A stretch of DNA of 64,000 nucleotides from contig CAWEKV010000001.1 of the NCBI GenBank assembly GCA_963809785.1, forward strand, positions 3,464,408 through 3,528,407, given 5' to 3'. The DNA comes from an uncultured Planctomycetia bacterium (GTDB lineage Bacteria > Planctomycetota > Planctomycetia > Pirellulales > S012-138). Shown piece after piece: positions 1 to 64,000 of the stretch. Within the stretch, counting starts at the first letter, position 1. Each line of letters starts with the position of its first letter. The notes below the pieces were generated by a model. It did not search any database. It saw nothing but the letters and a program-made list of their open reading frames with translations, and was not told where the DNA came from. Position numbers and translations under genes: made by a program.

Positions 1-556
1 CCAGCAAGAAGGTGGGCAGATTCACGCCGCTGGGAATGCCGTCCTGCCGAGGCCGCAGATAGTCCAGCGCCGCGGCATAGCACGGCCAGTCTTGCCGCGA
101 GGCCACCTTGTCGTCGGGACGGTCCTCGGGCAGACCGGGGATCGGCGCGCCGGTGAGCACCTGGTGCGTGGCGGGCAGGTGTCCGGCATTGCCGTGAGAC
201 ATCGAGCGGATGACGGCCCAGCGGTCGGCCTGCGAGGCCAATCGAGGCAAGTGCTCGCTGACCTGGATGCCCGAGACGCGGGTGGCGATCGGCTTGAATT
301 CGCCGCGAACGCTGGTGGGGGCATTCGGCTTGGGATCGAGCGTGTCGATATGGCTGGCGCCGCCGGTCTGAAAGACCAGGATGACGCGTTTGGCTCGCGC
401 TCCGGCGCCGGCGCGGTCCTTAGCTGCGGCGGTAGCGCTCGAGGCGATCCCGCTAAGGCCAAGACCGAGCGCCGTCGAGAACCCCACTTGCAGGACCTCG
501 CGCCGATTCTTCAAGGGCGCGGCAAGGTGGCGGTCGCTCGAATCGAATTGTGGCAT
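1..556 (-). CDS. DUF1501 family protein (sulfatase fold, Tat-type signal), 5' part only; continues past the window start
   Basis: My translation of the minus strand from the ATG at 554-556 gives MPQFDSSDRHLAAPLKNRREVLQVGFSTALGLGLSG...RVILVFQTGGASHIDTLDPKP...SMSHGNAGH. These are the conserved N-terminal DUF1501 motifs. The frame stays open to base 1, so it is absent from the ORF track. Confidence 0.85.
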   Translation of the reverse strand, partial: MPQFDSSDRHLAAPLKNRREVLQVGFSTALGLGLSGIASSATAAAKDRAGAGARAKRVILVFQTGGASHIDTLDPKPNAPTSVRGEFKPIATRVSGIQVSEHLPRLASQADRWAVIRSMSHGNAGHLPATHQVLTGAPIPGLPEDRPDDKVASRQDWPCYAAALDYLRPRQDGIPSGVNLPTFLL

Positions 557-676
557 GATCGTCCTCGTCCGTATGATGCCTGTGCGGGCCTCAGTGTATT
601 TGGCCAGGCCCCGTGGTGAAAGGTCTTTCTCCCGATCGCGCTCCAACAGAACAGCCAGGTCCCTTCGAGGAAACCC

Positions 677-3600
677 ATGAGAAAGAGCCGTCTTTCACTG
701 GTGCTTGTTGTCGCGATCGGCGCTTCTTGCCCGGCTGGAGTGGCCGCAACCGACCCTGCCGATACGCATCCCGATTTGCACCTGATCCCGTGGCCCAAAT
801 CGCTGGAGAAGGGTGCGGGACACCTGCGGCTCACGGCCGAGAGCCGGATCGTGGCCAGCGCCGATGAACTCAAGCCGCTGGCGGACGTGCTCTCCGGACG
901 AGATCGCCAAGCTGACGGGCCTGAAGCTCGAGGTGACCGCGGGGCCAGGGCGGGCCGGCGATATCGTCCTGAAGATCGACCCGACGATCAAGGCCGGCGA
1001 GCAGATCCTGGTGCTTGCGAAACCGCGAGCCGGTGCGGACGACCGACGGCGCCCACACGATCGCCATCGATCGAGCAAGCGGTCGTGGCGGGCTTCGACT
1101 ATCGGGCGACGGCCGAAGGCACGTCCACGCTCCTGCAGCTGCTTGGCAAGACCGAGAGCGACGTTCGTCTGCCCAGAGTGACCATCAAGGACTGGCCGCA
1201 TGCCGACTACTGCGGCGTCATGCTCGACGTGGCGCGGCAAGACCATCCGATCGACGCCATCAAGAAGGTGGTGCAACTCTGCCGGCTCTACAAGGCCCGC
1301 TACCTGCAGCTGCACCTGACCGACGACCAGGGCTGGACGTTCCCGTCCACCAAGTACCCCAAGCTCGGCTCGAAGAACTACGGGGCCCACGGCGGCGTCG
1401 CGCCCCGCGTCTACAAGCTGGAGGAGCTGAAGGAGCTGGTGGCCTACGCCGACGCCCGCGGCGTGACGCTCGTGCCCGAGTTGGAAGTGCCCGGCCATTC
1501 CGGCGCGGCCCTGCGGTCGCTGCCCGAGATCTTCGACGCGATCAACCCGCAGTCCAGAGCAGCCGGTCGGCATGGGCTGCATGAACATGTCGAACGAGGA
1601 GATCTATCCCGCCCTCGACACGCTCATCGGCGAGATGTGCGACGTGTTTCGCTCGTCGCCGTATTTCCACATCGGCAGCGACGAGGTGACCTCCGGCCGG
1701 CTGTCGCTGCACCCCGGCTACAAGGCGTTCATGGCGAAGCACGGCCTGAAGGACGACCACGAGCTGGCCGACCACTTCATCGCGACGGTGTGCGCGATGG
1801 TCAAGAAGCACGGCAAGAAGGCGATCAAGTGGGAAGGGCTGTCCAACACGGCCACCAAGGACGTGATCATCATGGCCTGGGAAGGGAACAGCACCGTGGC
1901 CACGGAGATGCTGGCCCGCGGCTACACGACGATCACCTGCCCCTGGAACCTGGGCGTGCCGTGGGAAGAGTGGAACATGTACGTCTGCAACGCCAGCCGG
2001 CTCAAGAAGGGGGATTCGGTGCTGGGGGCGACGCTGGTGGCCTGGGAGCAGCCGCCGCTGACGCACATCACGAACCTCCGCAATCTGGCCAGCCGCCAGG
2101 AGCGGACCTGGGGGCCGGACAACTCGGTGACGGTCGAGGGCTTCGCCGCCCGCTTCCAGCCGCTCGACGCGGTGGCCGGCAAGCTGATCGAGATGCCTCC
2201 CAAGCCGCAGTTGGAGGCGACCGTTCACGACCTCGGTGGGCACGAGCGACTTCCTCGATCCCGTGTTCGCCTTCGACGGCAACGACGCCACGTTCTACAA
2301 GTCGGCCGGTCCGCCCAAGACGCGGCGACCACTTCACGCTGACGTTCACGCAAGCCACAGCAGGTCTACGCGATCGAGGTGCTGACGGGCATCAATCGCC
2401 AGGGCCTGCTCGCCGGCGGCGAGGTGCAGGTTTCCGCCGACGGCACGAAGTTCACGACCGTCGCCAAGCTCGAGCAAGGGCATCGCCCAAGGCGGTCCTG
2501 AAGGACAACCGCGTGCAGTCGGTCCGCCTGCGGGCCGCGGCCGATCAAAGCGAGCCGCTGGTCGTGCGGGCGATCAACTTGCAGTTGATGGTCGAGGTGT
2601 CCGGCATGGTCCGCAACCCGGCGGCGGCCATCGGCGAGGGCAACGTCGCCGTGACCAAGGGCGACACGGAGTTCGCCTACCCGATCGGCACCTGCGCGTC
2701 GCCCGTCATCAACCGGGGCTTCACGCTGAAGCTCAACAACGGCGGCAACCCCTGCACCTACAGCGGGCCCGATCTCCGGCACGGGCAAGGTGGAGATCCA
2801 CGCGGGCGGCCCGAACGCGCCGCTCGTGCTCGACGGCAAGGCCGCCAACACCATGCAGGGCACCTGGTCGGTCAAGGCCGGCCGCGTCGTGCTCGCCAAG
2901 GAGCCCGGCGCGGACGCGCTCGGCGGCACGATCATCGTCGGCGGCGGAACGAGCGATCAAGACTCGCTCGTCTGGAACGGCAGCGATCAGCTCGACGACG
3001 CCGCCAGCGTTCAGCTGCTCAGCTCCGCCAAGGGCGGCGCCGCGGCTCGACCTGAACGGCTTCAGCGACACGATCGCCCGTCTGACGCTGGCTGCCGGGA
3101 ACGAAGGTGCTGACCGACGGTCCGCAGGGCGGCGGCGTGCTGACCGTCGGCGAGCTGACGGTCGACGGCAAGCCGATGCCCAAGGGCGTCTACACGTCCT
3201 CCACGGGATGGCTGCGACGGACGCGGCTACGTGGTCGTCGGCGACGTGAAGCACGTCGCGGCGTCCGGCGTGGTGGACGACCCGAACCAGGCGATCGGCG
3301 CGGCAACATCGCCGTGCTCAAGGCGGCCGACGACCTTCAAGCTGCCCGACGGCGAATGCTCGGTCGCAGCCGTGACCGGCGACTTCTCCGCTGACGCTCG
3401 TCTCCGGCGGCGGCAAAGCCCGCTTCGACGGCTTCATCACCGGCAACGGCGCCGCTGCGCATCGAGGCGGCCGCACGAGCGGCCCTTGGAGATCGCCGGC
3501 TCGCCGAGCAACTCCTACCGGGGCGCCACGACGCTCGCGCGCGGCGTCCTGAAGCTGAACAAGCCGGCCAACGCGATCGCGATTCCGGGCGACCTGCGTC

Positions 3601-4579
3601 TCGGCGGGTCGGCGGCGGAGAACCAAGGGCGACGCGGTCATCTGGGAAGCCGACGGCCAGATCGCCCCGTCCGCGGTCGTGACGCTGCAAGGCAGCCAGC
3701 CGTCGCTCCTGGACCTGAACGGCCACAAGGCCGCGTTCGGCAAGCTGCTGCTGTCGAAGGCCGCCGTGATCCGCACGGGCAAGGGCGGCGGCGCTCCGGG
3801 TCAAGCAGCTCTTCGTGGACGGCAAGCGGCTGAAGGACGGCGTCTACCGGCTCCGCAGTCGTGGCTGGAGGGCACCGGGGACCGTGACGGTTGACTCGCG
3901 CGTGGACGTCCAGGGCGTCATCGGCTCGCCGGAGGTCGCGATCGGCCCGGGCAACATCGGCAACCTGACCGGCGACACGAAGATCGCCTACCCATCGAGC
4001 GGCGGCGACTTCGACATCGTCACGAACGGCTTCACGCTCACGCTCGACAGCGGCGACGGCAACGCGTTCGCCTACTCGGGCAGCATCTCGGGCACCGGCA
4101 ACGTGGAGTTCTTCATGGGGCCGTCGTACACCGGCTACAAGGACGCCCCGCTGCGCTTGACGGGCGGCAAGCCGAACACCACGTCCGGCAAGTTCCTCGT
4201 GAAGAAGGGGCGCGTGCAGCTCGAGAAGCCCGAAGGCGTCGATGCGATCTCCGGCGACGTGATCGTCGGCGGACAGGGCTTCAACGACTGCCTGTTCTGG
4301 AAGCACAGCCACCAGCTCAAGGACACGGTGAACATCACGCTGCTCGACGCCGGCAACAACGGCGCGGCCTACCTGCATCTCAACGGCTGTCAGGAGACCG
4401 CCGCCAGCCTGACGATGACGGTCAACAACAAGGTGCTCACCGATTCGATCGCAGGCGCCGGCGGTGTCTTGACCGTCAAGGCGCTGACCGTCGGCGGAGC
4501 AGCACAGTCCGCCGGCACTTACACGGCCGCCACGGCCAAATGGATCGAAGGCAAAGGGAAAGTGATCGTGCGGCCGTAA
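677..4579 (+). pseudogene. Giant secreted glycosidase: GH20 beta-N-acetylhexosaminidase + discoidin (F5/8 type C)-like domain + autotransporter-type beta-strand repeats; frame broken many times
   Basis: Signal peptide MRKSRLSLVLVVAIGASCPAG. The GH20 core IKDWPHADYCGVMLDVARQ...LQLHLTDDQGW...LVPELEVPGHSGA continues in another frame (1572-2342: HIGSDEV...IKWEG...LVAWEQ). Next come GDHFTLTFTQ / VYAIEVLTGINRQG..VQVSADGTKFTTVAKL, then repeated ..TYSG.ISGTG.VE.. / LNG....LT units, ending ...KWIEGKGKVIVRP* at 4579. The coding signal hops among + ORFs 677-, 813-, 1015-, 1572-, 2790-, 3107-, 3231- and 3815-4579. Confidence 0.7.
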
Positions 4580-4727
4580 TATCCCGAATCGGAAATTGGC
4601 CAAACGAAGTTGCCAGGTCGGGTCGCCGAGATGGTGGCCTCAGAGGCACAGAGAGCTTGGCGCGGCGTAGCCGCAACTAAACGAGCGCGACGAGCAAGCT
4701 GCGTCCACATCTCGCGGAAAGGAAGGC

Positions 4728-4847
4728 AACCACGAATAGTACGAATAACACGAATAAGAGGAGCAAGCCGAGCGATGGCGTGTTCGTCGCGAACTTGCGT
4801 CGTCGCAAATTCTGAGTTTCATTCGTGGTATTCGTGTTATTCGTGGT
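4728..4847. repeat. Hairpin with arms made of tandem ~9-nt units (ccacgaata/gtacgaata/acacgaata), ~62-nt spacer
   Basis: The left arm aaccacgaatagtacgaataacacgaata (4728-4757) is the near-perfect reverse complement of cattcgtggtattcgtgttattcgtggtt (4820-4847). It is AT-richer than its surroundings and lies in the GH20/ggt intergenic region. Confidence 0.85.
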
Positions 4848-4886
4848 TGTCCTTCTTCGCTTCAGGACACGGGAATATCGAGCCCG

Positions 4887-6493
4887 ATGATTGCGAATCG
4901 AACCAGGGCCGTCGTGGCGGGCCGGCACGGCGCCGTGGCCTCCGCGCATCCACTCTCTAGCCAGGTTGGGCTGGATTGCCTCCGCACCGGAGGCAACGCG
5001 ATCGACGCGGCGGTCGCCATGGCCGCGGCGCTCAACGTCGTGGAACCGTACATGAGCGGCGTCGGCGGCGCCGGCTTGCTGCTGCTCTATCTGGCTCGCG
5101 GCGAAACGAAGACTCTCAACTTCAGCGGCAACACGCCGGCCGCTGCCATGCCCGAGCAATTCACGCCGCAAAGCGTTGACGTTGGGCCGCGCGCCTGCTT
5201 GATTCCCGGCAACGTGGCGGGGTGGTTGGAGGCGCTGCGCGGCACGGCACCCAGCCGGCCACCGCGGTGTTTGCTCCCGCCATCCGCCTGGCCGAGGAAG
5301 GGTTCCCGCTGCACCCCCTGAACGTCCGCCTGATCGAGCAATCGCTGCCGCGGCTGAATCCTCCGGCCATGCAGATCTACGGAAGCGTGCCGCAGCGGAT
5401 CGGCGCCATCCTTCAGCAGCCGGAGCTGGCCCTTACGCTCCGCTCGATTGCCGAGCACGGCGCCGACTACTTCTATCGCGGGCCGCTCGCTCATCGGATC
5501 GCCGACTATGTCCAGTCGCAAGGCGGGCTGCTGACGCGCGACGATCTGGCCGGCTACGAGCCCCAGTGGCGGCAGCCCGTCGGCGTGACGTACCGCGGGC
5601 TGGAGGTCAAAACCTGTCCTCCCAACGCGGAAGGTTTTCAGATTCTCCAGACGCTCAAGCTGCTCGAATCGCGGGACCTCGGATCGCTGGGCCACAATTC
5701 CGCGGATTATATTCACCTGCTCAGCGAGGCCATGAAACTCGCCACCGCCGACCGGATTCGCTGGGGAGGCGACCCGAAGTTCCACGACGCTCCCTTGAAT
5801 CGTCTGCTGGCGGAAGACTACCTGGCCGAGCGGCGGAAGCGGATCGATCCCCTGAAGGCGTCCCGCAGCGAGGGCGAACGCTGGCGGGGCTCGCACGCGG
5901 CCGGGACGGTCTTGCCGGGCATGATCGAGGGCCTGACGACGCACCTGACCGCCGTTGACGCCGAGGGCAACGTGGCCAGCATCACGCAGTCGCTGGGCGG
6001 CGGGTTTGGCTGCGGCGTGGTCGTGCCGGAAACAGGAATCGCGCTCAACAACCTGCTGTTCTGGACGGAGATCGATCCGAGCTGCTTCACGCCGAACCTG
6101 ATCCATCCCGGCAAGCAATGGTCCTGCCCGATGGCCCCCGTGCACGTCTTTCACCCGGACGGCTTCTGGTTTTCGATCGGCACGCCCGGCAGCTACGGCA
6201 TCCTGCAAACGACGGTGCAAATGCTATTGAATATCGTCGAGTTCGAGGCCGATCCCCAGTTGGCCATCGATGCGGCCCGTTTTCGGATCTACGAAGAAAC
6301 CCGGATGCAGATCGAAGACCGCGTTTCGCGCGCCACCCGCGACGAGCTGACGGCTCGCGGACACGTGTTGGAACCGATCGGCGATTACTCGATGCTGGTC
6401 GGCGGCGGGCAAGCCGTGATGATCGATCGGCAATCCGCTGCGCGCCTGGCCGGCGCCGATCCGCGACGGGATGGCTATGCGCTGGCCTACTGA
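4887..6493 (+). CDS. ggt: Gamma-glutamyltranspeptidase family protein (one frame change near 5225)
   Basis: N-terminal part (4887-5321 ORF): HGAVASAHPLSSQVGLDCLRTGGNAIDAAVAMAAALNVVEPYMSGVGGAG. It continues in ORF 5222-6493 with FAPAIRLAEEGFPL and the autoprocessing-site region LTTHLTAVDAEGNVASITQSLGGGFG, then GTPGSYGILQT. Confidence 0.85.
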
Positions 6494-8994
6494 TTTGAGT
6501 GAATCTGTTGGGCCTTCAAGGAATGCGCGGGCGGCGCCTCGCCGCCCTCCGCTTGACCGAACGCCCGGCGAACTTCCGGGCGCGACAACTCCGAGAAGAT
6601 CCAAATGCCCAGCGCGATCCCTAGCGGAAAGCCAGGGTGAAGCGGCAGCATGGCCAAGACGGTGGCCGTTCGCACGAGCCGCCACGATTCGAGGTCCCAC
6701 AAACGCGCTCCACCCAGCCACATCAGTCCTGACAGCGGGATATTGATGACGAGCAGAATCGCGAGCCCCACCGCACCGTAGAACGCCGTGTCATCCCCGG
6801 TGACTTTTTCACTCAGCTTGACGAGGAGAGCTAGCAGGATCACCACGTTCAGGTTCGCCAAGACGATCAATAGCGACGCCGGCAGTTTGACGTACGACTG
6901 GGCCTGTGGATCGGGACGACGCCGCGCGCTGAGCGTCGGCTCGCGTGTGGTGGCTGATGGTGCCCCGTCGAAGGTCTGCACCTCGGTAGTCATCAGGCTA
7001 CCGGCCTCGTCCCTCGGCGTCGCCACTCTGGCCAAGGGCACCCGGTGCTTGGGCGATCGCGCCGCAGCTTGCGATGTGGACAGGCCCAGCAAGCGCCGCA
7101 GCGGCCGCCACGTACGGTGCATGAACAGGATTGTCCACAGGAACAGTACGAGGCTGAATTGCCCGGCGGCCCGCACGTCACGTTCGCTGGGGACGAAAAG
7201 CTGGCGCATGCCCTCACTGGCGAACCTGGCTGATACGAAGTATGGTTCGGTCTGACTTCGCCGACCCCAACTCTGTGGCGTCACCATCCAGGTACCGCCC
7301 GAGGGTGTTTTCACTCGCAAATCGCTCCAATTGGCGGGGTCGCGCCGTGGCAGCGGCTGATCCATTTCCAGCATCAGCACTTCGCCGTGAATCGCGACCA
7401 GCCGTGCCGGCACGCCGCCGAACCACCAGTCGGCGTTGTCCCCCTCGTGCACGAGAGGCGTTTTTTCAGGGGCCGTGGGGATCGTGACCGTCACGCCGCC
7501 GGGAACGGAGTCAGTCGCCGCGCGGTTCAACCAGGTGGCGCGGCGATACCAGATGTCGCCGTGGACCAAGGGCAGCTTTGGCACCCAGGGGATCGCCAGC
7601 AGCAGGAGCAGGGCCCCTGCGACGTAGTGTGCCCAGGCACGCCCCTTGGCCCGAGTCGGCCGGCTGGGATCCGCCGTCCGGCCCACGATCCAAAGCAAGC
7701 CGGCGAAGCCACCGATGACCAGGAAGAACCCTGCCACGGCCTGTTCGCTGAGCGCTGCTTCGGTGCTGAATTGAGCCCATCCCGCCAGGAGCAGCACCGT
7801 GGTCACCGCGGCGACCGCCAGATACCACCGCCACGCCAACGGGGCCTCGAGAAAACTCAGGACGCCGCCACCACGCTCTTGCTCGTCCCTACCGCGGCGC
7901 ACGAGCTCAGTCCTCGTTTCGCCAGATGCTCGTTGCACGTCCGGTCGTGATAAGACGGACAGGACCCAAACGCCCAAGGGAATTCCCAATGGAAAGGCGA
8001 GGCTTAAAGGCAGCATGGCTAGAATCGCTCCGGCGCGCGCCATTCCCTGCGATTCACCGCTGGCCATCCGGGCGGCACCAACGAGCATGACGCCCGATGA
8101 CGGCATATTCACTACCAGGACCGCGCCCAAGAACATCATCAGCGCCGCTTCGTCGAAGCCATCCGGATCGTTGTGATCGATTGCCGCGGCGACGAGGAAG
8201 GCCGCGGCCAGGCTCACCAGGTTGAACACCGCATACAGAGCCAGCGCCCAAGCCGGCCCTTTGAGGCGCGCCGTGAGCGCCGCCTTCAATGCCGCATCGT
8301 CAGCGGCAGGCGCGCCGAGGTTTGCTGTCGTTGCGGCCGGGGGCGATTGCTGACCGATCTTCTGAACATCGGTCTTTACCTCGCTGGCATGTTGGTATCT
8401 TTGCTCAGGCTCATGTTCCAGCGAGCGGATCGATGAAGTCGTGCTGCACTGCAGGGCGTCGCAGATTTGCGGCACGATCGCCAGGGCCTCGTCCGCCGCC
8501 AGTTGGCCGCCGGCAAGCACCTGCCGCAGCGTCGCTCCTTCGACGTATTCCATCAGGAAGTAATAGAGCCCATCGGCTTGCCCGAAGTCGTAGACAGCCA
8601 CGATGTGCGGATGGCTGAGCCGGGCCAGGGAGCGTGCCTCGCGCTGAAAGCGCTCGGCGAAGTCTGGCACGCTTCGCACTTCCGGCGGCAGCACCTTGAG
8701 GGCAACCAAGCGGTCCAAGACAGGTTGGCGGGCCTTATAGACTGCCCCCATGCCGCCACGGCCGATGAGCTCGAGGATCTCCAAATGCGGAAACCGCTGG
8801 GCCAGCTCGGCGATCGACGGCGGAGTGAACCCGCCGGGCGGCGTGGCAGCGGTTGGCGCATCATCCGGCGAAACCCCGCAGCCCGTCTGGCTCTCCCTCA
8901 AACCGCCATCGAGCAAGCACTTAGGGCATATCCCCTGGGGTGCTTCGGCGGCGATTTCTCCGCCGCAGGTAGGGCAACGACGAATGTCGGTCAC
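6487..8994 (-). CDS. Ser/Thr protein kinase-like polytopic membrane protein; kinase domain lacks its catalytic core (pseudokinase)
   Basis: GTG start at 8994 with AGGAG 6 nt upstream. N-terminal zinc ribbon CPTCGG..CPKC. Kinase subdomains I-V are present (IGRGGMGAVYKA, VALKVL, FQREARSLARL, LMEYVEG). After QICDALQ the sequence jumps directly to ..IRSLEHEPEQRYQHASEV. I found no HRD, DFG or APE motif anywhere in the 835 aa. The C-terminal two thirds are hydrophobic and contain an internally duplicated module ending ...GIPLGVWVLSVLSRPDVQRA / ...GIALGIWIFSELSRPEVRRA. Confidence 0.8.
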   Translation of the reverse strand: MTDIRRCPTCGGEIAAEAPQGICPKCLLDGGLRESQTGCGVSPDDAPTAATPPGGFTPPSIAELAQRFPHLEILELIGRGGMGAVYKARQPVLDRLVALKVLPPEVRSVPDFAERFQREARSLARLSHPHIVAVYDFGQADGLYYFLMEYVEGATLRQVLAGGQLAADEALAIVPQICDALQCSTTSSIRSLEHEPEQRYQHASEVKTDVQKIGQQSPPAATTANLGAPAADDAALKAALTARLKGPAWALALYAVFNLVSLAAAFLVAAAIDHNDPDGFDEAALMMFLGAVLVVNMPSSGVMLVGAARMASGESQGMARAGAILAMLPLSLAFPLGIPLGVWVLSVLSRPDVQRASGETRTELVRRGRDEQERGGGVLSFLEAPLAWRWYLAVAAVTTVLLLAGWAQFSTEAALSEQAVAGFFLVIGGFAGLLWIVGRTADPSRPTRAKGRAWAHYVAGALLLLLAIPWVPKLPLVHGDIWYRRATWLNRAATDSVPGGVTVTIPTAPEKTPLVHEGDNADWWFGGVPARLVAIHGEVLMLEMDQPLPRRDPANWSDLRVKTPSGGTWMVTPQSWGRRSQTEPYFVSARFASEGMRQLFVPSERDVRAAGQFSLVLFLWTILFMHRTWRPLRRLLGLSTSQAAARSPKHRVPLARVATPRDEAGSLMTTEVQTFDGAPSATTREPTLSARRRPDPQAQSYVKLPASLLIVLANLNVVILLALLVKLSEKVTGDDTAFYGAVGLAILLVINIPLSGLMWLGGARLWDLESWRLVRTATVLAMLPLHPGFPLGIALGIWIFSELSRPEVRRAFGQAEGGEAPPAHSLKAQQIHSNQ

Positions 8995-9086
8995 GGCAGG
9001 CTCCTGTCAATTCCAGCGGTCTCTACCTTCCTCTACAGGAAATGCCGGCAAACGTGACACAATTAGATAGTAGATAGAGGCGCACT

Positions 9087-9779
9087 TCACTCCAGGGCCG
9101 TGCGTAACGCCCGCAGCTCGTCATCCACCTGCTCGGGGTCGGCCACCGTCTGAGCGATCTCGGCTCGCAGAAGTTCTCGATACCGCTTCCGCAGCCGATG
9201 GAGGGCCTGGCGCGCGGCCTCGGGGGACACGTGCAGCGCTTCGGCTGCCTCGGCCGCAACATGGGACGACGACTGGCCCGCCAGGTATTCTTTGAAGGCT
9301 GCAAACTGTCGCTCGCGTCCGGTGGCGATTTGCTCGTCCCGCAGCCGCCGCATGACCACGTCGAGCACGGCCAGGGCCCACTGCCGATCGAACAGTTTCT
9401 CAGGCGTGAGGTGGTGTACAGGTTCGAGCGAATAGCGGGATTCGCTGGCCGCGAAGTCGATCGAGACGAGGGAGTACCCCCCGCCCCGTTTCGCTGCCAG
9501 CGCCTTGTCCCGCTCGTTGGCCAAGAAGTTCCGCAGGGCGGTCAGCAAGAACCCGCGAAACCGCCCCCGCTCCGGCTGGGCCGCCGCCAAGGCCCGCTTT
9601 TCCAACAAGTGGGCAAAGAACTCTTGGACCAGGTCCTGGGCCTCTGGTGGCTTGTGCGCGTGACGCCGTGCATATGCGTACAGAGGATACCAGTAGCGTC
9701 CGCAGAGGTCCGCCAGGGCCGTGGCAGCCCTCTGCCCGCCATCGCCCGCGGCCCGAGCCACGAGGCTCCACTGCGTCAT
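9087..9779 (-). CDS. ECF-type RNA polymerase sigma factor (planctomycete kinase-associated type)
   Basis: From ATG 9779: MTQWSLVARAAGDGG..ALADLCGRYWYPLYAYARR. Region 2-like DLVQEFFAHLLE and region 4 HTH AAEALHVSPEAARQALHRLRKRYRELL. The ORF-track start at 9899 adds 40 Arg-rich residues that are unlikely to be coding. Confidence 0.8.
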   Translation of the reverse strand: MTQWSLVARAAGDGGQRAATALADLCGRYWYPLYAYARRHAHKPPEAQDLVQEFFAHLLEKRALAAAQPERGRFRGFLLTALRNFLANERDKALAAKRGGGYSLVSIDFAASESRYSLEPVHHLTPEKLFDRQWALAVLDVVMRRLRDEQIATGRERQFAAFKEYLAGQSSSHVAAEAAEALHVSPEAARQALHRLRKRYRELLRAEIAQTVADPEQVDDELRALRTALE

Positions 9780-9918
9780 CGGAAAGGAATCGACCGGCGC
9801 TGATTCCGAACGCCGGGGGGCAGATCGCTCATCGCGGCGAGGATGTGAACTAGCGCGGCACCATACAAGGCATTGTAAGTAGCCAATCCGGCGCGGCAAA
9901 TCTTGGCTGGAGTGTGGG

Positions 9919-10552
9919 TCAGTCGCTGCTAACCTTCAGCTGCGACGTGTGATCGTGGACGATCAGCCAGCGGTCGTCGAACTTGCGAATCGCGAGCGAA
10001 AAGTTGCCGGACACGGGGTCGCTCTCGCTCGACACCCCATTGCCCGAGGACCAGCGCCGCGGAGTCGCCCAACGGCGTGATTTCAAGTCCGCCGAATCTG
10101 AGGCGGCCCATTTTCTCCGGTGTCGGGTACCGCTCGCGGTAGCGATTCAGCGTCTCCGTCCAGCCCCGAGTCGTCTTACCGCCCGAGCTGAACGTGAGCG
10201 ATTCCGACTTCCAGTAATGCTCCATGAACGAATCGAGATCACCACGATTCCAGGCATCCTCCTGGGTTCGCAACACCGATTCGACCGCCGCACGAATCGA
10301 CTCGCCTTGAACGGTTGACGGTTCTGTTTCGCGGGAGCTGCGGCGCGAGGCCGCGACCTCTGCCTCGGCACGGGCGCGTTCCGCCTGCATCCGGGCTTCT
10401 GCTTCGGCCAGGCGAGCGCGCTCGGCTTCGTTCGCCGATTCCGCCGCGTGTCGCCCCATGACGAAATAAGTTACGCCGCCAGCCGCCAACAACAGGATCA
10501 AGGCCAGACCGATTGCGACAACGACGGCGGCGCCATCCGAGCGGTTTTCCAT
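9919..10552 (-). CDS. Membrane-anchored NTF2/SnoaL-like (DUF4440-type) protein; one frame change near 10025
   Basis: MENRSDGAAVVVAIGLALILLLAAGGVTYFV (TM helix), an Ala/Glu/Arg-rich coiled segment, then IRAAVESVLRTQEDAWNRGDLDSFMEHYWKSESLTFSSGGKTTRGW..VLGQWG. The natural C-terminus ..SDPVSGNFSLAIRKFDDRWLIVHDHTSQLKVSSD* is in the adjacent frame and ends at 9919. Confidence 0.65.
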
Positions 10553-10563
10553 GTCTTTCACGC

Positions 10564-12594
10564 CTAGGGTTCTCCTTTCCAGACCTGCGCCAGGAGGCCG
10601 GGACGATGGAAACGGCGGCGGGTGGCGTCGTCGTCGATCAGCTTCAGGGTGCCCGGGTCGCGATAGGTGACGAACCGCCAGGCCCCTTCGGAACCGTCGA
10701 AGAAGCCCCTCGGGCGTGACGACCAGCCAGTCCTTGCCGGCGTCGAGGCTGTAGAGCCGGCAGCGTTCCTTGCCGGTGGCCGGGTCCCAGAGCCGGGTCG
10801 TGCCGTCCGTGGCGACGGTCCACACGTGCTTGCCGTCGCCGCTCAGGGCCACGCCCGAGACCGCCGCCGGCCTCCTGGAAGGTCTGGAGCTTCTTGGCGC
10901 TGGCCGCCTCCCACAAGTTCACTCCGGCGAGGACGTGCTTGTCGTCGCCGCTCAAGGCCACAGCTCAGGACCACCCCCGGGTAGGTCTGGAGTTTCTTGC
11001 CGCTGGCCGCGTCCCACAGGATCGCCGTCGCGTCATAGGACCCGGTGAGGACGTGCTTGCCGTCGCCGCTAAAGGCCACGCACGTGACCACGGACTTGTG
11101 CCCCTCGAAGGTCTGGAGTTTCTTGCCGCTGGCCGCCTCCCACAGGATCGCTGTGTTGTCAGCGGACCCGGTGAGGACGTGCTTGCCGTCGCCGCTCAGG
11201 GCCACGCCCCGGATGAGATTGGTGTGTCCCGCGAAGGTCTGGAGTTTCTTGCCGCTGGCCGCGTCCCACAGGCTCGCTGTCTTGTCCCACGACCCGGTGA
11301 CGACGCGCTTGCCGTCGCCGCTCAGGGCCACGCACTCGAGCTCGGTTGTCCCTGGAAGGTCTGGAGCTTCTTGCCGCTGGCCGCGTCCCACAGGATCGCC
11401 GTCTTGTCGTGTGCCCCGGTGAGGACGAGCTTGCCGTCGCGCGACAGGGTCACGCACCGGACCCGGCTGGTGTGCCCGTGGAAGTGCTGGACTTTCTTGC
11501 CGCCGGCCGCGTCCCAGAGCATCGCCGAGCTGTCCCTGGACGCGATGACGACGCGCTTGCCGTCGCCGCTCAGGGCCACGCCCGAGACCCAGGCGGTGTG
11601 CCCCTGGAAGGTCTGGAGTTTCTTGCCCGTGGCCGCCTCCCACAGGATCGCGGTGTGGTCCGATGCCTCAGAAAACTCCCCGGTGAGGACGTGCTTGCCG
11701 TCGCCGCTCAGGGCCACGCCCGCGATCTCGCCGGTGTGCCCCCGGAAGGTGCTGGAGTTTCTTGCCGCTGGCCGCGTCCCACACGATCGCCGTCTGGTCA
11801 TAGGACCCGGTGACGACGTGCTTGCCGTCGCCGCTCAGGGCCACGCATGATGATCCCGCGGTTCTCCTGGAAGGTCTGGAGTTTCTTGCCGCCGGCCGCC
11901 TCCCACAGGATCGCCGTCTTGTCTGTTGACGCGGTGACGACGTGCTTGCCGTCGCCGCTCAGGGCCACGCCCGTGACCGTGTCGGTGTGCCCCTGGAAGG
12001 TCTGGAGTCTCTTGCCTCCGGCCGCCTCCCACAGGACGGCCGTCTTGTCGGCGGACCCGGTGACGACGTGCTTGCCGTCGCCGCTCAGGGCCACGCTCGT
12101 GACCCAGTTGCCGTGCCCCTGGAAGGTCTGCAGTTTCTTGCCGCTGGCCGCGTCCCACAGGATCGCCGTCTGGTCCTTTGACCCGGTGAGGACGTGTTTG
12201 CCGTCGCCGCTCAGGGCCACGCTCGTGATCGCGGCGGTGTGCCCCTCGAAGGTTTGGAGTTTCTTGCCGCTGGCCGCCTCCCACAGGATCGCCGTCTTGT
12301 CATTGGAACCGGTGACGACGAGCTTGCCGTCGCCGCTCAGGGCGACGCTCGTGACCCAGGGTGGGTGCGCTGGAAGGTCTGAAGCTTCTTGCCGCTGGCC
12401 GCCTCCCACAGGATCGCCGTCGCGTCATGGCCCCCAGTGACGACGTGCTTGCCGTCGCCGCTCAGGGCCACACTGGTGATCCCGTTGGTGTGGCCCAACT
12501 GGAGAAACAACTCGGGTTGGGGCTCTTGCGCGGGGGCGAGGCCCTGCAAGCAGACGAGGACCAGGATGGACAGCCAGTGAGGGACGAATCGCAT
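10564..12594 (-). pseudogene. Secreted WD40 repeat protein (~14-15 near-identical blades); frame broken repeatedly
   Basis: Signal peptide MRFVPHWLSILVLVCLQGLAPAQ. Then many copies of GH...(V/I)T(S/G)VALSGDGKHV(V/L)TGS.D.TAILW(E/D)AASGKKLQTF(Q/E), read from minus ORFs 12337-, 11798-, 11322-, 10843-, 10644- and 9929-10852. C-terminal tail ..DAGKDWLVVTPEGFFDGSEGAWRFVTYRDPGTLKLIDDD..LLAQVWKGEP*, with the stop at 10564-10566. Confidence 0.8.
10850..12480. repeat. 126-bp tandem repeat array (coding; one WD40 blade per unit)
   Basis: Strings such as gtgcttgccgtcgccgctcagggccacgc and gaaggtctggagtttcttgccgctggccgc recur with a ~126-nt period across the whole interval. Confidence 0.85.
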
Positions 12595-13164
12595 AGCTCC
12601 CTCGAGATTGCAGGTGTGAGACCGTGCCACGACAGAGTTTGGGCGCCGCCGGATTTACTTCCTCAACAGACCGTCCGCTGCACAACTGGCTGGCGGGACG
12701 GCACGGCCAGGTGGGGCAATCTCAAAGGAGACGCCCAGCGGACAGGGCTTGATCAGATAATAATTCTGCCGATCTTCGTTGCGGTATGGGTTCAACAGCG
12801 GGCCGACGTACTCGCCCAAGGCCACCACGTCGAAGCGGGTGAACGCCTACTAGTGCCGCCGCTCCACTTTTTTTCACTTCGCTCAGGAACATGGTTCTAA
12901 TCACTCCTTCCGCTGGCACAGCCACCTCGGCGATCATTTATGCGTCCTTCGTCCGCGAAGATCAAGCCTCTCCACCAGTTCGCGGTCTTCCCTTTTTTCC
13001 CTGGCACCTCCGCACGGCCAAGATGGCCGCGCCACGGAAACGAAGGACACTACTCCGCAACGTCGTCCGGTGCGGCGCTGGTTGCTGCTTGGTAGATTGG
13101 AACGCGAAAGCGCCGCCGTGACCGCGAGAGTTTTCGGTTCTCCTTGATTGGCTATTGACACACT

Positions 13165-14325
13165 ATGTCGCCCGCGCCTTCTTCGCCGCCGCGCATCGTT
13201 TCGCTCGATCAGTTCCGCGGCTACACGGTGCTGGGCATGTTCTTTGTCAACTTCGCCGGCCACTTCCAGGCGGTCCCGGCACTCTTCAAGCATCACAACA
13301 CGTACTGCAGCTATGCCGATACGATCATGCCCCAGTTTTTCTTCGCCGTGGGGTTTGCCTATCGGCTGACGTTGCTCAAGCGACTGGCCGACGGGGCCTG
13401 GGGGTCGGCGTATCTGACCGTGGTGCGCCGCAGCCTCGGCCTGATCTTGATCGGGGCGGTGATCTACCATCTCGATGGGGGCGGCAAGACCTGGGCAGAA
13501 ATCGTGGCGCTCGGTCCGTCGGGCTTTCTGCAAAATGCCTTTCAGCGAAGCGTGTTCCAGGCGCTGGTGCACATCGGCATTACCAGCCTGTGGGTGATGC
13601 CGGTCATGGCGAGCCGGCCGTCTGTGCGTCTGGGGTTCGCCGCTGGCTCGGGCCTGTTGCACGTGGCCTTGTCACATTGGTTCTACTACGACTGGGTGAT
13701 GACGCGGCCGGGCATCGACGGTGGTCCGCTCGGGTTTCTCACCTGGACGGTGCCGCTCCTGGCCGGGTCGCTGGCGTACGACGTGGTGGCCGCCAGCCGC
13801 GACTGGCAGCCAGTCGCCAAGCTCGCGGCATGGGGCTGTCTGTTGATGGCGCTGGGCTACGCACTGGCCTGTCTAAACCTGTTCGCGCCAGCGAGCGCCG
13901 TCACGATCGGGCCTCGGCCCGCGGCCGTCAGTGGTCAGTCGTCGCCGCTCGATGAGGGCTCCTCTGCGTATTTCGTCGAGCCTCCCTTCGTGCCTCCGTC
14001 GCGGCCGATCAACTATTGGACCATGAGCCAGCGGGCCGGCAGCCTCTCGTATCTGGTCTTTGGCGCCGGTTTCTCGCTCGCCGTCTACGCGCTCTTTGTA
14101 TGGGCCTGCGATCGACACCGCCTGCGACTGGGCATTTTCACCACGCTGGGCACCAATGCGCTGGCCGGCTACATCATCCACGGCCTGGTCGATGACGCTT
14201 TGAAGCCGTACACGCCCAAGGACTCGCCCGGGTGGTTTGTCGTCCTGGCGGTGGTGGTGTTTCTGGGCATTTGTTACCTTTTCATTCGCTACCTCGAGAA
14301 GAACAAGATCTCCTTGCGGCTGTAG
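13165..14325 (+). CDS. Polytopic membrane acyltransferase, heparan-alpha-glucosaminide N-acetyltransferase-like (DUF5009/DUF1624 type)
   Basis: Intact 386-aa ORF. N-terminus [51 protein letters not shown] is the signature start of this family. About 10 hydrophobic segments. Confidence 0.7.
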
Positions 14326-14347
14326 GCTTCGCACTCGGAGTACGCCC

Positions 14348-15715
14348 ATGAACGGTGAGCCGTCGCGCCGACCGTCGATCAATCGACGCGGGTTTCTGGA
14401 ACAAGCGTCCGCGGGCGCCGTGGCGCTATCGCTGCTGAGCGGGGAGATCTCTGCACAGAAGCCCCCGGGCAAGGCGCCCTCGTCGCTGGCGGTGCTGGGG
14501 GGCAAGCCGGTCCGCACCGCCCCGTTCCCCGCTTGGCCCGTCGTGGAGCGCAATGACCTGGACGCCTGGACGAAGGTGCTCAAGGAAGGCCATTGGTGCC
14601 GAACGGACGGGCAATACGCGAATCAATTCGAGAAGGCCTATGCCGAGCTCACCGGAACAAAGCACTGCCTGGCGACCGCGAACGGGACCAGCGCGCTCTA
14701 CACGGCGCTGAATGCTCTGGGTATCGGACCGGGGGACGAAGTGATCGTGCCGCCATACACCTTCGTGGCGACGGTCAACGTGGTGCTGCTGCTGCACGCG
14801 TTGCCGGTGTTTGTCGATACCGACCGCGAGACCTTTCAGATCGACGCCAAGAAAATCGAAGCGGCGATTACCCCCCGCACGCGCTGCATCATGCCGGTCC
14901 ACCTGGGCGGCAACGCGGCGGACCTTGACGCGATCCTGGCAATCGCCAAGAAACACTCGATTCCGGTGGTCGAAGATGCCTGCCAGGCTCACTTGGGCCA
15001 GTGGCGCGGCCGCAAGCTGGGGGCGTGGGGCCAGTGCGGGTGCTTCAGCTTCCAAGCCTCGAAAAACCTCAACTCGGGTGAAGGGGGCGCGATCATTTCC
15101 GATGACGCCCCGTTCATCGAGCGCTGCTTCGCCTTCCATAACAACGGCCGGGCGAGGCGCGGCAGCTCTTTCAGCTACGCCCACGGTGGCGCGAACCTGC
15201 GGATGACCGAATTCCAGGCTGCCCTGCTGCTTCAGCAGATGACGCGAGTCGGCGAGCAGTCGCGCATCCGCGACGAAAACGCCAGGTACCTCACCAGGCT
15301 GCTCGCGGAGGTCCCCGGCATCTCGCCCGCCAGGCAATACGATGGCTGCACCCGTAACGCCTACCACCTCTACATGTTTCGCTTCGACAACGCGCGCTTC
15401 GCTGGCGTGGGCCACGAAGCGTTCCTCAAGGCGCTGCGCGCGGAAGGCATTCCCTGCTCCGGCGGCTACACGCCGCTCAACAAGGAGCCGTTCTTGAAAG
15501 AGGTCCTCGGCTCCAGGGCTTACAAGCTGATCTGCGGTGAAGAGCGCCTCGCGGCCTGGTGGCAAGCCAACCAATGCCCGCAGAACGATCGCCTTTGCCA
15601 AGAGGCGGTCTGGCTGACGCAAAACATGTTGCTGGGCACTCACACCGACATGGACCAGATCGCCGCGGCGGTCCGCAAGATCCACGATCAGGCCGAGTCG
15701 TTGGCGAAAGCCTGA
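14348..15715 (+). CDS. DegT/DnrJ/EryC1/StrS-family PLP aminotransferase carrying a twin-arginine signal peptide
   Basis: From ATG 14348: [32 protein letters not shown] (S-x-RR-x-FL-type Tat motif). Then [28 protein letters not shown].. and the PLP-lysine region [19 protein letters not shown]. Confidence 0.8.
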
Positions 15716-15865
15716 TGGGACACGTCAATGCAAGCTGCATGCCCTGATGGTTCTGCCATTTGCCGCCTGCCCCAAGTGAGCGACGCGATGAGCTGTCCCG
15801 CGCTCCGTGTCACTTCCGCGAGTCTCGCACCAAGCTTTGTTGAAATACGCTGGGCGGCCGCACGA

Positions 15866-15930
15866 GCCCGACGCGCAAGCGAGGGAGGAGCGAGGACAGA
15901 CGGCGATCCTCCCTCGCTTGCGCGGCGGGC
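15866..15930. repeat. GC-rich palindrome, family gcccgacgcgcaagcgagggagg / cctccctcgcttgcgcg.cgggc
   Basis: 23-nt arms (15866-15888 and 15908-15930). The same core recurs at 29722-29813, and half of it at 35802-35848. Confidence 0.85.
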
Positions 15931-15934
15931 TAGT

Positions 15935-18067
15935 GTGGTTCTTCGACAGAGCCTGGTCCTGATCCTGCTGGGAGCAGCCACTGCGCACGCTGATCCGGGG
16001 GTCGTGGATTTCAGCGGGGACATTGGTCCGCTCCTGACCGAGAAATGCGCGAGCTGCCACGGCCCGAAGAAGCGGGAAGGTGGTTTGCGACTCGATGTGC
16101 GCGGCGCCGCGATGGAGGGGGGTGACTCCGGGCCGGTCATCGTGCCTGGCTCAGCCCCGAAGAGCGAGCTGGTTCGCCGGCTCACTTCCGAGGATCGCGA
16201 GAAACGAATGCCGCTGGGTGGCAAACCCCTGGAACGCGAGGAAGTTCTTCGAATCCGCCACTGGATCGACCAGGGCGCCAAGTGGCCCGATACGCCGGAG
16301 GGAACGCAAGACCCGAGCGACCATTGGGCCTTCCGCCCCATCCGCCGCCCGGCGCTGCCGCGAATCGCCAACCCGGCCTGGCCCCGCAATGCAATCGACC
16401 ATTTCGTCCTGGCCAGGCTGGAACGAGCCGGGGTCAGCGCGTCGGTGGAAGCCGATCGCCTGGCGCTGGTCCGCCGGCTGAGCCTCGATCTGACCGGCCT
16501 GCCGCCGGCACCGGATGAGATGCGGTCCGCGCTTCGCGATCAGTCGCCGAACTGGTACGAGAAGGTCATCGATCGGCTGCTGGCCAGTCCGCACTTCGGC
16601 GAGCGCTGGGGCCGGCACTGGCTCGACCTGGCCCGCTTCGCCGAGAGCGACGGCTACGAGAACGACAACCTCCGCCCCGACGCCTGGCGCTTTCGCGACT
16701 GGGTCATCGACGCCCTCAACCGCGACCTGCCCTTCGACCAGTTCACGATCGAGCAGCTGGCCGGCGACCTGCTGCCCGAGAGGCGATCGCACGCGGCTGA
16801 CCGAGCTGAGCAACGCGTCGCCACGGGCTTCCACCGCAACACGCTCTGCAACACCGCCGCGTCGGGCGACAAGGAGGAGTTCCGCACCTACGCCGTCAAG
16901 GACCGCACCGACACCACCGGCCTGGTCTGGCTGGGCCTGACGCTCGGCTGCGCCAAGTGCCACTCCCACAAGTACGACCCGATCTCGCAGCGCGAGTACT
17001 ACCAGCTCTACGCCTTCTTCAACAACACCGACCACGACGACGTGGCCGTCGCCGGCGGCAAGGCCATGACGCTCAAGGCGGCCGCCCGCCCGACGCACGT
17101 CCACCTCCGCGGCAACTTCCTGCAGCAAGGGCGAAGCGGTGGCGCCCGGCGACGCCCGGCTTCCTGCCGCCGCTTGCAGCCGCGCGGCAAGGACGCCCGA
17201 CCGGCTCGACCTGGCCCGCTGGCTCGTCGATCCCGCACACCCGCTCACGGCGCGCGTGGCCGTCAACCACGTCTGGCAGCACCTGTTCGGCCAGGGCCTC
17301 GTGCCGACGCCCGAGAACTTCGGCCCCAGCGGCGCAGCCGCCCAGCCATCCCGAGCTGCTCGACTGGCTGGCCGCCGAGTTCGTGCGCCTCGGCTGGAGC
17401 CGGAAGGCGCTGATCCGCACCATCGTCTCGTCGGCGACCTACCGCCAGTCGTCGCGACATCGAGCCGACGTGGCGGCGCCGATCCGGACAACGCGCTGCT
17501 TGGCGCGGCAGAACCGGTTCCGCGTCGAGGCCGAGATCGTCCGCGACCTGGCCCTGGCGGCCAGCGGCCTGCTCGACGCTCGCCTCGGCGGGCCGTCGAT
17601 CGTGCCGCCCTTTCCCCGCGAGCTGCCGACCGGCAGTTCACCGGCCGAGTCGCTGAAGACGCCGACGGCGGACCGCCACCGCCGCGGCCTCTACATCCAC
17701 GTGCAGCGCACGCTGTCGCACCCGATGCTCTCGGCCTTCGACGCGGCCGACGGCAACCAGCCGTGCCCGCAGCGCGACCGCAGCGTCACGCCCGATGCAG
17801 GCCCTGACGCTGCTCAACGACCCGATCTTCGTCGAGTGTGCCCGGGCGCTGGGCGAAGCGCATGCGGCCGCGGCCGCCCGACGCGGACCGCCGGCTGGAA
17901 CTTGGCTTTCAGCTGTGCCTGGGCCGGCTGCCCGACGGACGCGGAGCAGGCCGTGCTGACCGAGCTGGTCGCAGAACCAGAAGCGGCTCGGCGCCGCAGA
18001 AGCAGTGGTCTGGGCCGGCGTGGCCCGGACGCTGCTGAACCTGGAAGCGTTCACCACGCGGGAGTGA
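15935..18067 (+). pseudogene. PSCyt1 + DUF1549 + DUF1553 (PSD) family protein; several frame changes
   Basis: Putative GTG start, then VVLRQSLVLILLGAATAHA (signal). LLTEKCASCHGPKKREGGLRLD (planctomycete cytochrome c motif). DUF1549: IDHFVLARLE..LSLDLTGLPP..RWGRHWLDLARFAESDGYE. DUF1553: LGCAKCHSHKYDPISQREYYQLYAFFNN. The rest is read from ORFs 17139- and 16957-18504, ending ..LNLEAFTTRE*. The start is uncertain (ATG alternatives at 15728 and 15788). Confidence 0.8.
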
Positions 18068-18072
18068 TCGCC

Positions 18073-19494
18073 ATGCGATCGCATCGACACGGCAGCCGAC
18101 GCCGCCGCGACTTCTTCACCAGCTCCGCCAGCGGCCTGGGCCTCGCCGCGCTGGCCTCGCTGCTGCACGACGACGGCCTGCTGGCGGCCGAGTCGCCGCC
18201 GCCGGCGACCCGCTGCGGCCGCGGCCCGCCGCACTTCCGGCCCCGCGCCCAGAGCTGCATCTTCATCTTCCTGATCGGCGGCACCAGCCAGATCGATCTG
18301 TTCGACCCCAAGCCGGAGCTTGAAGAAGCTCGACGGCCAGCCGATCCCCGAGTCGTTCCGCCAGGGCGTCCGCCTCGGGCAGACCAACTGGAAGCACCCG
18401 CTGATGGCGCTGCCGGTTCGGCTTCCGCCGCTACGGCCAGTGCGGCATGGAGCTGTCGGAGCTGCTGCCGCACATCGGCTCGTGCGCCGACGACATCGCC
18501 CTGATCCGCTCGATGCACCACGAGGCGTTCGACCACGCCCCCGGCGAGCTGATGACCTGCACCGGCAAGGACATGCCCGGCCGGCCGAGCATCGGCTCCT
18601 GGCTGACCTACGGCCTGGGCAGCGAGTCGCAGAACCTGCCCGGCTACGTCGTGCTGCTCAACGGCCGGTCGCCCAAGGCCCGCGAGACTGGTCTGGGGCA
18701 ACGGCTTCCTGCCGGCGACGCACCAGGGCGTGCTGTTCCGCACGGAAGGCTCGCCGATCCTGAACCTGGCCAACCCGCGGCGACGTCCCGCCGAGCCTGC
18801 ACCGCGCCCAGCTCGACGCCATCGGCAAGCTCAACCGCCTGCAGCAGGAGCGGACGCACGACCCGGCGCGTCGCCGCCCGGATCGCCGCCTACGAGCTGG
18901 CCTTCCGCATGCAGTCGGCCGCGCCGGAGCTGATCGACCTGACGCGGCGAGACGCGGCGCACGCTCGGACACCTACGGCGACGGCGCCTTCGCCCGCAGC
19001 CTGCTGCTGGCGCGGCGGCTGGTCGAGCGCGGCGTGCGCTTCGTCACCGTCACGCACCACGAGTGGGACCACCACGACAACATCGGCGACGAGCTGCCGC
19101 GGGCCTGCCAGCAGGTCGACCAGCCGATCGCCGCCCTGCTGAAGGACCTGAAGCAGCGCGGCCTGCTCGACTCGACGCTGGTCGTGTGCGGCACGGAGTT
19201 CGGCCGGACGGCGATCACGCAGGGCAGCGGACCCGAAGCCGGGCCGCGACCATCACCCGCACGCCTTCAGCGTGTGGCTGGCCGGCGGCGGCGTGAAGGG
19301 CGGCCAGGTCATCGGCAAGACCGACGAGCTGGGCTGGCGAGCCGTCGAGGACGCCGGTCCACCTGAACGACTTCCACGCCACGCTGCTGCACCTGTTCGG
19401 CCTCGACCACAAGCGGCTGACGTTCCGCCACCAGGGGCTCGACTTGCGGCTGACCGACGTGGCGGGCAAGGTGGTGGACAAGTTGCTGGCATGA
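18073..19494 (+). pseudogene. DUF1501 family protein (partner of the preceding PSD gene); several frame changes
   Basis: MRSHRHGSRRRRDFFTSSASGLGLAALASLL (Tat-type), CIFIFLIGGTSQIDLFDPKPEL, then SMHHEAFDHAPGELMTCTG (ORF 18447-), [12 protein letters not shown], ..[11 protein letters not shown] (ORF 19034-) and a C-terminus ..[30 protein letters not shown]. It starts 6 nt after the PSD stop. Confidence 0.8.
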
Positions 19495-19503
19495 TGAAGA
19501 AAC

Positions 19504-20490
19504 TCATTGGACCTTCACGTGCCAGCGCTTCTGATCGGCCGTTCTTTCCTTCATCAGGGGCCGAAGAATCTGGGCAAAGGGAACTAGACGAACGAATTCC
19601 TCCCGGAGTCGCGTATCCCGCCACGGCTCGGCCATTTCCACGGTATCGACGGAATAAGTCGCGCCCACTCTTCCGCCCGCCTGGAAGAAACTCGGTGCGA
19701 TGCCGCCCACCTGAGCGGGGACGCCTGGCCGCGTTCGGAAATCGTAGAACAGGATTGTGTCGCCCGGTCCCAGGCCGGCAAGGATCACATGCGCGCCCCG
19801 ATAGCCCTTGAATCTTGTGATGTTCGTTTCGGAAGGCTCCTTGTAAACACGATAGCTCTCCAGGCGGAAGCTGCGCATGCCATAAAGGATCTCGTACCCG
19901 CCGCGCGACTTGATCCTCTTCTTCAGCGCGGCTTCATCGAGGAAAGCCACGGCATCGTTCGCGGCCACCGCGGCAGCATGGCTTGCCCGCTCGAATCTCT
20001 GCGCGCTTTCCACCAGGCTTCCTTCTCCGCGCCGGTGACTTCAACCACCGATTCCAAGTTCTCCGAACCGTAGATCAACTCCTCGAAGGCCTTGGCAATC
20101 GCCAGCCCTGCGTGTCGGGATCTTCAACAGCCATTTCCCCCTTCTCTCCCACGAACTGCGGAAGCACCGCCGGCGATGCCCCGCCAGCGCTGGCGCAAAT
20201 AGAGGTGAGCCAAATAGCGAACGTACTCCGACGGCCCCACCGGCTTGTCGGTCTTCGCAGCAACCAGGTAGGAATTGGGCTCCGTCGCGTGCATTGCCTC
20301 GGCAAAGTTTTTCAGGCACTGAACCGAGCAAGGACCGGTTTTCAAACCTTTGAAGAGCCTGCCGTCAGGCACGGTTCCGCCAGGCATGAAATTCCCCTGC
20401 GGCTTGGGCGCACTCCTGTCTGGGCATTTCGCCCAGAGCGACCGTTGCGAGGACTAAGAGTGCCAGGGAGAGCGGGGACCATCGTCTCAT
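19504..20490 (-). pseudogene. Hypothetical secreted protein; coding signal spread over three frames
   Basis: ATG 20490: MRRWSPLSLALLVLATVALG (signal). Continues through minus ORFs 20124-20387 and 20041-20331 into 19504-20013 (..GYEILYGMRSFRLESYRVYKEP..). I recognise no family. Confidence 0.45.
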
Positions 20491-20709
20491 CCTTTCTCCT
20501 TTATCTCGCAAACGACGAGCAGTGTGCCATTTCGACGATCTGCTTCGTGGCTCCTAGAGCAAGCGGCGTGCCAACGAGACCTTGCCGGTCTATCTCTCGG
20601 CGCGTGTTGGTCCCTGACCAGGCTCGGCTGGCCCAAGCCGAGGGTGAACGAGCCGTAGGGCCGTTGCCGGCAAGAGGTTGCCGTGCATAGCCTCGCCGTA
20701 ACCTCGCCG

Positions 20710-20952
20710 CTACGGCGACACGGAAAAGGTGCGCTCGATCCGGCTCACGTTGCGGTCGTGATCGGCAATCTGGACGGACAATTTGCCACGCTCCAGTGAG
20801 CGGATCGGCTGCTTCAGCCGCCATTCCCAGACGCCACGCGAGGTCTCTCGGAATTGTGGGGCCAATTCGCGGAAAGTATCGATGCCGTCGAGCCTGAAAT
20901 CAGCCAGCACGCTGAAGCTCGACTTGTCCAGTCCGCTGCCCCGATCCGCCAT
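20710..20952 (-). CDS. Small hypothetical protein (80 aa), possibly a C-terminal domain remnant
   Basis: The ORF sits 16 nt downstream of the IMPase-family stop, on the same strand. The sequence ..SGLDKSSFSVLADF..GVWEWRLKQPI..GKLSVQIADHDRNVSRIERTFSV looks like a beta-sandwich tail. No signal peptide. Confidence 0.35.
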   Translation of the reverse strand: MADRGSGLDKSSFSVLADFRLDGIDTFRELAPQFRETSRGVWEWRLKQPIRSLERGKLSVQIADHDRNVSRIERTFSVSP

Positions 20953-20967
20953 GCGTGCATGCAGTCC

Positions 20968-21756
20968 CTATCTCCTCGTCATGCCCAGCACCTCGTCGGC
21001 CACCTTGCCGTTCGTGGCCACGGCGTTGCCCGTGTAGATGCTCGCTTCACCCTGCCAGTCGGTGAAGGTGCCGCCGGCCTCCTCCAAGATCGGCTGCAAG
21101 GCGGCGGCATCCCAGACGTGCATTCGCGGATCGACCATCGCCTCCGCCCGACCCGTGGCCACCAGCAGGTAGCCGTAGCAATCGCCCCAGGTGCGGGTTA
21201 TCCAGGCTGCGGCCGAGAGCTGTGTCAGCAGGTCCCAGCGGCCGACGACGGCATAGCCCTCCAGCTCTGAGATCAAGAGCAGCCCCTCGCTCAGGGGGGC
21301 GACGTTGGAAACGGCGGCGCGGCGCGGCGGCTCAGCCCCGCAGCGATACCAGGCACCTTGTCCCGCGGCGGCGTAGACGCATTCCTCCAGGGCCGGCACG
21401 TTGATCACACCCACCACCGACCGTCGATCGTGCTCCACTCCAATCAACTGGCCGTAAAGCGGCACGCCATAGATGAACGACTTTGTGCCGTCAATCGGGT
21501 CGAGAATCCAGCGATAGCCCGACGTGCCAGGCTGCTCGCCGAACTCCTCCCCCAAGATGCCGTCGTCGGGGAAGACAGCGGCGATGCGGCCTCGGAGGTG
21601 CTGCTCGGCCTCCTGGTCGGCCACGGTGACGGGCGAGTTGTCAGCCTTGCGCTCAACCCGGAAGTTGTCGCGGCGAAAGTAGCGCAGAGTGATCTCGCCG
21701 GCCTCGCGTGCCGCGGCCAGCGCCAAATCCAAACGGGCGGTCAGGTCGTCACTCAT
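20968..21756 (-). CDS. Inositol monophosphatase family protein (SuhB / histidinol-phosphatase HisN-like)
   Basis: Intact 262-aa ORF with the family motifs DGILGEEFG, WILDPIDGTKSFIYG and WDAAALQPILEEAGG. Confidence 0.85.
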   Translation of the reverse strand: MSDDLTARLDLALAAAREAGEITLRYFRRDNFRVERKADNSPVTVADQEAEQHLRGRIAAVFPDDGILGEEFGEQPGTSGYRWILDPIDGTKSFIYGVPLYGQLIGVEHDRRSVVGVINVPALEECVYAAAGQGAWYRCGAEPPRRAAVSNVAPLSEGLLLISELEGYAVVGRWDLLTQLSAAAWITRTWGDCYGYLLVATGRAEAMVDPRMHVWDAAALQPILEEAGGTFTDWQGEASIYTGNAVATNGKVADEVLGMTRR

Positions 21757-21929
21757 GACGCTAAGTCTACTGCCGGTTTGCCTGACGCGTACCGGGTTGC
21801 CAGGCTTTTTTCCGCTTCGGCGTGCAAGATCGCCGGACGGGTGGTAACTTACACGTGCCGATTGATGCCGGGTTTCTTGTCCCGTGCTGAGAAGTGTTTC
21901 GTAATTCCCTGCTTTTGAGGGAGGATTTC

Positions 21930-22925
21930 ATGTCACGCCCGCCGCTCTGTTGCTTCAGCGGATTTGCTTGCCTGGTTGCGATCGTGGTCAGCGCATCCTC
22001 GGTTCGCGCCGACGATGCCAAGGACAAGCCGGCGGCCGCACCCACGGCCCTGCAAATCGCGCAATGGCTCAAAGACCTGGACAGCGACGATTTTCAAGTG
22101 CGGCAGCAGGCGAGCAGCCGTTTGATCGGCGCCGGCAAGCACGCGGCCGGGCAAGTCGCCAAGGCCGCCGAGGGGGAGATGCCGAAGTGACGGCCCGCTG
22201 TCTGGATATCTTGTCCAAGCTGCTGCAATCGACCGACGCCGGGACCAAGGGCGAGGCCAAGAAGGCCCTCGAAGGGCTCGCCCAAAGCAAGAAGGCCGTG
22301 GCCCGGCAAGCGCAGGCACTGCTCAACCCCGAAAAAGTCGCCGAGGCTGCCCCCGCGGTACCCGCGCCAGGAGCTCCGGGCGGGCCGCCGCGAGTCATCA
22401 TCGGCGGCATCGGCGTGGCCGGCCCCGGCATGCGGATCAGCGTGAGAAACGTGGACGGTAACAAGACCATCGAGGCCGAAGAGGCGGGAAAGAAAACCAA
22501 GATCGAAGAGAGCGCCAAGGGCGATCTCAAGGTCGAGATCACCGAGACCGTGGACGGCAAGGAAAAGGTCTCGAAGTACGAAGCCAAGGACGCCGAAGAG
22601 CTAAAGAAGAAACACCCGGAAGCTCACGCCCTCTACGAGAAATACTCGAAGTTCGGTCCCGGCGTGGCCGTTCGTTTCGGCGCGATCGGTCCGGGGGGCG
22701 CCGGGCTTCATCCCGCCGGCCCGGCCTTTCCGCGTCGGTGCGGTGCCGCAGAAGGCGCTGGATCAGATGGAGGAAGCCCAGAAGCAGCTCGCGGATGCCA
22801 CGGACAAGCTGCGCAAGCTGGCCGAGGCCTCGCGCATCGCTCCCGACGAAGTAAAGAAGCTGGCCGACCAGATCGAGGCCGCCAAGAAGCAGCTCGAGGA
22901 AGCGCGCGCCCAGTTGCCCAAATAG
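21930..22925 (+). pseudogene. Secreted HEAT-like / coiled-coil hypothetical protein; 2-3 frame changes
   Basis: MSRPPLCCFSGFACLVAIVVSASSVRA (signal), LKDLDSDDFQVRQQASSRLIGAG. Continues in ORF 21950-23056 (..CLDILSKLLQSTDAGTKGEAKKALEGLAQS..KVEITETVDGKEKVSKYEAKDAEELKKKHPEAHALYEKY) and in ORF 22743-22925. Confidence 0.5.
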
Positions 22926-22994
22926 CGAGGCAGCACCCGCCGAAGAAACCGCTGCGCCGCTCAATGATCGAAACGGCTTGCGAGCGGTACGCGC

Positions 22995-24026
22995 TTACGA
23001 GAGGTAGCTGCCGCGATAGACGTGCGTCATCGCCAAGGAGGTCACCAGCGTGGTGACGGCCACCGTGGCCGCGGCCTCGCGGTCTTGGGGGTAGACCTGT
23101 TTCAGCTCATCCGCCCGCCGCGCTAGCTGCCGCAGCAATTGGCGCGTGTGTTCGGGGAAATGGCCTGTCCAGCGGAAGACGTTGGACATCAGTTGCCGCT
23201 CGAGCCTGGCAATCAGCGCCGAGGCGGCCAGCCGCGGGACGGATTCGTCGCTTTGCTCCGGTTCGCCCAGGTCCTCGAACATCGACCGCAAGGCCCCGTC
23301 CAGGCCGGGGGCCAGCGGCGCGTCGCCAATCGTCGCGCTGGCGTAATGGTCTGCCACGGAAAACGGCAGGTCCCCAACGTCGTCGTCGATCTCCAGGCTG
23401 GTCACGAGCGGGTCGCGGTCCCGCAGCTCGGCCATCTTCGCATCGCAGTATTCGAGCTTGGCCAGCGCCTTGGGCCACGAAGCGAACACCCGCCGCCAGT
23501 CTTGCCCAGGCGTCATCCAGACGGCGAACGTCTCCGACCAGTCTTCGTCAGGGTGCTTTTGGGCATACCAGCCGGGCAGGTGCTGGACGAAGCGCGTGCT
23601 GAAGGGCTCAGGCCGGTATTCCTCCAGGTACGGCTGCGTGATCGAGCCGAAGTGCTGCACCCAATTGGCGTCCTCGTAGAGCCGATAGGCATAGTTCACG
23701 ACGTGCCCCATTTCGTGGCGCAGATATCGCAGAATGTCGGCCTGATTGAAGCCCTCGACGTGGCCTACGTGCTGGGCCTGAAGAGACAGCAATTCCGGAT
23801 GAGCCAGGTAGAAGGGGATGCCGATCGCGATCGTGGCAAAGGGCACGCCCCACTCGGTCGAGAGATAGAAATGCGGCTTCAGCTTGCGGATGCCCGCCTC
23901 CAGCAGCTCCTGCTGGAAGCGCTCGATGATCGGCGCCAGCCGGGTGCCTTCGATCTTCAATTCGAGATCGCGGATCGGCTTCGTGCGAAAGTTGCCTTCA
24001 CGAAATGGCGGCAGGGGGTTTGGCAT
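22995..24026 (-). CDS. Putative zinc metallopeptidase (HEMGH motif)
   Basis: Intact ORF with LRYLRHEMGHVVNYAYRL (HExxH). The first ATG is at 24026 (MPNPLPPF). The ORF-track start at 24062 is a TTG codon. Confidence 0.6.
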   Translation of the reverse strand: MPNPLPPFREGNFRTKPIRDLELKIEGTRLAPIIERFQQELLEAGIRKLKPHFYLSTEWGVPFATIAIGIPFYLAHPELLSLQAQHVGHVEGFNQADILRYLRHEMGHVVNYAYRLYEDANWVQHFGSITQPYLEEYRPEPFSTRFVQHLPGWYAQKHPDEDWSETFAVWMTPGQDWRRVFASWPKALAKLEYCDAKMAELRDRDPLVTSLEIDDDVGDLPFSVADHYASATIGDAPLAPGLDGALRSMFEDLGEPEQSDESVPRLAASALIARLERQLMSNVFRWTGHFPEHTRQLLRQLARRADELKQVYPQDREAAATVAVTTLVTSLAMTHVYRGSYLS

Positions 24027-24169
24027 GGCTGGGGAATCAGAAGGTAGCCCTTGGCGTTGCAATTTGACGTTGCAATTGATGTTCCATATTAGCCGGAGAA
24101 GAGGGAGGGCTGCGAAGGCCGGTTTTGCCCCGGGCCACGCACGAATATCGTGGGCGAGCTAATGGCCTT

Positions 24170-24198
24170 TTGCACCGCTTGCCCGAGCCAGCTAAAAT
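24170..24198 (+). promoter_or_regulatory. Candidate sigma-70 promoter TTGCAC-17-TAAAAT
   Basis: ttgcac (24170-24175), a 17-nt spacer and taaaat (24193-24198) lie 13 nt upstream of ATG 24212. This implies a very short leader unless the true start is ATG 24236. Confidence 0.35.
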
Positions 24199-24211
24199 GA
24201 GCACTCATTGA

Positions 24212-26842
24212 ATGGCCTCTTGGGAGCGAATCGCGATGGCAATCAGCGTCAAGTGCGGCTGTGGGCAAGACTTCATGGCCAAAGACGAGTTGGCCGGAAA
24301 AAAGGTCAAGTGCCCCAAATGCGGCCAACTGCTGTCGATCCCCGGCACCGGAGCGCCGGCGTCGGGCGAGCTCTCGATGGAGGACCTGATGAAGATGGAT
24401 GCCGGGGCGCCGACGATTCCCGGCATGGGGATGCCTGTCGGCCAGCCTGGCGTCGCTGCGGGATCGCCAGGCTTTCCGGCGCAGGGATCCGGCGTCGGTG
24501 GTTTTCAGTCGCCCGGCTTTCCCTTCGGGCAGGCGGCCCCCGCGCCGAAGGCTTCTTCCGAAGGCAACAAGAAGCTGCTCATCCTCGTGGGGGTGGGCGG
24601 GTTCACGCTGTTGGCCGTCGCCGCGCTGCTCTTCGTGATGCTGCGAGGCGACGACGAAAAGCCTGCTGATGCCGGCCCGACGCCGGGCGCAGTCAGCGCG
24701 GCACCGCAAACGACGCAAAACCCGCCGCCCAAGCCGATGACGCTTGCGGCGCTCGCCGCGGTGACGCTGGAGCCGGGCGGCCGCGCCACCGTCGAGCTGC
24801 GGGTCGAACGGAACGGCAACGAGGGGCCGATCCAAATCCAGTTCGCGGGTGCTCCGCAGGGCATCACGGCCTCGGGCGTGGAAATCCCCGCCGGCCAGTC
24901 GGTCGGCCAGGTCGCCTTGGCCGCTGACGCCACGGCGGCCGACAAGCTGAGCGGCAAGGTCGAAGTGACCATCAAAGCGGGGCAGGCTCAGGCCACTCAG
25001 TCAGTAGCCGTGACGGTCAACAAGCTCAACCTGCCGGCCTTCCAGCCGGTGCAAGCCATCGTCGTGCAGCCGGGCACCACGGCCACAGTCACGCTCGCTC
25101 TGCAACGCAACGGCTACGCGGGGCCGGTGGAAATGCGGCCCGAGGGCGTGTCCGACAAGGTCAGCGTGCGCGCCACCCACATTACCGATGTGCAGAACGA
25201 ATCGAAGCTGGAAATCGTGGCGGCGACCGATGCGCCCGACGCCACTCACAAGTTGAGCGTCTACGGCCTGGCGCAAGGGCGGTCGTTCAACCTGACCATT
25301 CCGCTCCAGATCGCGCGGCAGCCGTTCATCGTCAACTCGTTCAGGGTGGTCACCCTCAAGCCGGGGGAGGCCAAAACGATCCAGGTCCCCGTCGAACGAA
25401 AGAGCTATCAGGGCGCCCTCAAGATCGGCATCGAGAACCTTCCCGAGGGCGTATCGGTCCCCAACCTCGAGCTGCCCGCAGGCCAGGCGTCGGTGTCTGT
25501 CACGCTGACCGCGGCGCCGGGCACCAAGGAGCGCATTCGCACCACGCGCGTCGTGGCCAGCGCCGATCACCTGAGCGCCAGCGACGTGCTTTTGATCCGC
25601 ATCTCGCAAGGCGATTCGGGCTTCCTCCCCAAGGAGGTGACTGCAAACAAGGAGCTCGTCAGCCTGCTGCGGCGCGGATCGTTCGGCGGCCGGCTGATGC
25701 CCGAAAGCAAGAAGGCCCTGCTGGAGGCCTACGGCGGCACGCAGGAATCGGAGAACTCGGTGATGCTCGGGCTGGCCTGGCTGGCAACCCATCAGCAGCG
25801 AGACGGGCGCTGGTCACTGAAGAACTACGGGCAAGGCATCCAGGGCTGCAACTGCCACACCGGTTTCGAAGCCAAAGTGCAGGACAACGATACGGCCGCC
25901 ACGGCCTTCGGCGTGCTGCCGTTTCTAGGCGCCGGCATTACGCATAACCGCGCCCCGACCGCGGACTTGAACAAGTACCAGCGCGTGGTCAAGGACGGCC
26001 TCGACTTTTTGATCAAGAACCAGGTGAAGTCGAAGGACGCCAACCAGAATGGCCACCTCGGCGGCACGATGTATTCTCATTCCTTGGCCGCGATGGCGCT
26101 GTGCGAGGCCTACGGTCTGTCGGGCGACGATAAGCTGCGCATTCCTGCCCAGTTGTCGATCCGCTACCTGATCGAGGCGCAGCACGGGGGCGGCGGCTGG
26201 CGGTACGGTCCCAACCAGGAGGGCGACCTATCGGCGACGGGCTGGGTGTTTCTGGCGATTCAGGACGGCCGTCTGGCAGGGCTGCCATTCTCTGACAAGT
26301 CGCTGAAACAGGCCGAGCGGTTCCTCGATTCCGTGGCCAAAGGCCCGGACGACGCCAAGCTCTCCCGCTACGCCTACGAGCCTGTCAGGGAACCCACGCT
26401 GACGATGACGGCGGCCGGCTTGCTCACGCGGCAATACGTCGGTTGGAAGCGCGACAACGAGCACCTCATCGCCGGCTGCAAATACATCATGCAGCCGCCG
26501 CACCTGCCGCCGGCCACTGGCCCGGTGGGCGGCCCTCTGGGCGCGATCTACTACTACTATTATGCGACCCAGGTGCTGCACCACATGGAGGGGGAAGACT
26601 TCGACGTGTGGAATTACCGCATGCGCGAACACCTGATTCGCACGCAGCAACGCTATGGCCACAAAGTCGGGAGCTGGGAGGCCGAGGGCGCGGACTGGGG
26701 CGAAGCCGGCGGCCGCCTCTACTCAACCTCGCTGGCGCTCCTGACGCTGCAGGTCTACTACCGGCATCTGCCCATGTATCGGACGATGACCCAGCTCAAG
26801 GACCCGGCCAGGGCCAAAGACCCGGCCAAGGCCAAGGAGTAG
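24212..26842 (+). CDS. Membrane-anchored protein: zinc-ribbon-like N-terminus, TM helix, three ~95-aa Ig-like repeats, C-terminal prenyltransferase / squalene-cyclase-like alpha-toroid domain
   Basis: Intact 876-aa ORF. N-terminus VKCGCGQ..KCPKCGQ; TM helix LLILVGVGGFTLLAVAALLFV. Repeats of the type LEPGG.ATVEL.VERNG..GPI.I.F.G.P.GI.. occur three times. C-terminus: LAWLATHQQRDGRWS, ..TMYSHSLAAMALCEAYG.. and QHGGGGWRYGPNQEGDLSATGW. Confidence 0.7.
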   Translation: MASWERIAMAISVKCGCGQDFMAKDELAGKKVKCPKCGQLLSIPGTGAPASGELSMEDLMKMDAGAPTIPGMGMPVGQPGVAAGSPGFPAQGSGVGGFQSPGFPFGQAAPAPKASSEGNKKLLILVGVGGFTLLAVAALLFVMLRGDDEKPADAGPTPGAVSAAPQTTQNPPPKPMTLAALAAVTLEPGGRATVELRVERNGNEGPIQIQFAGAPQGITASGVEIPAGQSVGQVALAADATAADKLSGKVEVTIKAGQAQATQSVAVTVNKLNLPAFQPVQAIVVQPGTTATVTLALQRNGYAGPVEMRPEGVSDKVSVRATHITDVQNESKLEIVAATDAPDATHKLSVYGLAQGRSFNLTIPLQIARQPFIVNSFRVVTLKPGEAKTIQVPVERKSYQGALKIGIENLPEGVSVPNLELPAGQASVSVTLTAAPGTKERIRTTRVVASADHLSASDVLLIRISQGDSGFLPKEVTANKELVSLLRRGSFGGRLMPESKKALLEAYGGTQESENSVMLGLAWLATHQQRDGRWSLKNYGQGIQGCNCHTGFEAKVQDNDTAATAFGVLPFLGAGITHNRAPTADLNKYQRVVKDGLDFLIKNQVKSKDANQNGHLGGTMYSHSLAAMALCEAYGLSGDDKLRIPAQLSIRYLIEAQHGGGGWRYGPNQEGDLSATGWVFLAIQDGRLAGLPFSDKSLKQAERFLDSVAKGPDDAKLSRYAYEPVREPTLTMTAAGLLTRQYVGWKRDNEHLIAGCKYIMQPPHLPPATGPVGGPLGAIYYYYYATQVLHHMEGEDFDVWNYRMREHLIRTQQRYGHKVGSWEAEGADWGEAGGRLYSTSLALLTLQVYYRHLPMYRTMTQLKDPARAKDPAKAKE

Positions 26843-26850
26843 CAAGGGCC

Positions 26851-26915
26851 GAACATCGAACATCCAATGTCCAACATCGAACGTCGCAATGTTCGATGTT
26901 CGATGTTCGATGTTC
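26851..26915. repeat. Hairpin with arms made of tandem 7-nt units (gaacatc / gatgttc)
   Basis: gaacatcgaacatccaatgtccaacatcgaac .. gttcgatgttcgatgttcgatgttc, starting 9 nt after the stop at 26842. Confidence 0.85.
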
Positions 26916-27040
26916 CGGGTACGCCCTCATTGACTGGCGTCTGCCTCCCTTGACGGGCAGGCACCTAGCGGCCGACAATCCGGCTCGGGGAGCCTTTGCC
27001 ACAGATCCTGCCACCGATTCCGTAGCCCGCCTGGGAAACC

Positions 27041-27430
27041 ATGCCAGCCGCAGACCCCAATACGCCGTCTTCCGCCTCGCAACTCAAGCTCAGCCATCAG
27101 GCGATCCAGGCCACGCCCAAGATCGTATCGCTGGCCCTGGTCGGCGAGTATGACCACAGCAACGGCCGTGCGGCCGAGGCCTACTTCGACGAAATGCTCA
27201 AGCAAGAGTCGCCCAAGCACGTGCTATTGGACCTGAGCGGGCTGACCTTCGCCGCCAGCATCTTCTTCTCGGCGCTGTTGTTCTGGAAAGAGGCGCTCTC
27301 CGCGGGCGGTGGCAAGCTGGTAATCTTCGCTCCCACGTCCGAAGTGCTCAGCACGATGCGGCTCTTTACGATGGACCGCGTGGTGACGACCTGCACCGAT
27401 CGGCAGGCAGCGCTGGCCGCGGTGGCGTAG
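27041..27430 (+). CDS. STAS-domain protein (anti-sigma-factor antagonist family)
   Basis: Intact 129-aa ORF with VLLDLSGLTFAASIFFSALLFW..GGKLVIFAPTSEVLSTMRLFTMDRV. Confidence 0.7.
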   Translation: MPAADPNTPSSASQLKLSHQAIQATPKIVSLALVGEYDHSNGRAAEAYFDEMLKQESPKHVLLDLSGLTFAASIFFSALLFWKEALSAGGGKLVIFAPTSEVLSTMRLFTMDRVVTTCTDRQAALAAVA

Positions 27431-27437
27431 GGCCTCA

Positions 27438-27500
27438 CAGGGTGACAAGGCGACAAAGGTGACATACCACTCACCTTGTCACCCCTTCATCTTGTCACCT
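27438..27500. repeat. Hairpin with arms made of tandem ~8-nt units (ggtgacaa / ttgtcacc)
   Basis: cagggtgacaaggcgacaaaggtgaca .. tcaccttgtcaccccttcatcttgtcacct, between the STAS and UbiB genes. Confidence 0.8.
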
Positions 27501-27552
27501 ACCGATCTCCCCCGCGCCAGAGTAGAGTGGGAAAAGCTCTCGCTCCAGCGCC

Positions 27553-29236
27553 ATGAAGATCACCACCATCCCGCATCTCTACCGGAACCTCAACCGCGCG
27601 GTCGAGGTGCTCACGGTCTTGAGCAAGTACGGCCTGGCCGATTGGATCAGCCGGCTCGACGTCGAGTTCGCCAAAGACCTGCTCAAGACGCGCGACGGCG
27701 TCTCGCTGGCCCGCTTCACCGGGCACGAGCGCATCCGCCTGGCGCTCGACCGAACTGGGGCCGACGTTCATCAAGCTGGGCCAGATTCTCAGCACGCGGC
27801 CCGATCTCGTCGGCACGGAGCTGGCCACCGAGCTGGAACGGCTGCAAGACAACGTGCCGGCCGACCCGCCGGACGTCGTGCGCACGACGGTCGAGGCCGA
27901 GCTGGGCCAGCCGCTGGCGGCGCTGTTCCGCGAGTTCGATGAGACGCCGCTGGCCTCCGCATCGATCGGTCAGGTCCATCGCGCACGCCTGCCCGACGGG
28001 GAAGACGTGGTCGTCAAGGTCCAGCACCGCGGCATCGACAAGACGATGCGGATCGACCTCGACATTCTGACGGGCCTGGCTCAGCTGGCCGAGCGCGTGC
28101 CGGAGTTCAAGAACTACCGCCCCATCGCCACCGTCGCCGAGCTGCGCCGCACGCTGCTGCGGGAGCTCGATTTCGTGCGCGAGCGGCGGAACCTGGAGCG
28201 GTTCAAGAAGGCCTTCCGCCGCGACCGCAGCGTGCTGGTGCCCCATGCCTACGGCGAGCTTTCGACCGCCCGCGTGCTGACGATGGAGCGGATCGACGGG
28301 GTGGCCCTGGCCGACGGCTGCCGGCTGCGCGAGGCGAAGTTCGACCTGGACCAGGTCGCCCGCCGCGGCGCCGACATCTTCCTGGAGATGATCTTCACGC
28401 ACGGCTTCTATCACGCCGATCCGCACCCGGGCAATTTCCTGCTGCTGGACGGCAACGTGATCGGCCTGCTCGACTTCGGCATGGTGGGCGAGATCGACGA
28501 GCCGCTCCGCGAGTACATCGAGGAGCTGCTCTTGGCACTGGCCAACCGCGACGGTGCCCACCTGACCTCCGTGGTCACGCGGATCAGCGCCGCGCCGGGC
28601 GACCTGGATGTGGCCGCGCTGGGGCTGGACCTGGCCGACTTTCTGGCGCACTACGCCGGCCAGCCGCTGAACGAGTTCGACCTGGGGGCCGCCATCAACG
28701 AGATGACCGAGATCATCCGCCGCTATCACCTGATGCTGCCGGCCCGGATGGGCATGCTGCTCAAGGTGCTGGTGATGCTCGAGGGCACGGCCCGGCTGGC
28801 CAGCCCGCGGTTCAGCCTGATGGAGCTGGTGCAGCCGTATCAGCGGAAGATGCTCTTGCGGCGGCTGTCGCCGACGCGGCAGATTCGCAAGCTGCGGCGG
28901 ATGTACCTGGAGTTGGAGCACCTGGTCGAGATGCTGCCCCGCGGCCTGAGCGACATCTTGCAGCAGGTCCAGAGCGGCAAGTTCGACGTGCATCTCGACC
29001 ATCGCGGGCTGGAGCCTTCGGTGAATCGGCTCGTGCTGGGCCTGCTCTCCAGCTCGCTGTTCGTCGGATCGGCGATGCTGCTCCGAGGCGACGTGGGGCC
29101 GATTGTGCACGGCATTCCTTTGCCAGGCGCGCTGGGTCTTCTGCTAAGCTTCGGCCTCGGGCTGCGGCTCTTGTGGGCCGTTCGCAAGTCGGGCAACTTG
29201 GACCGCAAGAATCCAGCGAACAGAACTGAGCGGTAA
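27553..29236 (+). CDS. ABC1/UbiB-family atypical kinase (one frame change near 27760)
   Basis: MKITTIPHLYRNLNRAVEVLTVLSKYGLADWI. After the shift: FIKLGQILSTRPDLV..ELERLQDNVP..ASASIGQVHRARL..VVVKVQHRGI...FYHADPHPGNFLL..IGLLDFGMVG. Two C-terminal TM helices. Confidence 0.85.
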
Positions 29237-29240
29237 GTCG

Positions 29241-29297
29241 GTATGTCGTCTTTCGCTCCGCGAAAGAACGTCCTTTGCGGAGCGAAAGGCGACGATA
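29241..29297. repeat. Hairpin repeat (core tttcgctccgcgaaag / ctttgcggagcgaaag)
   Basis: gtatgtcgtctttcgctccgcgaaag aacgtcc tttgcggagcgaaaggcgacgatac: ~25-nt arms with one indel, just downstream of the UbiB stop. Confidence 0.8.
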
Positions 29298-29344
29298 CGC
29301 CGGCGTCGAACCGTCACCGGCTCTGAGAGTACGAAGGGATCGTC

Positions 29345-29713
29345 GTGCATCGGATTGCCACGCTGTTGTTTCTGCTGTATCTTGCGCTGTTGACCGCAGG
29401 GCTGCTGGTCTCCAATCCCTTCGCGCTGGCGGGCAGCGGAGAGCCGTGGCTCGAGAAGACCTATGGGGCGTATCTCGAGCCGATGGGGCACTTCCTGGGG
29501 TTCCTGGTGCTGGGCCTCTTGGCCTCCGTCAGCCGTTGGCCGCGGTGCTGGACAACGCGAGTAGCGCTACTTCTGGCTTATGCGCTCGTCACTGAGGGCT
29601 TACAGACCTTCGTGCCGCATCGTACGCCGGACATGAAAGACCTGATCCAGAATCTCGCCGGGGCTGCCGTGGGCGTGGCTATAGGATGGCCCTTGGCAGG
29701 GCGGCGCCGGTGA
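29345..29713 (+). CDS. VanZ-like membrane protein
   Basis: Intact 122-aa ORF with four hydrophobic segments. HFLGFLVLGLL and ..YALVTEGLQTFVPHRTPDMKDLIQNLAGAAVG match the VanZ-family pattern. Confidence 0.65.
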   Translation: MHRIATLLFLLYLALLTAGLLVSNPFALAGSGEPWLEKTYGAYLEPMGHFLGFLVLGLLASVSRWPRCWTTRVALLLAYALVTEGLQTFVPHRTPDMKDLIQNLAGAAVGVAIGWPLAGRRR

Positions 29714-29721
29714 ACAGCCCC

Positions 29722-29813
29722 CCACACCAACCCGACGCGTAAGCGAGGGAGAGGCGGGCATACACTCGGCGTCGGCGGCCGCTCTCCCTCGCTTGCGCGT
29801 CGGGTTGGTGTGG
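29722..29813. repeat. Long GC-rich palindrome (32-nt arms), same family as 15866-15930
   Basis: ccacaccaacccgacgcgtaagcgagggagag (29722-29753) against ctctccctcgcttgcgcgtcgggttggtgtgg (29782-29813), with one mismatch. Confidence 0.9.
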
Positions 29814-29858
29814 CGAGGTCAGTCCACCCCGGCCGCGCCAAAAAACGTCAGCGTCTTC

Positions 29859-29886
29859 TTGACACGCCCCCGCCGATTCCTACAAT
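29859..29886 (+). promoter_or_regulatory. Candidate sigma-70 promoter TTGACA-16-TACAAT
   Basis: ttgaca (29859-29864), a 16-nt spacer and tacaat (29881-29886). This would give a ~190-nt leader before GTG 30085, which has AGGAG 8 nt upstream. Confidence 0.5.
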
Positions 29887-30084
29887 CCTCGGATAGATCG
29901 ACGGATGTTGATGCGTGGATGGACGCCCACCTCCGTTCGCTTTCCCGCCTGAGTAACCTACCTTCAACACGTGGGTGAACGATCTTGTATCCGGAGTTCT
30001 CTCCGGCCGTAGCTTTCCGTGGACGACCTGCTTTGGTGACCGATCCAGTTTGACCCAGGACCGCCAGAACGAGGAGTCACAGTC

Positions 30085-31416
30085 GTGCTCAACCTTTTCA
30101 CCGATCGCAAGTACCGGGACTGTGAAGGGACCAGCCGCCGCGAGTTTATCAAGATCGGCACGTTGGGAATGGGCGCGATGACCTTGCCTGGCCTGCTGGC
30201 GGCCCGGGCTCAGGCCAAGGCCCTGGGACGCGAAGTGAAAGACACGTCCGTGGTTTGGGTCTGGCTCGGCGGCGGCCCGACGCACGTCGAGACGTTCGAC
30301 CCCAAGATGTCGGCGCCTAGCGAGTATCGCAGTGTCACCGGCGAGGTGACGACCAACGTGGCCGGCATCACGCTGGGTGGCAACTTCAGCAAGTGCGCCA
30401 AGGTGGCCGACAAGATGGCTTTCGTCCGCTCGTTCGCCCACACCAATAGCGGGCACGGCGGCGGCACGCACTTCGTGATGACCGGTTACGACAACCGCCT
30501 GGCCGACAACGGCGGGCTGGCCACGCGCCCCTCGATGGGCTCGATCGTCGCCCGCGTCCGCGGCGCCAACAACGATCAGACCGGCATGCCCACCTACGTC
30601 CGCCTGGGCGGCGTCGGCTTCGACGGCCCCGCGTTCCTCGGCTCGGCCTTCGCCCCGTTCAATCCCTCCGGCGACGCCCGCAACAACATGACCGTCGGCA
30701 TCCCGGAAAGCCGCTTGGCCGACCGCCGCGAATTGCTCAAGGGCGTGGACCGCGTCAATCGCCAGGTCGACCAGACCGGCCTGATGGATGGCCTGGACAA
30801 GTTCGAGCAACAGGCGTTCCACCTGGTGCTGGGCAGCGCCACCAAGGCCTTCGACCTGACGGGCGAGGACCCCAAGGTGGTCGAGCGCTATGGAAGCGGC
30901 GGCGGTGGCCGCAACGGCAACGGCTCGCTGGGCCAGCAACTGCTGCGTGCCCGGCGGCTCTGCGAGGCCGGCTGCGGTTTCGTGACCGTCTCCTACGGCG
31001 GCTGGGATATGCACGGCCAGATCAAGCAGGCGATGGACCAGCGCGGTCCTCAGTTAGACCACGCCTTGGCGACGTTCGTGGCCGACTGCTGCGAGCGCGG
31101 GCTGGACAAGAACATCCTGCTGGTCGTCACCGGCGAGTTCGGCCGCACGCCGAAGGTCAACCGCAACGCCGGCCGCGATCACTGGGCCCCGCTGAGCACG
31201 CTGGCCCTGGCCGGCGGCGGGCTGACGATGGGCTGCACCGTTGGCGAGTCGGCCCCCAAGGTCGATGTGCCCAAGAGCACGCCCATCCGCCCGCAAGACC
31301 TGATGGCCACGGTCTTCCACGTGCTGGGGATCGACCCGCAGGTTCAGTTCGTCAGTAATTCCGGCCGGCCGACCTACATGGTCGAAGACGGCAAGGTCAT
31401 TGAGGAGCTGGTGTGA
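30085..31416 (+). CDS. DUF1501 family protein (intact, no adjacent PSD partner)
   Basis: 443-aa ORF: SRREFIKIGTLGMGAMTLPGLLAARA (Tat-type), [59 protein letters not shown]. Confidence 0.9.
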   Translation: MLNLFTDRKYRDCEGTSRREFIKIGTLGMGAMTLPGLLAARAQAKALGREVKDTSVVWVWLGGGPTHVETFDPKMSAPSEYRSVTGEVTTNVAGITLGGNFSKCAKVADKMAFVRSFAHTNSGHGGGTHFVMTGYDNRLADNGGLATRPSMGSIVARVRGANNDQTGMPTYVRLGGVGFDGPAFLGSAFAPFNPSGDARNNMTVGIPESRLADRRELLKGVDRVNRQVDQTGLMDGLDKFEQQAFHLVLGSATKAFDLTGEDPKVVERYGSGGGGRNGNGSLGQQLLRARRLCEAGCGFVTVSYGGWDMHGQIKQAMDQRGPQLDHALATFVADCCERGLDKNILLVVTGEFGRTPKVNRNAGRDHWAPLSTLALAGGGLTMGCTVGESAPKVDVPKSTPIRPQDLMATVFHVLGIDPQVQFVSNSGRPTYMVEDGKVIEELV

Positions 31417-31480
31417 TCGACGAATTGATGTGATCGACGAATTGATGTGATCGACGAATTGGTGTGATCGACGAATTGGT
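31413..31480. repeat. Direct tandem repeat, 4 x 17 nt (gtgatcgacgaattgRt)
   Basis: Units at 31413, 31430, 31447 and 31464. The stop codon of the DUF1501 gene (31414-31416) lies inside unit 1. TGA triplets within the array fall in all three + frames. Confidence 0.9.
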
Positions 31481-31508
31481 CTAGCGCTAACCGCGTACTT
31501 TCTCTGTG

Positions 31509-31543
31509 TCGCCCTTCCGTCGCCCCCCACGGCGGAAGGGCGA
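31509..31543 (+). terminator. Stem-loop (11-bp perfect stem) downstream of the DUF1501 gene
   Basis: tcgcccttccg - 13-nt loop - cggaagggcga, followed by tgtcattt (a weak U tract). Confidence 0.35.
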
Positions 31544-31562
31544 TGTCATTTGGGGCACGGTG

Positions 31563-31583
31563 GGGCACGTTCCCAACGTGCCC
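31563..31583. repeat. Short palindrome gggcacgtt-ccc-aacgtgccc, embedded in further ggggcacg / cgtgcccc repeats (31551-31618)
   Basis: Perfect 9-bp arms. Flanking cggtggggcacg (31558-31569) can pair with cgtgccccacgg (31607-31618). Lies between the convergent DUF1501 and moeA genes. Confidence 0.7.
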
Positions 31584-31618
31584 GGCCGCACCAGGCAGGT
31601 TGATCACGTGCCCCACGG

Positions 31619-32970
<1,352 letters not shown>

Positions 32971-33208
32971 TCGTGGGCCTTTGGCGCGTCATGAACCGAA
33001 CTGTTGCTGATTCTACCACGCATGCCCCGAATGCCAGTGCGCACGTCGGCCTTACGGCTCGACGCTCGCCGACTCGCTAGCGGCCCGCCCGGAACGTCTT
33101 GACCACAACGTCTTGACCCCGGCCGCCGCCGGGGGAATAATCCCCGCCCCTTCGGCCCAGGCGTCCGGCCGGGCTACCAGCCTGCCTTTCTTTACTGCGG
33201 AGTCATCA

Positions 33209-33811
33209 ATGCATCCATGGCGCTTCTTGCCGGCCGTTTGCGCGCTGGCGGTTCCGCTCCTGGGCTGCCATTCGCCTTATGCCAGCGACCGGCTGGCCGG
33301 CGCGAGCGCACTTCTGGGCGGCGGTGCCGGCGCCATCATTGGCAGCCAGGGAGGCCATGCCGCGGAAGGCGCGCTGATCGGAGCAGCGCGTAGGCGCGGC
33401 GGGCGGCGCCATCACCGGCGACGCCATCGACACTGCCGAAGCACGCAACCGCCACGTCATCGAGTCGCGCCTTGGCCGCCCGCTGCGGGCCGGCGCGGTG
33501 ACCATGGACGACCTCATCGCCATGACCCGCTCGGGCGTGCCGGAGGAGGTGATCGTCTCGCACATCGAGACGCGAGGCATGGCCCAGGCCCTGACACCCA
33601 ACGACACCATCATCTTGCAGCAGCAGGGAGTCTCGCCGCGCGTCCAACAAGTCGCCCTGAGGATTCGCGGGCCGGTGGTGGTGCGCGGGCGCCGCCGCCG
33701 GTGATCGTCCACGAGCCCTGGCATGGCCCGCCGCATTGTTGGCACTATCACCGCCCTTATTGCCGTCCGCCGCCCGTGGTGGGATTCGGGTTCTCGTATC
33801 ACCACCATTGA
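33209..33811 (+). pseudogene. Lipoprotein with glycine-zipper segment and His/Cys/Pro-rich tail; 2 frame changes
   Basis: MHPWRFLPAVCALAVPLLGC (lipobox), GGGAGAIIGSQGGHAAEGALIGAA, then (ORF 33498-) VTMDDLIAMTRSGVPEEVIVSHIETRGMAQALTPNDTIILQQQGVSPRV. The tail in the first frame is HEPWHGPPHCWHYHRPYCRPPPVVGFGFSYHHH*. Confidence 0.5.
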
Positions 33812-33817
33812 TACCGT

Positions 33818-33939
33818 GGGAGTGCGGGGCCTCGTCACCGCTTTGGGATTCTTGGATGTCGTGCGTTCGGATGACGTGTGGCGGCGAAATCGATCTGGTC
33901 CTCCAAGAATCTCAAAGCGGCGACGAGTCGCCGCACGCC
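33818..33939. repeat. Inverted repeat (38-nt arms) whose arms each contain the self-complementary core gcggcgac..gtcgccgc
   Basis: ggagtgcggggcctcgtcaccgctttgggattcttgga (left arm) against the reverse complement of tccaagaatctcaaagcggcgacgagtcgccgcacgcc. A second copy is at 43897-44006. Confidence 0.85.
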
Positions 33940-33950
33940 AAAGGCGGCAC

Positions 33951-34640
33951 TCACTTGGCCTCGAACTTCTCTTCGGCCGCGCTGCGTCGGAAGTACTGCG
34001 GCACGAGCTGGTAGACATCGTCGCGCCGTCCGGAGCGATAGTGACGCAGGGCCAGCCGCCCGACGGCCACGGCGGTGGGCTGCCAGAGCTGCCGCTCGAC
34101 CGTTCGCACACCAGCACCGAGGCGCTGGGCGATCTTGTCCAGCAGCGGCCCGGTGACCCAGGCTTTGGCGTCCTGCTTGGCAGCCCAAGCGGTGAGCCAT
34201 TCTTCCGTGTCCACGATCTGCGTTGGCCGAAGCCAGACAAGCTCATCGCGCTCGTCCCGAGCCAGGCTGCCGGAGAAGAACTGCTGCCGCTGTGCATCGA
34301 GTACCACTTCCACCGGCGAGCATTCCGCCGGCGCCTGCGAGGCAATGACCTCCAGGGTATTGACGGCGAGCACCTGGCAGCCGACGGCATAGGCAAACGT
34401 CTTGGCCGTCGTCACCCCCAGCCGCAGGCCGGTGAACGAGCCGGGGCCGGACGCCACGGCCACAAGCTGCACGTCGGCCGCACACCAGCCGGCTTGCTCC
34501 AGCACGTCGCGCATGGCCGGAGCCAGCACGCGGGCGGTGCGCTGGGCCGGGTCGAGCGTGGCCGCCGCCAGCAGTTGCTCATCGTCGAGCGCGGTGACGC
34601 TGCCGGCACTGCCGGAAGTCTCCAGGGCGAGGATCCTCAT
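33951..34640 (-). CDS. tsaB: tRNA threonylcarbamoyladenosine biosynthesis protein TsaB
   Basis: Intact 229-aa ORF: MRILALETSGSAGSV..VAVASGPGSFTGLRLGVTTAKTFAYAVG. Confidence 0.85.
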   Translation of the reverse strand: MRILALETSGSAGSVTALDDEQLLAAATLDPAQRTARVLAPAMRDVLEQAGWCAADVQLVAVASGPGSFTGLRLGVTTAKTFAYAVGCQVLAVNTLEVIASQAPAECSPVEVVLDAQRQQFFSGSLARDERDELVWLRPTQIVDTEEWLTAWAAKQDAKAWVTGPLLDKIAQRLGAGVRTVERQLWQPTAVAVGRLALRHYRSGRRDDVYQLVPQYFRRSAAEEKFEAK

Positions 34641-34674
34641 GGGGATAAGTACCTCGCCCGACGATCCTCAGATA

Positions 34675-34755
34675 AACGTCGAACGTCCAACGTCCAATGT
34701 CCAACGTCGAACTGTTGGACGTTGGACGTTGGGCGTTGGACGTTCGGACGTTCGG
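34675..34755. repeat. Hairpin with arms made of tandem 7-nt units (gtccaac / gttggac)
   Basis: aacgtcgaacgtccaacgtccaatgtccaacgtcgaac t gttggacgttggacgttgggcgttggacgttcggacgttcgg, between the mch stop and the tsaB start. Confidence 0.9.
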
Positions 34756-34783
34756 CACGGATTCATTGCCCCCTCCTCGCTGG

Positions 34784-35744
34784 TCAGCCTCCGAACGACC
34801 GCCGCAGCACCTCTGGCGCCAGACTGCCGTACCGGAACGACCGCCCGGTGTCGAGGTTCATCAGCGTCACCACCGCCGGGCTGAACAGCCGCGGGTCGAT
34901 CTTGTAGAAGTCGCGGCCATAGCGCTCGAAGACCTCCGCGAAGGGCTGCTCCGTGATCGGACGAGGCGCTGCTGGGCACCAGCGGGCCGATCTCCTGCAA
35001 GCTGCGGTCGTCGCCCGTCACCCACAGCGTGGCTTCGCCGCCATACAGCATGGCGTCGTTCGTGCGGCCGATGCCGGTCAGATCGTCAGCGGCCACCGGC
35101 GGCAGCGGCGCCGAGCCGAAGCCGCTCACCACGCGGTGTAGGTCGAACCCAAGCTCGTGCAGCTTGTGCAGCGCCGTCTCGACGCTACGGGCCACGACCT
35201 GCACGGTGCCGGCCAGGCTCGCCGTCGGCGCCGCCAGAAGCGTCAGCCGCTGGAGGGCGACGTGGCACTCCTCGGCGATGTGACGGCACACCTCGGGCGT
35301 TGGCAGCTTGCCCGTCTCTAGCACGCCGACGGCCGCCTCGGGCCGTTCGACGTGGCCGATGTGCTGAAACAGCTCTTCCTTAGCCGCGGCGGCGCGCATC
35401 GGGCCGGAGCCCATCGCGAAGTACCCATCGTGCGAGATTTGCCAGCCGGCGTATTGGGCGGCCATGCAGGCGGCGAGGGGCCGATCGGTGCGGACGACGA
35501 CCAGCGGCCCGCGAATCGCGTCGCCCTGGATATCGCCGACGCTGCCCGGCACGAGCTCGACTTTGCCGGCGCCGGCCAGACAGATTTCGGCCAGTCGGCG
35601 GCCGGCCTCGAGTCCGCCGCGGACCTCGATGCCGCAGTCGATAACCTGAGCGCCGCCGATGCGCTGCGGCGCAACGCGCAGCTCCGCCGCATCGCGGCCC
35701 ATGACGGCGGCCAACTCCTCGGCTCGGCGATTGAGATCGTTCAT
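34784..35744 (-). CDS. mch: Methenyltetrahydromethanopterin cyclohydrolase (one frame change near 34960)
   Basis: From ATG 35744: MNDLNRRAEELA..VIDCGIEVRGGLEAGRRLAEICLAG..AQYAGWQI..YFAMGSGPMRA..TVQVVARSVETALHKLHELGFD..GRTNDAMLYGG. The C-terminus ..FYKIDPRLFSPAVVTLMNLDTGRSFRYGSLAPEVLRRSFGG* is in the adjacent frame. Confidence 0.8.
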
Positions 35745-35801
35745 CGCCTCAGTTTCATCGCTTTGGGCCTCAGCGACAAGGGCCGGCACGTGACTCCTAC
35801 T

Positions 35802-35848
35802 CCCCCTCTCCCCCCAGGGAGAGGGCGATTGCGCGTCGGGCTAGTGTC
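35802..35848. repeat. Partial copy of the GC-rich palindrome family (ccctctcccc..ggagaggg + ttgcgcgtcgggctagtgt)
   Basis: Shares ...cgcttgcgcgtcgggttggtgtgg-like sequence with 29782-29813 and 15908-15937. Confidence 0.6.
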
Positions 35849-35878
35849 GCGCAGACGATCTGACGGCATACTGCCGCC

Positions 35879-36500
35879 TCAGACGCGTTCGATCGCATCG
35901 AGCGAGAGCCCTAGCACGGCCTCACAGCGAGGCGACCAGGGATGCGCCGCGGGAGAAGGCCGCACGTGCGATTGCCCCACTTGGGCATCCGCGGAGACGC
36001 GCTTCGTGGCGCGAGAGCGGCTCTTGGGGGCGGCGCGGCCGTTGGACCGGCGCAGCGCCAAGCCCAGGAATAGCAAGAATTGCCCGGCCAAGGCCGTGAC
36101 GAGCCCCCAATTCCAAAGGTCGTCGCGCTCGGTGAGTTCGCCTGCCAGGCGAAGCTGCGCAGCACGCCAGGAGCCCGGCGCCAAAGGTCAGCCCCATTCC
36201 GCCGGTGCACACCACGAGCCACGTCGGCGCACCCCAGATTCGCCCGGAGGGCGGGCTGCCGGATCGCCTGCGGCGGCGCTTGTGAGGCCGAGCACCGTGA
36301 GGCGGGCCAAAGAGATCGGCCACACCCAGGGGGGCGTGATTCTCATGCGGCGGATCGATCCGCAGCAGCCGCCGCGCACGCCGCAGATCGTCCAGCAGCT
36401 CCGCATCGTCCAGCAGGCGTCGCGGATCGTCGTCGCAGCGCACCGCGATGTCGGCTGATCGCTGGGCCGTTTCGTCGTGGCGGCTGTGCGAGCACTCCAT
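35879..36500 (-). CDS. Hypothetical membrane protein (one frame change near 36190)
   Basis: ORF 35922-36500 (MECSHSRHDETAQRSADIAVRCDDDPRRLLDDAELLDDLRR..) joins ORF 35879-36184 (..DDLWNWGLVTALAGQFLLFLGLALRR..). I recognise no family. Confidence 0.4.
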
Positions 36501-36729
36501 GCTGTCGTCCGACTACGTAGGATAGGCTTCTAGCTTATCGGATTGGTGGGCGGCCGGAAGCTGCCCTACGGAGCATCGTCGCCGCCCTTATCGTCCTTCT
36601 GCCCAGGCAAACTGGAGAGAATCTGCCGCGCGGCTCGCGTCGCCAGCTTGCCTCGCTGGCATCGCCTTGCAAAACACCGCCAGGCGATTATGTTGATTCT
36701 AGGGGCCTGAAGGGGCACATCTTCGCAGT

Positions 36730-38687
36730 ATGTCTATGGCCGACGCACCTGTTGCCGCAGTCGGGATTGATCTGGGCACCACGTTCTCGGTCGTGGCCCA
36801 CCTGGATGCGAGCGGCCGGCCTTGCACGATCCCCAACGCCGAAGGGGACCTCGTCACCCCCAGCGTGGTGTGGTTCGACGACGAAGGGGTGATCGTCGGC
36901 AAGGAGGCCGTGAAGGCCGCACGCACTGACCCGGACCGCGTCGCCGCCTGCGCCAAGCGCGACATGGGGGCGGCCTATTACTCGCGGGCCATCGGCGGCG
37001 AGAAGCTGCCGCCGGAAGTGGTGCAGTCGCTCGTGCTGCGCAAGCTCAAGGCCGACGCCGAGCTGATGGTCGGGCCGTTCGAGAAGGCCGTGATCACCGT
37101 GCCGGCCTACTTCAACGAACCCCGCCGCAAGGCCACCCAGGACGCCGGACGGATCGCCGGCCTGGACGTGATCGACATCATCAACGAGCCGACCGCCGCG
37201 GCCATCGCCTACGGCGTCCGCCAGGGCTACCTTACCGACGATGGGGCCGCGCGAGCCCGAGCGGATCCTCGTCTACGACCTGGGCGGCGGCACGTTCGAC
37301 GTCACGGTGATGCTGATCGACGGTATCAACTACCAGACCATCGCTACGGCCGGCGACGTGTTCCTGGGCGGCATCGACTGGGACAACCGCATCGTCGATT
37401 TCGTGGCGGAGAAGTTCGCCGAGCAGCACGGCCTCGATCCACGAGACGACTCCCTCAGCCGCCAGCGCCTGCTTCAAGACGCGGAAGACGCCAAGCGGGC
37501 CCTGAGCGCGCAGGCAGGAGGTCTGGTTCTCGTTCGACCATCAAGGGCACGCCGTCCGCATTCGCCTCTCGCGGAGCAAGTTCGAGGAGCTGACCGCAGA
37601 CCTGCTCGACCGGACCCGCTTCACCTCGCAGCGCGTGCTCCGCGACGCCGGACTGGCCTGGAGCGACCTGACGCGCGTGCTGCTCTGCGGCGGATCGAGC
37701 CGTATGCCGATGGTCCGCACTATGCTCGAGGCCGACTCGGGCAGGACGATCGACCGCTCGATGTCGTTCGAGGAGGCGGTCGCGCATGGCGCCGCCATCT
37801 ACGCCGGCATGCTCGTGGCAAAAGCTGGTGGCGAGCCGCCCCGCGTTTCGGTCCGCAATGTCAATTCGCACGACTTGGGCGTGCTGGGCATCGAGCCAGG
37901 CACGAACCGGCCCCGGCGGAAGGTGCTCATCCCCCGCAACACCGTGCTGCCGGCGACCCATAGCAGCCATTTCGTGACGCACGTCAAAGGCCAGAAGACC
38001 GTCTCCGTGCCGGTCATCGAAGGGGGTGACGCCAGCGGCAACAACTCCGCGGCCATCGGCAAATGCGTGGTCCGCAGCCTGCCCAAGGGGCTGCCCAAGG
38101 GCACGTCGGTTGTCGTCAATTTCACCTATGCCGACAACGGCCGGCTGACCGTCAGCGCTACACTGCCCGAGCTGGAGAACGCCGGCGCGACGATGACGAT
38201 CCAGCGGGCCACCGGCCTCAGCGACGAGCAAGTGCAGCACTGGCGGGAGCGCATCGACCAGGGGCTGAAGCTGGCCGCCCAGGCCGACGAGAACGATGCG
38301 GAGACGCCGGAAGATGCCAGCGACGCGCCGGCAGCTCCGCCGCGCCGCAAGGTGAAGGCGCGGCCGCTGCCCCGTGCCGACGAGGATGCGGAAGACGCCA
38401 CGGAAAATGGAGAGGAGGACGCGGCAGAAGCCAACGCCGAAGCGAACGCCGACGGCAACCTGCTGGACCTCGACGCCACGATCTATGCCAGCGAGGACAC
38501 CGTGGAAGAGACGGCCGCCACGCTGGATTTTCTCTCGCAGTTGGGCGACAAACCGAGTGACCCGCCGCCGAAGAAGGCCCCTCCCCCATCGCCGCCCAAG
38601 AAGGGTGCCACTCCGCCAGCGGATGACGAGAAGGCCGATCCGGACGATGACGATGCCCTGGGGAACTTCCTGAAGGGGCTCGGGTAG
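36730..38687 (+). pseudogene. Hsp70-family (DnaK-like) ATPase with acidic/proline-rich tail; two frame changes (~37245, ~37520)
   Basis: AVGIDLGTTFSVVA, VITVPAYFNEPRRKATQDAGRIAGLDVIDIINEPTAAAIAYG, then ILVYDLGGGTFDVTV (ORF 37241-), then LLCGGSSRMPMVRTML..EAVAHGAAIYA (ORF 37635-38687). The C-terminal ~150 aa are Asp/Glu/Ala/Pro-rich. Confidence 0.8.
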
Positions 38688-38699
38688 CGCCGCCAGGAC

Positions 38700-39430
38700 T
38701 CAGGTGCGCAGCACCTTCGCCAGCAGCGAGTCGGCCGCCTTCTGGCATTCCGGATACCAGCCGTGGTCCTTGTCCTTGGCGCCGGCGCCGCGTTCGATGC
38801 TCACGAAGCCCTCTTCCGCTTCCTTCCCGTACAACGAACGGATGCGCCGCCGGCGGTCCGTTCGCCGTAGCCGATCGCATCCGGGGCGAGCGTGACGTAG
38901 CCCCGCTCGGCGTAGTAGACGGCGTGCGTCATCCACGGCAAGCTGGCCTTGACGCCCGCCGGCTCATCCTTGCCCTGCGGCAGCGTCTGGTGCAGCGTGA
39001 TCACCGCCGGCCGCGGCAACTTGGGCCCCTTGGGCACCAGCAGCCACGCCCGGATTTCCGACGCATGCTCTGCCGCCGAGGGCAGCGTGCGAAAGCCGAC
39101 CTTGTGCCGAGTGTACTTGTCGAATTCCCGCTGCTCGATCACGCGGGCGCGAAGGTCTGGCCGTTTCTCCGGCCATGGGCCAATCAGCTCGCGGAGGGCA
39201 TTTTCGTACAGCGCGCGCTCCTTCTTCCACGCGTCGAGCGTGGCGGCGGCCAACGGCTGGAGCGGCTTGCCCGACTGGGGAGTGCGCGTGGTCAGCTTGC
39301 CGAGCCGCCGCTGGCGGAGCCACGCTGCCGGATCGAACGGGTCCGGCGGCTCGGCGGCTGGTGTCGCGGTGGCGACGCCCAGGCTGCCGGCCAGAGCAAG
39401 GGATTGGCGAAGTAACTCGCGACGGTCCAT
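38700..39430 (-). CDS. Alpha/beta hydrolase (dienelactone hydrolase / acetyl-esterase-like) with Tat-type signal; one frame change near 38860
   Basis: MDRRELLRQSLALAGSLGVATA; ..WLLVPKGPKLPRPAVITLHQT..AERGYVTLAPDAIGYGER. The C-terminus is in ORF 38700-38936. Confidence 0.55.
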
Positions 39431-39440
39431 GTGCGGTCCC

Positions 39441-41050
39441 TTAGCCATCCGGCAGCAGCACGAACACACCGAACTCCGGCGCCGTGTGAACGGGAGTAAA
39501 CTGGACCTCTCCAATCGGCTTGGCGTGGACCAGGCCCTTCATCGGGATGGAGACTTCGCGGCCTTCGTAGATGCCGGCGGCCACCGGCTCGCCGAAGAGG
39601 TTCTGAGCATCCATGATGCGATACTTTTGTCGGATCTTCAGGCCGCTTGCCAAAAGATCGACGCTTACCGCGGGCCGATGGTCCCAATTGTAGATCGTGA
39701 TGTTCGCGCGACCCGGCTCGTAGCGATTGGGACGCACGAAGCGGTCGATGCCTTTGGGCCGCTCGGTCGTGTACGAGCTGCGGCCATCGAAACGCGTAGC
39801 TTTGCTCCACTCATCGAAGGCCAGGTTGGCCCCTCCGAAGCGGTTCGTCGCCCCGGGGAACAGGAATGGATGCCGCTGGGTTGTGGCGTCGAAGTAGCGG
39901 TTCTTGTCCCAGACGTAGGCCGGCGCGTCGCCCCCCACCTTCGCACCCTTCGCCCGCGCGGGAAAGGCTTGCGCCAAGCTCTGGTCGGAATTGCGGTTGC
40001 CCGACGCCTGGGCTTGGATCGTGTTGCCGCGGACGGTTGCGCGCTTCCAGTTCCTCACCACCAGGGCGACGGAGCCGCCGATGACGTGATTGTCCTTCAC
40101 GATCACCTCGCCGTTGTGTTCGTTCTGGTAGCCCAGTTGCAGATTAGTTGCCAGCACGCGCGGCGCATGGTAGAGGTAACAGTTGGCGACCTTGATGCGA
40201 TCGGCAGGGTGGTCGGTCGTGCCGACGAAGAGGTTGCTCATCTTGTCGAGCTTGTCCCCCTCAAGCGATGCCCAGCCGTTGTTGAAGCTGGTCACGCCCT
40301 CGAAGTGCAGCCCTTCGACGAAGCCTTCCTCGCTGTAGCCCTTCATGCCGGTGGCGTGGTTGTTGAACGAGATCACGTCGCGGATGAGCTTGGTGCCGGT
40401 GCGGTTCTGGACGTAGAGCCCGTGGCCATGTCCGCGCGCGGGATCGATGACACCGTTATTGTAGGTCAGGCAGCCGTAGACCTCGGCATCGACGGCCGAC
40501 TGCCAAAGACCGAAGCCGCCCAGCGTGTCGTGGACGATGAGATTGATGAACTTCGTGTGCGGGCCAAGGACGTTGACGCCCACGCCTCGCACCCGGTCGG
40601 GGCTGGCCGGGTCGTCCACGTTGACCCGCTTGTGGTAACGCGGGTGGGATCGGAGTTCATCACCTCGAAGCCCCAGTACCAGGCGTGCTCTCCCCGGACG
40701 GTCAGCGTGTTGGCCGGGAATCCGCGGCCGTCGAGCGTGGCCCGCGCACCGAGGACCTGGCGGACGACGATCGGCGCAGCGGCCTTACCCGCCAGATGGC
40801 TCGTGAACGCGCCCCGGTACGTGCCACCGAGCAGCCAGACCGTGTCGCCGGGCCTGGCGGGACTCTTCTCTGACAGGGCCGTGGCCAGATCGAGCGGCCG
40901 CCCCTGGCTCCCATCGCCCGTCGGCGAACCGTCCGGGGAGACGAAGTAATCGTGGGCGGTGCCCTGGGGAGCCATGAGAAGGGCCGCGACCAGGGTCACG
41001 GCCATGACTTCCGCGAAAGGATGCGTCGCAGGGGATCTTGGCATAGTCAC
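39441..41050 (-). CDS. Secreted right-handed parallel beta-helix protein (pectate-lyase fold); one frame change near 40625
   Basis: N-terminus in ORF 40466-41050 (signal, then DYFVSPDGSPTGDGSQGRPLDLATAL..PGDTVWLLGGTYRG). Body in intact ORF 39441-40619, with repeated ..N.VI.D..HG.GLYVQN.. / ..GN.I.. turns. Confidence 0.65.
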
Positions 41051-41098
41051 CCGTCCCGGACGATGCCGACGCCGTGGGGAGCGACGCTCGCCGACACG

Positions 41099-41569
41099 CT
41101 ACCACGCGAAGTGGGCAAAGGCCTTGTTGGCGTCGGCCATGCGGTGGACGTTCTCGCGGCGGGTGACGGCGGCGCCTTCGCGGTTGTAGGCGGCCATCAG
41201 CTCGGCAGCCAGCTTTTCGGCCATCGGCCGGCCTTTCTTCTCCCGGCAAGCCTGGATGATCCAGCGAAAGGCCAGCGACTGCTGCCGGCGGCTGTTGACC
41301 TGCATCGGCACCTGGTAGGCGGCTCCGCCGACGCGGCGGGAGCGGACCTCGATCGACGGGCGGACGTTGGCCACGGCCTGGTTGAAGACCTCGATCGGCT
41401 CGACGTCCTTGATCTTCTTCTTGATCTCGTCCATCGCGTCGTAGAAGAGCCGCAAGGCGACGGTCTTCTTACCGCCCCACATCAGGCAATTGATGAACTT
41501 GCCGGCCAACAGCGATTTATAGCGCGGCTCCGGCTCGAGCTGAGTGCGGCTTTGCGTGATGCGTCCCAC
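41099..41569 (-). CDS. rpsG: 30S ribosomal protein S7
   Basis: Intact 156-aa ORF: ..[68 protein letters not shown]. Confidence 0.97.
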
Positions 41570-41606
41570 GGCGGTATGGTCCTCAGATGGCTGACGATAC
41601 TTGTAT

Positions 41607-41703
41607 CACTTTGCATTTTGCATTTTGCGTTTTGCACTTTGCACTTTGCATAGACCGCTCGCTCCAGCCGGAATGCAAAATGCAAATTGAAAAATGCAAA
41701 ATG
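41607..41703. repeat. Hairpin with arms made of tandem 7-nt units (ttttgca / tgcaaaa) in the rpsL-rpsG spacer
   Basis: cactttgcattttgcattttgcgttttgcactttgcactttgca .. aatgcaaaatgcaaattgaaaaatgcaaaatg. Strongly AT-rich compared with the flanks. Confidence 0.9.
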
Positions 41704-41732
41704 GGTTCGTTGCGACACCGTGATGGCGGGGC

Positions 41733-42104
41733 CTAGCTCGGTTGCTTGGCTCCGTATCGGCTACGCGCCTGGCGACGGTTCTGCACGCCGGTGGTGTCCA
41801 GCGCCCCGCGAATCACTTGATACCGAACGCCCGGCAAATCGCGAATGCGCCCGCCGCGCACCAGCACGATCGAGTGTTCCTGCAAGGCGTGCCCTTCGCC
41901 GGGGATGTAGACGGTGACTTCCTTGCCGTTGGAAAGCCGTACGCGGGTGATCTTTCGCAGGGCCGAGTTGGGCTTCTTGGGGGTCATCGTTTTGACCTGC
42001 AAGCACACGCCCCGCTTCTGGGCGCAGCGGTCGAGCACGGCGGCCTTGCTGGAGCGCCGCTGAACGCGCCGCGGCTTGCGGACAAGCTGATTGATGGTAG
42101 GCAT
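41733..42104 (-). CDS. rpsL: 30S ribosomal protein S12
   Basis: Intact 123-aa ORF: [61 protein letters not shown]. Confidence 0.97.
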
Positions 42105-42163
42105 GCTTTCGGGCTTAGGGCTTCGGCGATGGAACCCCTATTGGGCAGTTTGGCGAAACCCAA

Positions 42164-42191
42164 AGCCTAGCCAACCGCGGCGGAGTGTCAA
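42164..42191 (-). promoter_or_regulatory. Candidate sigma-70 promoter for rpsL (TTGACA-16-TAGGCT on the minus strand)
   Basis: The reverse complement of 42186-42191 is ttgaca and that of 42164-42169 is taggct. About 60 nt upstream of the rpsL ATG. Confidence 0.4.
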
Positions 42192-42217
42192 GGCCGGCCG
42201 CATCGGCCTCCGCCCGA

Positions 42218-42288
42218 GTCTGAAGTCTGAAGCCCGAAGCACACGTCGGGCTGACGCCTCGACGCTCGCCACCTGACGCCTCGACGCT
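42218..42288. repeat. Short direct repeats: gtctgaag x2 and ctgacgcctcgacgct x2
   Basis: gtctgaagtctgaag at 42218-42232; ctgacgcctcgacgct at 42251-42266 and again at 42273-42288. Confidence 0.8.
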
Positions 42289-42291
42289 TGC

Positions 42292-43774
42292 TTAGACCCA
42301 GATGTCCGACGTGGAGTCGCCGCCGGGGAAGCGGATTTCGTGGGCGCGGGCGGGGCCGTGCGGCTCCTTGCCGAAATCGACGAGGAACCGCTCGTTGAGC
42401 GTCAGGCCGCCCTTGGCCGTGTCGCAGTCGAGCTGCGAGCAGGTACGAGCCCTTCTTGGCCATGTCGGGATAGAACTGGTTGTCCCAACTGCTGAAGAGC
42501 GAGTTGGTGACGTAGAGCCGCTTGCCGTCGAGGCTGAGCTGCAGCATCTGCGGGCCGCCCGCGAAGTCGGCCGCCACGCAGCTTGCCGCTGCTTGCCGAG
42601 CACGCCGCCCAGCCATACCTGGCCGGTCAGCTTCGGCTTGGCCGGATCGCTGACGTCGTACTGGCGAATGTCGCCGTGCAGCCAGTTGGAGAAATAGAGC
42701 CAGCGGTCGTCCAGCGAGAGCACCAGGTCGGTGATCAGCCCCGGCACCGGGAAGCGGCCAGCCCTTTTGCTCGACCGGCTCGACCTGAATCACCTTGTCG
42801 GCCTGCCACTTGTCGGGCTTCGTCGGCGTTCTTGCCGCCCTTGTGGAAGTGCCAGATCACGCTGGAGAGCGCCGCGCCGACGAAGCCGTGCGTGCTGTCG
42901 GGGTTGTGGTGGAAGCGGACTTCCAGCGGGATCATGCCCCTTCGCCCAGGTCGATGGTCTGCTTCGAGCTCGCGCGCTCTTCCAGTCCCAGAAGTGAGAG
43001 GCGCTGGCCGTACTTGCCGGCCTTCACGTCTTCCAGCTTGAAGCCCGGCCGCGGACGGTGTTCGGGGCGGCCCACTCGCTGCAGACCATGACGTTGTGCC
43101 GCGGCTGGTACCAGAAGTCGTAGTTGAACTGCATGCCCTTGGTGTCGCGCTCCCAGCGGCCGGCGATCTCGAACTCCTGGTCGAGCAGCAGGAAGCCGCC
43201 GGGGCCGTTGCCCTCCGCGTCGCCGAGCATCGAGATCATGATCTGCCCGTCGGGCAGGCAGTGCACGGTGTGCGGCGCGGTGAGCTTGGTCTTGCGGACG
43301 ATCTCGTCCGGCTCGATGACCTTGTGCAGCTTCGGCGCGGCGGGATCGGCCGTGTCGACGATGTGAATGCGGCTGGCCCCCAGGCCGGGCACGACCAGGT
43401 AGCGCCGCGTCTTCGTGTCGTCGCCGTGGCAACTGCTGCAGGCGTTCCAGCCGAAGTGGTGCAGCTCGTCGCCGACGTTGGGCATCGGCAGCGCGGTGGA
43501 TGACCTGCGAGTAGGTCTTCGAGCCGGGATCGACGTCGACCGTGGCCAGGTAGTCCGGCTTGGCCACGTCGGTGCCGACGTAGATCGCCGGCACATAGGC
43601 CAGCTTCTCGCGCGGGGCCTTCATCGCCTCCGCCGGCGAGGCGTAGGTGCAATGGCACGTATCGGCGGCCGGCGCGGCCTTGTCTTCGCGGGCGCCCAGC
43701 AAGCGGGGAAACGAAGAGGCCGCGGCACCGGCTACAGTCGTGGAGAGGAATTGTCGGCGATGCATGGCGGTCAC
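42292..43774 (-). pseudogene. Selenium-binding protein (SBP56) / methanethiol-oxidase family with Tat signal; at least 4 frame changes
   Basis: [22 protein letters not shown] (Tat); ..[82 protein letters not shown] (ORF 43024-), ..[32 protein letters not shown] (ORF 42292-), ..LSLDGKRLYVTNSLFSSWDNQFYP..EIRFPGGDSTSDIWV*. Confidence 0.8.
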
Positions 43775-43896
43775 CTCGAGGGGGCGGAAGAAGCGATCAA
43801 CCGCGCATTAGCATAACCAAGACGGGCGTCCTCTGCCGAGCCGGCCGTCGCGGTTTTCGGGCAAGCCGGTGGAACCAGCGGCTTGCCTGAAAGCTT

Positions 43897-44006
43897 CTTG
43901 GAGTGCGGCGACTCGTCGCCGCTTTGGGATTCTGGCATAACGCGTGTACGACCTCGGCCCTATCAGCTCCAAAAACCTAAAGCGGCGACGAGTCGCCGCA
44001 CTCCAG
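43897..44006. repeat. Second copy of the nested inverted repeat with core gcggcgactcgtcgccgc
   Basis: cttggagtgcggcgactcgtcgccgctttgggattctgg (left arm) against ccaaaaacctaaagcggcgacgagtcgccgcactccag (right arm). Confidence 0.9.
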
Positions 44007-44059
44007 ATGTCTATTTGAAGCGCCCAGCTTCGTATTTGCAGAACCTCGCGCAGCCCGGC

Positions 44060-45518
44060 TCACTTGGGATTGGTCGTCAGCTCGCCGACGAGCTTCTTGT
44101 CCTTCAGGCTCCACACGCGAACGGCTTGCCGGTGAAGTCGCCGACGAAGACGCGCTCGCCGTCGTGCGAGAGGACGACGCGCGACGGCACGTCGGCGAAG
44201 CCGTCCAGCCGGACGAGCTGGTTGCCGTCGGCTCTCCAGACGCGGGCCGTGTTGTCGCGGCCGCAGGTGACGAGCAGGCCGTTGCGGGCGTACTGCACCG
44301 ACAGGACGCCCGGCAGCCTGGTGCGCGGGTTGGCCGGGCGAGCCGCGGCGCCCGTCGGCCTGGGCGTTGATCGACCGCGTGGGGAAGCCGTCCTCGGCGT
44401 ACCAGAGGATGACGCGGCCGTCCTCGCTCGACGGAGGCCAGCATCTGCGAGTCGGCCCGCCAGCTCAGGTCGGTGACCGCGTCCTTGTGGTCGCCGAGCG
44501 TGAACACGATGCCGCCCGGTCTCGGCCTCCCAGACGTACGCCCCGCCGTTGCGGTCGCCGGTGGCCAGCAGCTGCGCCGTCCGGGCTGAACTCCATCGCC
44601 GTCACCCAGTCGGTGTGCTTCTTGATCTTGTGCCGCAGCTCGCCCGTCGCGGTGTCGTAGACCTTGACCAGCTTGCCGGGCCCGCCGAGGGCGACGAGCT
44701 TGTGGTCCGGGCTGACGTCGGCGGCCAGCACGCATGTCGGCCTCGTCGCCGATCTCGGTGACGCCGCTTGCCGGTCGTCACGTCCCAGAGCACGACGCGG
44801 CCCGGCCGACGCCCCGCGGCCGCCGGCGGCCAGCAGCCACTTGCCGTTGCGGCTGAACTTCAGGACGTGCGGGATGCGCTCGGGGAACGGCAGCGTGCCG
44901 AGCAGCTTCAGCGTGTCGGTGTTGTAGAGCAGGACGCGCTCGTGCCCGGCGACGGCCAGCAGCGGCGCCCACGGGCTGGCGGCCATCGCCGTGACCGGGT
45001 GCGGCCGCTCGGTCTTCGCGCAGCGACACGGCGGGCAGCTTCGCCGGCATCGGCGGCGGGCCGTCCGGCTTGCCGGCGGTGACCGCGACCGGGTCGATGT
45101 CGACCTTGCGGGCGGCGGCCTTGGCGGCGCCGACCGCCGTCTCCGGCGCGCCCAGCTCGATCCACTTCTTGATGACCGCCAGGTCGGCGTCGGGGATCTT
45201 CGGCCCCTTGGGCGGCATGTTCGGCTCGGCCTGGTGGGCCGCCACGCGGTAGAGCAGGCTCTGGTCCGGGCTGCCCGGCTTGACCGCCTCGCCGCTGGCC
45301 GCCGCCGGCCATCAGCGTCTGGTACGTGGCGACGTTCAGGTCGGACGTCGCCTTGTCCGGCGTTGTGGCAGTTCAGGCAGTGCTTGCGCAGGATCGGCAG
45401 GACGTGGTCCTTGTAGGTGACCGCGGCGCCTTGGCGTCGGCCTTGCTGGGCGCTGGGCCAGCGCCGGGGCACGAGGCAGGAGCACGGCAGCGATGCGGAC
45501 GGTGTCGGCATCGAGCAT
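44060..45518 (-). pseudogene. Planctomycete cytochrome-c-domain + WD40 repeat protein; many frame changes
   Basis: VTYKDHVLPILRKHCLNCHNA (CxxCH), ..LLYRVAAHQAEPNMPPKGPKIPDADLAVIKKWIELGAP, then WD40 blades (..VTAMAASPWAPLLAVAGHERVLLYN.., ..HTDWVTAMEFSPDG.., ..QYARNGLLVTCGRDNTARVWRADGNQLV..). My reconstructed end is ..VWSLKDKKLVGELTTNPK*. Confidence 0.7.
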
Positions 45519-45627
45519 CGGAGTCGATTCGAGCGATCGCGGCTCGCAGGCGAGTGCCGAGTCGTTCGGAGTCGCGAGCTCTCGCTGCAAGCGTCGCGCC
45601 TGCGCAGCTCGGCTCGACTCGTCGCGG

Positions 45628-48300
45628 TCAATGGTTGAACGTGAACTCGGTGGAGTTGAACAGGCCCCACAGGATGTCGCCGTAGACCATCTGCGCGGCG
45701 TTCGCCTCGGTAGCGCTGCGCGGATCGCGGCCAGCTGCTGCTCCAGGGTCTTGATCTGCTTCTCCAGCGTGCGGGCCGCGTCCTTGCCGTCCTTCGGCAG
45801 CTTGCTCAGGTCCGTCCTTCAGCTTGCTTGAGCCGCTCCTCGCCGCGGCGTGTAGTTCGGGTCCAGCCGGGCCTGCAGCGCCGGCCAGCTGCTCGACGCG
45901 CTCGGGGTCGCTCGTCTCGCGGCGGACGATCGTCGACGAGCTTCTTCACCTCGCCGGCCGTCGGCTTGCGGCAGAGCGTCCGCACGTACAGCTCCTCGAT
46001 GATCTCCTCGGGCGACTTCTTCTCGGCCAGCAGCGCCGGCGATCAGCTTGCTCTGGGCGATCTTCTGCGTGATCGTGTCGCCGTTGACCAGGTGCAGCGC
46101 CTGCGACAGGTTGGCCTCGCGGTTCACCTCGCACGAGCAGGCCGTCTCGCGCGGGGCCCGGCCGAACGTCGTCAGGAAGTAGGTCGAGACCTCGCCGGTG
46201 TGGATCTGCACCGCCCGCGTGCCCGGCGGCGACTGCGGGAAGCGGTCCTCGGTGCCGGTGACCCGCGTGATCGTGTCCAGCAGCACCTCGGCCCGCAGCC
46301 GGCGGACGTAGCCGTGCGAGAAGTACGCCTCGTCCAGCTCGTTCGTCGGGTTGGTCGCCGCGGAGAGCTGGTACGTCCGCGAGTTGCAGATGTCGCGGAT
46401 CAGCTTCTTCTTGTCGAAGCCGTAGCCGGCCAGCTTCTTGCCGAGCTCTTCGAGCAGCTCCTTGTTGCTCGGCGGGTTGCTGATGCGCACGTCGTCCACC
46501 GGCTCGACGATGCCGCGGCCGAAGAAGTGCGACCAGATGATGTTCGCCATCGTCTGCGCGAAGGCGGCGTTGTCCGGCGACGTCAGCCACGCGGCCAGCG
46601 CCTTGCGCGGGTCCTTGCCCTCGACCTCCGGGGCGTCGCCGCCGAGGAACTTCGGCTTCATCCGCCGGCCGTCCACCGGGTGGGCGACCGTGTTGGCGGC
46701 GTTGTTGTTGGCGACCAGCACCTCGCGGCCCTCGACGCCGCGCTTCAGGTTCACGCCGGCGAAGAAGGCGGCGAACCCGTAGTAGTCGTCCATCGTCCAG
46801 CGGTCGAACGGGTGGTTGTGGCACTGGGCGCACTGGATGCGCGTGCCGAGGAACACCTGGGCGATGTCCTCGGCCGTCTTCTGCGGGCGTGAGCCGCTCG
46901 CGTCGCGGTGTACAGGTTCGCCGGCGGCGACTTGAAGTTGCTGCCCGTGCCGACGAGCAGGTCGGCGACGAACTCGTTGAGCGGCCGGTTCTGCGGCCAT
47001 CTGCTCCTTGACCCAGGCGGCGTAGGAGAACATCGCCTTGGCGTCGCGGCCGTACTGCGGCACCTGGTTGTACGCCCGGATGCGGAGCAGCTCGCCCCAC
47101 TTCATCGTCCACATGTCCACGAACTCGGGCCGGTCGAGCAGCGCGTCGATCAGCTTCGCCCGCTTCTTCGGGTCCTTGTCGGCCAGGAAGCGGTCGTACT
47201 CCTCGCGCGTCGGCGGCAGGCCGATCAGGTCGAGGTAGACGCGGCGCAGGAACGCCTCGTCCGAGCACAGCTCCGACGGGGCCATGTGCAGCTTCTTGAG
47301 CTTGTCGAAGACGAGCGTGTCGATGTAGTTGTGCTTCCGGCGTGTTCGGCCAGGCGAACTTGTCGTCGGTCGGCAGGACGATGACCTCGGAGCCGACGGT
47401 GAACTTGCTGAACCGGGCGAAGACGAACGCCCCGCCGCGGCCGCCGCCCTTGACGACGCCGTCCTTGTCGATGGCCGCGATCGCCTCGTTGTTGGTCATG
47501 TACAGCGCCAGCCGGGTCACGTCGCGGACCGAGCCGTCGGAGTACTTCGCCAGCACGACGGTCTTCTGCGTGCCGGCCCTTGCCGGCGAACACGACCTTG
47601 GACGGCAGCAGCTCGACGCCGACCGGCTCGGGCGTGTCGCCGCCGTCGTCCGGGGCGCCGGCCTTGCAGCCAGCGCAGCAGCGTCTGGTAGTCGTCGTGG
47701 TCGGTGTCGAAGAGCTTGCCGCCGGTGTGCGGCACGGCGCCGGTGACCTTCTCCAGCATCAGGCTCTTTTCGGGCACCGCCAGGTCGACGCGCCGGCCGA
47801 CGATCTGCCGGGTGAGGCGGTAGTAGTCGCCGGCCGGGTCGTAGCCGAACAGCGACAGCATGAAGCCGTCCTTGCCGCGGGCCGCCCCGTGGCAGCTGCC
47901 GTTGTTGCAGCCGTGCTTCATGAACATCGGCATCACGTCGAGCCGGAAGCTGACCGGCCGCGACTTGCGCCGCGTCCTTCACGACGACCGGCACTTCGGC
48001 CTTCAGGCCGCCGTGCTCGACGACCAGCGTCGTGCGTGCCGTCCCTCGCGGGGCGAGCGTCTGGCCGGTGAGCGCCGCCAGCGTCGGATCGGCCAGCCGC
48101 AGCTTCGCCGTCGGCGGTGACGTCGCTCGTCACGCCCTGGGCGTCGACGACCTGGACGACGACGCTCTGGCGGTCGTCCTGGCCGCGCAGCTCGACTGCG
48201 GCGGGGAAGACCTTCAGGCGCGGCCGGCGGCGTCCGCCCGGGCGGCGAGCGGCGAGGAGCAGCCGCAGACAGAGGTACGAGATCGCAGAACGCCTCGGTT
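45628..48300 (-). pseudogene. PSCyt2 + Ig-like (BIG2) + DUF1549 + DUF1553 family protein; many frame changes; 5' end approximate
   Basis: [21 protein letters not shown], ..[36 protein letters not shown].. (BIG2), FLRRVYLDLIGLPPTREEYDRFL..MWTMKWGELLRIR (DUF1549), TRIQCAQCHNHPFDRWTMDDYYGFAAFF..IRDICNSRTYQLS..RETACSCE (DUF1553). End ..DILWGLFNSTEFTFNH*. Confidence 0.8.
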
Positions 48301-48373
48301 ATCGTCAGCCGGCCACTCGCGAGCGGGATGCGGAGCGACTCGCGACGCTCAGCGATCTGAGCTCGCAGTCGCC

Positions 48374-51007
48374 TTACGGTCTCGTTTCGCGACCTGGTCG
48401 ACTTGCTTCTGCATTTCGTGGCCCGCGTTCCCGGCGATCGACGCGCAGCATGCCGTAGCCGCTCAGCTGCCGCACCGACTGGCCGTTGTCGATCACGGTC
48501 AGGTCCAGGACGACCCCCTGGTAGTTGCCGACCAGGCGTCTTCGGCGTGGCCCGCAGCGTGAAGCGTCACTTCCTTGTCGGCCGCGGTGATCTCGCGCGT
48601 CGGCTCGACCAGTTCGACGCCGCGCGGCAGGCGGGCCAGCGTCGCCTTCGCCTTGCCCGTCGAACGGCTGCAGGTGGTTGAGCTTGCACACCAGCGTCGC
48701 CGTCTTGCCGCGCTCGATCGACGTGCGGGCGATGCGGGCCTCGACGTGCGGCTCGGCCACGGTCAGCTGGAACGGCTGCGACGGCGACGTAGGTGCGGCT
48801 CTCGCCGTCGTTGTAGCCGCGCCGGCTCGCCGCCGCTCATGGCGGTCAGCGTGACCTGGTGGGCGCCGGCCGACGGCGTTGCGGGCCGCCCCGAGCAGGT
48901 ATGTCCCCTCGGTCTGGCCGGCGCGGACGGTGACCGGCGTCGCGGTGTTGACGCCGGTCGGCCTCCACTCCATCTGCACGGTCACCGGGCCGTCGAAGCC
49001 CTTGTCGCGGCGGACCTTGAACTTGAGGGCCATCTCGCCGTTCTGCACCAGGGCCGACTTCGGCTCCTCGACCTCGACGCGGAACGGGGCCGGCTCGGTC
49101 ACCGCCAGGGCCAGCTTGTCGACCGACGTGTGCAGGTAGTAGTCGTTGTTGCCGTAGGCGTTCATCAGGACGATCTGGCGGTAGCCGCTCGACGAGCGGC
49201 GCCTTGCCGCCGACCGGCCGGACGACCAGGTCGATCAGCGCCGCCTGCGGCTTCGCGTCCGCGGCGGCCTCGAACACGACCGGCACGCGCGTCATGCCCG
49301 GCGTCAGCTTCGGGGCGTGCAGCGTCACCCCCTCGGGCAGGTTCACGCGCGACCAGCTCCAGCTCGCCGTTGAACGGCCGGTTGGTGCTGAAGATCGCGA
49401 CCTGGACCGTTGTAGCGGTTCCCCGCCGCGACCGCGATCGCCTGCCGGAGCTGCGGCGTGAACTGGTTCTCCGGCTCCGGCGGCGATGTAGGTGTAGACG
49501 GCGTTCTCTTCCGGCCGGACCTCGACGCGGTAGACGTAGTCGCTGCCGCCCTCGCCGCGCTCGTCCTCGACGCCCAGCACGTACTCGCCGTCGGCCGGGG
49601 CGGTGAATTCGAGGACCGGGTCGAGCGTGTCGCGGTTGAGGCCGCCGGCCGGCGGCAAGCCCGAGCTGGTTCGGCCGCGAGTCGGTGGCCCGGACCGTGG
49701 CGGCGGCGTCCTTGCCGCCGACCGGCCTGACCCAGATCGACCGGATCGAGCGGCGAGCCCGAGGGCGTTGGCCAGGGCGTGGAATCGTGAACTGCTCGCC
49801 CTTCTTCGCCCGGAAGCGGAAGCAATCGACGTCGCCGGGCTTGCTCGATGATGCCGTTGAACGCGACCGGCAGGTCGGCGGCAGCGGCCGACGGCAGAGC
49901 GCTCGGGCGTGTCGTTCGGCTCGGCTTCGAGCACGTTCGGGAACGGCGACACGCGCAGCCGGTTCGGCGACGGGGCGGGCACGCCGTCGTCGGATCGACG
50001 GCGACGAACGGGAAGTCGCCCGGCGGTCCGCGGGCAGGCGGACGCGTCTGCGTCCCAGGCGCCGCGCGGGTCGCCGAGGACTCGGACCTTCAGCTTCGCT
50101 GCCGGCCTGGCCGCCGGCCGGGTAGATGGCCGGTCGGCCGGGCGAACGTGCCGACGTGCAGCCGGTACGTCTCGCCGGCGCCGTTGTACATGCTGTGCCG
50201 GACCTCGACGAAGTACGCCCCGTCGCGCTCGGCCAGGACCGACAGGACCGGGTCCTGCACGAACAGGGCCGAGTCGTCGGCGGCGGCGAGCTTCTTGCCG
50301 TCGGCGTCGTAGATCGCCAGGTGCAGGTCGGGGATGCCGCGATCGACGCCCAGCCGGGCGGCCTCGATCTCGGCCGAGACGCGCTGGCCGCGCTTCACCT
50401 CGATCCGGTACAGATCGACGTCGGTCGGATCGTTCAGCCGGCCGAGGACGGTGCTGTTGAGCGGGCACGGCCTTCGCGGTCTCGCGCTTGTCGTTGCGCT
50501 TCTGCGGCGGCTGCTCGTTCTCGTCCACGGTCGGGAACGGGCCGACGAAGAACCGCTGATACTCGGTCAGCGCCGCCGGCGGTGCGCAGCCGCAGGCCGT
50601 GCGGCGCCGAGCGGGCAGTCGTCGGCCAGCTTCAGCCGGACGCGGACGCGGGTGCCCGGCTCGACCGGCTGCTGGCGGCCGTTGGGCCCGACCTCGCCGG
50701 TCTCGACCGGCTCGATGGATTCGACGCGTGATGCCCGGCTCGTAGAACAGGACCTCCCGCGGCTCGTCGAGGTAGCGGCCGGTGAAGTCGACCTCGACCG
50801 TCGTGCCCGCGCTGCCCGCCGGGCGGCGTGAGCCGCGCCAGCCGCGGCGTGCCGGCCTGAGGCAGTGAACCACAGAGGCACAGACGCAACGCAGGCGGCA
50901 AAGAGGAAAGCACGTGAGCACTGCTCCGAGGAACGAGATCCGGCTGCGATGGCACGCTCTGGCATGGATGCGATGCTCGCATCGCTTGCGTCGTTCCCCG
51001 TGCTCAT
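48374..51007 (-). pseudogene. Large secreted protein with pre-peptidase-C-terminal-like and Ig-like repeats; many frame changes; start approximate
   Basis: Signal-like AFLFAACVASVPLWFTASG; ..LYRIEVKRGQRVSAEIEAARLGVDRGIPDLHLAIYDADGKKLAAADDSALFVQDP..YFVEVRHSMYNGAGETYRLHVGTF (PPC-like), ..GEYVLGVEDERGEGGSDYVYRVEV.., ..PFRVEVEEPKSALVQNGEMALKFKVRRDKGFDGPVTVQMEW... Read from minus ORFs 50090-, 48846- and 48374-. Confidence 0.55.
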
Positions 51008-51035
51008 CCGTGTCTCTGTGGTTCACCCTGCGTTC

Positions 51036-52387
51036 TCAACCAAGCAGGTCCTTGACCACCTCGCCGCCGTCGATGATCTCGATCGGCCGGCCGCCGGGGG
51101 CCATCAGCTCCTTGTCGGCGTTGATGCCGAGCTGGTGGTAGACGGTGGTCAGCACGTCCTCGACGCGGACCGGGTTCTCTTCCGGCTCGCTGGCGGTCGA
51201 GTTGGACGAGCCGTAGACGAGGCCCTGCTTGAAGCCGCCGCCGGCCACGGCCAGCGAGAACACGCGCGGGAAGTGGTCGCGGCCGGCCGAGGCGTTGATC
51301 TTCGGCGTGCGGCCGAACTCGCTGGTCACCAGCACGATCGTCGAGTCGAGCAGGCCGCGGTCGTCCAGGTCGCGGACCAGGCCGGCCAGGGCCTGAGTCG
51401 AGGCCCGGGGCCTGCCGCCGCATCGCGTTCTCGATGCCCGCGTGCATGTCCCAGCCGCCGTAGCTGACGGTGACGAACCGCACGCCCGCCTCGACCAGCC
51501 GGCGGGCCAGCAGGAACCGCGGGCCGGCCTCGGACGGGCCGTACTTCTCGCGGGTCGCGGCCGACTCCTTGTTGATGTCGAACGCCTCGCGGGCGGCCGG
51601 CGAGCTGATCATCGCGTAGGCCCGCTGGTAGAACTCGTCCATCGCCCCGAGGGCCTCGGCCTTGCTCGGCCTGCTTGCGGAAGTGGTCGTCCACGACGCC
51701 GCGAATCTCGCGGCGGGTGGCTGAACCGGCGGTCGTCGACGCCCGGCGGCAGCATCAGGTCGCGGACCTGGTAGTTCGCCGCGGCCCGGGTCGCTGCCGA
51801 TGCCGAACGGGCCGAACTGCGAGCCGAGGTAGCCGGTGCCGCCGTACTCGGTGGCGTTGGGGACGGCGACGTAGGGCGGCAGGTCCTTCCGCGGGCCGAA
51901 CTCGTGCGACACCACCGCGCCCGAGGCTGGGGTGCTCGATGGCCGGGCTCTTGCGGTAGCCGGTGTACATCGTGTAGGTGGCCCGGCCGTGGTCCGCTTC
52001 CTTGCCGGCGATCGAGCGGATGACCGTCAGCTTGTCGGCGACCTGGGCGAGCTGCCGGAAGTTCTCGTTGAAGACGACGCCGGGCAGCTTCGTCTTGGCG
52101 ACGCCGAACGGGCCGCGGTACTCCAGCGGGGCGTCGGGCTTCGGGTCCCACGATTCCTGGTGGGCCATGCCGCCGGGCAGGACGATCTGGATGACGCTCT
52201 TGGCCGGCGCCTTCCTTGCTCTCGTAGTTCTTCTGGTCGGCCCGGGCCTGCATGCGTGAGGAAGTCGCCCAGGGTCAGGCCGAGGGCCCCGACCACGCCG
52301 ACGCGGAGGAACTCGCGGCGGCCGGGCTTGCGGAAGTGGGCCGGGATCGTCGTTCCAGGTCACGACGTCTTTGGCGGTGGAGGTCAT
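51036..52387 (-). pseudogene. DUF1501 family protein; several frame changes
   Basis: From ATG 52387. [40 protein letters not shown] (ORF 51755-), [12 protein letters not shown] (ORF 51004-), [42 protein letters not shown] (ORF 51036-51335). Confidence 0.8.
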
Positions 52388-52956
52388 GGGGCGTCGGAAG
52401 TCTCGGGGAAGAGGGTCGGGCATGGATTCGAGGGCGGCAAGGCGCGGCACGCGCGTCGGCATCAGAGGCTCATACTCCAGCGTTGGCTCCCGGCGGCCGC
52501 AAGGTGGGGTCCGACTCGCGAGGCCGTGGATCAGCCTGAGTCGGGCGGCTGGGCCCAATTCGCTGCCCAGCAACCTAACATGAACGCCTGGAAGAGACAA
52601 CAAATTGCCGCGAATCTGCGTCGTCGGAACCCGCGGGGCGATTGCGCCGTCTCAAAGGCAGCGGCGACCTGCAAACGGGAGGACCCGCGCATGGCGGTCA
52701 AACCCCCTGGTCAGCGAGGCACGTGCTAGTCTGGAGGAGCGGTGGGCCTCAGTGCCTCCCAATCTGTGGCATCAAGCCGTTGTACAAGGCGTCGTGGTGC
52801 AAGCCGCCCTTCCGGCAGTGGCTCCGAACCGGGACTGGGTGGTTGTGTCCTTGCACACGGCGAAGTGGCACGAGCTGATTGAGGAACGGCCAGATACGAC
52901 CGATGCCTCGCAGTTCGTCAGGCGAACGTACATCTGAGGAGCGAATTAGGCCGACC

Positions 52957-53684
52957 ATGACGACCGTGGTAACGCTCGTTCGGCGTCTCCACCAGCACCG
53001 AGCGTGGGTGAACGAGAACCTGCTCTCCGCCGCCGCGACCTTGAGCGACGAGCCATTGCGGCGGTTGTTCCCCATCGGCCAAGGCTCGATCTGGAAATCG
53101 CTGCTGCATTTGTATGCCGGCGAGTTCGTGTGGCTGGAGGCCCTGCTGGGCGACGACCACCCGCAGGCGCCGAGCGACCTGCCGGACCGTCTGCCGGGCA
53201 ACCAGTTGGGCGAAGGCGGCATCGCCTCGCTGGCCGAGCTTCGTCAAAAATGGGGCGACCTGGAGCGTCGCTGGCAGCGTTACCTCGGAGAATTGTCGGC
53301 AGAGTCGCTCGATGAGCCGGTTTACAAAGTCAGCACAAGCAGCGGTGCGGGCAGCGATTCGCAACCAAACGATACGACGTGCTGTTGCACGTTTGCACGC
53401 ACGCCCAATACACAACGGCACAGGTGGTCAACATGCTCAGGCACGTCGGCGTCGAGCAACTGCCCGAGACGATGTTGATCTCGCTGGCACGCCAGGAGAC
53501 CGTGCCGTCGCCACGCATCAGCGAAGGACCTGAAATGACCGCCATCAGTCACTTGACCTGGCCCGCGGCAAACTCATGGTCCAAGATGCTCATCGCTTGC
53601 CAGTGCCAATACTCGCCCCCGTCGCCGCCAACTCTGACAATGTTGCGCAGCAACCCCTCAGTGCGAAAACCAGCCGCCTCGTAG
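52957..53684 (+). CDS. DinB-family protein (one frame change near 53345; 3' end uncertain)
   Basis: MTTVVTLVRRLHQHRAWVNENLL..GQGSIWKSLLHLYAGEFVWLEAL. After the shift: RYDVLLHVCTHAQYTTAQVVNMLRHVGVEQLPETMLISLARQE. The open frame runs to 53684 and overlaps the convergent GNAT gene, so the true stop is probably earlier. Confidence 0.6.
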
Positions 53685-54100
53685 CAAGCGATCGCCGCCT
53701 TGTTAAAGTCGAACACCACCAGCTCGATGCGGTGCAGGCGCAGTTGCTCGAAGCCGAGCCGCAGAATCTTCCCTACCATCTGGGAGCCGACGCCTTGACC
53801 GCGCAGCGAGGGATCGACGATGACAGGCCCGACGTGGGCCGCATGGGTTTTGGGCCAGATGCGGCTGAAACCGATTTGACCGACGGGCCTCGCCGAGTCC
53901 GGATCGACGGCAACGAACTGCATTCGCTTCAGACCGCCGTCGAGCGCCTCGGTCAGAAAGAACCGAGCGAGCTGCGGTTCGTCGAGCGGAAAGTCGAAGT
54001 TCCAGGGACCGCTCCATTGAACCATCTCTTCGTAGCTGCCGACCCACGACAGGATCGGCCGGAGGTCCTCCGGCTGAATCGGCCTCAATTGAATTCTCAT
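53549..54100 (-). CDS. GNAT-family N-acetyltransferase
   Basis: From ATG 54100: MRIQLRPIQPEDL..VGPVIVDPSLRGQGVGSQMVGKILRLGFEQLRLHRIELVVFDFNKAAIACYEAAGF (Q/RxxGxG/A acetyl-CoA motif). Confidence 0.8.
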   Translation of the reverse strand: MRIQLRPIQPEDLRPILSWVGSYEEMVQWSGPWNFDFPLDEPQLARFFLTEALDGGLKRMQFVAVDPDSARPVGQIGFSRIWPKTHAAHVGPVIVDPSLRGQGVGSQMVGKILRLGFEQLRLHRIELVVFDFNKAAIACYEAAGFRTEGLLRNIVRVGGDGGEYWHWQAMSILDHEFAAGQVK

Positions 54101-54304
54101 GCCCAGCCACTCCACGATAGACTGGCACCCTAGGGATGCCGATAGATTGGGCCGTCTCAAACGGCCCGAAATCGGCGCTTGTGCGGGGCTTCTCGCCAGC
54201 CGTCCATGCTGCCGATCAAGACGATCTCGCGGCTGCGGGGTTCGCTCTATAGGAATTTTTCTAAAGAGATTGAGAGGCGGTGCGATGCAGCAAGGAGTAA
54301 CGGC

Positions 54305-55083
54305 ATGTCCCTAGTATCGGATACCGTCCGCCTCCGCCGCTGGGCGATTTCGTGGACCTGTTCTGGCTCGACGATCACCGTGCGCTCGACGCACCCCAAG
54401 GAACGGCTTCTGCCGCAGGCAACCGTCGAGTTGGTCATGGACCTTCGCGAGGAGGCAGGGGGGCGGTGGTTGCGGACCCCATTCGCGATCCTTTGTGATT
54501 GACACCAGCCAGCCGAAGTCGGTCGTCGGCGTGCATTTCAAGCCGGGCGGCGCGTTCCCGTTCCTGGGAGTGCCCGCCCGCGAGCTGCACAATGCCCATG
54601 TCTCGTTGGACGTGCTCTGGGGGCCACGCGCCGCCGAGCTTCGCGAAAGACTCTGTGAAGCGAAAGCCGCTCCGGCCAAGTTCCGCGTCCTGGAGCAGTC
54701 GCTGCTCGCCAGAGCGGGCTTTTCGCCACGCCCGGCATCCCGCGGTCGGCTTCGCCCTGCGGGCCTTCCGACCCGGGCCGGAGGCCCCCACCGTGGCTTG
54801 GGTGACCGACCGCCTCGGCCTGAATCGCGAGACGATTCATCGAGGTCTCTCGAACGAGGTGGGCCTGACCCCCAAGCTGTATTGCCGTGTGCTGCGGTTT
54901 CAGCAGGCACTGGGTCTGATTCACCGTTCGACGCCAATCGAGTGGACGGACGTCGCGGTGCCTGCGGCTATTACGACCAGGCGGCACTTGATTGGCGATT
55001 TCCGGGAGTTCTCCGGTCTCACTCCCTCAGCCTATGTCCGGCTTCGAAGCGAGCATCTCAACCACGTCCCGCTCGCGGATTGA
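54305..55083 (+). pseudogene. AraC-family transcriptional regulator; at least 3 frame changes
   Basis: C-terminal HTH: VAWVTDRLGLNRETIHRGLSNEVGLTPKLYCRVLRFQQAL...IGDFREFSGLTPSAY (ORF 54499-55083). The N-terminal sensor part is spread over ORFs 54179- and 54495-. The start is approximate. Confidence 0.65.
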
Positions 55084-55210
55084 GGCGACAAAGCTCAGTC
55101 TGCTCCGGCCGCTATCCGTGCCGACTGAGGTAAAATTCTTCCAAGACCGGCTGCCGCGCGCTCGTGATGATGGTGCAGTCAATCGAACTGCGCCTCAAGG
55201 TGTGCCAGCC

Positions 55211-55812
55211 ATGAACCTAACCAATCCCTGGAACCTCCTGTTCCTTGTCGGCTTTGTGGCCTACCTGGGCATTCGCGGCGTGTACGCCAGCGCATCAAGC
55301 ACGTCGAGAGAATTCACCGGCAAATCGACGGGCTGGAAAAGGTCCTGTTGGTTGTGGTGATCGGCGGCAGCACGCTTCTGCCGATGCTGTACCTGTTTAC
55401 GCCGTGGCTTGCCTTTGCCGATTACCGCCTGCCGGCCGTCGCCCCGTGGTGCGGAATAGGCGTGATGCTCGTGGCACTCTGGCTGTTTTGGCGCTCTCAC
55501 GCCGATTTGGGACAGAACTGGTCCGTAAGCCTGGAGGTGTGTAAAGAGCACCAACTTGTTACCCACGGCGTCTATCGATCGATCCGCCACCCCATGTACG
55601 CGTCGATCTGGTTGTTTAGCATTGCCCAAGTGCTGCTGCTGCCCAACTGGCTGGCCGGCTGGTCCGCCTTGGTCCCGTTCGCGTTCATGTACTTTCTGCG
55701 CACGCTGCGCGAGGAGCGGATGATGCGTCAGTTCTTCGGCGAAGAATACGTGGATTATATGGCGCGGACCGGCCGTTTGTTTCCGCGCTTGACCGGCAAG
55801 AGAGGCAGTTAG
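55211..55812 (+). CDS. Isoprenylcysteine carboxyl methyltransferase (ICMT)/phospholipid methyltransferase-family membrane protein (frame change near 55290-55340)
   Basis: MNLTNPWNLLFLVGFVAYLGIRGVYA..; ORF 55348-55812: LVTHGVYRSIRHPMYASIWLFSIAQVLLL..REERMMRQFFGEEYVDYMARTGRLFP. Confidence 0.7.
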
Positions 55813-55841
55813 GCCGAGGCGGAGGGTGAACGCACTTCTCT

Positions 55842-56321
55842 TCAGACGTTCACGATCGTCACTCGCATCGCCGGCAGCTCGACCACGGCCAGAGAGTGCG
55901 GCGTCGCCCGGAACAGGGCGCCGGGGTTCAGCACCAGCGTGCGGCCCTGCCGGTGCTGCCGGGCCACGTGGGTGTGGCCGTAGCAGACCAGGTCCCAATG
56001 ATCGGCGTGGATGGTCTCGGCGAACCGCTTCTGGTCGTCGCTGTGCAGAAAGGCGATGTGCTTGCCCGCCCGCTCCAACGAGCCAAATCGTCCGTGGCAG
56101 GTTTGGCCGCATTGGTCGATCGCCTCGCGCAGCGGCGGCTCGTCATCGACGTTGCCAAACACGAAGTGCGTGGGCCAGGCTGCAAAAAGCGGCACGATGG
56201 CCGGCGAGCCGATATCGCCACAATGAATCACCTCGGCCACTTCCAGAGACTCGAGCATGCGCACGGCCTGGCGCGTGTGTTCGACGTGGCCGTGAGTGTC
56301 GCTGACGATGCCCAGCAGCAT
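55842..56321 (-). CDS. YfcE/MJ0936-family metallophosphoesterase
   Basis: Intact 159-aa ORF: MLLGIVSDTHGH..VIHCGDIGS..FVFGNVDD..FLHSDDQ..CYGHTH. Confidence 0.8.
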   Translation of the reverse strand: MLLGIVSDTHGHVEHTRQAVRMLESLEVAEVIHCGDIGSPAIVPLFAAWPTHFVFGNVDDEPPLREAIDQCGQTCHGRFGSLERAGKHIAFLHSDDQKRFAETIHADHWDLVCYGHTHVARQHRQGRTLVLNPGALFRATPHSLAVVELPAMRVTIVNV

Positions 56322-56539
56322 AGGTCCTCGTGGCAGGCAGCGGTGCTCTGTCGCTCCGTGGGCAAGATTAGGACATGAGCGACGTGGCAGATCAAGGGGG
56401 CCACGGGGGCCACCGGAGTCTGGAAGAACTGCTCAAGCCGCTTGCAAAGCTACTGCCGCGGGACCTGGCGGAGGCGAGATGCGTTGTCCTTTTTTAGACC
56501 TGCGCCGTAAAATTTGTTTGGCCTCGGAGGTCAGGGGAC

Positions 56540-57430
56540 ATGCAGAAGACACTTACCGAATATGGTGCGCCGGTAGACGCCCGAGCGATGGTCGAGCCGC
56601 CCGATGCGGCGGAGCTGGTCTTCGAGCCGGGCCATCCCGGTCTGGGCGACGAGGCTTACGTCGAGCGGCGGCGCGAGCTGTTCGCCCTGCTGCCGCCGGC
56701 ACCGCCTGGAGCGGCTCGGCCCGCCGCTGATCGACTACACGCCGGAAGAGACGCGCATCTGGCGCGAGGTCAGCCCCAAGCTCGACGAGCTGCACCGACG
56801 GCACGCCAGCGGGATCTATCTGGCGGCCAAGCGCAAGCTGGGCATCTCCGAGACAGAAATCCCCCAGTTGCGGCTGCTCAGCGACGAGATCCGCAAGACG
56901 ACGCGGATGCACCTCGTGCCGGCTGAAGGGGCACTCCCTTACCGCACGTTCTACTCGTACATCGGCCGAGCGGGGCTTTCCGGTCACGCAGTTCATCCGG
57001 CACGGCTCGCACCCGGAGTTCACGCCGGAGCCGGACATGATCCACGACTGCCTGGGTCACGTGCCGCCCCTGATGAACCAGGACTACGCCGAGCTGCTGA
57101 CGCTGATCGGCAAGGCCACGTCCACCACGCCGCACGGCGACCAGGTGCTGGCCCTCAAGCGGTTTAGCTGGTTCAGCATCGAGTTTGGCCTGATCGAGGA
57201 GCAGGACGAAACGAAGGTGTTCGGGGCGGGCATTCTGTCATCGACGGGCGAGATTCCGTTCTCGCTTTCCCCCGACGTGCGTCGGCGGCCGTTCGTCACC
57301 GACGACGTCATCGAGACGGATTACGACCCTTCGCGGATGCAGGAAACGCTGTTCGTCGGCGCCTTCGATGCCCTTTCTGCGGCAGGAGATCGAACGGCTG
57401 GTGAAGCGATTCGGCATCCCAGTGCGGTGA
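56540..57430 (+). pseudogene. phhA: Aromatic amino acid hydroxylase (phenylalanine-4-hydroxylase-like); at least 3 frame changes
   Basis: GHPGLGDEAYVERRRELF.., IDYTPEETRIWREV.., FTPEPDMIHDCLGHVPPLMNQDYAELL (iron-binding His pair), ..FSWFSIEFGLIEE. End ..LVKRFGIPVR* at 57430 in a third frame. Confidence 0.8.
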
Positions 57431-57589
57431 GGTTCGAGCTAGCTTCTCCCTCGCGGGTGCGTCACGTGAGTGTGCGCACTGCCGCGCGGCTACATGACAT
57501 GGACGTAGCCGTGCCAGTGGCTAGGATAAAGTCAGACGGCTTTCCAGCTCATTTTGCCGCTTACGGCCAAATCATCGTCAGAAGAGTCC

Positions 57590-59817
57590 ATGAGCCAAAG
57601 TGCCCTGTCCGCCGTAGCGAACGGCCGCTCCCCTCGCCGTGCTTTGTCCTGGCCCTGGCTGCGGCCGATTGTGGAGTGGTTCTTTTGTTACCCCGTCCTG
57701 TTCCTGGAGGCGGCGGGGCTGCTGGCGATCGTGCTGGGCATTGAGGAGACGTGGGATGTGCTGGGGGCCAGGATGATCGGCCTGCCCGGCCTGTTCTGGC
57801 ACCACTCGATCTGGATTCAGCTTACCGCGGGCTTTGGCGTCGCCGCCGTGCTGGGCGAGATTTGCCTGGTCGGTTATCTCCTCGATGCGGAGCACAAGTG
57901 GATGCGCCGCCGCAGCCCTGCCGAAGACGCCGGTCAGGACGCGCCGCACCTCACGCTGGTGATTTCTTCGGCACCGGCACCTATCCCTTGCTGGTGCTGG
58001 CGGCCGCTTTGCCGGCGGTCCGGGCGATCGAGCTGCGCTGGCCCCTGCCCGTTGGGTTGTTGATAGGGACGGCACTGGTGTTCGCCCTGACCTATTTCGG
58101 CGTGCTCGATCTCTCCGGAGAAGACCGGCCTGTTCGACTGGATGCTGAACCTCCGCAAGCTCCGGCAGCGCATGCCGGAAGTATGGCGCGAGGAGCTGGG
58201 CATGCGCGGCTTCGTCTGCGGGTCAGCCCGGCGGAGCGGAACGAGCTGTCGAGGTACTTCCACCTGCATTCCTTCCAGGTCTTCGTCATGGCCTTGCTGG
58301 CGGCGATCTATTTGGCGCTCTATCTGGCCGCCGTTTACTGGACGGCCGATTTCGTCTCGCCGGCACTGGTGATCTGCGTGCTGCTGGCCCTGATGACGAC
58401 GGCCTACGGCTTCATCGTGTTCCACTTCCCGCTGCGGCACTTCGGCGTGGTGTTCCTGCTGGTCGCCGGCTACTTCGGCGTGGCCAGCTACGTGTCGAAG
58501 CAATACCAGTTCGCCGGCCTGGACTACGGGAGGCCGACCGTGCTGGCCCAAGTCGATGTCGGGCCGGAGCAAAGCGGGCTTTTGCCCAACGACCGACAGG
58601 ACGACGACGACGGCGTGCTCAACCGCTGGCGCGGCCAGTTCTCCCAGCACTGGCCCGGGCAGTTCCCCCCGAACCAAAAGCCGGTGCTGGTGGTCGTGGC
58701 CACCAAGGGGGGTGGAGCCCGCGCGGCCGCGTGGACGACCGCCGTGCTGGCGCGGCTGGAAGAAGACCTGCCGCGGCTGCCGTACCACGTGCGGCTCATC
58801 AGCGGGGCCTCTGGCGGCATGCTGGGGGCCGCATACTACGTGGCGACACTCAATCCGCCCGGCTCGGAAGCATTGCACACGGTTTCCAGCGAGCAGCTCG
58901 TCAATCGCATCTCGCTGGACAGCCTGAGCCCCGTCGTGCGGCACCTGGCCTTACCGCTGCGCGGCGACCGCGGCGAGGCGCTCGAGCAAGCCTGGGAGAA
59001 GAACACCCAGGGCGCCTTGGCCCGGCCGCTGGCCGATCTGCGCCGTGCGGAGAGCGCGGGTTGGTGCCCATCCCTGGTCTTCGCGCCGATGCTGGTCGAG
59101 GACGGCCGGCGACTGGTCATCAGCAACCTCGATCTGGCGCTGCTGGTCAACGAGAGGACCAGCCTGTTGCGCGAAGGGCACTGGCCGAACGAGCCGTCGC
59201 AGCAATTCTGGGACTGCGCCGTCGGGATGGCAGTTCTTCGAGCTGTTTCCCTACGCCACCGACGTGCGGCTCAGCACGCTGGCCCGAATGAATGCCTCGT
59301 TCCCGTATATCAGCCCCGACGCCGAGCTGGCCACCTCGCCGCCGCAGCGGGTAGTGGACGCGGCCTATTACGACGCCTATGGCGTGAACCTGGCCGCACT
59401 GTGGATTCACTTCTACCGCCAGTGGCTCACAGAGAACACGTCCGGAGTGGTGCTGATCCAGATTCGCGACCAGGAGCGCAGCCGCGACCTCGAGGCCCCC
59501 TCATCGATGCCCGGCTGGCGGAGGGCCTTGTCGCGCTTTACTACGCCGATCGAGGGGGCCATTCGCGGCGCGATGCCACGATGTCCTACCGCAACGACGA
59601 GCTGGTGCACATTGTCAGCGAGGACCTGCGGCAACAGAAAGACCCGGAGTTCTTTCGCACGTTCGTCTTCGAGTTCTCGGAGGACGCCCCGTTCAGCTGG
59701 TACCTGCCGCCGGAGAACCGCGATCGCCTGAAGAAGGAAGTGGCCCGCAGCGACAGCGGTTTCGCCCGCGAGGCGCAGGCTCTGCGGGAATGGTGGGGCC
59801 GCCGCGAGGGCAGATGA
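57590..59817 (+). pseudogene. Patatin-like phospholipase with a ~330-aa polytopic N-terminal membrane region; at least 3 frame changes
   Basis: TM-rich N-terminus (ORFs 57554- and 57751-); PVLVVVATKGGGARAAAWTTAVL..RLISGASGGMLGAAYY (G-x-S-x-G nucleophile elbow); ..FPYISPDAELATSPPQRVVDAAYYDAYG (catalytic Asp region, ORF 59045-). End ..REWWGRREGR*. Confidence 0.7.
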
Positions 59818-59821
59818 CGGA

Positions 59822-60065
59822 CGTGGCACGGCCATCTCGGCTCAGAGTTACCCACATCTCCGAAAGACGTAGTCCACCGGTTGCGACAGCAGATCGATGC
59901 ATGCACTAGGCATTGAGTTTTCCTCCACGCCTTCCTCCATGACGAGACCATCGTTGACGAGGGATGCTCCAGTACGTTCGTTGAGGATCGTCAAAACTAC
60001 GGGAAAACTCGCTGCTGGCAACCTCCAACATGTGGGTAACTCTGAGCCACGATGGCCGTGCCACG
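59822..60065. mobile_element. MITE-like element: 36-bp terminal inverted repeats (34/36 match) around a 172-bp lower-GC core
   Basis: cgtggcacggccatctcggctcagagttacccacat (59822-59857) against the reverse complement of atgtgggtaactctgagccacgatggccgtgccacg (60030-60065). No transposase and no clear target-site duplication. Confidence 0.5.
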
Positions 60066-60083
60066 CTCGCTTGACCCCCCGCG

Positions 60084-60089
60084 TATAAT
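60084..60089 (+). promoter_or_regulatory. Perfect -10 hexamer TATAAT 6 nt upstream of ATG 60096 (possible leaderless mRNA)
   Basis: gcgtataattggggcATG. No convincing -35 at 17-nt spacing (ttgacc is only 7 nt upstream) and no Shine-Dalgarno sequence. Confidence 0.3.
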
Positions 60090-60095
60090 TGGGGC

Positions 60096-60548
60096 ATGCG
60101 ATATCTGGTCAAAGCGCGCGTGAAACCGGGCCGCGAGGCGGAGCTCTTACGGGCGATCGAGGACGGGACCCTCGGCCGCGGCTCGGTGGCCGGGGACGAG
60201 TATCTTCACAACATGGCCCAGGCCCGGCTGTTGGTTGACGGGTCGGTGCGTTGGGTCGAGGTCTGCTTCTGCGACGTGCCGCTGGCTGAAGAGCGGCCTT
60301 ATTGGGAGCAGTTCTTCGAGCTGACTCGCGTGCAGGATGCCCATGCCCGGCATCGCTGCCGGGACCTGAATGGCACGGAGCCTTGGGCCTGTGGCGAGTG
60401 CGACTGCACGGAAAAGCTCGAGGCGACGATGGCCGGCTGGGGCAGGCCGTTCTTGGAAGTGCTGCGAGAGGCCGCATTTGGCTCCGTCCTGTCCATCAGC
60501 AACGAAAAAGGAGGGTGCCCCCCGGGGGACACCCTCCCTTGTCTTTGA
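60096..60548 (+). CDS. Hypothetical Cys/His-rich protein (150 aa)
   Basis: Intact ORF: MRYLVKARVKPGREAELLRAIEDGTLGRGSVAGDEYLHNM..VRWVEVCFCDVPLAEERPYWEQFFEL..HARHRCRDLNGTEPWACGECDCTEKLE. The last ~15 codons run through the terminator hairpin, so the exact 3' end is uncertain. Confidence 0.6.
   Translation: MRYLVKARVKPGREAELLRAIEDGTLGRGSVAGDEYLHNMAQARLLVDGSVRWVEVCFCDVPLAEERPYWEQFFELTRVQDAHARHRCRDLNGTEPWACGECDCTEKLEATMAGWGRPFLEVLREAAFGSVLSISNEKGGCPPGDTLPCL
60505..60546. terminator. Bidirectional intrinsic terminator between convergent genes
   Basis: aaaaa-GGAGGGTGcccccc/gggggaCACCCTCC-cttgtcttt: a GC-rich stem flanked by an A-run and a T-rich tract, so a U tract follows the stem on either strand. 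Confidence 0.65.
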
Positions 60549-60611
60549 GCATCCGCGGCTTTCGCACACACAGGGCCAGGCGCCAGGCCGGGATGCTTTC
60601 TTGGTGAACGA

Positions 60612-61066
60612 CTAGGCAGCCTTCCGCTTGGGAAGCTCGGTCTTCTTCGGCTCGCCCATCGGGGGGGCCGGTGGACCGCTCGGCGGGGCGCATCGCCCTT
60701 CATCTCAACCGAGGGAGCATAGCCGCCGCCGCAACCATGGCAGCCGTGACAACCGTGGCAACCATGACAACCGTGGCAGCCATGGCAACCGTGGCAGCCC
60801 CAGCCACCGTGGCAACCGTGGCAACCGTGGCAGCCATGACAACCGTGGCAGCCGCGACCGAACAGACCACGCAGGAAGCCGCCGCAACCGCCGCAACCGT
60901 GGCAGCCGTGGCAGCCGTGACAACCCCAACCGCCGCCAAAGCAGCCGCCGCAACCGTGGCAACCGAAGCAACCGCCAGCCTGAGCCGTGTTGCTGTCCAC
61001 CGACATGGCGGTGAAGCCAACCACGGCCAGGAACAGGGCGATGCCCAAAACCAGAACTCGATTCAT
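60612..61066 (-). CDS. Secreted (Gly-Cys-His)n repeat protein; putative periplasmic metal- or heme-binding protein
   Basis: ATG 61066 with GGAGG 8 nt upstream. MNRVLVLGIALFLAVVGFTAMSVDSNTAQA (Sec signal), then GGCFGCHGCGGCFGGGWGCHGCHGCHGCGGCGGFLRGLFGRGCHGCHGCHGCHGCHGGWGCHGCHGCHGCHGCHGCHGCHGCGGGYAPSVEMKGD. As given, the frame reads on to 60299. A 1-nt shift near 60690 gives ..APPSGPPAPPMGEPKKTELPKRKAA* ending at 60612, just before the terminator. Confidence 0.7.
60715..60975. repeat. 9-nt coding microsatellite-like array (ggY tgY caY) with synonymous variation
   Basis: The plus strand reads gtggcaacc / gtggcagcc / atgacaacc / atggcagcc repeatedly, which is the complement of GGx-TGy-CAy codons. 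Confidence 0.85.
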
Positions 61067-61594
61067 CCTAGGAACCTCCAAATACGGGTACAGGGTAACG
61101 GGATCCCGAACCTTCGGCCGTCTTGTGTTTCCGCTGCCAGCCGACGGCCGCTGCTCGCGCGGATTGGTCTGCGGACGCGCTGGAGAGGCGCTGCGGACGG
61201 TTGCCCTGTGAGAAACCGCCCGCGGTCGCCTTGCCGCGGCCGCCGTCCGGTGGTGAGAACCGCGTGGCCGGTCGCCGGCGGTCCGGCGCCTTGAGCTCGC
61301 GGGGCACAGCCGATTGGGGGAGGTGCCTTCGCGGTCAAGGAGCCGTCGCGGTCAACAAACTGTAGGTTGCGGTTGGGCGAGGAGCGGCGATCGGCGAAAA
61401 TCGTCCAGCCCGGAAGCCGCGTCCGATGGTGACGACGATGCGGGTAGTGAGGATGAATCGGAATGAAGGATCGGCGTGAAGGGTCGGAAGTCGATTTCGT
61501 GACAAAACACGCTTGGTTCGATTTGTTCGACTGACAACTCGCCGTCACGAACCGACTCCCGACCCCGTTCCCCACACGTCAAGTTCGATACAAC

Positions 61595-62091
61595 GTGAGT
61601 CAGCCGCCCTCCACGACCAAAGTGCCCACGCCCCAGCGGCCTTCGCGGGGCGTCGTGGCCGCCATCGACTACGGCGGGGTGCGGGTCGGCGTGGCCCTGA
61701 GCGACGAGGGCCGGACGATGGCCCTGCCTCACGCTACCTACCCGCGGACTTCGCAGGCCGCCGATGCGGCATGGTTCCGCCGGCTGGTGAAGGAATATCA
61801 GGTAACGCTGTTCGTCGTCGGCCTGCCGGTCCATCTGGATGGCCGAGAGAGCCAGGAATCGCGTGCGGCGCGGCAGTTCGGCCAGTGGCTAACGGCGGAA
61901 ACCCGCGTCCCCGGCGTGTTCTTCGATGAGCGCTTCACTACGGCCGAGGCCGAAGAAGTGCTGCGCGGCCAGGGCCTCACCGCCAAACGGCGCAAGCCGG
62001 CGCGACATGCTCGCCGCGCAGATTCTGCTGCGCGACTTTCTGGCTGCCGGCTGCCAGGGACAAGAAGCCCCCGGCGGACTGGATGATTGAG
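61595..62091 (+). CDS. ruvX: Holliday-junction-resolvase-like nuclease RuvX/YqgF (frame change near 62000)
   Basis: VVAAIDYGGVRVGVALSD..VTLFVVGLPVHLDGRESQESRAARQFGQWL..VFFDERFTTAEAEEVL. The natural C-terminus ..DMLAAQILLRDFLAAG..* is in the adjacent frame and ends at 62091. Confidence 0.8.
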
Positions 62092-62118
62092 GCCGGACAT
62101 CGAACCGTGCGGTCTCGG

Positions 62119-63844
62119 CTACAGCGCCTTGACGTAGACGACCTTGTCGTCGCCGGGCCCGTAGAACTCTTTCAGCACGGCCTCGCAGTGATAGCCGCAG
62201 CGTTCGTAGAAGGCTCGCGTGGGCTGGTATTGCGCACGGTTCGACGTCTCGATGTATACCCGCCGGCCGCCGGCGCCGCGGATGAGCCGCTCGGATTCCT
62301 CGAGTAGCAGCCGGCCGAGGCCGAGACGCTGGTGCCCTTGATCGACGGCAATCCAGAACAAGTCGAAGCTGCCCGCCGTGCAGGCGATGGGGCCGTAGCA
62401 GGCGTATGCGACCGGCCGGCCATTCAATTCGGCAAAGGCAAAGGAATAGCCCGATGCCTCCCCCTTGGCCAGCCGCTCTTCAACTAGCTCGACCGCCACA
62501 TCGCACTCCGCCGCGTAGAAGAAGCCGGTCGATTCGACAATTCGCCGCACCGCCGCCGGATCGGCAGTCAGGACGTCGTGGCGGAATGTCGGGCAGGAGC
62601 CAGGAGTCAGGGAACAGGAGTCAGACAACGGGCTATCCGTTTGCCTCCCCTGACCCCTGCCTCCTGATTCCTGACCTCTGCCTCCTGCCTCCTGATTCCT
62701 GCCTCCTGATTCCTGCCTCCTGACGCCCGCTTCCTCCACAATCCGCTCCATGGCATCCTCGTAGCTGATTCCCGCCCGCTGGAGCGCGGCCGTGTAGCCG
62801 GCGTCAGGGCTGAGGCAGGGGTTCGTGTTGATCTCCAGGATCCACGGCCCTCCGGCGCGGTCTACGCGAAAGTCCACCCGCACGTAGCCGCGGAGGTCGA
62901 AGACCTCCCAGCAGCGGCGGGCCAGCTCGCTGAGCCGCTCGACGAGCGGCCCGTCTTCCGGCGGAAAGTCGAATCGCCGCGGCGTCTGGTGGAACTCGAA
63001 GGAGGCGTCGTCCCACTTGGCCTCGTAGCCCACGATCCACGGCTTGCCGGCGGGGAAGGCCGAAAAGTCGATCTCCGCCGGCGGCAACGTAGTGGGCACA
63101 CTCCGTGAGCCGTGGCCGACGGCTAACGGATTGTGCCTGCCACCATCGGTCAATAGCGACAGGTTGAACTCGCGGCCTTCGATGAACCGCTCCGCGAAGC
63201 ACTCTCGCCCCAGCCGCGCGGCATGCTCCTCGACGCGGCGACGCAGCTCCTGGGCATCGGCCACGGTGACGATGGCATCGTCACCCAGCCCGAACGAGGC
63301 GTGCTCCCACACGGCCTTGAGGATGAACTGGCCAGGAGAGCTATCTCGCTCCGCAGAGGAGTCAGGAGTCAGGAGACTGGACTCAAGAGAGGCCGCGGCA
63401 CCTTGATTGCTGACTCCTGATCCCCAACTCCTGACTCCTGACCTCTGACTGCTGACCCCTGACTTTTCGACCCCGTACCACGGCGGCGTCGGCAGGCCGG
63501 CTTGCCGCAGGCGCTCCTTGGCCAGCAGCTTGTTGTTAGTGAGCCAGAGGGCCGCAGCCGAATTGCCGGTGTAGGGAAGGCCCAGCGATTCGAGCAGCGA
63601 GGGGAACACGTGCGCCAGCCGATCCCACCCGGCCAGCGACTCGACCAGATTGAACACCACGTCTGGCCGCAGGTCCACCAGCGACTCGCCGCGCGGCGGC
63701 CAGGTCCAGCGTGCAGTCCAGAGACTGGCAGTCGTGTCCGCGGCGCGAGAGGGCCGCCATCACTGCGTCGCGCTGCACCAGCACGTCCCCTTCGTCGGCG
63801 GCCGCGCCGGGCGCGACCGCGTTATGCACGACCAGCACGCGCAT
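62119..63844 (-). CDS. Fusion protein: D-Ala-D-Ala-ligase-like ATP-grasp domain + C-terminal GNAT acetyltransferase, with two hairpin-array insertions read in frame (frame change near 63690)
   Basis: MRVLVVHNAV.. (ORF 63536-63844), then ORF 62119-63678: DVVFNLVESLAGW..LPYTGNSAAALWLTNNKLLAKERL..ERFIEGREFNLSLL..YVRVDFRVDRAGGPWILEINTNPCLSPDAGY (ATP-grasp), then ..FWIAVDQGHQRLGLGRLLLEESERL..YIETSNR..TRAFYERCGY (GNAT). Confidence 0.75.
62591..62727. repeat. Intragenic hairpin array (caggagtcag / ctgattcctgcctcctg units) at the ATP-grasp/GNAT junction
   Basis: gggcaggagccaggagtcagggaacaggagtcagac .. cccctgacccctgcctcctgattcctgacctctgcctcctgcctcctgattcctgcctcctgattcctgcctcctgac. Translated as ..RRQESGGRNQEAGGRGQESGGRGQGRQTDSPLSDSCSLTPGSC.. 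Confidence 0.85.
63357..63464. repeat. Second intragenic hairpin array of the same caggagtcag family
   Basis: gaggagtcaggagtcaggagactggactc .. tgctgactcctgatccccaactcctgactcctgacctctgactgctgacccctgac. Translated as ..KSGVSSQRSGVRSWGSGVSNQGAAASLESSLLTPDSSAE.. Confidence 0.85.
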
Positions 63845-64000
63845 GGCCCCTCCCCCGGGGTCGATCCGTTCTTACGCGTTGCCGCGGCGCGGTCACGCGA
63901 TCCGCGGCTGACTCGACGATCCGGCGGATCAGCTCGACGTAAGAGATGCCTACGGCCGCGCAGAGCATGGGCAAATCGGAATGCGAGGGGTGCAGGCCGG
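63822..64000 (-). CDS. C-terminal end of a second ATP-grasp (D-Ala-D-Ala-ligase-like) protein; continues past the window end
   Basis: My translation of the minus strand gives ..GLHPSHSDLPMLCAAVGISYVELIRRIVES.., the typical Ddl-family C-terminal helix. As given, the frame overlaps the start of the next gene by ~23 nt. The exact stop is uncertain. Confidence 0.5.
   Translation of the reverse strand, partial: GLHPSHSDLPMLCAAVGISYVELIRRIVESAADRVTAPRQRVRTDRPRGRGHARAGRA

Follow-up and report, generated by a model that had tools for sequence, protein, structure and literature searches.

Hairpins with arms of short tandem arrays in a planctomycete genome segment: probable members of recurring heptamer families

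Background

The systems closest to the repeats studied here are the STRR repeats of cyanobacteria and the inverted GGGAATC heptamer arrays of Xanthomonas. The STRR, heptanucleotide repeats reportedly described by Mazel and colleagues in 1990 and by Vioque in 1997, form several heptamer families per genome, lie mostly in intergenic regions and lengthen a helix within the gene for RNase P RNA. Heptamer arrays and genes of cyanobacteria also harbour very small nested hairpin elements, with function preserved; small dispersed repeats associated with STRR are said to have been reported by Elhai and colleagues in 2008. Xanthomonas genomes each contain 70-75 convergent close pairs of GGGAATC arrays capable of forming stem-loops, with a strong bias to positions beside or over stop codons; array length varies among related species, which usually agree in whether an array is single or an inverted pair (Rehm et al. 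2015, PMC4692102). Short multi-copy hairpin repeats are also known in proteobacteria as REP, BIME and REPIN (PMC3116915, PMC2817692), and a heptamer-derived satellite, (GATAGRA)n, has been described in Chloroflexus (PMC6749651).

In this work we analysed a stretch of planctomycete DNA of 64,000 nt with 66% GC, hereafter the window, for which a preliminary description had listed eight hairpins with arms made of short repeated units. These loci are probably members of several families of tandem arrays with a short, mostly heptameric unit, corresponding in planctomycetes (and phages) to the heptamer arrays known from cyanobacteria and Xanthomonas.

Results

All eight hairpins are present, displaced by no more than a few bases from the positions first reported, with arms that are tandem arrays of 7-9 nt units (Table 1). 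A census of inverted and tandem repeats was run on the window. Under a strict definition (two TRF arrays with equal periods, at most 120 nt apart, with reverse-complementary consensus units) it yielded 6 inverted array pairs, whereas none occurred in any of 30 shuffles that preserved dinucleotides, so that inverted pairing is far above chance. As had been noted, all eight arrays have units with a higher AT content than the contig (mean difference 0.20). Other details of the preliminary description had to be corrected: the unit given as caggagtcag is 7 nt long (CAGGAGT/GTCAGGR), cacgaata has a true period of 9 rather than 8, and copy number, put at 2-5, reaches about 11 at 62649-62724. Since gaacatc (26851) and gtccaac (34675) are both variants of CSAAYRT, the seven units reduce to about six families. 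One of two direct arrays thought to be related (42218-42288) is so indeed, as a relic of the CTGAAGY family; the other (31413-31480) is a different kind of repeat, which has no inverted arm and was rejected as a member of the hairpin class.

Table 1. Array hairpins and direct arrays in the window (z, z-score of single-stranded DNA folding)
Feature	Position	Strand	Units and arms	TRF arrays	z	Gene context
w1 hairpin	4719-4857		YACGAATAR x3 vs ATTCGTGKT x3, 9-nt units; spacer 63-65 nt with inner stem; unique outer stem AAGGAAGGCAAC/GTTGTCCTTCTT	4731-4757/4821-4847 (period 9)	-9.6	Hypothetical gene 3815-4579 (+); gamma-glutamyltranspeptidase from 4887 (+)
w2 hairpin	26847-26920		CGAACAT/CCAAYRT x5.3 vs ATGTTCG x3.9; loop 2-4 nt	26850-26886/26889-26915 (period 7)	-6.0	5 nt past stop (26842) of 876-aa gene (+); STAS gene (+) downstream
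w3 hairpin	27436-27502		GGYGACAA(A) x2.8, 8-9 nt unit, vs TTGTCACC; weakest intergenic member	27441-27464 (period 8-9), weak second arm	-4.2	6 nt past STAS stop (27430); UbiB/ABC1 (start 27553) downstream
w4 hairpin	31960-32048	-	GGAATTC x4 vs mixed GGAATGC/GGAGTTC	31974-31995/32015-32045 (period 7)	-2.4	In-frame 27-codon insert in MoeA (31619-33019, -), loop KPGKPLWFG...LVFGLPG
w5 hairpin	34672-34758		CSAACGT x5.4 vs GTTGGAC x5.4; spacer 1 nt	34675-34712/34714-34752 (period 7)	-8.3	MCH stop ~34784 (-); tsaB-like start 34640 (-)
w6 hairpin	41605-41706		TTTGCAY x6 vs RTGCAAA x4.6; spacer 20 nt	41610-41651/41672-41703 (period 7)	-3.8	27 nt past stop of rpsL (S12, 41733-42104, -), 36 nt ahead of start of rpsG (S7, 41099-41569, -); Pfam
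w7 hairpin	62588-62727	-	~11 GTCAGGR-family units vs ~3 CTGACTC units	62649-62724 (period 7)	-4.6	In frame, linker between ATP-grasp and GNAT domains of ORF 62119-63678 (-)
w8 hairpin	63355-63466	-	GTCAGGR-family, 7.9 vs 2.7 units	63357-63375/63410-63464 (period 7)	-2.8	In frame, N-terminal linker of the same ORF
CTGAAGY relic	42217-42260		AGTCTGA AGTCTGA AGCCCGA, then single inverted unit TCGGGCT			Flanked by SBP56 and rpsL
17-nt direct array	31409-31480	+	TGGTGTGATCGACGAAT x4.2			Starts in last codons and stop of DUF1501 gene

Five of the eight hairpins (w1, w2, w3, w5 and w6) lie in short spacers between co-directional genes, four of them starting 5-27 nt after a stop codon. The remaining three are stop-free in-frame inserts, one in MoeA and two in the ATP-grasp/GNAT gene, and they fold less strongly than most intergenic copies. 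Only one of six frames is open in each of w7 and w8, namely that of the gene, and the MoeA loop hosting w4 varies in length across an alignment of 80 orthologues. Pfam confirms the reported gene context, with one copy between rpsL and rpsG and three copies within ORFs. By analogy, the in-frame copies appear to behave like the Rickettsia palindromic elements reportedly described by Ogata and colleagues in 2000, which are palindromic in-frame gene inserts accepted in surface loops and shared by related species. The Rickettsia elements differ in being 100-150 nt long with a fixed consensus, in belonging to an AT-rich obligate intracellular lineage and in having arms that are not tandem arrays.

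Comparison of orthologous loci gave three outcomes: retention, a different unit, or an ordinary GC-rich hairpin instead. The MoeA insert is common to the window and L001 (79% at the amino acid level), and the ATP-grasp linker element to the window and P0002 (62-72% identity by two measures); the linker peptide GVRSQ...LLTPDS of P0003, known as protein sequence only, suggests the same element. The rpsL-rpsG spacer bears GGCTTCA/CTGAAGY in L081-L085 versus TTTGCAY in the window, with identical RpsL; the CTGAAGY family, a relic beside rpsL in the window, forms a full hairpin on the other flank of rpsL in these relatives. At the MCH-tsaB site of L001 an ordinary GC-rich hairpin replaces the array hairpin; L087 has another upstream of UbiB.

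Such positions raise the question of a selected function at the RNA level, with the hairpins acting as operon punctuation, i.e. as 3' stem-loops that stabilise the mRNA upstream, dampen read-through or tune termination-coupled translation; selection on structure only would leave sequence and unit free to turn over. The location of all five intergenic copies, their very strong folding and the presence of hairpins with another unit or of ordinary GC-rich hairpins at the same spots in relatives are in line with it, as are phage genomes, in which arrays occupy nearly all spacers separating structural genes. E. coli REPs have such roles as 3' stem-loops and operon punctuation. We nevertheless consider this explanation rather unlikely. 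The intergenic hairpins are not canonical terminators: U-tracts are absent and terminator-like sites are not enriched (16 versus 10.7 ± 3.3 expected). One copy lies within rpsL-rpsG, where termination would be harmful, and a role at RNA 3' ends is implausible for the three copies in ORFs. Sense RNA folds better than antisense RNA for five of the eight hairpins, which is no consistent asymmetry, the sense strand shows no G.U asymmetry, and many arrays of relatives and phages are direct only, the inverted arm being absent. Finally, planctomycetes at about 60% UbiB identity are essentially array-free, so that the arrays are dispensable.

According to the preliminary description the structure was kept and the sequence was not, with the unit changing at nearly every locus. 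The architecture is indeed shared, with several units in 64 kb and with loops that differ between copies having a unit in common, but the units recur elsewhere. GTCAGGR occupies two window loci and four loci within 8.8 kb of L117, and was also found in L010, L050 (Gemmataceae) and L081. CTGAAGY is carried by L074 and L081-L085 as well as by the window relic at 42217, and TTTGCAY by the window, L054 and L081-L083; GGAATKC, too, is found again at further loci, in genomes of other planctomycetes and in contigs of phages. Identical units occur at unrelated loci, in different Planctomycetia orders and in phages. Three-fold GTCAGGR was present in 84 viral-contig stretches and is 8-20 times commoner than two control units with permuted letters, which gave 4 and 10. 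A period of 7 is specifically favoured, with 50 arrays versus 2, 4 and 5 at periods 6, 8 and 10 in 1.27 Mb of planctomycete loci, and 270 versus 8, 25 and 10 in 664 kb of phage loci. Judged from these sequences, the window units would mostly be drawn from a recurring repertoire of several families and not invented at each site.

The arrays also bear marks of their own dynamics. Arm lengths are unequal (2.6 versus 7.9 units in L084, ~3 versus 10.9 at 62588-62727), and one arm can be perfectly homogenised for a variant that differs by relative (GGAATTC x4 in the window, GGAATGC x4 in L001). An internal unit variant of L081, TCGGAC for TCAGGC, is mirrored in both arms, as expected if an array that was already heterogeneous underwent inverted duplication. 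Arm asymmetry and mirrored variants are consistent with arrays shaped by slippage and inverted duplication. Slippage is not fast, since unit number in the rpsL-rpsG hairpin is unchanged between strains 99.6-99.8% identical; the sole difference, 9 versus 4 units, lies in a stretch with flanks that have diverged too.

Whole elements can be copied as well. Two composites of L117 (3130-3370 and 5045-5245) consist of outer GTCAGGR arms and an inner hairpin of an 8-mer, GACGCGGR/CCGCGTC, and share both the non-array junction ACGTTGAGA and the loop GAAGTYCCnGCGTCGCCGCG. They occupy non-homologous positions in two neighbouring genes, and the shared junction and loop indicate that whole elements were copied between sites; the orthologous window copy, w7, is without the inner hairpin. 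This is the one clear case, and as the two genes are only 1.9 kb apart, local gene conversion could explain the copying without true mobility. With the exception of this pair, elements sharing a unit have unrelated loops. Unit recurrence and the L117 copying make the apparent change of unit from locus to locus mostly a small-sample view of a repertoire with several families.

These data bear on a purely local genesis, in which each hairpin would have arisen from its own locus by slippage and inverted duplication with no copying between sites, the common architecture reflecting a common mutational process only. Such an origin would account for loops unique to each locus, some six unit families within 64 kb, unequal arms homogenised independently, the mirrored variant of L081, the unique outer stem of w1 and the absence of transposases among the 40 ORFs scanned. 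It is difficult to reconcile with the same units at unrelated loci of different orders and phages, the excess of GTCAGGR over permuted controls, the homology of the L117 composites through their non-array parts and the CTGAAGY relic by rpsL, the full hairpin of relatives lying on the opposite side of this gene. We therefore regard it as distinctly unlikely: slippage and inverted duplication, as first proposed, are in keeping with the arms; the idea that each locus makes its own unit is not supported.

The hairpins could instead be REPIN-like non-autonomous elements moved by a RAYT or an IS200/IS605-type single-strand transposase whose gene lies elsewhere in the genome. Two inverted arms with a spacer, multi-copy families, nesting in hairpin loops and duplication of a whole element in L117 recall such elements, for which the REPIN/RAYT pair is a precedent (PMC3116915). 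However, the arms are tandem arrays and not short palindromic REPs, and neither target-site duplications nor a conserved terminal tag, tetranucleotide or cleavage-site motif was seen at the element ends. As also stated in the preliminary description, no RAYT or other transposase, including the Y1 type, was detected by Pfam among the 40 larger window ORFs. A given RAYT normally acts on a single REP sequence family, yet at least six units coexist here and also occur in phages; we hold this scenario to be very improbable.

An artefact of long-read assembly, conceivable in a window where at least six genes split by frameshifts indicate an indel-prone assembly, is effectively refuted by the recurrence of this architecture, in part at orthologous sites, in the independent short-read assemblies L001, L081-L085 and L117/L118 (identical between L117 and L118, and among L081, L082 and L085) and by the reading frame kept in the ORF copies.

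Discussion

We favour the reading that the loci belong to several recurring tandem-array families, which in this planctomycete lineage usually form close inverted pairs and hence long hairpins. The proposed life cycle starts from an existing array, and the arms show that each of them changes in unit number and variant independently, by slippage and homogenisation. The second arm would be an inverted duplication of this array, made by fold-back or template switching, as the mirrored variants and unique outer stems suggest. Whole hairpins, together with a second array hairpin in their loop, may then be copied elsewhere, as seen once, either by hairpin-dependent transposition or by ectopic gene conversion among arrays with a common unit. 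Copies persist only at tolerated sites, as observed, namely co-directional spacers just past stop codons, surface loops and inter-domain linkers, with in-gene copies remaining in frame and stop-free while gradually losing complementarity. Intergenic copies probably act in a REP-like manner, as stable 3' stem-loops within operons.

The window hairpins resemble REP, BIME and REPIN in lying past stops in co-directional spacers, in being multi-copy and in serving as possible targets of further insertion. REP arms, however, are conserved imperfect palindromes of 20-40 nt with their full sequence kept, unlike the tandem arrays of the window, and REPs are tied to RAYT genes, none of which was among the 40 window ORFs scanned. 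With Chloroflexus (GATAGRA)n they have in common one or few heptamer units at many genomic loci, but that repeat was described as direct satellites, with inverted pairs and in-gene copies not reported (PMC6749651).

Multiple heptamer families per genome are a feature shared with cyanobacterial STRR, which belong to another phylum with another base composition; inverted pairing, reported to be rare for the G-rich heptamers of Nostoc, is the rule in the window. The GGGAATC arrays of Xanthomonas share tandem 7-nt units, a high-GC genome, inverted pairs and proximity to stop codons. In Xanthomonas there is essentially a single unit, which is G-rich and forms G-quadruplexes, whereas the window has at least six mostly AT-richer units, most of them not capable of forming a quadruplex, and the planctomycete side adds in-frame gene inserts, nested hairpins and units in common with phage genomes.

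Architecture and units of the array hairpins

The shared design proposed in the preliminary description was confirmed at all eight loci (w1 to w8) by reading of the sequence and by Tandem Repeats Finder (TRF). Each locus consists of two inverted tandem arrays lying 1-65 nt apart, and TRF gives a period of 7 for six loci, 8-9 for w3 and 9 for w1. In this they conform to heptamer tandem-repeat arrays of the STRR/Xanthomonas type, which are defined by a head-to-tail 7-nt unit in at least three copies. In a strict census, a pair was defined as two arrays that have the same period and reverse-complementary consensus units and lie no more than 120 nt apart. Six such inverted pairs were found in the 64-kb window, against none in 30 dinucleotide-preserving shuffles. 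Single-strand folding was far stronger than that of shuffled sequences at every locus (z from -2.4 to -9.6). The positions of the hairpins and of the other features are listed in the table.

Positions of array hairpins, other repeats and frame-split genes in the window and in loci of relatives and phages
Feature	Locus	Positions	Unit or setting
w1	window	4719-4857	between a hypothetical gene and GGT
w2	window	26847-26920	CSAAYRT; begins 5 nt past the stop of an 876-aa gene
w3	window	27436-27502	begins 6 nt past the STAS stop; UbiB downstream
w4	window	31960-32048	MoeA loop
w5	window	34672-34758	CSAAYRT; begins 26 nt past the true MCH stop, ends 32 nt before tsaB
w6	window	41605-41706	TTTGCAY; begins 27 nt past the rpsL stop, ends 36 nt before rpsG
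w7	window	62588-62727	GTCAGGR; ATP-grasp/GNAT ORF, inter-domain linker
w8	window	63355-63466	GTCAGGR; ATP-grasp/GNAT ORF, variable N-terminal linker
Relic array	window	42217-42260	CTGAAGY
Inverted repeats	window	32703-32798	GGTCCGCACAGCGGACC type; N-terminal part of the MoeA ORF
Hairpin	window	31560-31616	GTGGGGCACG...CGTGCCCCAC; directly past the MoeA stop
Direct array	L007	1185-1260	CAAGYCT
Palindrome	L074	10560-10650	GGGTGGCACGCCC...GGGCGTGCCACCC
Direct array	L117	4600-4632	(AGGATGC) x4.7
First composite	L117	3130-3370	GTCAGGR outside, GACGCGGR/CCGCGTC inside
Second composite	L117	5045-5245	GTCAGGR outside, GACGCGGR/CCGCGTC inside
Half-decayed composite	L117	6825-6990
Phage arrays	L157	2758-11136
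Phage arrays	L123	6321-9572
Phage arrays	L162	2199-4790
Phage arrays	L133	1108-7762
REP/MITE-like family	window	33814-33944; 43899-44005	GGAGTGCGGCGACTCGTCGCCGCTTTGGGATTCT...
REP/MITE-like family	L001	1085-1203	GGAGTGCGGCGACTCGTCGCCGCTTTGGGATTCT...
Palindromic family	window	15858-15938; 29722-29813	CCACACCAACCCGACGCGTAAGCGAGGGAG...
Related piece	L083	~7470-7495	CGCAGGCGAGCGAGGGAG
17-nt repeat	window	31409-31480	TGGTGTGATCGACGAAT x4.2
126-nt repeat	window	10975-12496	x12, 80% identity, minus strand
9-, 18-, 27-nt repeats	window	60726-60974	GCAACCGTG type
Frame-split gene	window	4887-6493	GGT
Frame-split gene	window	27553-29236	UbiB
Frame-split gene	window	34668-35789	MCH C-terminus
Frame-split gene	window	36730-38687	Hsp70
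Frame-split gene	window	42292-43774	SBP56
Frame-split region	window	45819-51915	PSCyt/PSD/DUF1501
Frame-split gene	window	63679-63845	ATP-grasp gene N-terminus

Approximately six units are present in the window, all of them AT-richer than the contig (66% GC), as had been claimed, and G runs are confined to GGGGTCAG-type variants in relatives. Several details of the preliminary description had to be revised. The unit given as caggagtcag is the heptamer CAGGAGT (family GTCAGGR), the copy number, put at 2-5, reaches approximately 11, and the units at 26851 and 34675, listed as distinct, represent a single unit, CSAAYRT, in variant forms. Both GTCAGGR and CSAAYRT are found twice in 64 kb, where only one unit had been thought to do so. 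Of the statement that the structure is kept and the sequence is not, the first part stands and the second is not supported, as the window units recur in other loci and genomes; the observation was sound, and its interpretation was borne out only in part.

Hairpins in intergenic spacers

Five hairpins (w1, w2, w3, w5 and w6) occupy short spacers between co-directional genes. By analogy with REP elements, these copies probably act as stable stem-loops within operons. A function as intrinsic (Rho-independent) terminators was rejected, since the stems exceed the genome in AT content and a T-run is missing 3' of all five. Terminator-like sites were not enriched in the window (16 versus 10.7 ± 3.3 expected), and the one overlapping w5 is only weak. 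RNA folding favoured the sense over the antisense strand at five of the eight hairpins, an uninformative proportion. No match was obtained in an Rfam scan of the window at the gathering threshold, no tRNA was found in the window, and an exact-sequence look-up of the STAS protein returned no record.

Copies inside open reading frames

As already reported, one copy (w6) lies between rpsL and rpsG, and three (w4, w7 and w8) are inside ORFs; all three are in frame. The first is a 27-codon insert in a MoeA loop (KPGKPLWFG...LVFGLPG) that measures 5-10 residues in most of 80 orthologues. At w7 and w8 only one of the six frames is stop-free, namely the gene's own. The CTGACTC arms on the sense strand are short or interrupted, because three copies of this TGA-bearing heptamer block all three frames. 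Loss of complementarity is mostly greater in the in-ORF copies than in the intergenic ones. With palindromic inserts of the Rickettsia type (RPE) these copies share a preserved frame, a tolerant loop and presence in relatives, and we take them to behave like those elements. RPEs, however, have a fixed consensus of 100-150 nt and belong to Rickettsia, whereas the arms described here are arrays of variable length in a planctomycete.

The MoeA surface loop tolerates repeat insertions repeatedly: in locus L007 it holds a direct heptamer array and in locus L074 a REP-like palindrome, both independent of w4. Elsewhere in the MoeA ORF of the window, one 29-nt arm of the N-terminal inverted repeats is identical in L001, a locus of a relative. 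The hairpin that L001 carries directly past the MoeA stop is a different one, GTGGGGTAGGC...CCTACCCCAC. In L117, the DNA that encodes P0002, a relative's ATP-grasp protein, a perfect direct array adds the in-frame insert RMQDAGCRMQD to the ATP-grasp domain. Read as CAGGATG, it matches the CsrA-binding repeat consensus, which may well be a coincidence.

Orthologous sites in relatives

Among the genomes of the species collection, the MAG JBGQHD01 came closest (MoeA 79% identical in L001, RpsL identical in L081); RpsG is nearest in L084, which at 97% is closer still. Comparison of orthologous sites, proposed in the preliminary description, gave three outcomes: retention, a different unit and substitution.

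Retention was seen for the MoeA insert, which L001 carries at the same place, built of related units. The 5' arm of the insert consists of four perfect GGAATGC copies in L001 and of four perfect GGAATTC copies in the window, and its 3' arm is made of mixed units in both. The w7 element of the ATP-grasp linker is common to P0002, and the linker peptide GVRSQ...LLTPDS suggests, at the protein level only, that the related P0003 may carry it as well. For w8, no array counterpart was found in P0002/L117. A different unit occupies the rpsL-rpsG spacer of L081-L085, whose RpsL is identical to that of the window: a GGCTTCA/CTGAAGY hairpin stands there in place of the TTTGCAY hairpin of the window. A CTGAAGY relic lies in the window on the opposite side of rpsL from w6. 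Substitution by an ordinary GC-rich hairpin was observed in the MCH-tsaB spacer of L001 and upstream of UbiB in L087, which is not syntenic in that upstream part. A metagenome scan with UbiB yielded two close relatives only, L087 and L113. The relatives at approximately 60% identity are essentially free of arrays; they serve as a negative set but offer w2 and w3 no orthologous counterpart to compare with.

Among strains that are 99.6-99.8% identical, the rpsL-rpsG hairpins are identical and show no array indels. We therefore do not claim fast slippage; slippage is not fast. The sole difference in unit number, nine versus four units, is in a recombined-looking stretch.

Recurrent units, composite elements and distribution

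Outside the window, GTCAGGR is present in L010 and L081, forms a full hairpin in L050 (a Gemmataceae MAG) and was found four times across 8.8 kb of L117. L074 carries CTGAAGY, as do three loci spanning 5.6 kb of L084; TTTGCAY is present in L054 and L081-L083. Two elements of L117, also present in L118, are nested, with outer GTCAGGR arms around an inner hairpin whose arms are made of 8-mers. Common to both are the non-array junction ACGTTGAGA and the loop GAAGTYCCnGCGTCGCCGCG, and they lie in two neighbouring ATP-grasp genes, at non-homologous positions within them. Hairpins therefore nest in the loops of others, and composites are copied as wholes, through either a kind of transposition or gene conversion between arrays. 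The window orthologue of the second composite is w7, which is without the inner hairpin. A half-decayed copy of the nested composite is also present in L117.

The period of 7 predominates over 6, 8 and 10, with 50 versus 2, 4 and 5 arrays in 1.27 Mb of planctomycete loci and 270 versus 8, 25 and 10 in phage loci. Per Mb, the numbers of arrays and of strict pairs are approximately 125 and 94 in the window, and 26 and 14 in assorted planctomycete loci (1.17 Mb); no arrays were found in 235 kb of planctomycetes at approximately 60% UbiB identity.

In the IMG/VR contigs, GTCAGGR x3 gave 84 stretches versus 4 and 10 for two permuted units of the same composition. Scans with CTGAAGY and TGCAAAR were less specific, some TGCAAAR matches being giant-virus microsatellites. 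Genes for portal, HK97 capsid, prohead protease and primase mark the GTCAGGR-positive contigs as genuine phages; their GC content is mostly 0.55-0.68 (overall range 0.48-0.72), and heptamer arrays of many units fill their structural-gene spacers. In four phage contigs (L157, L123, L162 and L133), nearly all such spacers carry heptamer arrays, with several units per contig. Some of their arrays lie within a large ORF, and adjacent arrays of two units recur, for example ATGCTGA followed by CCCTGAC. A portal-protein search with the array-rich phages returned a single named relative, annotated from Kiritimatiellae, a homologue that at most hints at PVC-group hosts.

Comparison with known systems

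In bacteria, tandem repeats of heptamers have been on record since 1990, and to our knowledge neither their origin nor the 7-nt period nor a function has been explained so far. The nearest described system is the GGGAATC repeat of Xanthomonas, followed by the STRR heptamers of cyanobacteria. The Xanthomonas heptamer arrays form 70-75 convergent pairs per genome and are biased towards stop codons (PMC4692102). Similarly, the window arrays form close convergent pairs (six strict ones in 64 kb), and w2/w3 and w5/w6 begin 5-6 nt and 26-27 nt past stops, respectively. In contrast to the one dominant G-rich, G4-forming unit of Xanthomonas, the several window units are all AT-rich relative to the genome. 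The literature searched did not describe repeats of this kind from Planctomycetes. New with respect to the known systems are the coexisting unit families, the predominance of the hairpin form, the conserved in-frame copies, the nesting and the units shared with phages.

Two classes of mobile repeat were rejected. MITEs have terminal inverted repeats with a target-site duplication on either side; inspection of the sequences revealed no direct repeat flanking w2, w5 or elements A, B and C of L117. The loci also fail the tests that define REP/REPIN, as each arm is a tandem array of units that are not palindromic and the loops of different copies are unrelated, whereas REP arms are short imperfect palindromes of conserved family sequence. 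No RAYT (Y1 HUH transposase) was detected by Pfam among the 40 larger ORFs of the window.

Possible origin and role

The two arms change independently, with unequal unit numbers and arm-specific homogenisation. In L081, the two arms mirror each other's internal unit variants, which points to one arm having been copied from the other and makes it unlikely that healing of a break with repeat addition at both ends produced the inverted arms. We infer that an existing array would be copied, by fold-back or template switching, to give the second arm, and that established hairpins would then spread by a copying process. Selection may then leave them only in tolerant places; the copies in genes are kept open and in frame.

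A much broader reading, which we regard as improbable, would see the heptamer arrays, often in inverted pairs, as a system common to the PVC lineage and its phages. A dedicated process advancing in 7-nt steps and dependent on structure or periodicity (candidates being hairpin-targeted copying and templated repeat synthesis during repair) would write them into cistron boundaries, where they would punctuate operons or provide multivalent sites of RNA-protein binding. As an example of such sites, GGA-containing units such as CAGGAGT and CAGGATG resemble CsrA-type motifs. If so, array-free planctomycete relatives would be without the responsible gene.

Since array-rich and array-free relatives (approximately 60% UbiB identity) both exist, the cause can be searched for by comparative genomics. 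This lineage is an unusually rich and tractable system for the origin and function of bacterial heptamer arrays, with unit families side by side, mostly in hairpin form, in-frame copies fixed in genes of essential pathways, nesting, and phage spacers filled with arrays. The elements add peptides of low complexity to proteins, make assembly and gene calling of planctomycete MAGs more difficult, and may shape operon expression.

Assembly quality and other repeats

Pfam domains (PSCyt1/2, PSD1, DUF1501) and the nearest relatives, Planctomycetia MAGs, place the window in Planctomycetia. Its many frame-split genes indicate an indel-prone (long-read) assembly, which points to assembly indels rather than real pseudogenes. 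The hairpins are nevertheless real, because the same architecture is found, partly at orthologous sites, in independent short-read assemblies, and L117 equals L118 from two sources.

Conventional repeats are also present. A REP/MITE-like hairpin family of approximately 110-130 nt has two window copies, one of them 7 nt past a tsaB-like stop and kept at the orthologous site of L001. A second, palindromic family has two window copies, and the strain L083 is separated from L081 by a related CGCAGGCGAGCGAGGGAG piece adjoining an AATGCAA array. The 126-nt repeat corresponds to a 42-residue coding repeat of a putative family, WD40-like in length. Overlapping 9-, 18- and 27-nt tandem repeats, with no hairpin, are probably an in-frame coding low-complexity repeat. 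Finally, the 17-nt repeat begins in the final codons and the stop of a DUF1501 gene, whose stop codon has thereby been tandemly duplicated.

Follow-up and report, generated by a model that had tools for sequence, protein, structure and literature searches.

A putatively exported (Gly-Cys-His)n protein from an uncultured planctomycete and the unnamed family of small Cys-rich proteins to which it probably belongs

Here we describe a gene on the minus strand of a 64,000-nucleotide stretch of DNA from an uncultured Planctomycetia bacterium (hereafter the window; positions are counted from its first letter), which is very probably a real member of a planctomycete family of small Cys-rich proteins. 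Sequence comparison delineates this family as an unnamed group that is essentially limited to Planctomycetota, with the window protein as the most extreme member found. Behind a signal-peptide-like N-terminus, the translation contains 22 Cys and 16 His within ~85 residues. The reading that we tentatively regard as the best is that of an exported, disordered and thiol-rich polypeptide, which may become disulfide cross-linked in the envelope.

The gene starts with an ATG at 61066-61064, read directly in the sequence, with a GGAGG 8 nt upstream. Both had been recognised in an earlier note on this DNA, which had also proposed a Sec signal peptide, three blocks made of G, C and H, and a downstream terminator. 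The features of the locus are listed here from 5' to 3' on the coding strand:

61075-61079, minus strand: ribosome-binding site GGAGG, 8 nt 5' of the ATG and the same in the ortholog L001
60977-61066, minus strand: putative signal peptide or anchor, codons 1-30, MNRVLVLGIALFLAVVGFTAMSVDSNTAQA, with an AQA/G cleavage-type site, based on the family alignment; the DNA of L001 is almost identical
60878-60976, minus strand: block 1, residues 31-63, GGCFGCHGCGGCFGGGWGCHGCHGCHGCGGCGG, from the translation; gaps of 3 nt and 15 nt relative to L001
60854-60877, minus strand: spacer, residues 64-71, FLRGLFGR, a 'G-L/F-L/F-x-R/G-L-F/R' motif ahead of the GCHGC core
60800-60853, minus strand: block 2, residues 72-89, (GCH)5 then GGW, from translation, repeat analysis and comparison with L001
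60722-60799, minus strand: block 3, residues 90-115, (GCH)7 then GCGGG, from translation, repeat analysis and comparison with L001
60657-60705, minus strand: frame-change zone, from frame 0 to frame +2, containing a G3 run, a C4 run (60684-60687) and a C7 run (60661-60667)
60612-60690, minus strand: Pro/Lys-rich tail in frame +2, APPSGPPAPPMGEPKKTELPKRKAA, with the stop codon TAG at 60612-60614; resembles the tails of L001 and L008
60299-60611, minus strand: in-frame extension of the ORF in the sequence as given, regarded as spurious, running through the terminator and overlapping the plus-strand ORF 60096-60548
60548-60597, minus strand: stem-loop in the 3' UTR, from RNA folding; 87% identical to L001
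60502-60540, minus strand: intrinsic terminator, a 15-bp G+C-rich hairpin followed by UUUUU, from RNA folding; z-score of -3.7 for the 3' region

The G/C/H array is genuine and goes well past chance expectation, because of its Cys and His counts, its codon usage and its 9/18-nt periodicity. The letters reported earlier for the three blocks match the translation exactly, and the computed Cys and His totals equal those that had been counted by hand. The perfect (GCH) runs comprise 7, 5 and 3 units, and the protein contains 13 overlapping CXXCH matches. Within each block, Cys generally recurs every three residues, as had been stated, but block 1 contains the stretch C-F-G-G-G-W-G-C with a spacing of 7. 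The codons used are GGC (20) and GGT (18) for Gly, TGC (18) and TGT (4) for Cys, and CAC (12) and CAT (4) for His. Tandem Repeats Finder detected periods of 9 and 18 nt with a score of 160, the 18-nt unit being present in 6.8 copies with 83% matches.

The 12 perfect repeat units of the window vary by C/T at third codon positions only. They fall into six unit types, which require at least 3-5 mutations, every one of them synonymous. The earlier note had taken such synonymous variation as a sign of selection on the peptide. The variation is there, but because the pattern is partly inherited through the 18-nt double unit, it provides weaker evidence than was claimed, and argues only modestly that selection may act on the peptide.

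A protein search with the window protein, a check that had been suggested earlier, recovered many small proteins with a common N-terminus, MNRxLxLGIAIFLAVVGIALLGG..AxAGHGC, so that the combination of a signal-type N-terminus and a Cys-rich low-complexity centre does recur. In these proteins, the signal-type N-terminus is followed by a Cys/His/Gly-rich centre, a Pro/Ala/Glu-rich linker and, often, the C-terminus RxPFGFRQVSFRR. A profile of 26 members, searched against 1.84 billion representative proteins, retrieved 366 clusters at E<=1e-3, of which 173 also pass E<=1e-10, mostly of 100-170 aa and essentially all from Planctomycetota. In a scan of species-representative genomes with a query alignment of 8 sequences, 57 family loci were found. 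All of them are in metagenome-assembled genomes (MAGs), which with a single exception are labelled Planctomycetota, and for the most part Pirellulales. Neither Pfam nor NCBIfam holds a model covering the family, and literature searches on TIGR03000 and on the motif string returned nothing relevant. Thus, the earlier impression that no characterised family has this architecture is right with regard to curated families in these two databases, but the protein is no orphan, as its family numbers at least 366 clusters. A metagenome scan was swamped by GCHGCHGC patterns; among the matches listed, which included TIGR03000 proteins, alternative-frame artefacts and unrelated repeat proteins, none was closer than L001.

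Across 89 non-redundant members, the mature parts consist of 14.8% Cys, 18% Gly, 12.6% Ala, 8% Pro, 8% Arg and 6.8% His. Cys-Cys distances of 3, 4, 1 and 2 are the most frequent in this set, and the residue directly after Cys is most often His (381 of some 1,500 Cys). Of the 89 members, 67 contain CHGC and 22 contain CHGCHGC. CXXCH is lacking altogether in 29/89, and the family median is a single CXXCH, compared with 13 in the window protein. Likewise, perfect (GCH) runs reach 7 units in the window protein but no more than 3 in the 251 other proteins fetched. The repeat unit differs by lineage, with GCH in the window and RCHG, CCGRD/K, CCAPx or GCY in relatives, while Cys stays constant. The spacer-type motif was found in 13/89 sequences by regular expression. 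Spacer-like motifs occur in P0001, P0004, P0009, P0011, P0014 and L030 as well as in the TIGR03000 proteins P0023, P0029 and P0042. The C-terminal motif R-x-P-F-G-F-R-x-V-S-F-R-R is carried by 47/89 members, and 37 others are without it, including L001 and L008; none of the six frames of the window encodes it.

The closest relative, L001, comes from a Planctomycetia MAG and is syntenic, with RuvX upstream. The two genes are 80-84% identical at the nucleotide level, and their codons differ by 28 synonymous and 22 non-synonymous changes. Inside the array, the indels between them measure 3 nt and 15 nt, in agreement with the expectation that repeat-length changes should come in multiples of 3. 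Of the aligned Cys, 19/20 are kept in L001, as opposed to 7/16 His, and the lost His positions hold G, S, F, Q, C or D. The first seven residues of the spacer (FLRGLFG) are identical, and the eighth is R versus H. Taken together, these alignments indicate that Cys positions are constrained and the X residue is not. In this lineage, the GCHGC core has grown by tandem duplication of 9/18-nt units into the (GCH)3, (GCH)5 and (GCH)7 runs. Since the homologs have the same N-terminus and frame, the earlier assignment of the coding frame to the minus strand stands. Two plus-strand ORFs over the array (60628-61014 and 60671-61294) were dropped because the homologs fix the minus frame.

In the family alignment (26 sequences, the window protein among them), M1, N2, R3, F12 and A14 are invariant, and conservation is 90% or higher at G8, V16, G17, A28, A30 and G31. 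In line with the proposed Sec signal peptide, the N-terminus looks cleavable, with A28, A30 and G31 forming part of this conserved set. Given the conserved AxA site, we infer that Sec probably exports the protein, with cleavage following AQA. With the family alignment as input, AlphaFold2 predicts a helix at residues 3-22 with a pLDDT above 90, and a pLDDT below 50 for the remainder, in which a short helix is placed at residues 65-68 of the spacer. This prediction is consistent with a helix acting as signal or anchor, behind which the chain would have no autonomous fold.

The 3' end of the gene differs from the original description. The span 60612-61066, given at first as the gene, is 455 nt long, which is not a multiple of 3, and the TAG at 60612-60614 lies in frame +2 relative to the ATG at 61066. 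Because the frame breaks close to the 3' end and leaves the TAG out of frame with the ATG, these boundaries could not be upheld. In the sequence as given, the ORF that starts at the ATG extends to 60299 and encodes 255 aa, with no stop ahead of the terminator. An exact-protein look-up of this ORF found nothing on record. We dropped the continuation (60299-60611) as coding sequence, since it crosses the terminator, overlaps the convergent ORF and does not show the GC pattern of a coding sequence. Its GC at the three frame offsets is 0.64/0.70/0.57, compared with the coding-type values of 0.79/0.69/0.49 for the plus-strand ORF 60096-60548. A strong hairpin is indeed present where a terminator had been suggested (60502-60540). 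It sits after the out-of-frame TAG, and a transcript stopping there would, from the sequence as written, be without an in-frame stop. In L001, another hairpin occupies the equivalent place. The stem-loop stretch of the 3' UTR aligns with L001 at 87%, and the adjacent coding tail is unalignable.

The sequence as given has a one-base gap in the 3' tail. One added base at the G3, C4 or C7 run produces a 151-aa ORF that ends with the TAG at 60612-60614. The frame +2 tail is similar to the ends of L001 (...PPPAVDGKKA, then a stop) and L008 (...KKAKEGKKAA, then a stop), and the Pro/Ala-rich tail that is a family trait is read in the window gene only in frame +2, after this one-base correction. For this short tail, neither GC3 nor codon scores distinguished frame 0 clearly from frame +2. 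The gap is most likely located at the C7 run (60661-60667), which is the sole G/C homopolymer of at least 7 nt within the 64-kb window. We infer that the TAG at 60612-60614 is the true stop, and that the protein has ~151 aa. The frame break is probably an assembly error, because the Biopterin_H gene in the same window is spread over three frames, a patatin-like gene is apparently split too, and the family genes L034, L035 and L045 from long-read MAGs are broken in the same manner.

Alternatively, the frameshift could be genuine, and the locus either a pseudogene here or a phase-variable gene switching at the C7 tract. The missing in-frame stop ahead of the terminator, the position of the only long G/C run in the frame-break zone and the loss of the C-terminal family motif in both the window gene and L001 would agree with this. 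However, unrelated housekeeping-type neighbours are frameshifted as well, equivalent breaks occur in three family genes of long-read MAGs, C6-C8 runs in 8/57 family genes are merely plain poly-Pro codons, and all sequence 5' of the break is intact and conserved. We therefore consider a real frameshift unlikely; if it were real, the gene would be inactive in this genome. In practice, G+C-rich repeat genes of this kind are often frameshifted in long-read MAGs and can consequently be mis-called or missed.

The window gene is flanked by a divergent RuvX gene (61595-62086) and by the convergent plus-strand ORF of 150 aa (60096-60548), whose family is unassigned; an ATP-grasp/GNAT fusion gene follows past RuvX, about 1 kb away. 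None of these three is a plausible partner, and the remark that no maturase is adjacent still applies. Near the window gene there is no radical SAM, cyclodehydratase or lanthipeptide enzyme. A metal-homeostasis gene neither adjoins it nor forms part of the conserved family neighbourhood. Rfam gave only far sub-threshold, repeat-caused matches on the locus, and hence there is no riboswitch or RNA gene.

The usual family neighbourhood comprises a lipoprotein-like gene upstream (38/57 loci) and membrane-protein genes downstream (37/57). In L002, for example, the genes for a GYF/zinc-ribbon protein, a secreted 198-aa protein, a P-loop ATPase and a lipoprotein-like 203-aa protein are followed by the family gene, the gene for a 244-aa protein and that for a membrane protein weakly matching SdpB. 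The match of this membrane protein to SdpB-type maturation proteins (E=5e-4) is far under the cut-off, and it is the one basis of our impression that the protein is HTTM-like. Scans of the canonical neighbours against Pfam and NCBIfam gave no match in most cases. Among the family loci, the flanking genes of the window and L001 are common only to each other, and a tblastn search of the window with canonical neighbourhood proteins hit only an unrelated GYF domain. Because both the C-terminal motif and the usual neighbourhood are missing, the window gene and L001 make up a displaced, truncated sub-branch, and they may represent a drifting paralog.

What could be the function of such a protein? 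If it is cross-linked by disulfides, the window protein would be exported through Sec and cut after AQA, leaving a mature chain without a fold of its own. Its ~22 thiols, placed three residues apart, would then be oxidised outside the cytoplasm to intra- and inter-chain disulfides, and the product would be a cross-linked part of a cystine- and proline-rich planctomycete envelope layer. Here, His and the other X residues would be exchangeable, and their side chains would serve to adjust charge, redox behaviour or metal affinity. We favour this reading, which the earlier note had not considered, because Cys is the sole constant feature of the family, and because the family includes Pro/Ala tails and KAP-like CCAPx variants. 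Cys that is exported into an oxidising compartment is normally disulfide-bonded, which points in the same direction. The early chemical analyses by Konig in 1984 and Liesack in 1986 reportedly found planctomycete envelopes to be rich in cystine and proline. A further argument is that Cys-rich proteins predominate in cell-wall preparations from the one clade to which the family is confined, the wall being described as mainly protein (PMC8567305).

Several observations fit the cross-linking reading less well. The Cys-rich wall proteins identified by proteomics have YTV domains, which the window protein does not, and the CXXC spacing suits local intramolecular disulfides more than links between chains. 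The window gene may also be untypical of the family, as it lacks, together with L001, the C-terminal motif and the usual neighbourhood, as a drifting paralog might. Finally, Cys is most often followed by His, and His, Asp, Ser and Asn are typical metal-ligand companions, so that metal binding would fit equally well or better.

Metal binding, already proposed in the earlier note in the form of a buffer for Cu, Zn, Ni or Co, is indeed a close rival, which we nevertheless regard as somewhat doubtful. It posits an exported, metallothionein-like sponge, in which the reduced (GCH)n chain would bind Cu(I), Zn(II), Ni(II), Co(II) or Cd(II) by thiolate and imidazole groups, and thereby buffer or detoxify these metals outside the cytoplasm. 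The density of Cys and His in the ~85 residues, with C and H adjacent, suggests such a role, as does the prevalence of His after Cys over the whole family. Cys spacings are mainly CxxC, CxxxC, CC and CxC, as in metallothioneins, and most family members keep the mature N-terminus 'GHGCHGC'. The lack of a predicted fold would be compatible with metal-dependent folding, and metal-binding tails rich in G, C and H do exist, for example in the SlyD C-terminus and in Hpn. On the other hand, His is poorly kept even in L001, metal-homeostasis genes are absent beside the window gene and from the family neighbourhood, and the bacterial metallothionein models of Pfam and NCBIfam are unmatched. Moreover, known periplasmic metal binders prefer Met and His, since exported Cys tends to oxidise. 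A literature search on periplasmic metallothioneins yielded nothing specific.

A very unlikely alternative is that the gene product is a precursor, from which either a ribosomally synthesised and modified peptide or a secreted peptide with redox or antimicrobial activity would be made, with the N-terminus as a leader and a core that would be modified by enzymes encoded elsewhere. The constant N-terminus and hypervariable Cys-rich core do look precursor-like, and there is a match to the His-Xaa-Ser repeat precursor HxsA4, which at 24.7 bits is weak and far under the 55-bit cut-off. Membrane-protein genes 3' of the family gene, such as the weakly SdpB-like one of L002, might provide maturation in many loci, but the window and L001 have no SdpB-like neighbour. 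The supposed leader, in turn, is a signal sequence, hydrophobic and ending in an AxA site, and radical SAM, cyclodehydratase and lanthipeptide enzymes are absent nearby. The ATP-grasp/GNAT gene of the window, ~1 kb off, could be thought of as a modifying enzyme, but it is separated from the array gene by the divergent RuvX gene. We rejected a graspetide link to this gene, as Ser, Thr, Lys, Asp and Glu, which cross-links of that type require, are missing from the core.

It is similarly hard to credit that (GCH)n forms an extracytoplasmic cofactor polymer, either as a dense chain of c-type hemes or as an unbroken 'wire' or sponge of Cys/His and metal. The family would then be a new, planctomycete-specific type of exported metal/redox scaffold, matured in the usual loci by the downstream membrane proteins, of which that of L002 is weakly SdpB-like. 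Least probable of all is a dense c-type heme scaffold, put forward in the earlier note, in which the overlapping C-H-G-C-H units would be CXXCH sites loaded by the cytochrome c maturation system: the window protein does have the highest CXXCH count of the family and is predicted to be exported and unfolded, and maturation systems accept exported unfolded chains and can mature short CXXCH peptides, but the CXXCH His is dispensable in relatives (9/16 replaced in L001 while 19/20 Cys stay; no CXXCH in 29/89 members; GCY, GCS or CCAP units instead), no cytochrome family of Pfam is matched, and one heme per six residues would, to our knowledge, be far denser than in any multiheme protein.

Irrespective of its function, the family newly defined here is compact and readily recognised, with 366 clusters of predicted exported Cys-rich proteins that have no curated model and for which we found no paper. 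Planctomycete envelopes are reportedly rich in cystine and proline, and few of the proteins responsible are known; the family thus offers a candidate to look for in envelope proteomes. The window polypeptide itself provides a simple system in which questions of disulfide cross-linking, metal binding and heme loading can be addressed.

Among known systems, the TIGR03000 proteins (NCBIfam plancto_dom_1, uncharacterised) were among the hits of the sequence searches; they have a signal-type N-terminus and, behind it, a G-C-X low-complexity region of the same type, with 'GLFxR...GCHGCHGC' motifs. P0003, P0010 and P0017 even combine the exact N-terminus of the family with a C-terminal TIGR03000 domain. 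However, TIGR03000 proteins mostly start with MYSVVL..., come from Gemmataceae and have Tyr as the main X residue, where the window protein has His. The domain (75 positions, cut-off of 43.1 bits) was not matched by the window protein, whereas the positive controls P0002, P0003, P0010, P0017 and P0030 scored 54-82 bits.

The YTV-domain wall proteins of Rhodopirellula and Gemmataceae are planctomycete-specific, exported, Cys-rich and present in envelope preparations, and thus serve as a model for cross-linking (PMC8567305 and work cited there). Compared with these, the window protein is far smaller, has no YTV domain and is known here from its sequence alone. A Pfam scan of it at E<=10 showed no YTV repeats, and only a sub-threshold match to Collagen (E=0.01, 16 bits versus a cut-off of 27.2). 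Bacterial collagen-like (Gly-X-Y)n proteins likewise have Gly at every third residue, as do the blocks of the window protein, but the runs of the latter are short, and relatives have periods of 4 and 5, so that Gly periodicity is no family trait.

With multiheme c-type cytochromes, the window protein has CXXCH and (predicted) export in common. It differs from them in that it has no cytochrome domain and no distal-ligand pattern, that the His of its motif is unconserved and that its spacing is far too tight. Hxs precursors are similarly distant, as the score for NF038313 is the 24.7 bits given above against a cut-off of 55, and no HxsB/HxsC radical SAM proteins were found among the neighbours.

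Metallothioneins and G/C/H tails, such as bacterial SmtA, the SlyD tail and Hpn, feature a high Cys/His content, CxxC, CxC and CC spacings, a metal-dependent fold and fast repeat evolution. The window protein is likewise rich in Cys and His and has such spacings, but metallothionein-type proteins are cytoplasmic, in contrast to its export signal and unconserved His; the metallothionein models mentioned above do not match it. Chlamydial OmcA/OmcB and mammalian keratin-associated proteins, which are likewise small and rich in Cys, use disulfides to harden a protein envelope or matrix, and Chlamydiae share a superphylum with planctomycetes. Family variants with CCAPx/CCQPx pentads (P0028, L007, L019 and L029) look like high-sulfur keratin-associated repeats. 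Both cases are analogies without homology, and the regular CxxC period of 3 is atypical of either. Overall, the window protein appears most similar to disulfide-hardened Cys-rich envelope proteins or to metallothionein-type binders, while being a member of neither. Judged by sequence, its sole demonstrable membership is that in the unnamed 'MNR' Cys-rich family defined here.

The reading frame of the minus-strand (GCH)n-array gene breaks near its 3' end, and frame breaks are also seen in neighbouring genes of the window. Features noted in this part of the window are:

56501-57744, plus strand: phenylalanine-hydroxylase-type gene (Pfam Biopterin_H), readable only via three frames
57751-59817 and 59045-59731, plus strand: patatin-like gene with an apparent frame switch, then a return, as judged by eye
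60096-60548, plus strand: convergent 150-aa ORF with a small Cys cluster, WACGECDC
60548-60597, minus strand: stem-loop in the 3' UTR of the (GCH)n gene, immediately upstream of the terminator
60661-60667: C7 run inside the frame-break zone of the (GCH)n gene
62119-63678, minus strand: ATP-grasp (D-Ala-D-Ala-ligase-like) and GNAT fusion protein with an internal low-complexity linker

Because the Biopterin_H gene needs two frame changes to be read through, it points to an assembly with frequent indel errors, or to pseudogenes. In the patatin-like gene, the Pfam match of the long ORF is confined to residues 319-398, and by eye the mid-section is sensible solely in an overlapping 228-aa ORF. Frameshifts within the Cys-rich region also break three other family genes (loci L034, L035 and L045), all located on Mb-scale contigs of long-read MAGs, and here the right continuation is readable in another frame. 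Within the (GCH)n gene itself, the C7 run is the sole G/C homopolymer of at least 7 nt in the 64-kb window; a rough estimate from simple base composition gives a few dozen such runs per window, versus the one observed.

Downstream of the break, the stem-loop shares 87% identity with the syntenic ortholog L001, and the adjoining coding tail is not alignable. The stop codon of the convergent ORF, which has no match to any family, lies within the terminator hairpin that it shares with the (GCH)n gene. The linker of the ATP-grasp/GNAT fusion protein reads QESGGRNQEAGGRGQESGGRGQG.

A single family locus, L025, carries the label of an Anaerolineales MAG rather than a Planctomycetota one, which may reflect a binning error or transfer. 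Arrays of the form (C-[HRS]-[GD]-C)n also occur in unrelated low-G+C proteins (genome loci L058, L074 and L079; proteins P0061 and P0083). Here, the arrays are flanked by globular N- and C-terminal domains, and these CxxC triplet-repeat proteins appear to form a family of their own.

Most family genes lie in a conserved neighbourhood, exemplified by one locus and found at 37 others:

L002, 3691-10471: conserved neighbourhood of the family gene

Almost all genes of this neighbourhood are without a Pfam family. Its P-loop ATPase matches the anti-phage protein NF053860 below threshold (E=1e-30), and its membrane protein gives a weak SdpB-type match.

Follow-up and report, generated by a model that had tools for sequence, protein, structure and literature searches.

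In-frame heptamer-array hairpins in a planctomycete ATP-grasp/GNAT gene as probable tolerated copies of a dispersed repeat class

Among the short repeats that come closest to those described here, the STRR heptamers of cyanobacteria are arranged in tandem. Inverted pairs of heptameric simple-sequence repeats, with GGGAATC as the unit, have been described in Xanthomonas, and heptamer repeats also occur in Nostoc (Rehm et al., 2015, PMC4692102); such pairs are often convergent, are capable of forming stem-loops or cruciforms, and number from tens to hundreds in a genome (PMC4692102). Repeats that are read through as part of a protein are known in other forms: the Rickettsia palindromic elements (RPEs) are dispersed palindromic repeats that lie in frame in conserved genes (Ogata et al., 2000, in PMC10969869), and intragenic REPs are marked by GTAG/CGTC tags (Di Nocera et al., 2013, PMC3733652). 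RPEs and intragenic REPs are sometimes found twice in one ORF, including in Opitutus, a member of the PVC superphylum; their presumed refuge is in loops and linkers, with purging of the copies that disrupt a protein (PMC10969869, PMC3733652). Miniature inverted-repeat elements (MITEs), finally, are short and non-autonomous, and an ORF that they enter can be lengthened or interrupted in frame (reviewed in PMC10969869).

The locus analysed here lies in a 64,000-nucleotide stretch (the window, with a G+C content of about 66%) of the genome of an uncultured Planctomycetia bacterium. An ORF of 519 codons on the minus strand (62119-63678) remains open through two hairpin arrays, each composed of (CAGGAGT)n and its reverse complement and each in frame. 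The arrays resemble the Xanthomonas heptamer pairs in having at least three tandem heptamers with a reverse-complement array nearby. The ORF forms the larger part of a gene for a Ddl-like ATP-grasp protein with a C-terminal RimI-like GNAT domain (Pfam and homologue alignment), with Pfam matches to Dala_Dala_lig_C (residues 136-315) and GNAT (residues 406-496); in a search of NCBIfam every match of the protein was far below the curated cut-off. The reading that we prefer, and hold to be likely, is that the arrays are tolerated copies of a dispersed class of hairpin-forming repeats, kept under a filter of reading frame, stop codons and protein disorder.

The arrays encode the peptides GVSSQRSGVRSWGSGVSNQGAAASLESSLLTPDSSAE and RRQESGGRNQEAGGRGQESGGRGQGRQTDSPLSDSCSLTPGSC, which match those quoted in the first-pass annotation of this DNA, and they are in frame and stop-free within the ORF as stated there. 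The window contains 19 occurrences of CAGGAGTCAG with at most one mismatch, where 4.6 are expected and the richest shuffle gives 12, and 18 of these occurrences fall inside the two arrays, where TRF detects period 7 at 62649-62724 (10.9 copies), 63410-63464 (7.9 copies) and 63357-63375 (2.7 copies). Folding of the mRNA strand gives -66.5 kcal/mol (z -3.5) and -57.3 kcal/mol (z -4.3) for the two, with 0 of 200 shuffles as stable. Pfam puts one array ahead of the ATP-grasp core (the loop array) and the other between the ATP-grasp and GNAT domains (the linker array), and both, like every feature described below for this gene, are on the minus strand. In the loop array, the mRNA 5′ arm (63410-63464; TRF and frame check) has about eight CAGGAGT-type units, bears no stop in any phase and encodes SGVSSQRSGVRSWGSGVS; the hairpin loop predicted by folding spans 63390-63409, and the 3′ arm (63357-63389) is made of ACTCCTG-type units read as CTC CTG ACT CCT GAC TCC TCT, with TCT at the position of the in-frame TGA. 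The linker array begins with a 5′ arm (62649-62727; TRF and frame check) of about 11 units, mainly alternating CAGGAGG and CAGGAAT, which encodes RRQESGGRNQEAGGRGQESGGRGQ, continues through a predicted hairpin loop (62626-62648), and ends in a 3′ arm (62591-62625) read as TCT GAC TCC TGT TCC CTG ACT CCT GGC TCC TGC, with TGT or TGC at both in-frame TGA positions. A 14-nt sub-period in its 5′ arm (4.9 copies, 85% matches by TRF) points to local re-expansion. Both arrays are imperfect (68-85% matches by TRF), and this imperfection should damp slippage.

The same ORF contains a further in-frame palindrome, at 63095-63137, which is REP-like, lacks a unit array and folds with a z of -4.7; its left half, GGCACACTCCGTGnGCCGT, has about 117 occurrences genome-wide, and it occupies a loop where homologues bear other inserts. 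The first-pass annotation had counted four in-frame intragenic palindromes in the window. Only three of the in-frame hairpins, namely the linker array, the loop array and one in moeA (31966-32044), are built of unit arrays, and the REP-like palindrome is in frame as well. In total, seven unit-array hairpin loci lie in the window, with units that differ from one to the next.

The annotation had also placed both arrays inside one gene; they do share one ORF, which is however not the whole gene. Its N-terminal part of about 55 codons (MRVLVVHNAV...CTLDLAAARR, 63679-63844; ORF list and homologue alignment) sits in ORF 63536-63844, in a frame other than that of the main ORF, and the two meet at a 1-nt frame break near 63690; in an alignment of 14 sequences, the homologues start MRxxILHNAV...CTLDL...RPDVVFNLVE. 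The upstream gene of the operon, which encodes a paralogous ATP-grasp protein, shows at least three frame changes within 1.1 kb, with conserved residues in each piece, the N-terminal part of moeA is likewise out of frame, and the completeness of the genome is 66.8% despite only 6 contigs, so that the break near 63690 is probably an assembly indel; indels are frequent in this assembly. The displaced N-terminus and the upstream paralogue split over three frames could also be taken for a decaying operon in which repeats colonise dead genes. We regard this as very improbable, since 519 codons are open, this protein has the common residue at each of the more than 120 columns without variation in the 14-sequence alignment, conservation extends to every out-of-frame piece of the paralogue, the moeA break and the low completeness fit assembly indels, and intact array-bearing orthologues are found in short-read assemblies.

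Computed over all six frames, the stop content leaves each array open in one frame only, which is the frame in use. The two arms behave differently in this respect. The CAGGAGT unit has no stop in any phase and, because 7 and 3 have no common factor, encodes the cycle QESGVRS whatever the frame, whereas its complement ACTCCTG holds a TGA in one phase, so that three successive intact units close all three frames. In the 3′ arms, each would-be in-frame TGA is TGT, TGC or TCT, and the out-of-frame TGAs remain. Five intragenic CAGGAGT-type 3′ arms (those of the linker and loop arrays, that of the upstream paralogue and those of both genes on the metagenome contig L013) share the reading xCT GAC TCC TxT CTC CTG ACT CCT GAC TCC T(GG/CT/GC), which yields LLTPDS followed by W or S in the paralogue and in both L013 genes, while six of the remaining nine CAGGAGT hairpins of the genome have no open frame among the six. 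The five arms are not independent, as orthologous copies share ancestry. Sense codons at the in-frame TGA positions would be a signature of purifying selection rather than of chance; a part of this pattern may have been inherited from the consensus of the element and not selected in place, as the TGT variant unit is also found in some intergenic copies. The asymmetry extends to length, in that the stop-free arm of intragenic copies has roughly double the length of the stop-bearing one, with about 11 vs 5 units in the linker array, 8 vs 3.5 in the loop array, and 8.4 vs 4.4 and 10.4 vs 4.3 in L013.

Searched with TRF for arrays with a reverse-complement partner within 250 nt, the whole 8.47-Mb genome contains 691 unit-array hairpin loci of 86 unit types, with arms of period 7 nt (733) followed by 6 nt (277) and 8 nt (197). 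The CAGGAGT/ACTCCTG type accounts for 12 loci, the hairpin loops of which vary between copies, and 3 of the 12 lie within a single two-gene ATP-grasp operon: besides the linker and loop arrays there is a third hairpin in the paralogous upstream gene (G000:C1:3528873-3528977, about 470 nt past the end of the window), which is associated with a frame change. Across the class, 48 loci are in frame within ORFs of 281-1321 aa, that is 7%, as against 29% of random intervals, so hairpins are approximately fourfold depleted in ORFs. Most copies are intergenic. Of the same-strand loci, 39 have the same frame with a stop and 68 a different frame, approximately the 1:2 expected at the borders of tandem genes, and frame-breaking copies are not in excess; these frame classes come from codon-usage scoring of the flanks by a home-made caller on an indel-bearing assembly, are approximate, and do not tell a broken gene from the border between two tandem genes. 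For units of 7 or 8 nt, in-frame occupancy falls from 13% for stop-free units to 4% for those with a stop on one strand and to 0 of 17 for those with stops on both.

An AlphaFold2 model built with the 14-sequence alignment has pLDDT below 50 at residues 72-113 (loop array), 331-360 (linker array) and 185-189 (the REP-like palindrome), and 80-97 in the flanking domains, so both arrays are predicted to lie in a loop and a linker outside the core of the fold. That disruptive insertions are purged, or the elements tolerated as Gly/Ser/Gln-rich linkers, as proposed in the first-pass annotation, is supported by the single open frame in six, the occupancy of 7% vs 29%, its trend with the stop content of the unit, the sense codons in place of TGA and the pLDDT below 50. 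The two insertions differ in their effect on length. In a set of 117 fused homologues, the median length of the loop after LPTPxW is 17 aa (IQR 14-23), as against 50 aa here, so that the loop array adds about 36 residues net; the linker between ATP-grasp and GNAT has a median of 38 aa (IQR 34-44) and here measures 47 aa, almost all of it encoded by the array, which would therefore have replaced the ancestral linker.

The nearest homologue, P0002, is 62-69% identical and is represented in independent assemblies from JGI (L013) and ENA (L014). Its linker in L013 is a compound hairpin, in which (GTCAGGA)x8.4 is followed by an inner (GACGCGGG)x3.9 pair and then by (CTGACTC)x4.4, and in a DNA alignment of the two genes the 5′ and 3′ junctions of the linker array match. 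In G001, a genome of the same genus, the 5′ arm of the linker array stands at the same junction and the contig diverges beyond it, which may reflect a chimeric assembly. P0004, which groups with this gene, P0002 and G001 in one clade (support 99/98), is fused and array-free; the linker array is absent from it and from most homologues. None of P0002, P0004 and G001 has the loop array, which is specific to this genome among those compared; the site is occupied by a different repeat in G001 and by a (CCCCAAC)x4.4 array in P0004. At the equivalent loop of the upstream paralogue, after GVPTP and before FIKP, a CAGGAGT hairpin is present both here and in L013, and the paralogue in L015 has a (GAATTCG) array in this loop. 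These comparisons suggest that the loop and linker sites are colonised repeatedly, and that the linker copy is old, being common to at least one other species, and the loop copy recent.

That two species whose proteins are about 62-69% identical both retain recognisable arrays is not explained by plain neutral tolerance without ongoing homogenisation. The arrays could instead have been co-opted, to give the protein flexible linkers or to provide the mRNA with hairpins that, at the borders of domains, make ribosomes pause or render the message more stable. Both of them do sit at domain borders, the linker array has matching junctions across species with its hairpin potential intact, and the upstream ATP-grasp paralogue bears the same type of hairpin in the same structural loop in two organisms. 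We nevertheless consider co-option quite unlikely: the linkers of array-free homologues are similar in length, P0004 does without the array within the same clade, the loop site of close relatives holds other elements or none, and the class as a whole is mainly intergenic, with other unit types found in the loops of unrelated proteins.

The first-pass annotation had further raised the possibility that the linker array mediated the fusion of the two domains, such that a hairpin between adjacent ATP-grasp and GNAT genes removed the stop codon. Split forms do exist in three relatives (G006, G028 and G031); in none of them are the genes neighbours, as G006 has the GNAT gene on a contig of its own, apart from the ATP-grasp gene, G031 has the two at distant places of the chromosome, and in G028 they are about 2 kb apart with an intervening ORF. 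An ATP-grasp paralogue in G017 has a CAGGAGT array precisely at its C-terminal end and stop codon, and several fused homologues of other clades have heptamer-like linker peptides (e.g., P0038 with GSGVRGQESGVRSQG), which would also be in keeping with fusion through an element. On the other side, both domains are present in 120 of the 120 best homologues, from Thermoguttaceae, Pirellulaceae, Planctomycetaceae, Desulfobacteraceae and others, and array-free fusions with the same domain boundaries occur in many clades, P0004 among them. Array-free fusions have linkers of about the same length (a median of 38 aa among the fused homologues vs 47 aa here), the very observation that the annotation had named as evidence against its own proposal, for the linker, and it follows that the fusion was not brought about by the present array. 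In the tree, the split forms belong to the poorly supported backbone, which gives no polarity. Fusion mediated by the element is accordingly an extremely improbable account of this gene; in its ancient origin, the linker may still go back to such an element.

Beyond this operon, three CAGGAGT units (with at most one mismatch) are found in 5 of the 41 relatives, the same-genus genome alone having 124 matches, and in 8 of 301 genomes of an even sample of the phylum, where their distribution is patchy. The arm variant CAGGAGT CAGGAGA CAGGAGT recurs in distant genomes, as would be expected of a copied element more than of slippage that arose separately at every site. Related units, including the stop-free variant CAGGAGA/TCTCCTG, are present at loci in G100, G068, G027 and G017, with no clear sign of in-frame use at these four. 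The copies would thus have arisen by copying of an element, followed by local slippage. As for the machinery, a link to RAYT/Y1 transposases was looked for and not found: no unit hairpin lies within 2.5 kb of any of the 8 Y1 genes checked in this genome, and Y1_Tnp genes occur in 34 of the 41 relatives, with or without CAGGAGT arrays. By eye, the junctions show neither a target-site duplication nor a terminal inverted repeat of fixed sequence. A bolder version of element copying, which strikes us as rather doubtful, would have the CAGGAGT-type hairpins be a horizontally spreading selfish element with a translatable arm consensus (TGT or TGG in every third unit, one frame open) that colonises permissive protein loops and linkers, the arrays then being kept recognisable by continued homogenisation or by selection for the mRNA hairpin. 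If true, it would explain why the linker array persists at about 62-69% protein identity and why the same loop is occupied in two paralogous ATP-grasp genes.

Under the preferred reading of tolerated copies under a filter, the copies belong to a class whose arms consist of tandem units of 6-8 nt, here CAGGAGT against its reverse complement, and most of whose members lie between genes. For a copy to persist inside a gene, three conditions would have to hold together: a) its net length preserves the frame, b) the frame in use is without a stop, and c) the resulting peptide, which is Gly/Ser/Gln/Arg-rich, comes to lie where the protein is disordered and permissive. Growth would then be open to the stop-free arm, whereas the TGA-bearing arm would be limited to two intact units, in the single phase that keeps TGA out of frame. 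The two arrays are presumably translated. Repeats of this kind, whether selfish or born of slippage, would be a steady source of disordered inserts and linkers in planctomycete proteins, and they make a filter of selection visible base by base, with a 7-residue cycle that is independent of the frame and one stop-bearing phase that limits one arm. In practical terms, the inserts inflate and confuse protein annotation, as QESGVRS, LLTPDS, RPTSNVQ, FRIPHSAF and others recur in unrelated proteins, they break short-read assemblies, and they mark permissive sites in enzymes. They reveal no new function for the ATP-grasp/GNAT gene.

Compared with the systems described at the outset, the arrays are closest in behaviour to RPEs and intragenic REPs, as members of a dispersed family that are in frame and stop-free in a conserved gene, sit in a loop and a linker, and are absent from some orthologues. 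The likeness does not amount to membership, as there is no sequence relation and GTAG is absent from both arrays; moreover, RPEs and REPs have a fixed consensus, whereas here the arms are tandem arrays of 7-nt units, with many unit types, variable copy numbers and stops that depend on the unit. With MITEs they share the property of being small repeats that extend ORFs in frame; a fixed terminal inverted repeat or target-site duplication, as MITEs have, is not seen by eye at the junctions, and the 8 Y1 transposase genes checked are not adjacent to hairpins. In architecture the arrays match the convergent heptamer pairs of Xanthomonas, again without being members of that sequence family. The heptamer repeats of Xanthomonas and Nostoc, as described, differ in using one or a few G-rich, intergenic units per genome, as against about 86 types of unit here, whose periods range over 6-8 nt, and CAGGAGT has no run of three or more G and cannot form a G-quadruplex; both copies in the ATP-grasp/GNAT gene are intragenic, and about 7% of the class is in frame. 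Our literature search returned no description of translated heptamer-array hairpins in planctomycetes. To the known systems, the present case adds stop avoidance that can be followed base by base, an asymmetry between the arms, an orthologous copy that more than one species has kept, the presence of three hairpins within a single operon, and a genome-wide link between the stop content of a unit and its survival in frame.

Besides its two CAGGAGT hairpins, the ATP-grasp/GNAT ORF (62119-63678, minus strand) carries a REP-like palindrome in frame at 63095-63137 (z -4.7); the genome has about 117 copies of its half-site, GGCACACTCCGTGnGCCGT. The protein loop that holds this palindrome is occupied by an (ATGCAGG)x4.7 array in the nearest homologue, P0002, and by a small GGACGGATT/AATCCGTCC hairpin in the same-genus genome G001. 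At the loop-array site, G001 holds a different repeat (locus L002, 1-130), translated as FVTKSTPDP; since the near-identical FVTKSTSDPS is found in the window, in the ORF at 61063-61575, the repeat appears to represent a further dispersed family. In other clades, the fused homologues P0038, P0041, P0072, P0081, P0091, P0095, P0103 and P0105 bear heptamer-like peptides in the linker between the two domains (GSGVRGQESGVRSQG, GTGDRGQG and HHSPLTTHHSP), which suggests that the site has been colonised repeatedly.

The N-terminal part of the same gene, about 55 codons (63679-63844), lies in another frame than the remainder, with the break near 63690. With one base added to GCGCGGCG, the reading would continue as ...AAARR-ESLVDLRPDVVF; the break is probably an assembly indel. 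The N-terminal part of the MoeA-like ORF (31619-33019, minus strand) also looks frame-shifted. This ORF contains an in-frame (TTCCGAA)n hairpin (31966-32044), whose peptide is recorded as stretches of 11 and 10 residues, and the same unit is found in an ATP-grasp gene of another organism (locus L015, 532-563), translated there as NSEFGIQNSE. In a TRF table, the only source for it, the window further shows a 126-nt tandem repeat at 10975-12496, with 12 copies and 80% matches.

In the genome-wide census, the most abundant unit is the hexamer ACGAGG, with 109 loci, and stop-free units whose period is divisible by 3 account for 156 loci. Although ACGAGG is stop-free on both strands, none of its 109 loci genome-wide was found in frame within an ORF, an absence that is not explained by the stop content of the unit alone. 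All in-frame AATGACG arrays in the genome (e.g., C1:195016-195100 and C1:673862-673937) read MTND(G/R)MTNDEG, implying an alternation of 7-nt and 8-nt units (15 nt), with which the TGA of the unit would stay out of frame.

A third CAGGAGT hairpin lies about 470 nt past the window end, in the paralogous upstream ATP-grasp gene (G000:C1:3528873-3528977, locus L001), within a structural loop that matches the one in the metagenome contig L013. This paralogue runs through three frames and is split at least three times within 1.1 kb, every piece retaining conserved residues. Both L013 (952-5757) and L015 (143-2871) show a conserved gene order, comprising a lysine-2,3-aminomutase-like radical SAM protein, a CxxCxxCC protein, an ATP-grasp protein and the ATP-grasp+GNAT fusion, and this neighbourhood suggests a putative small-molecule or peptide ligation pathway.
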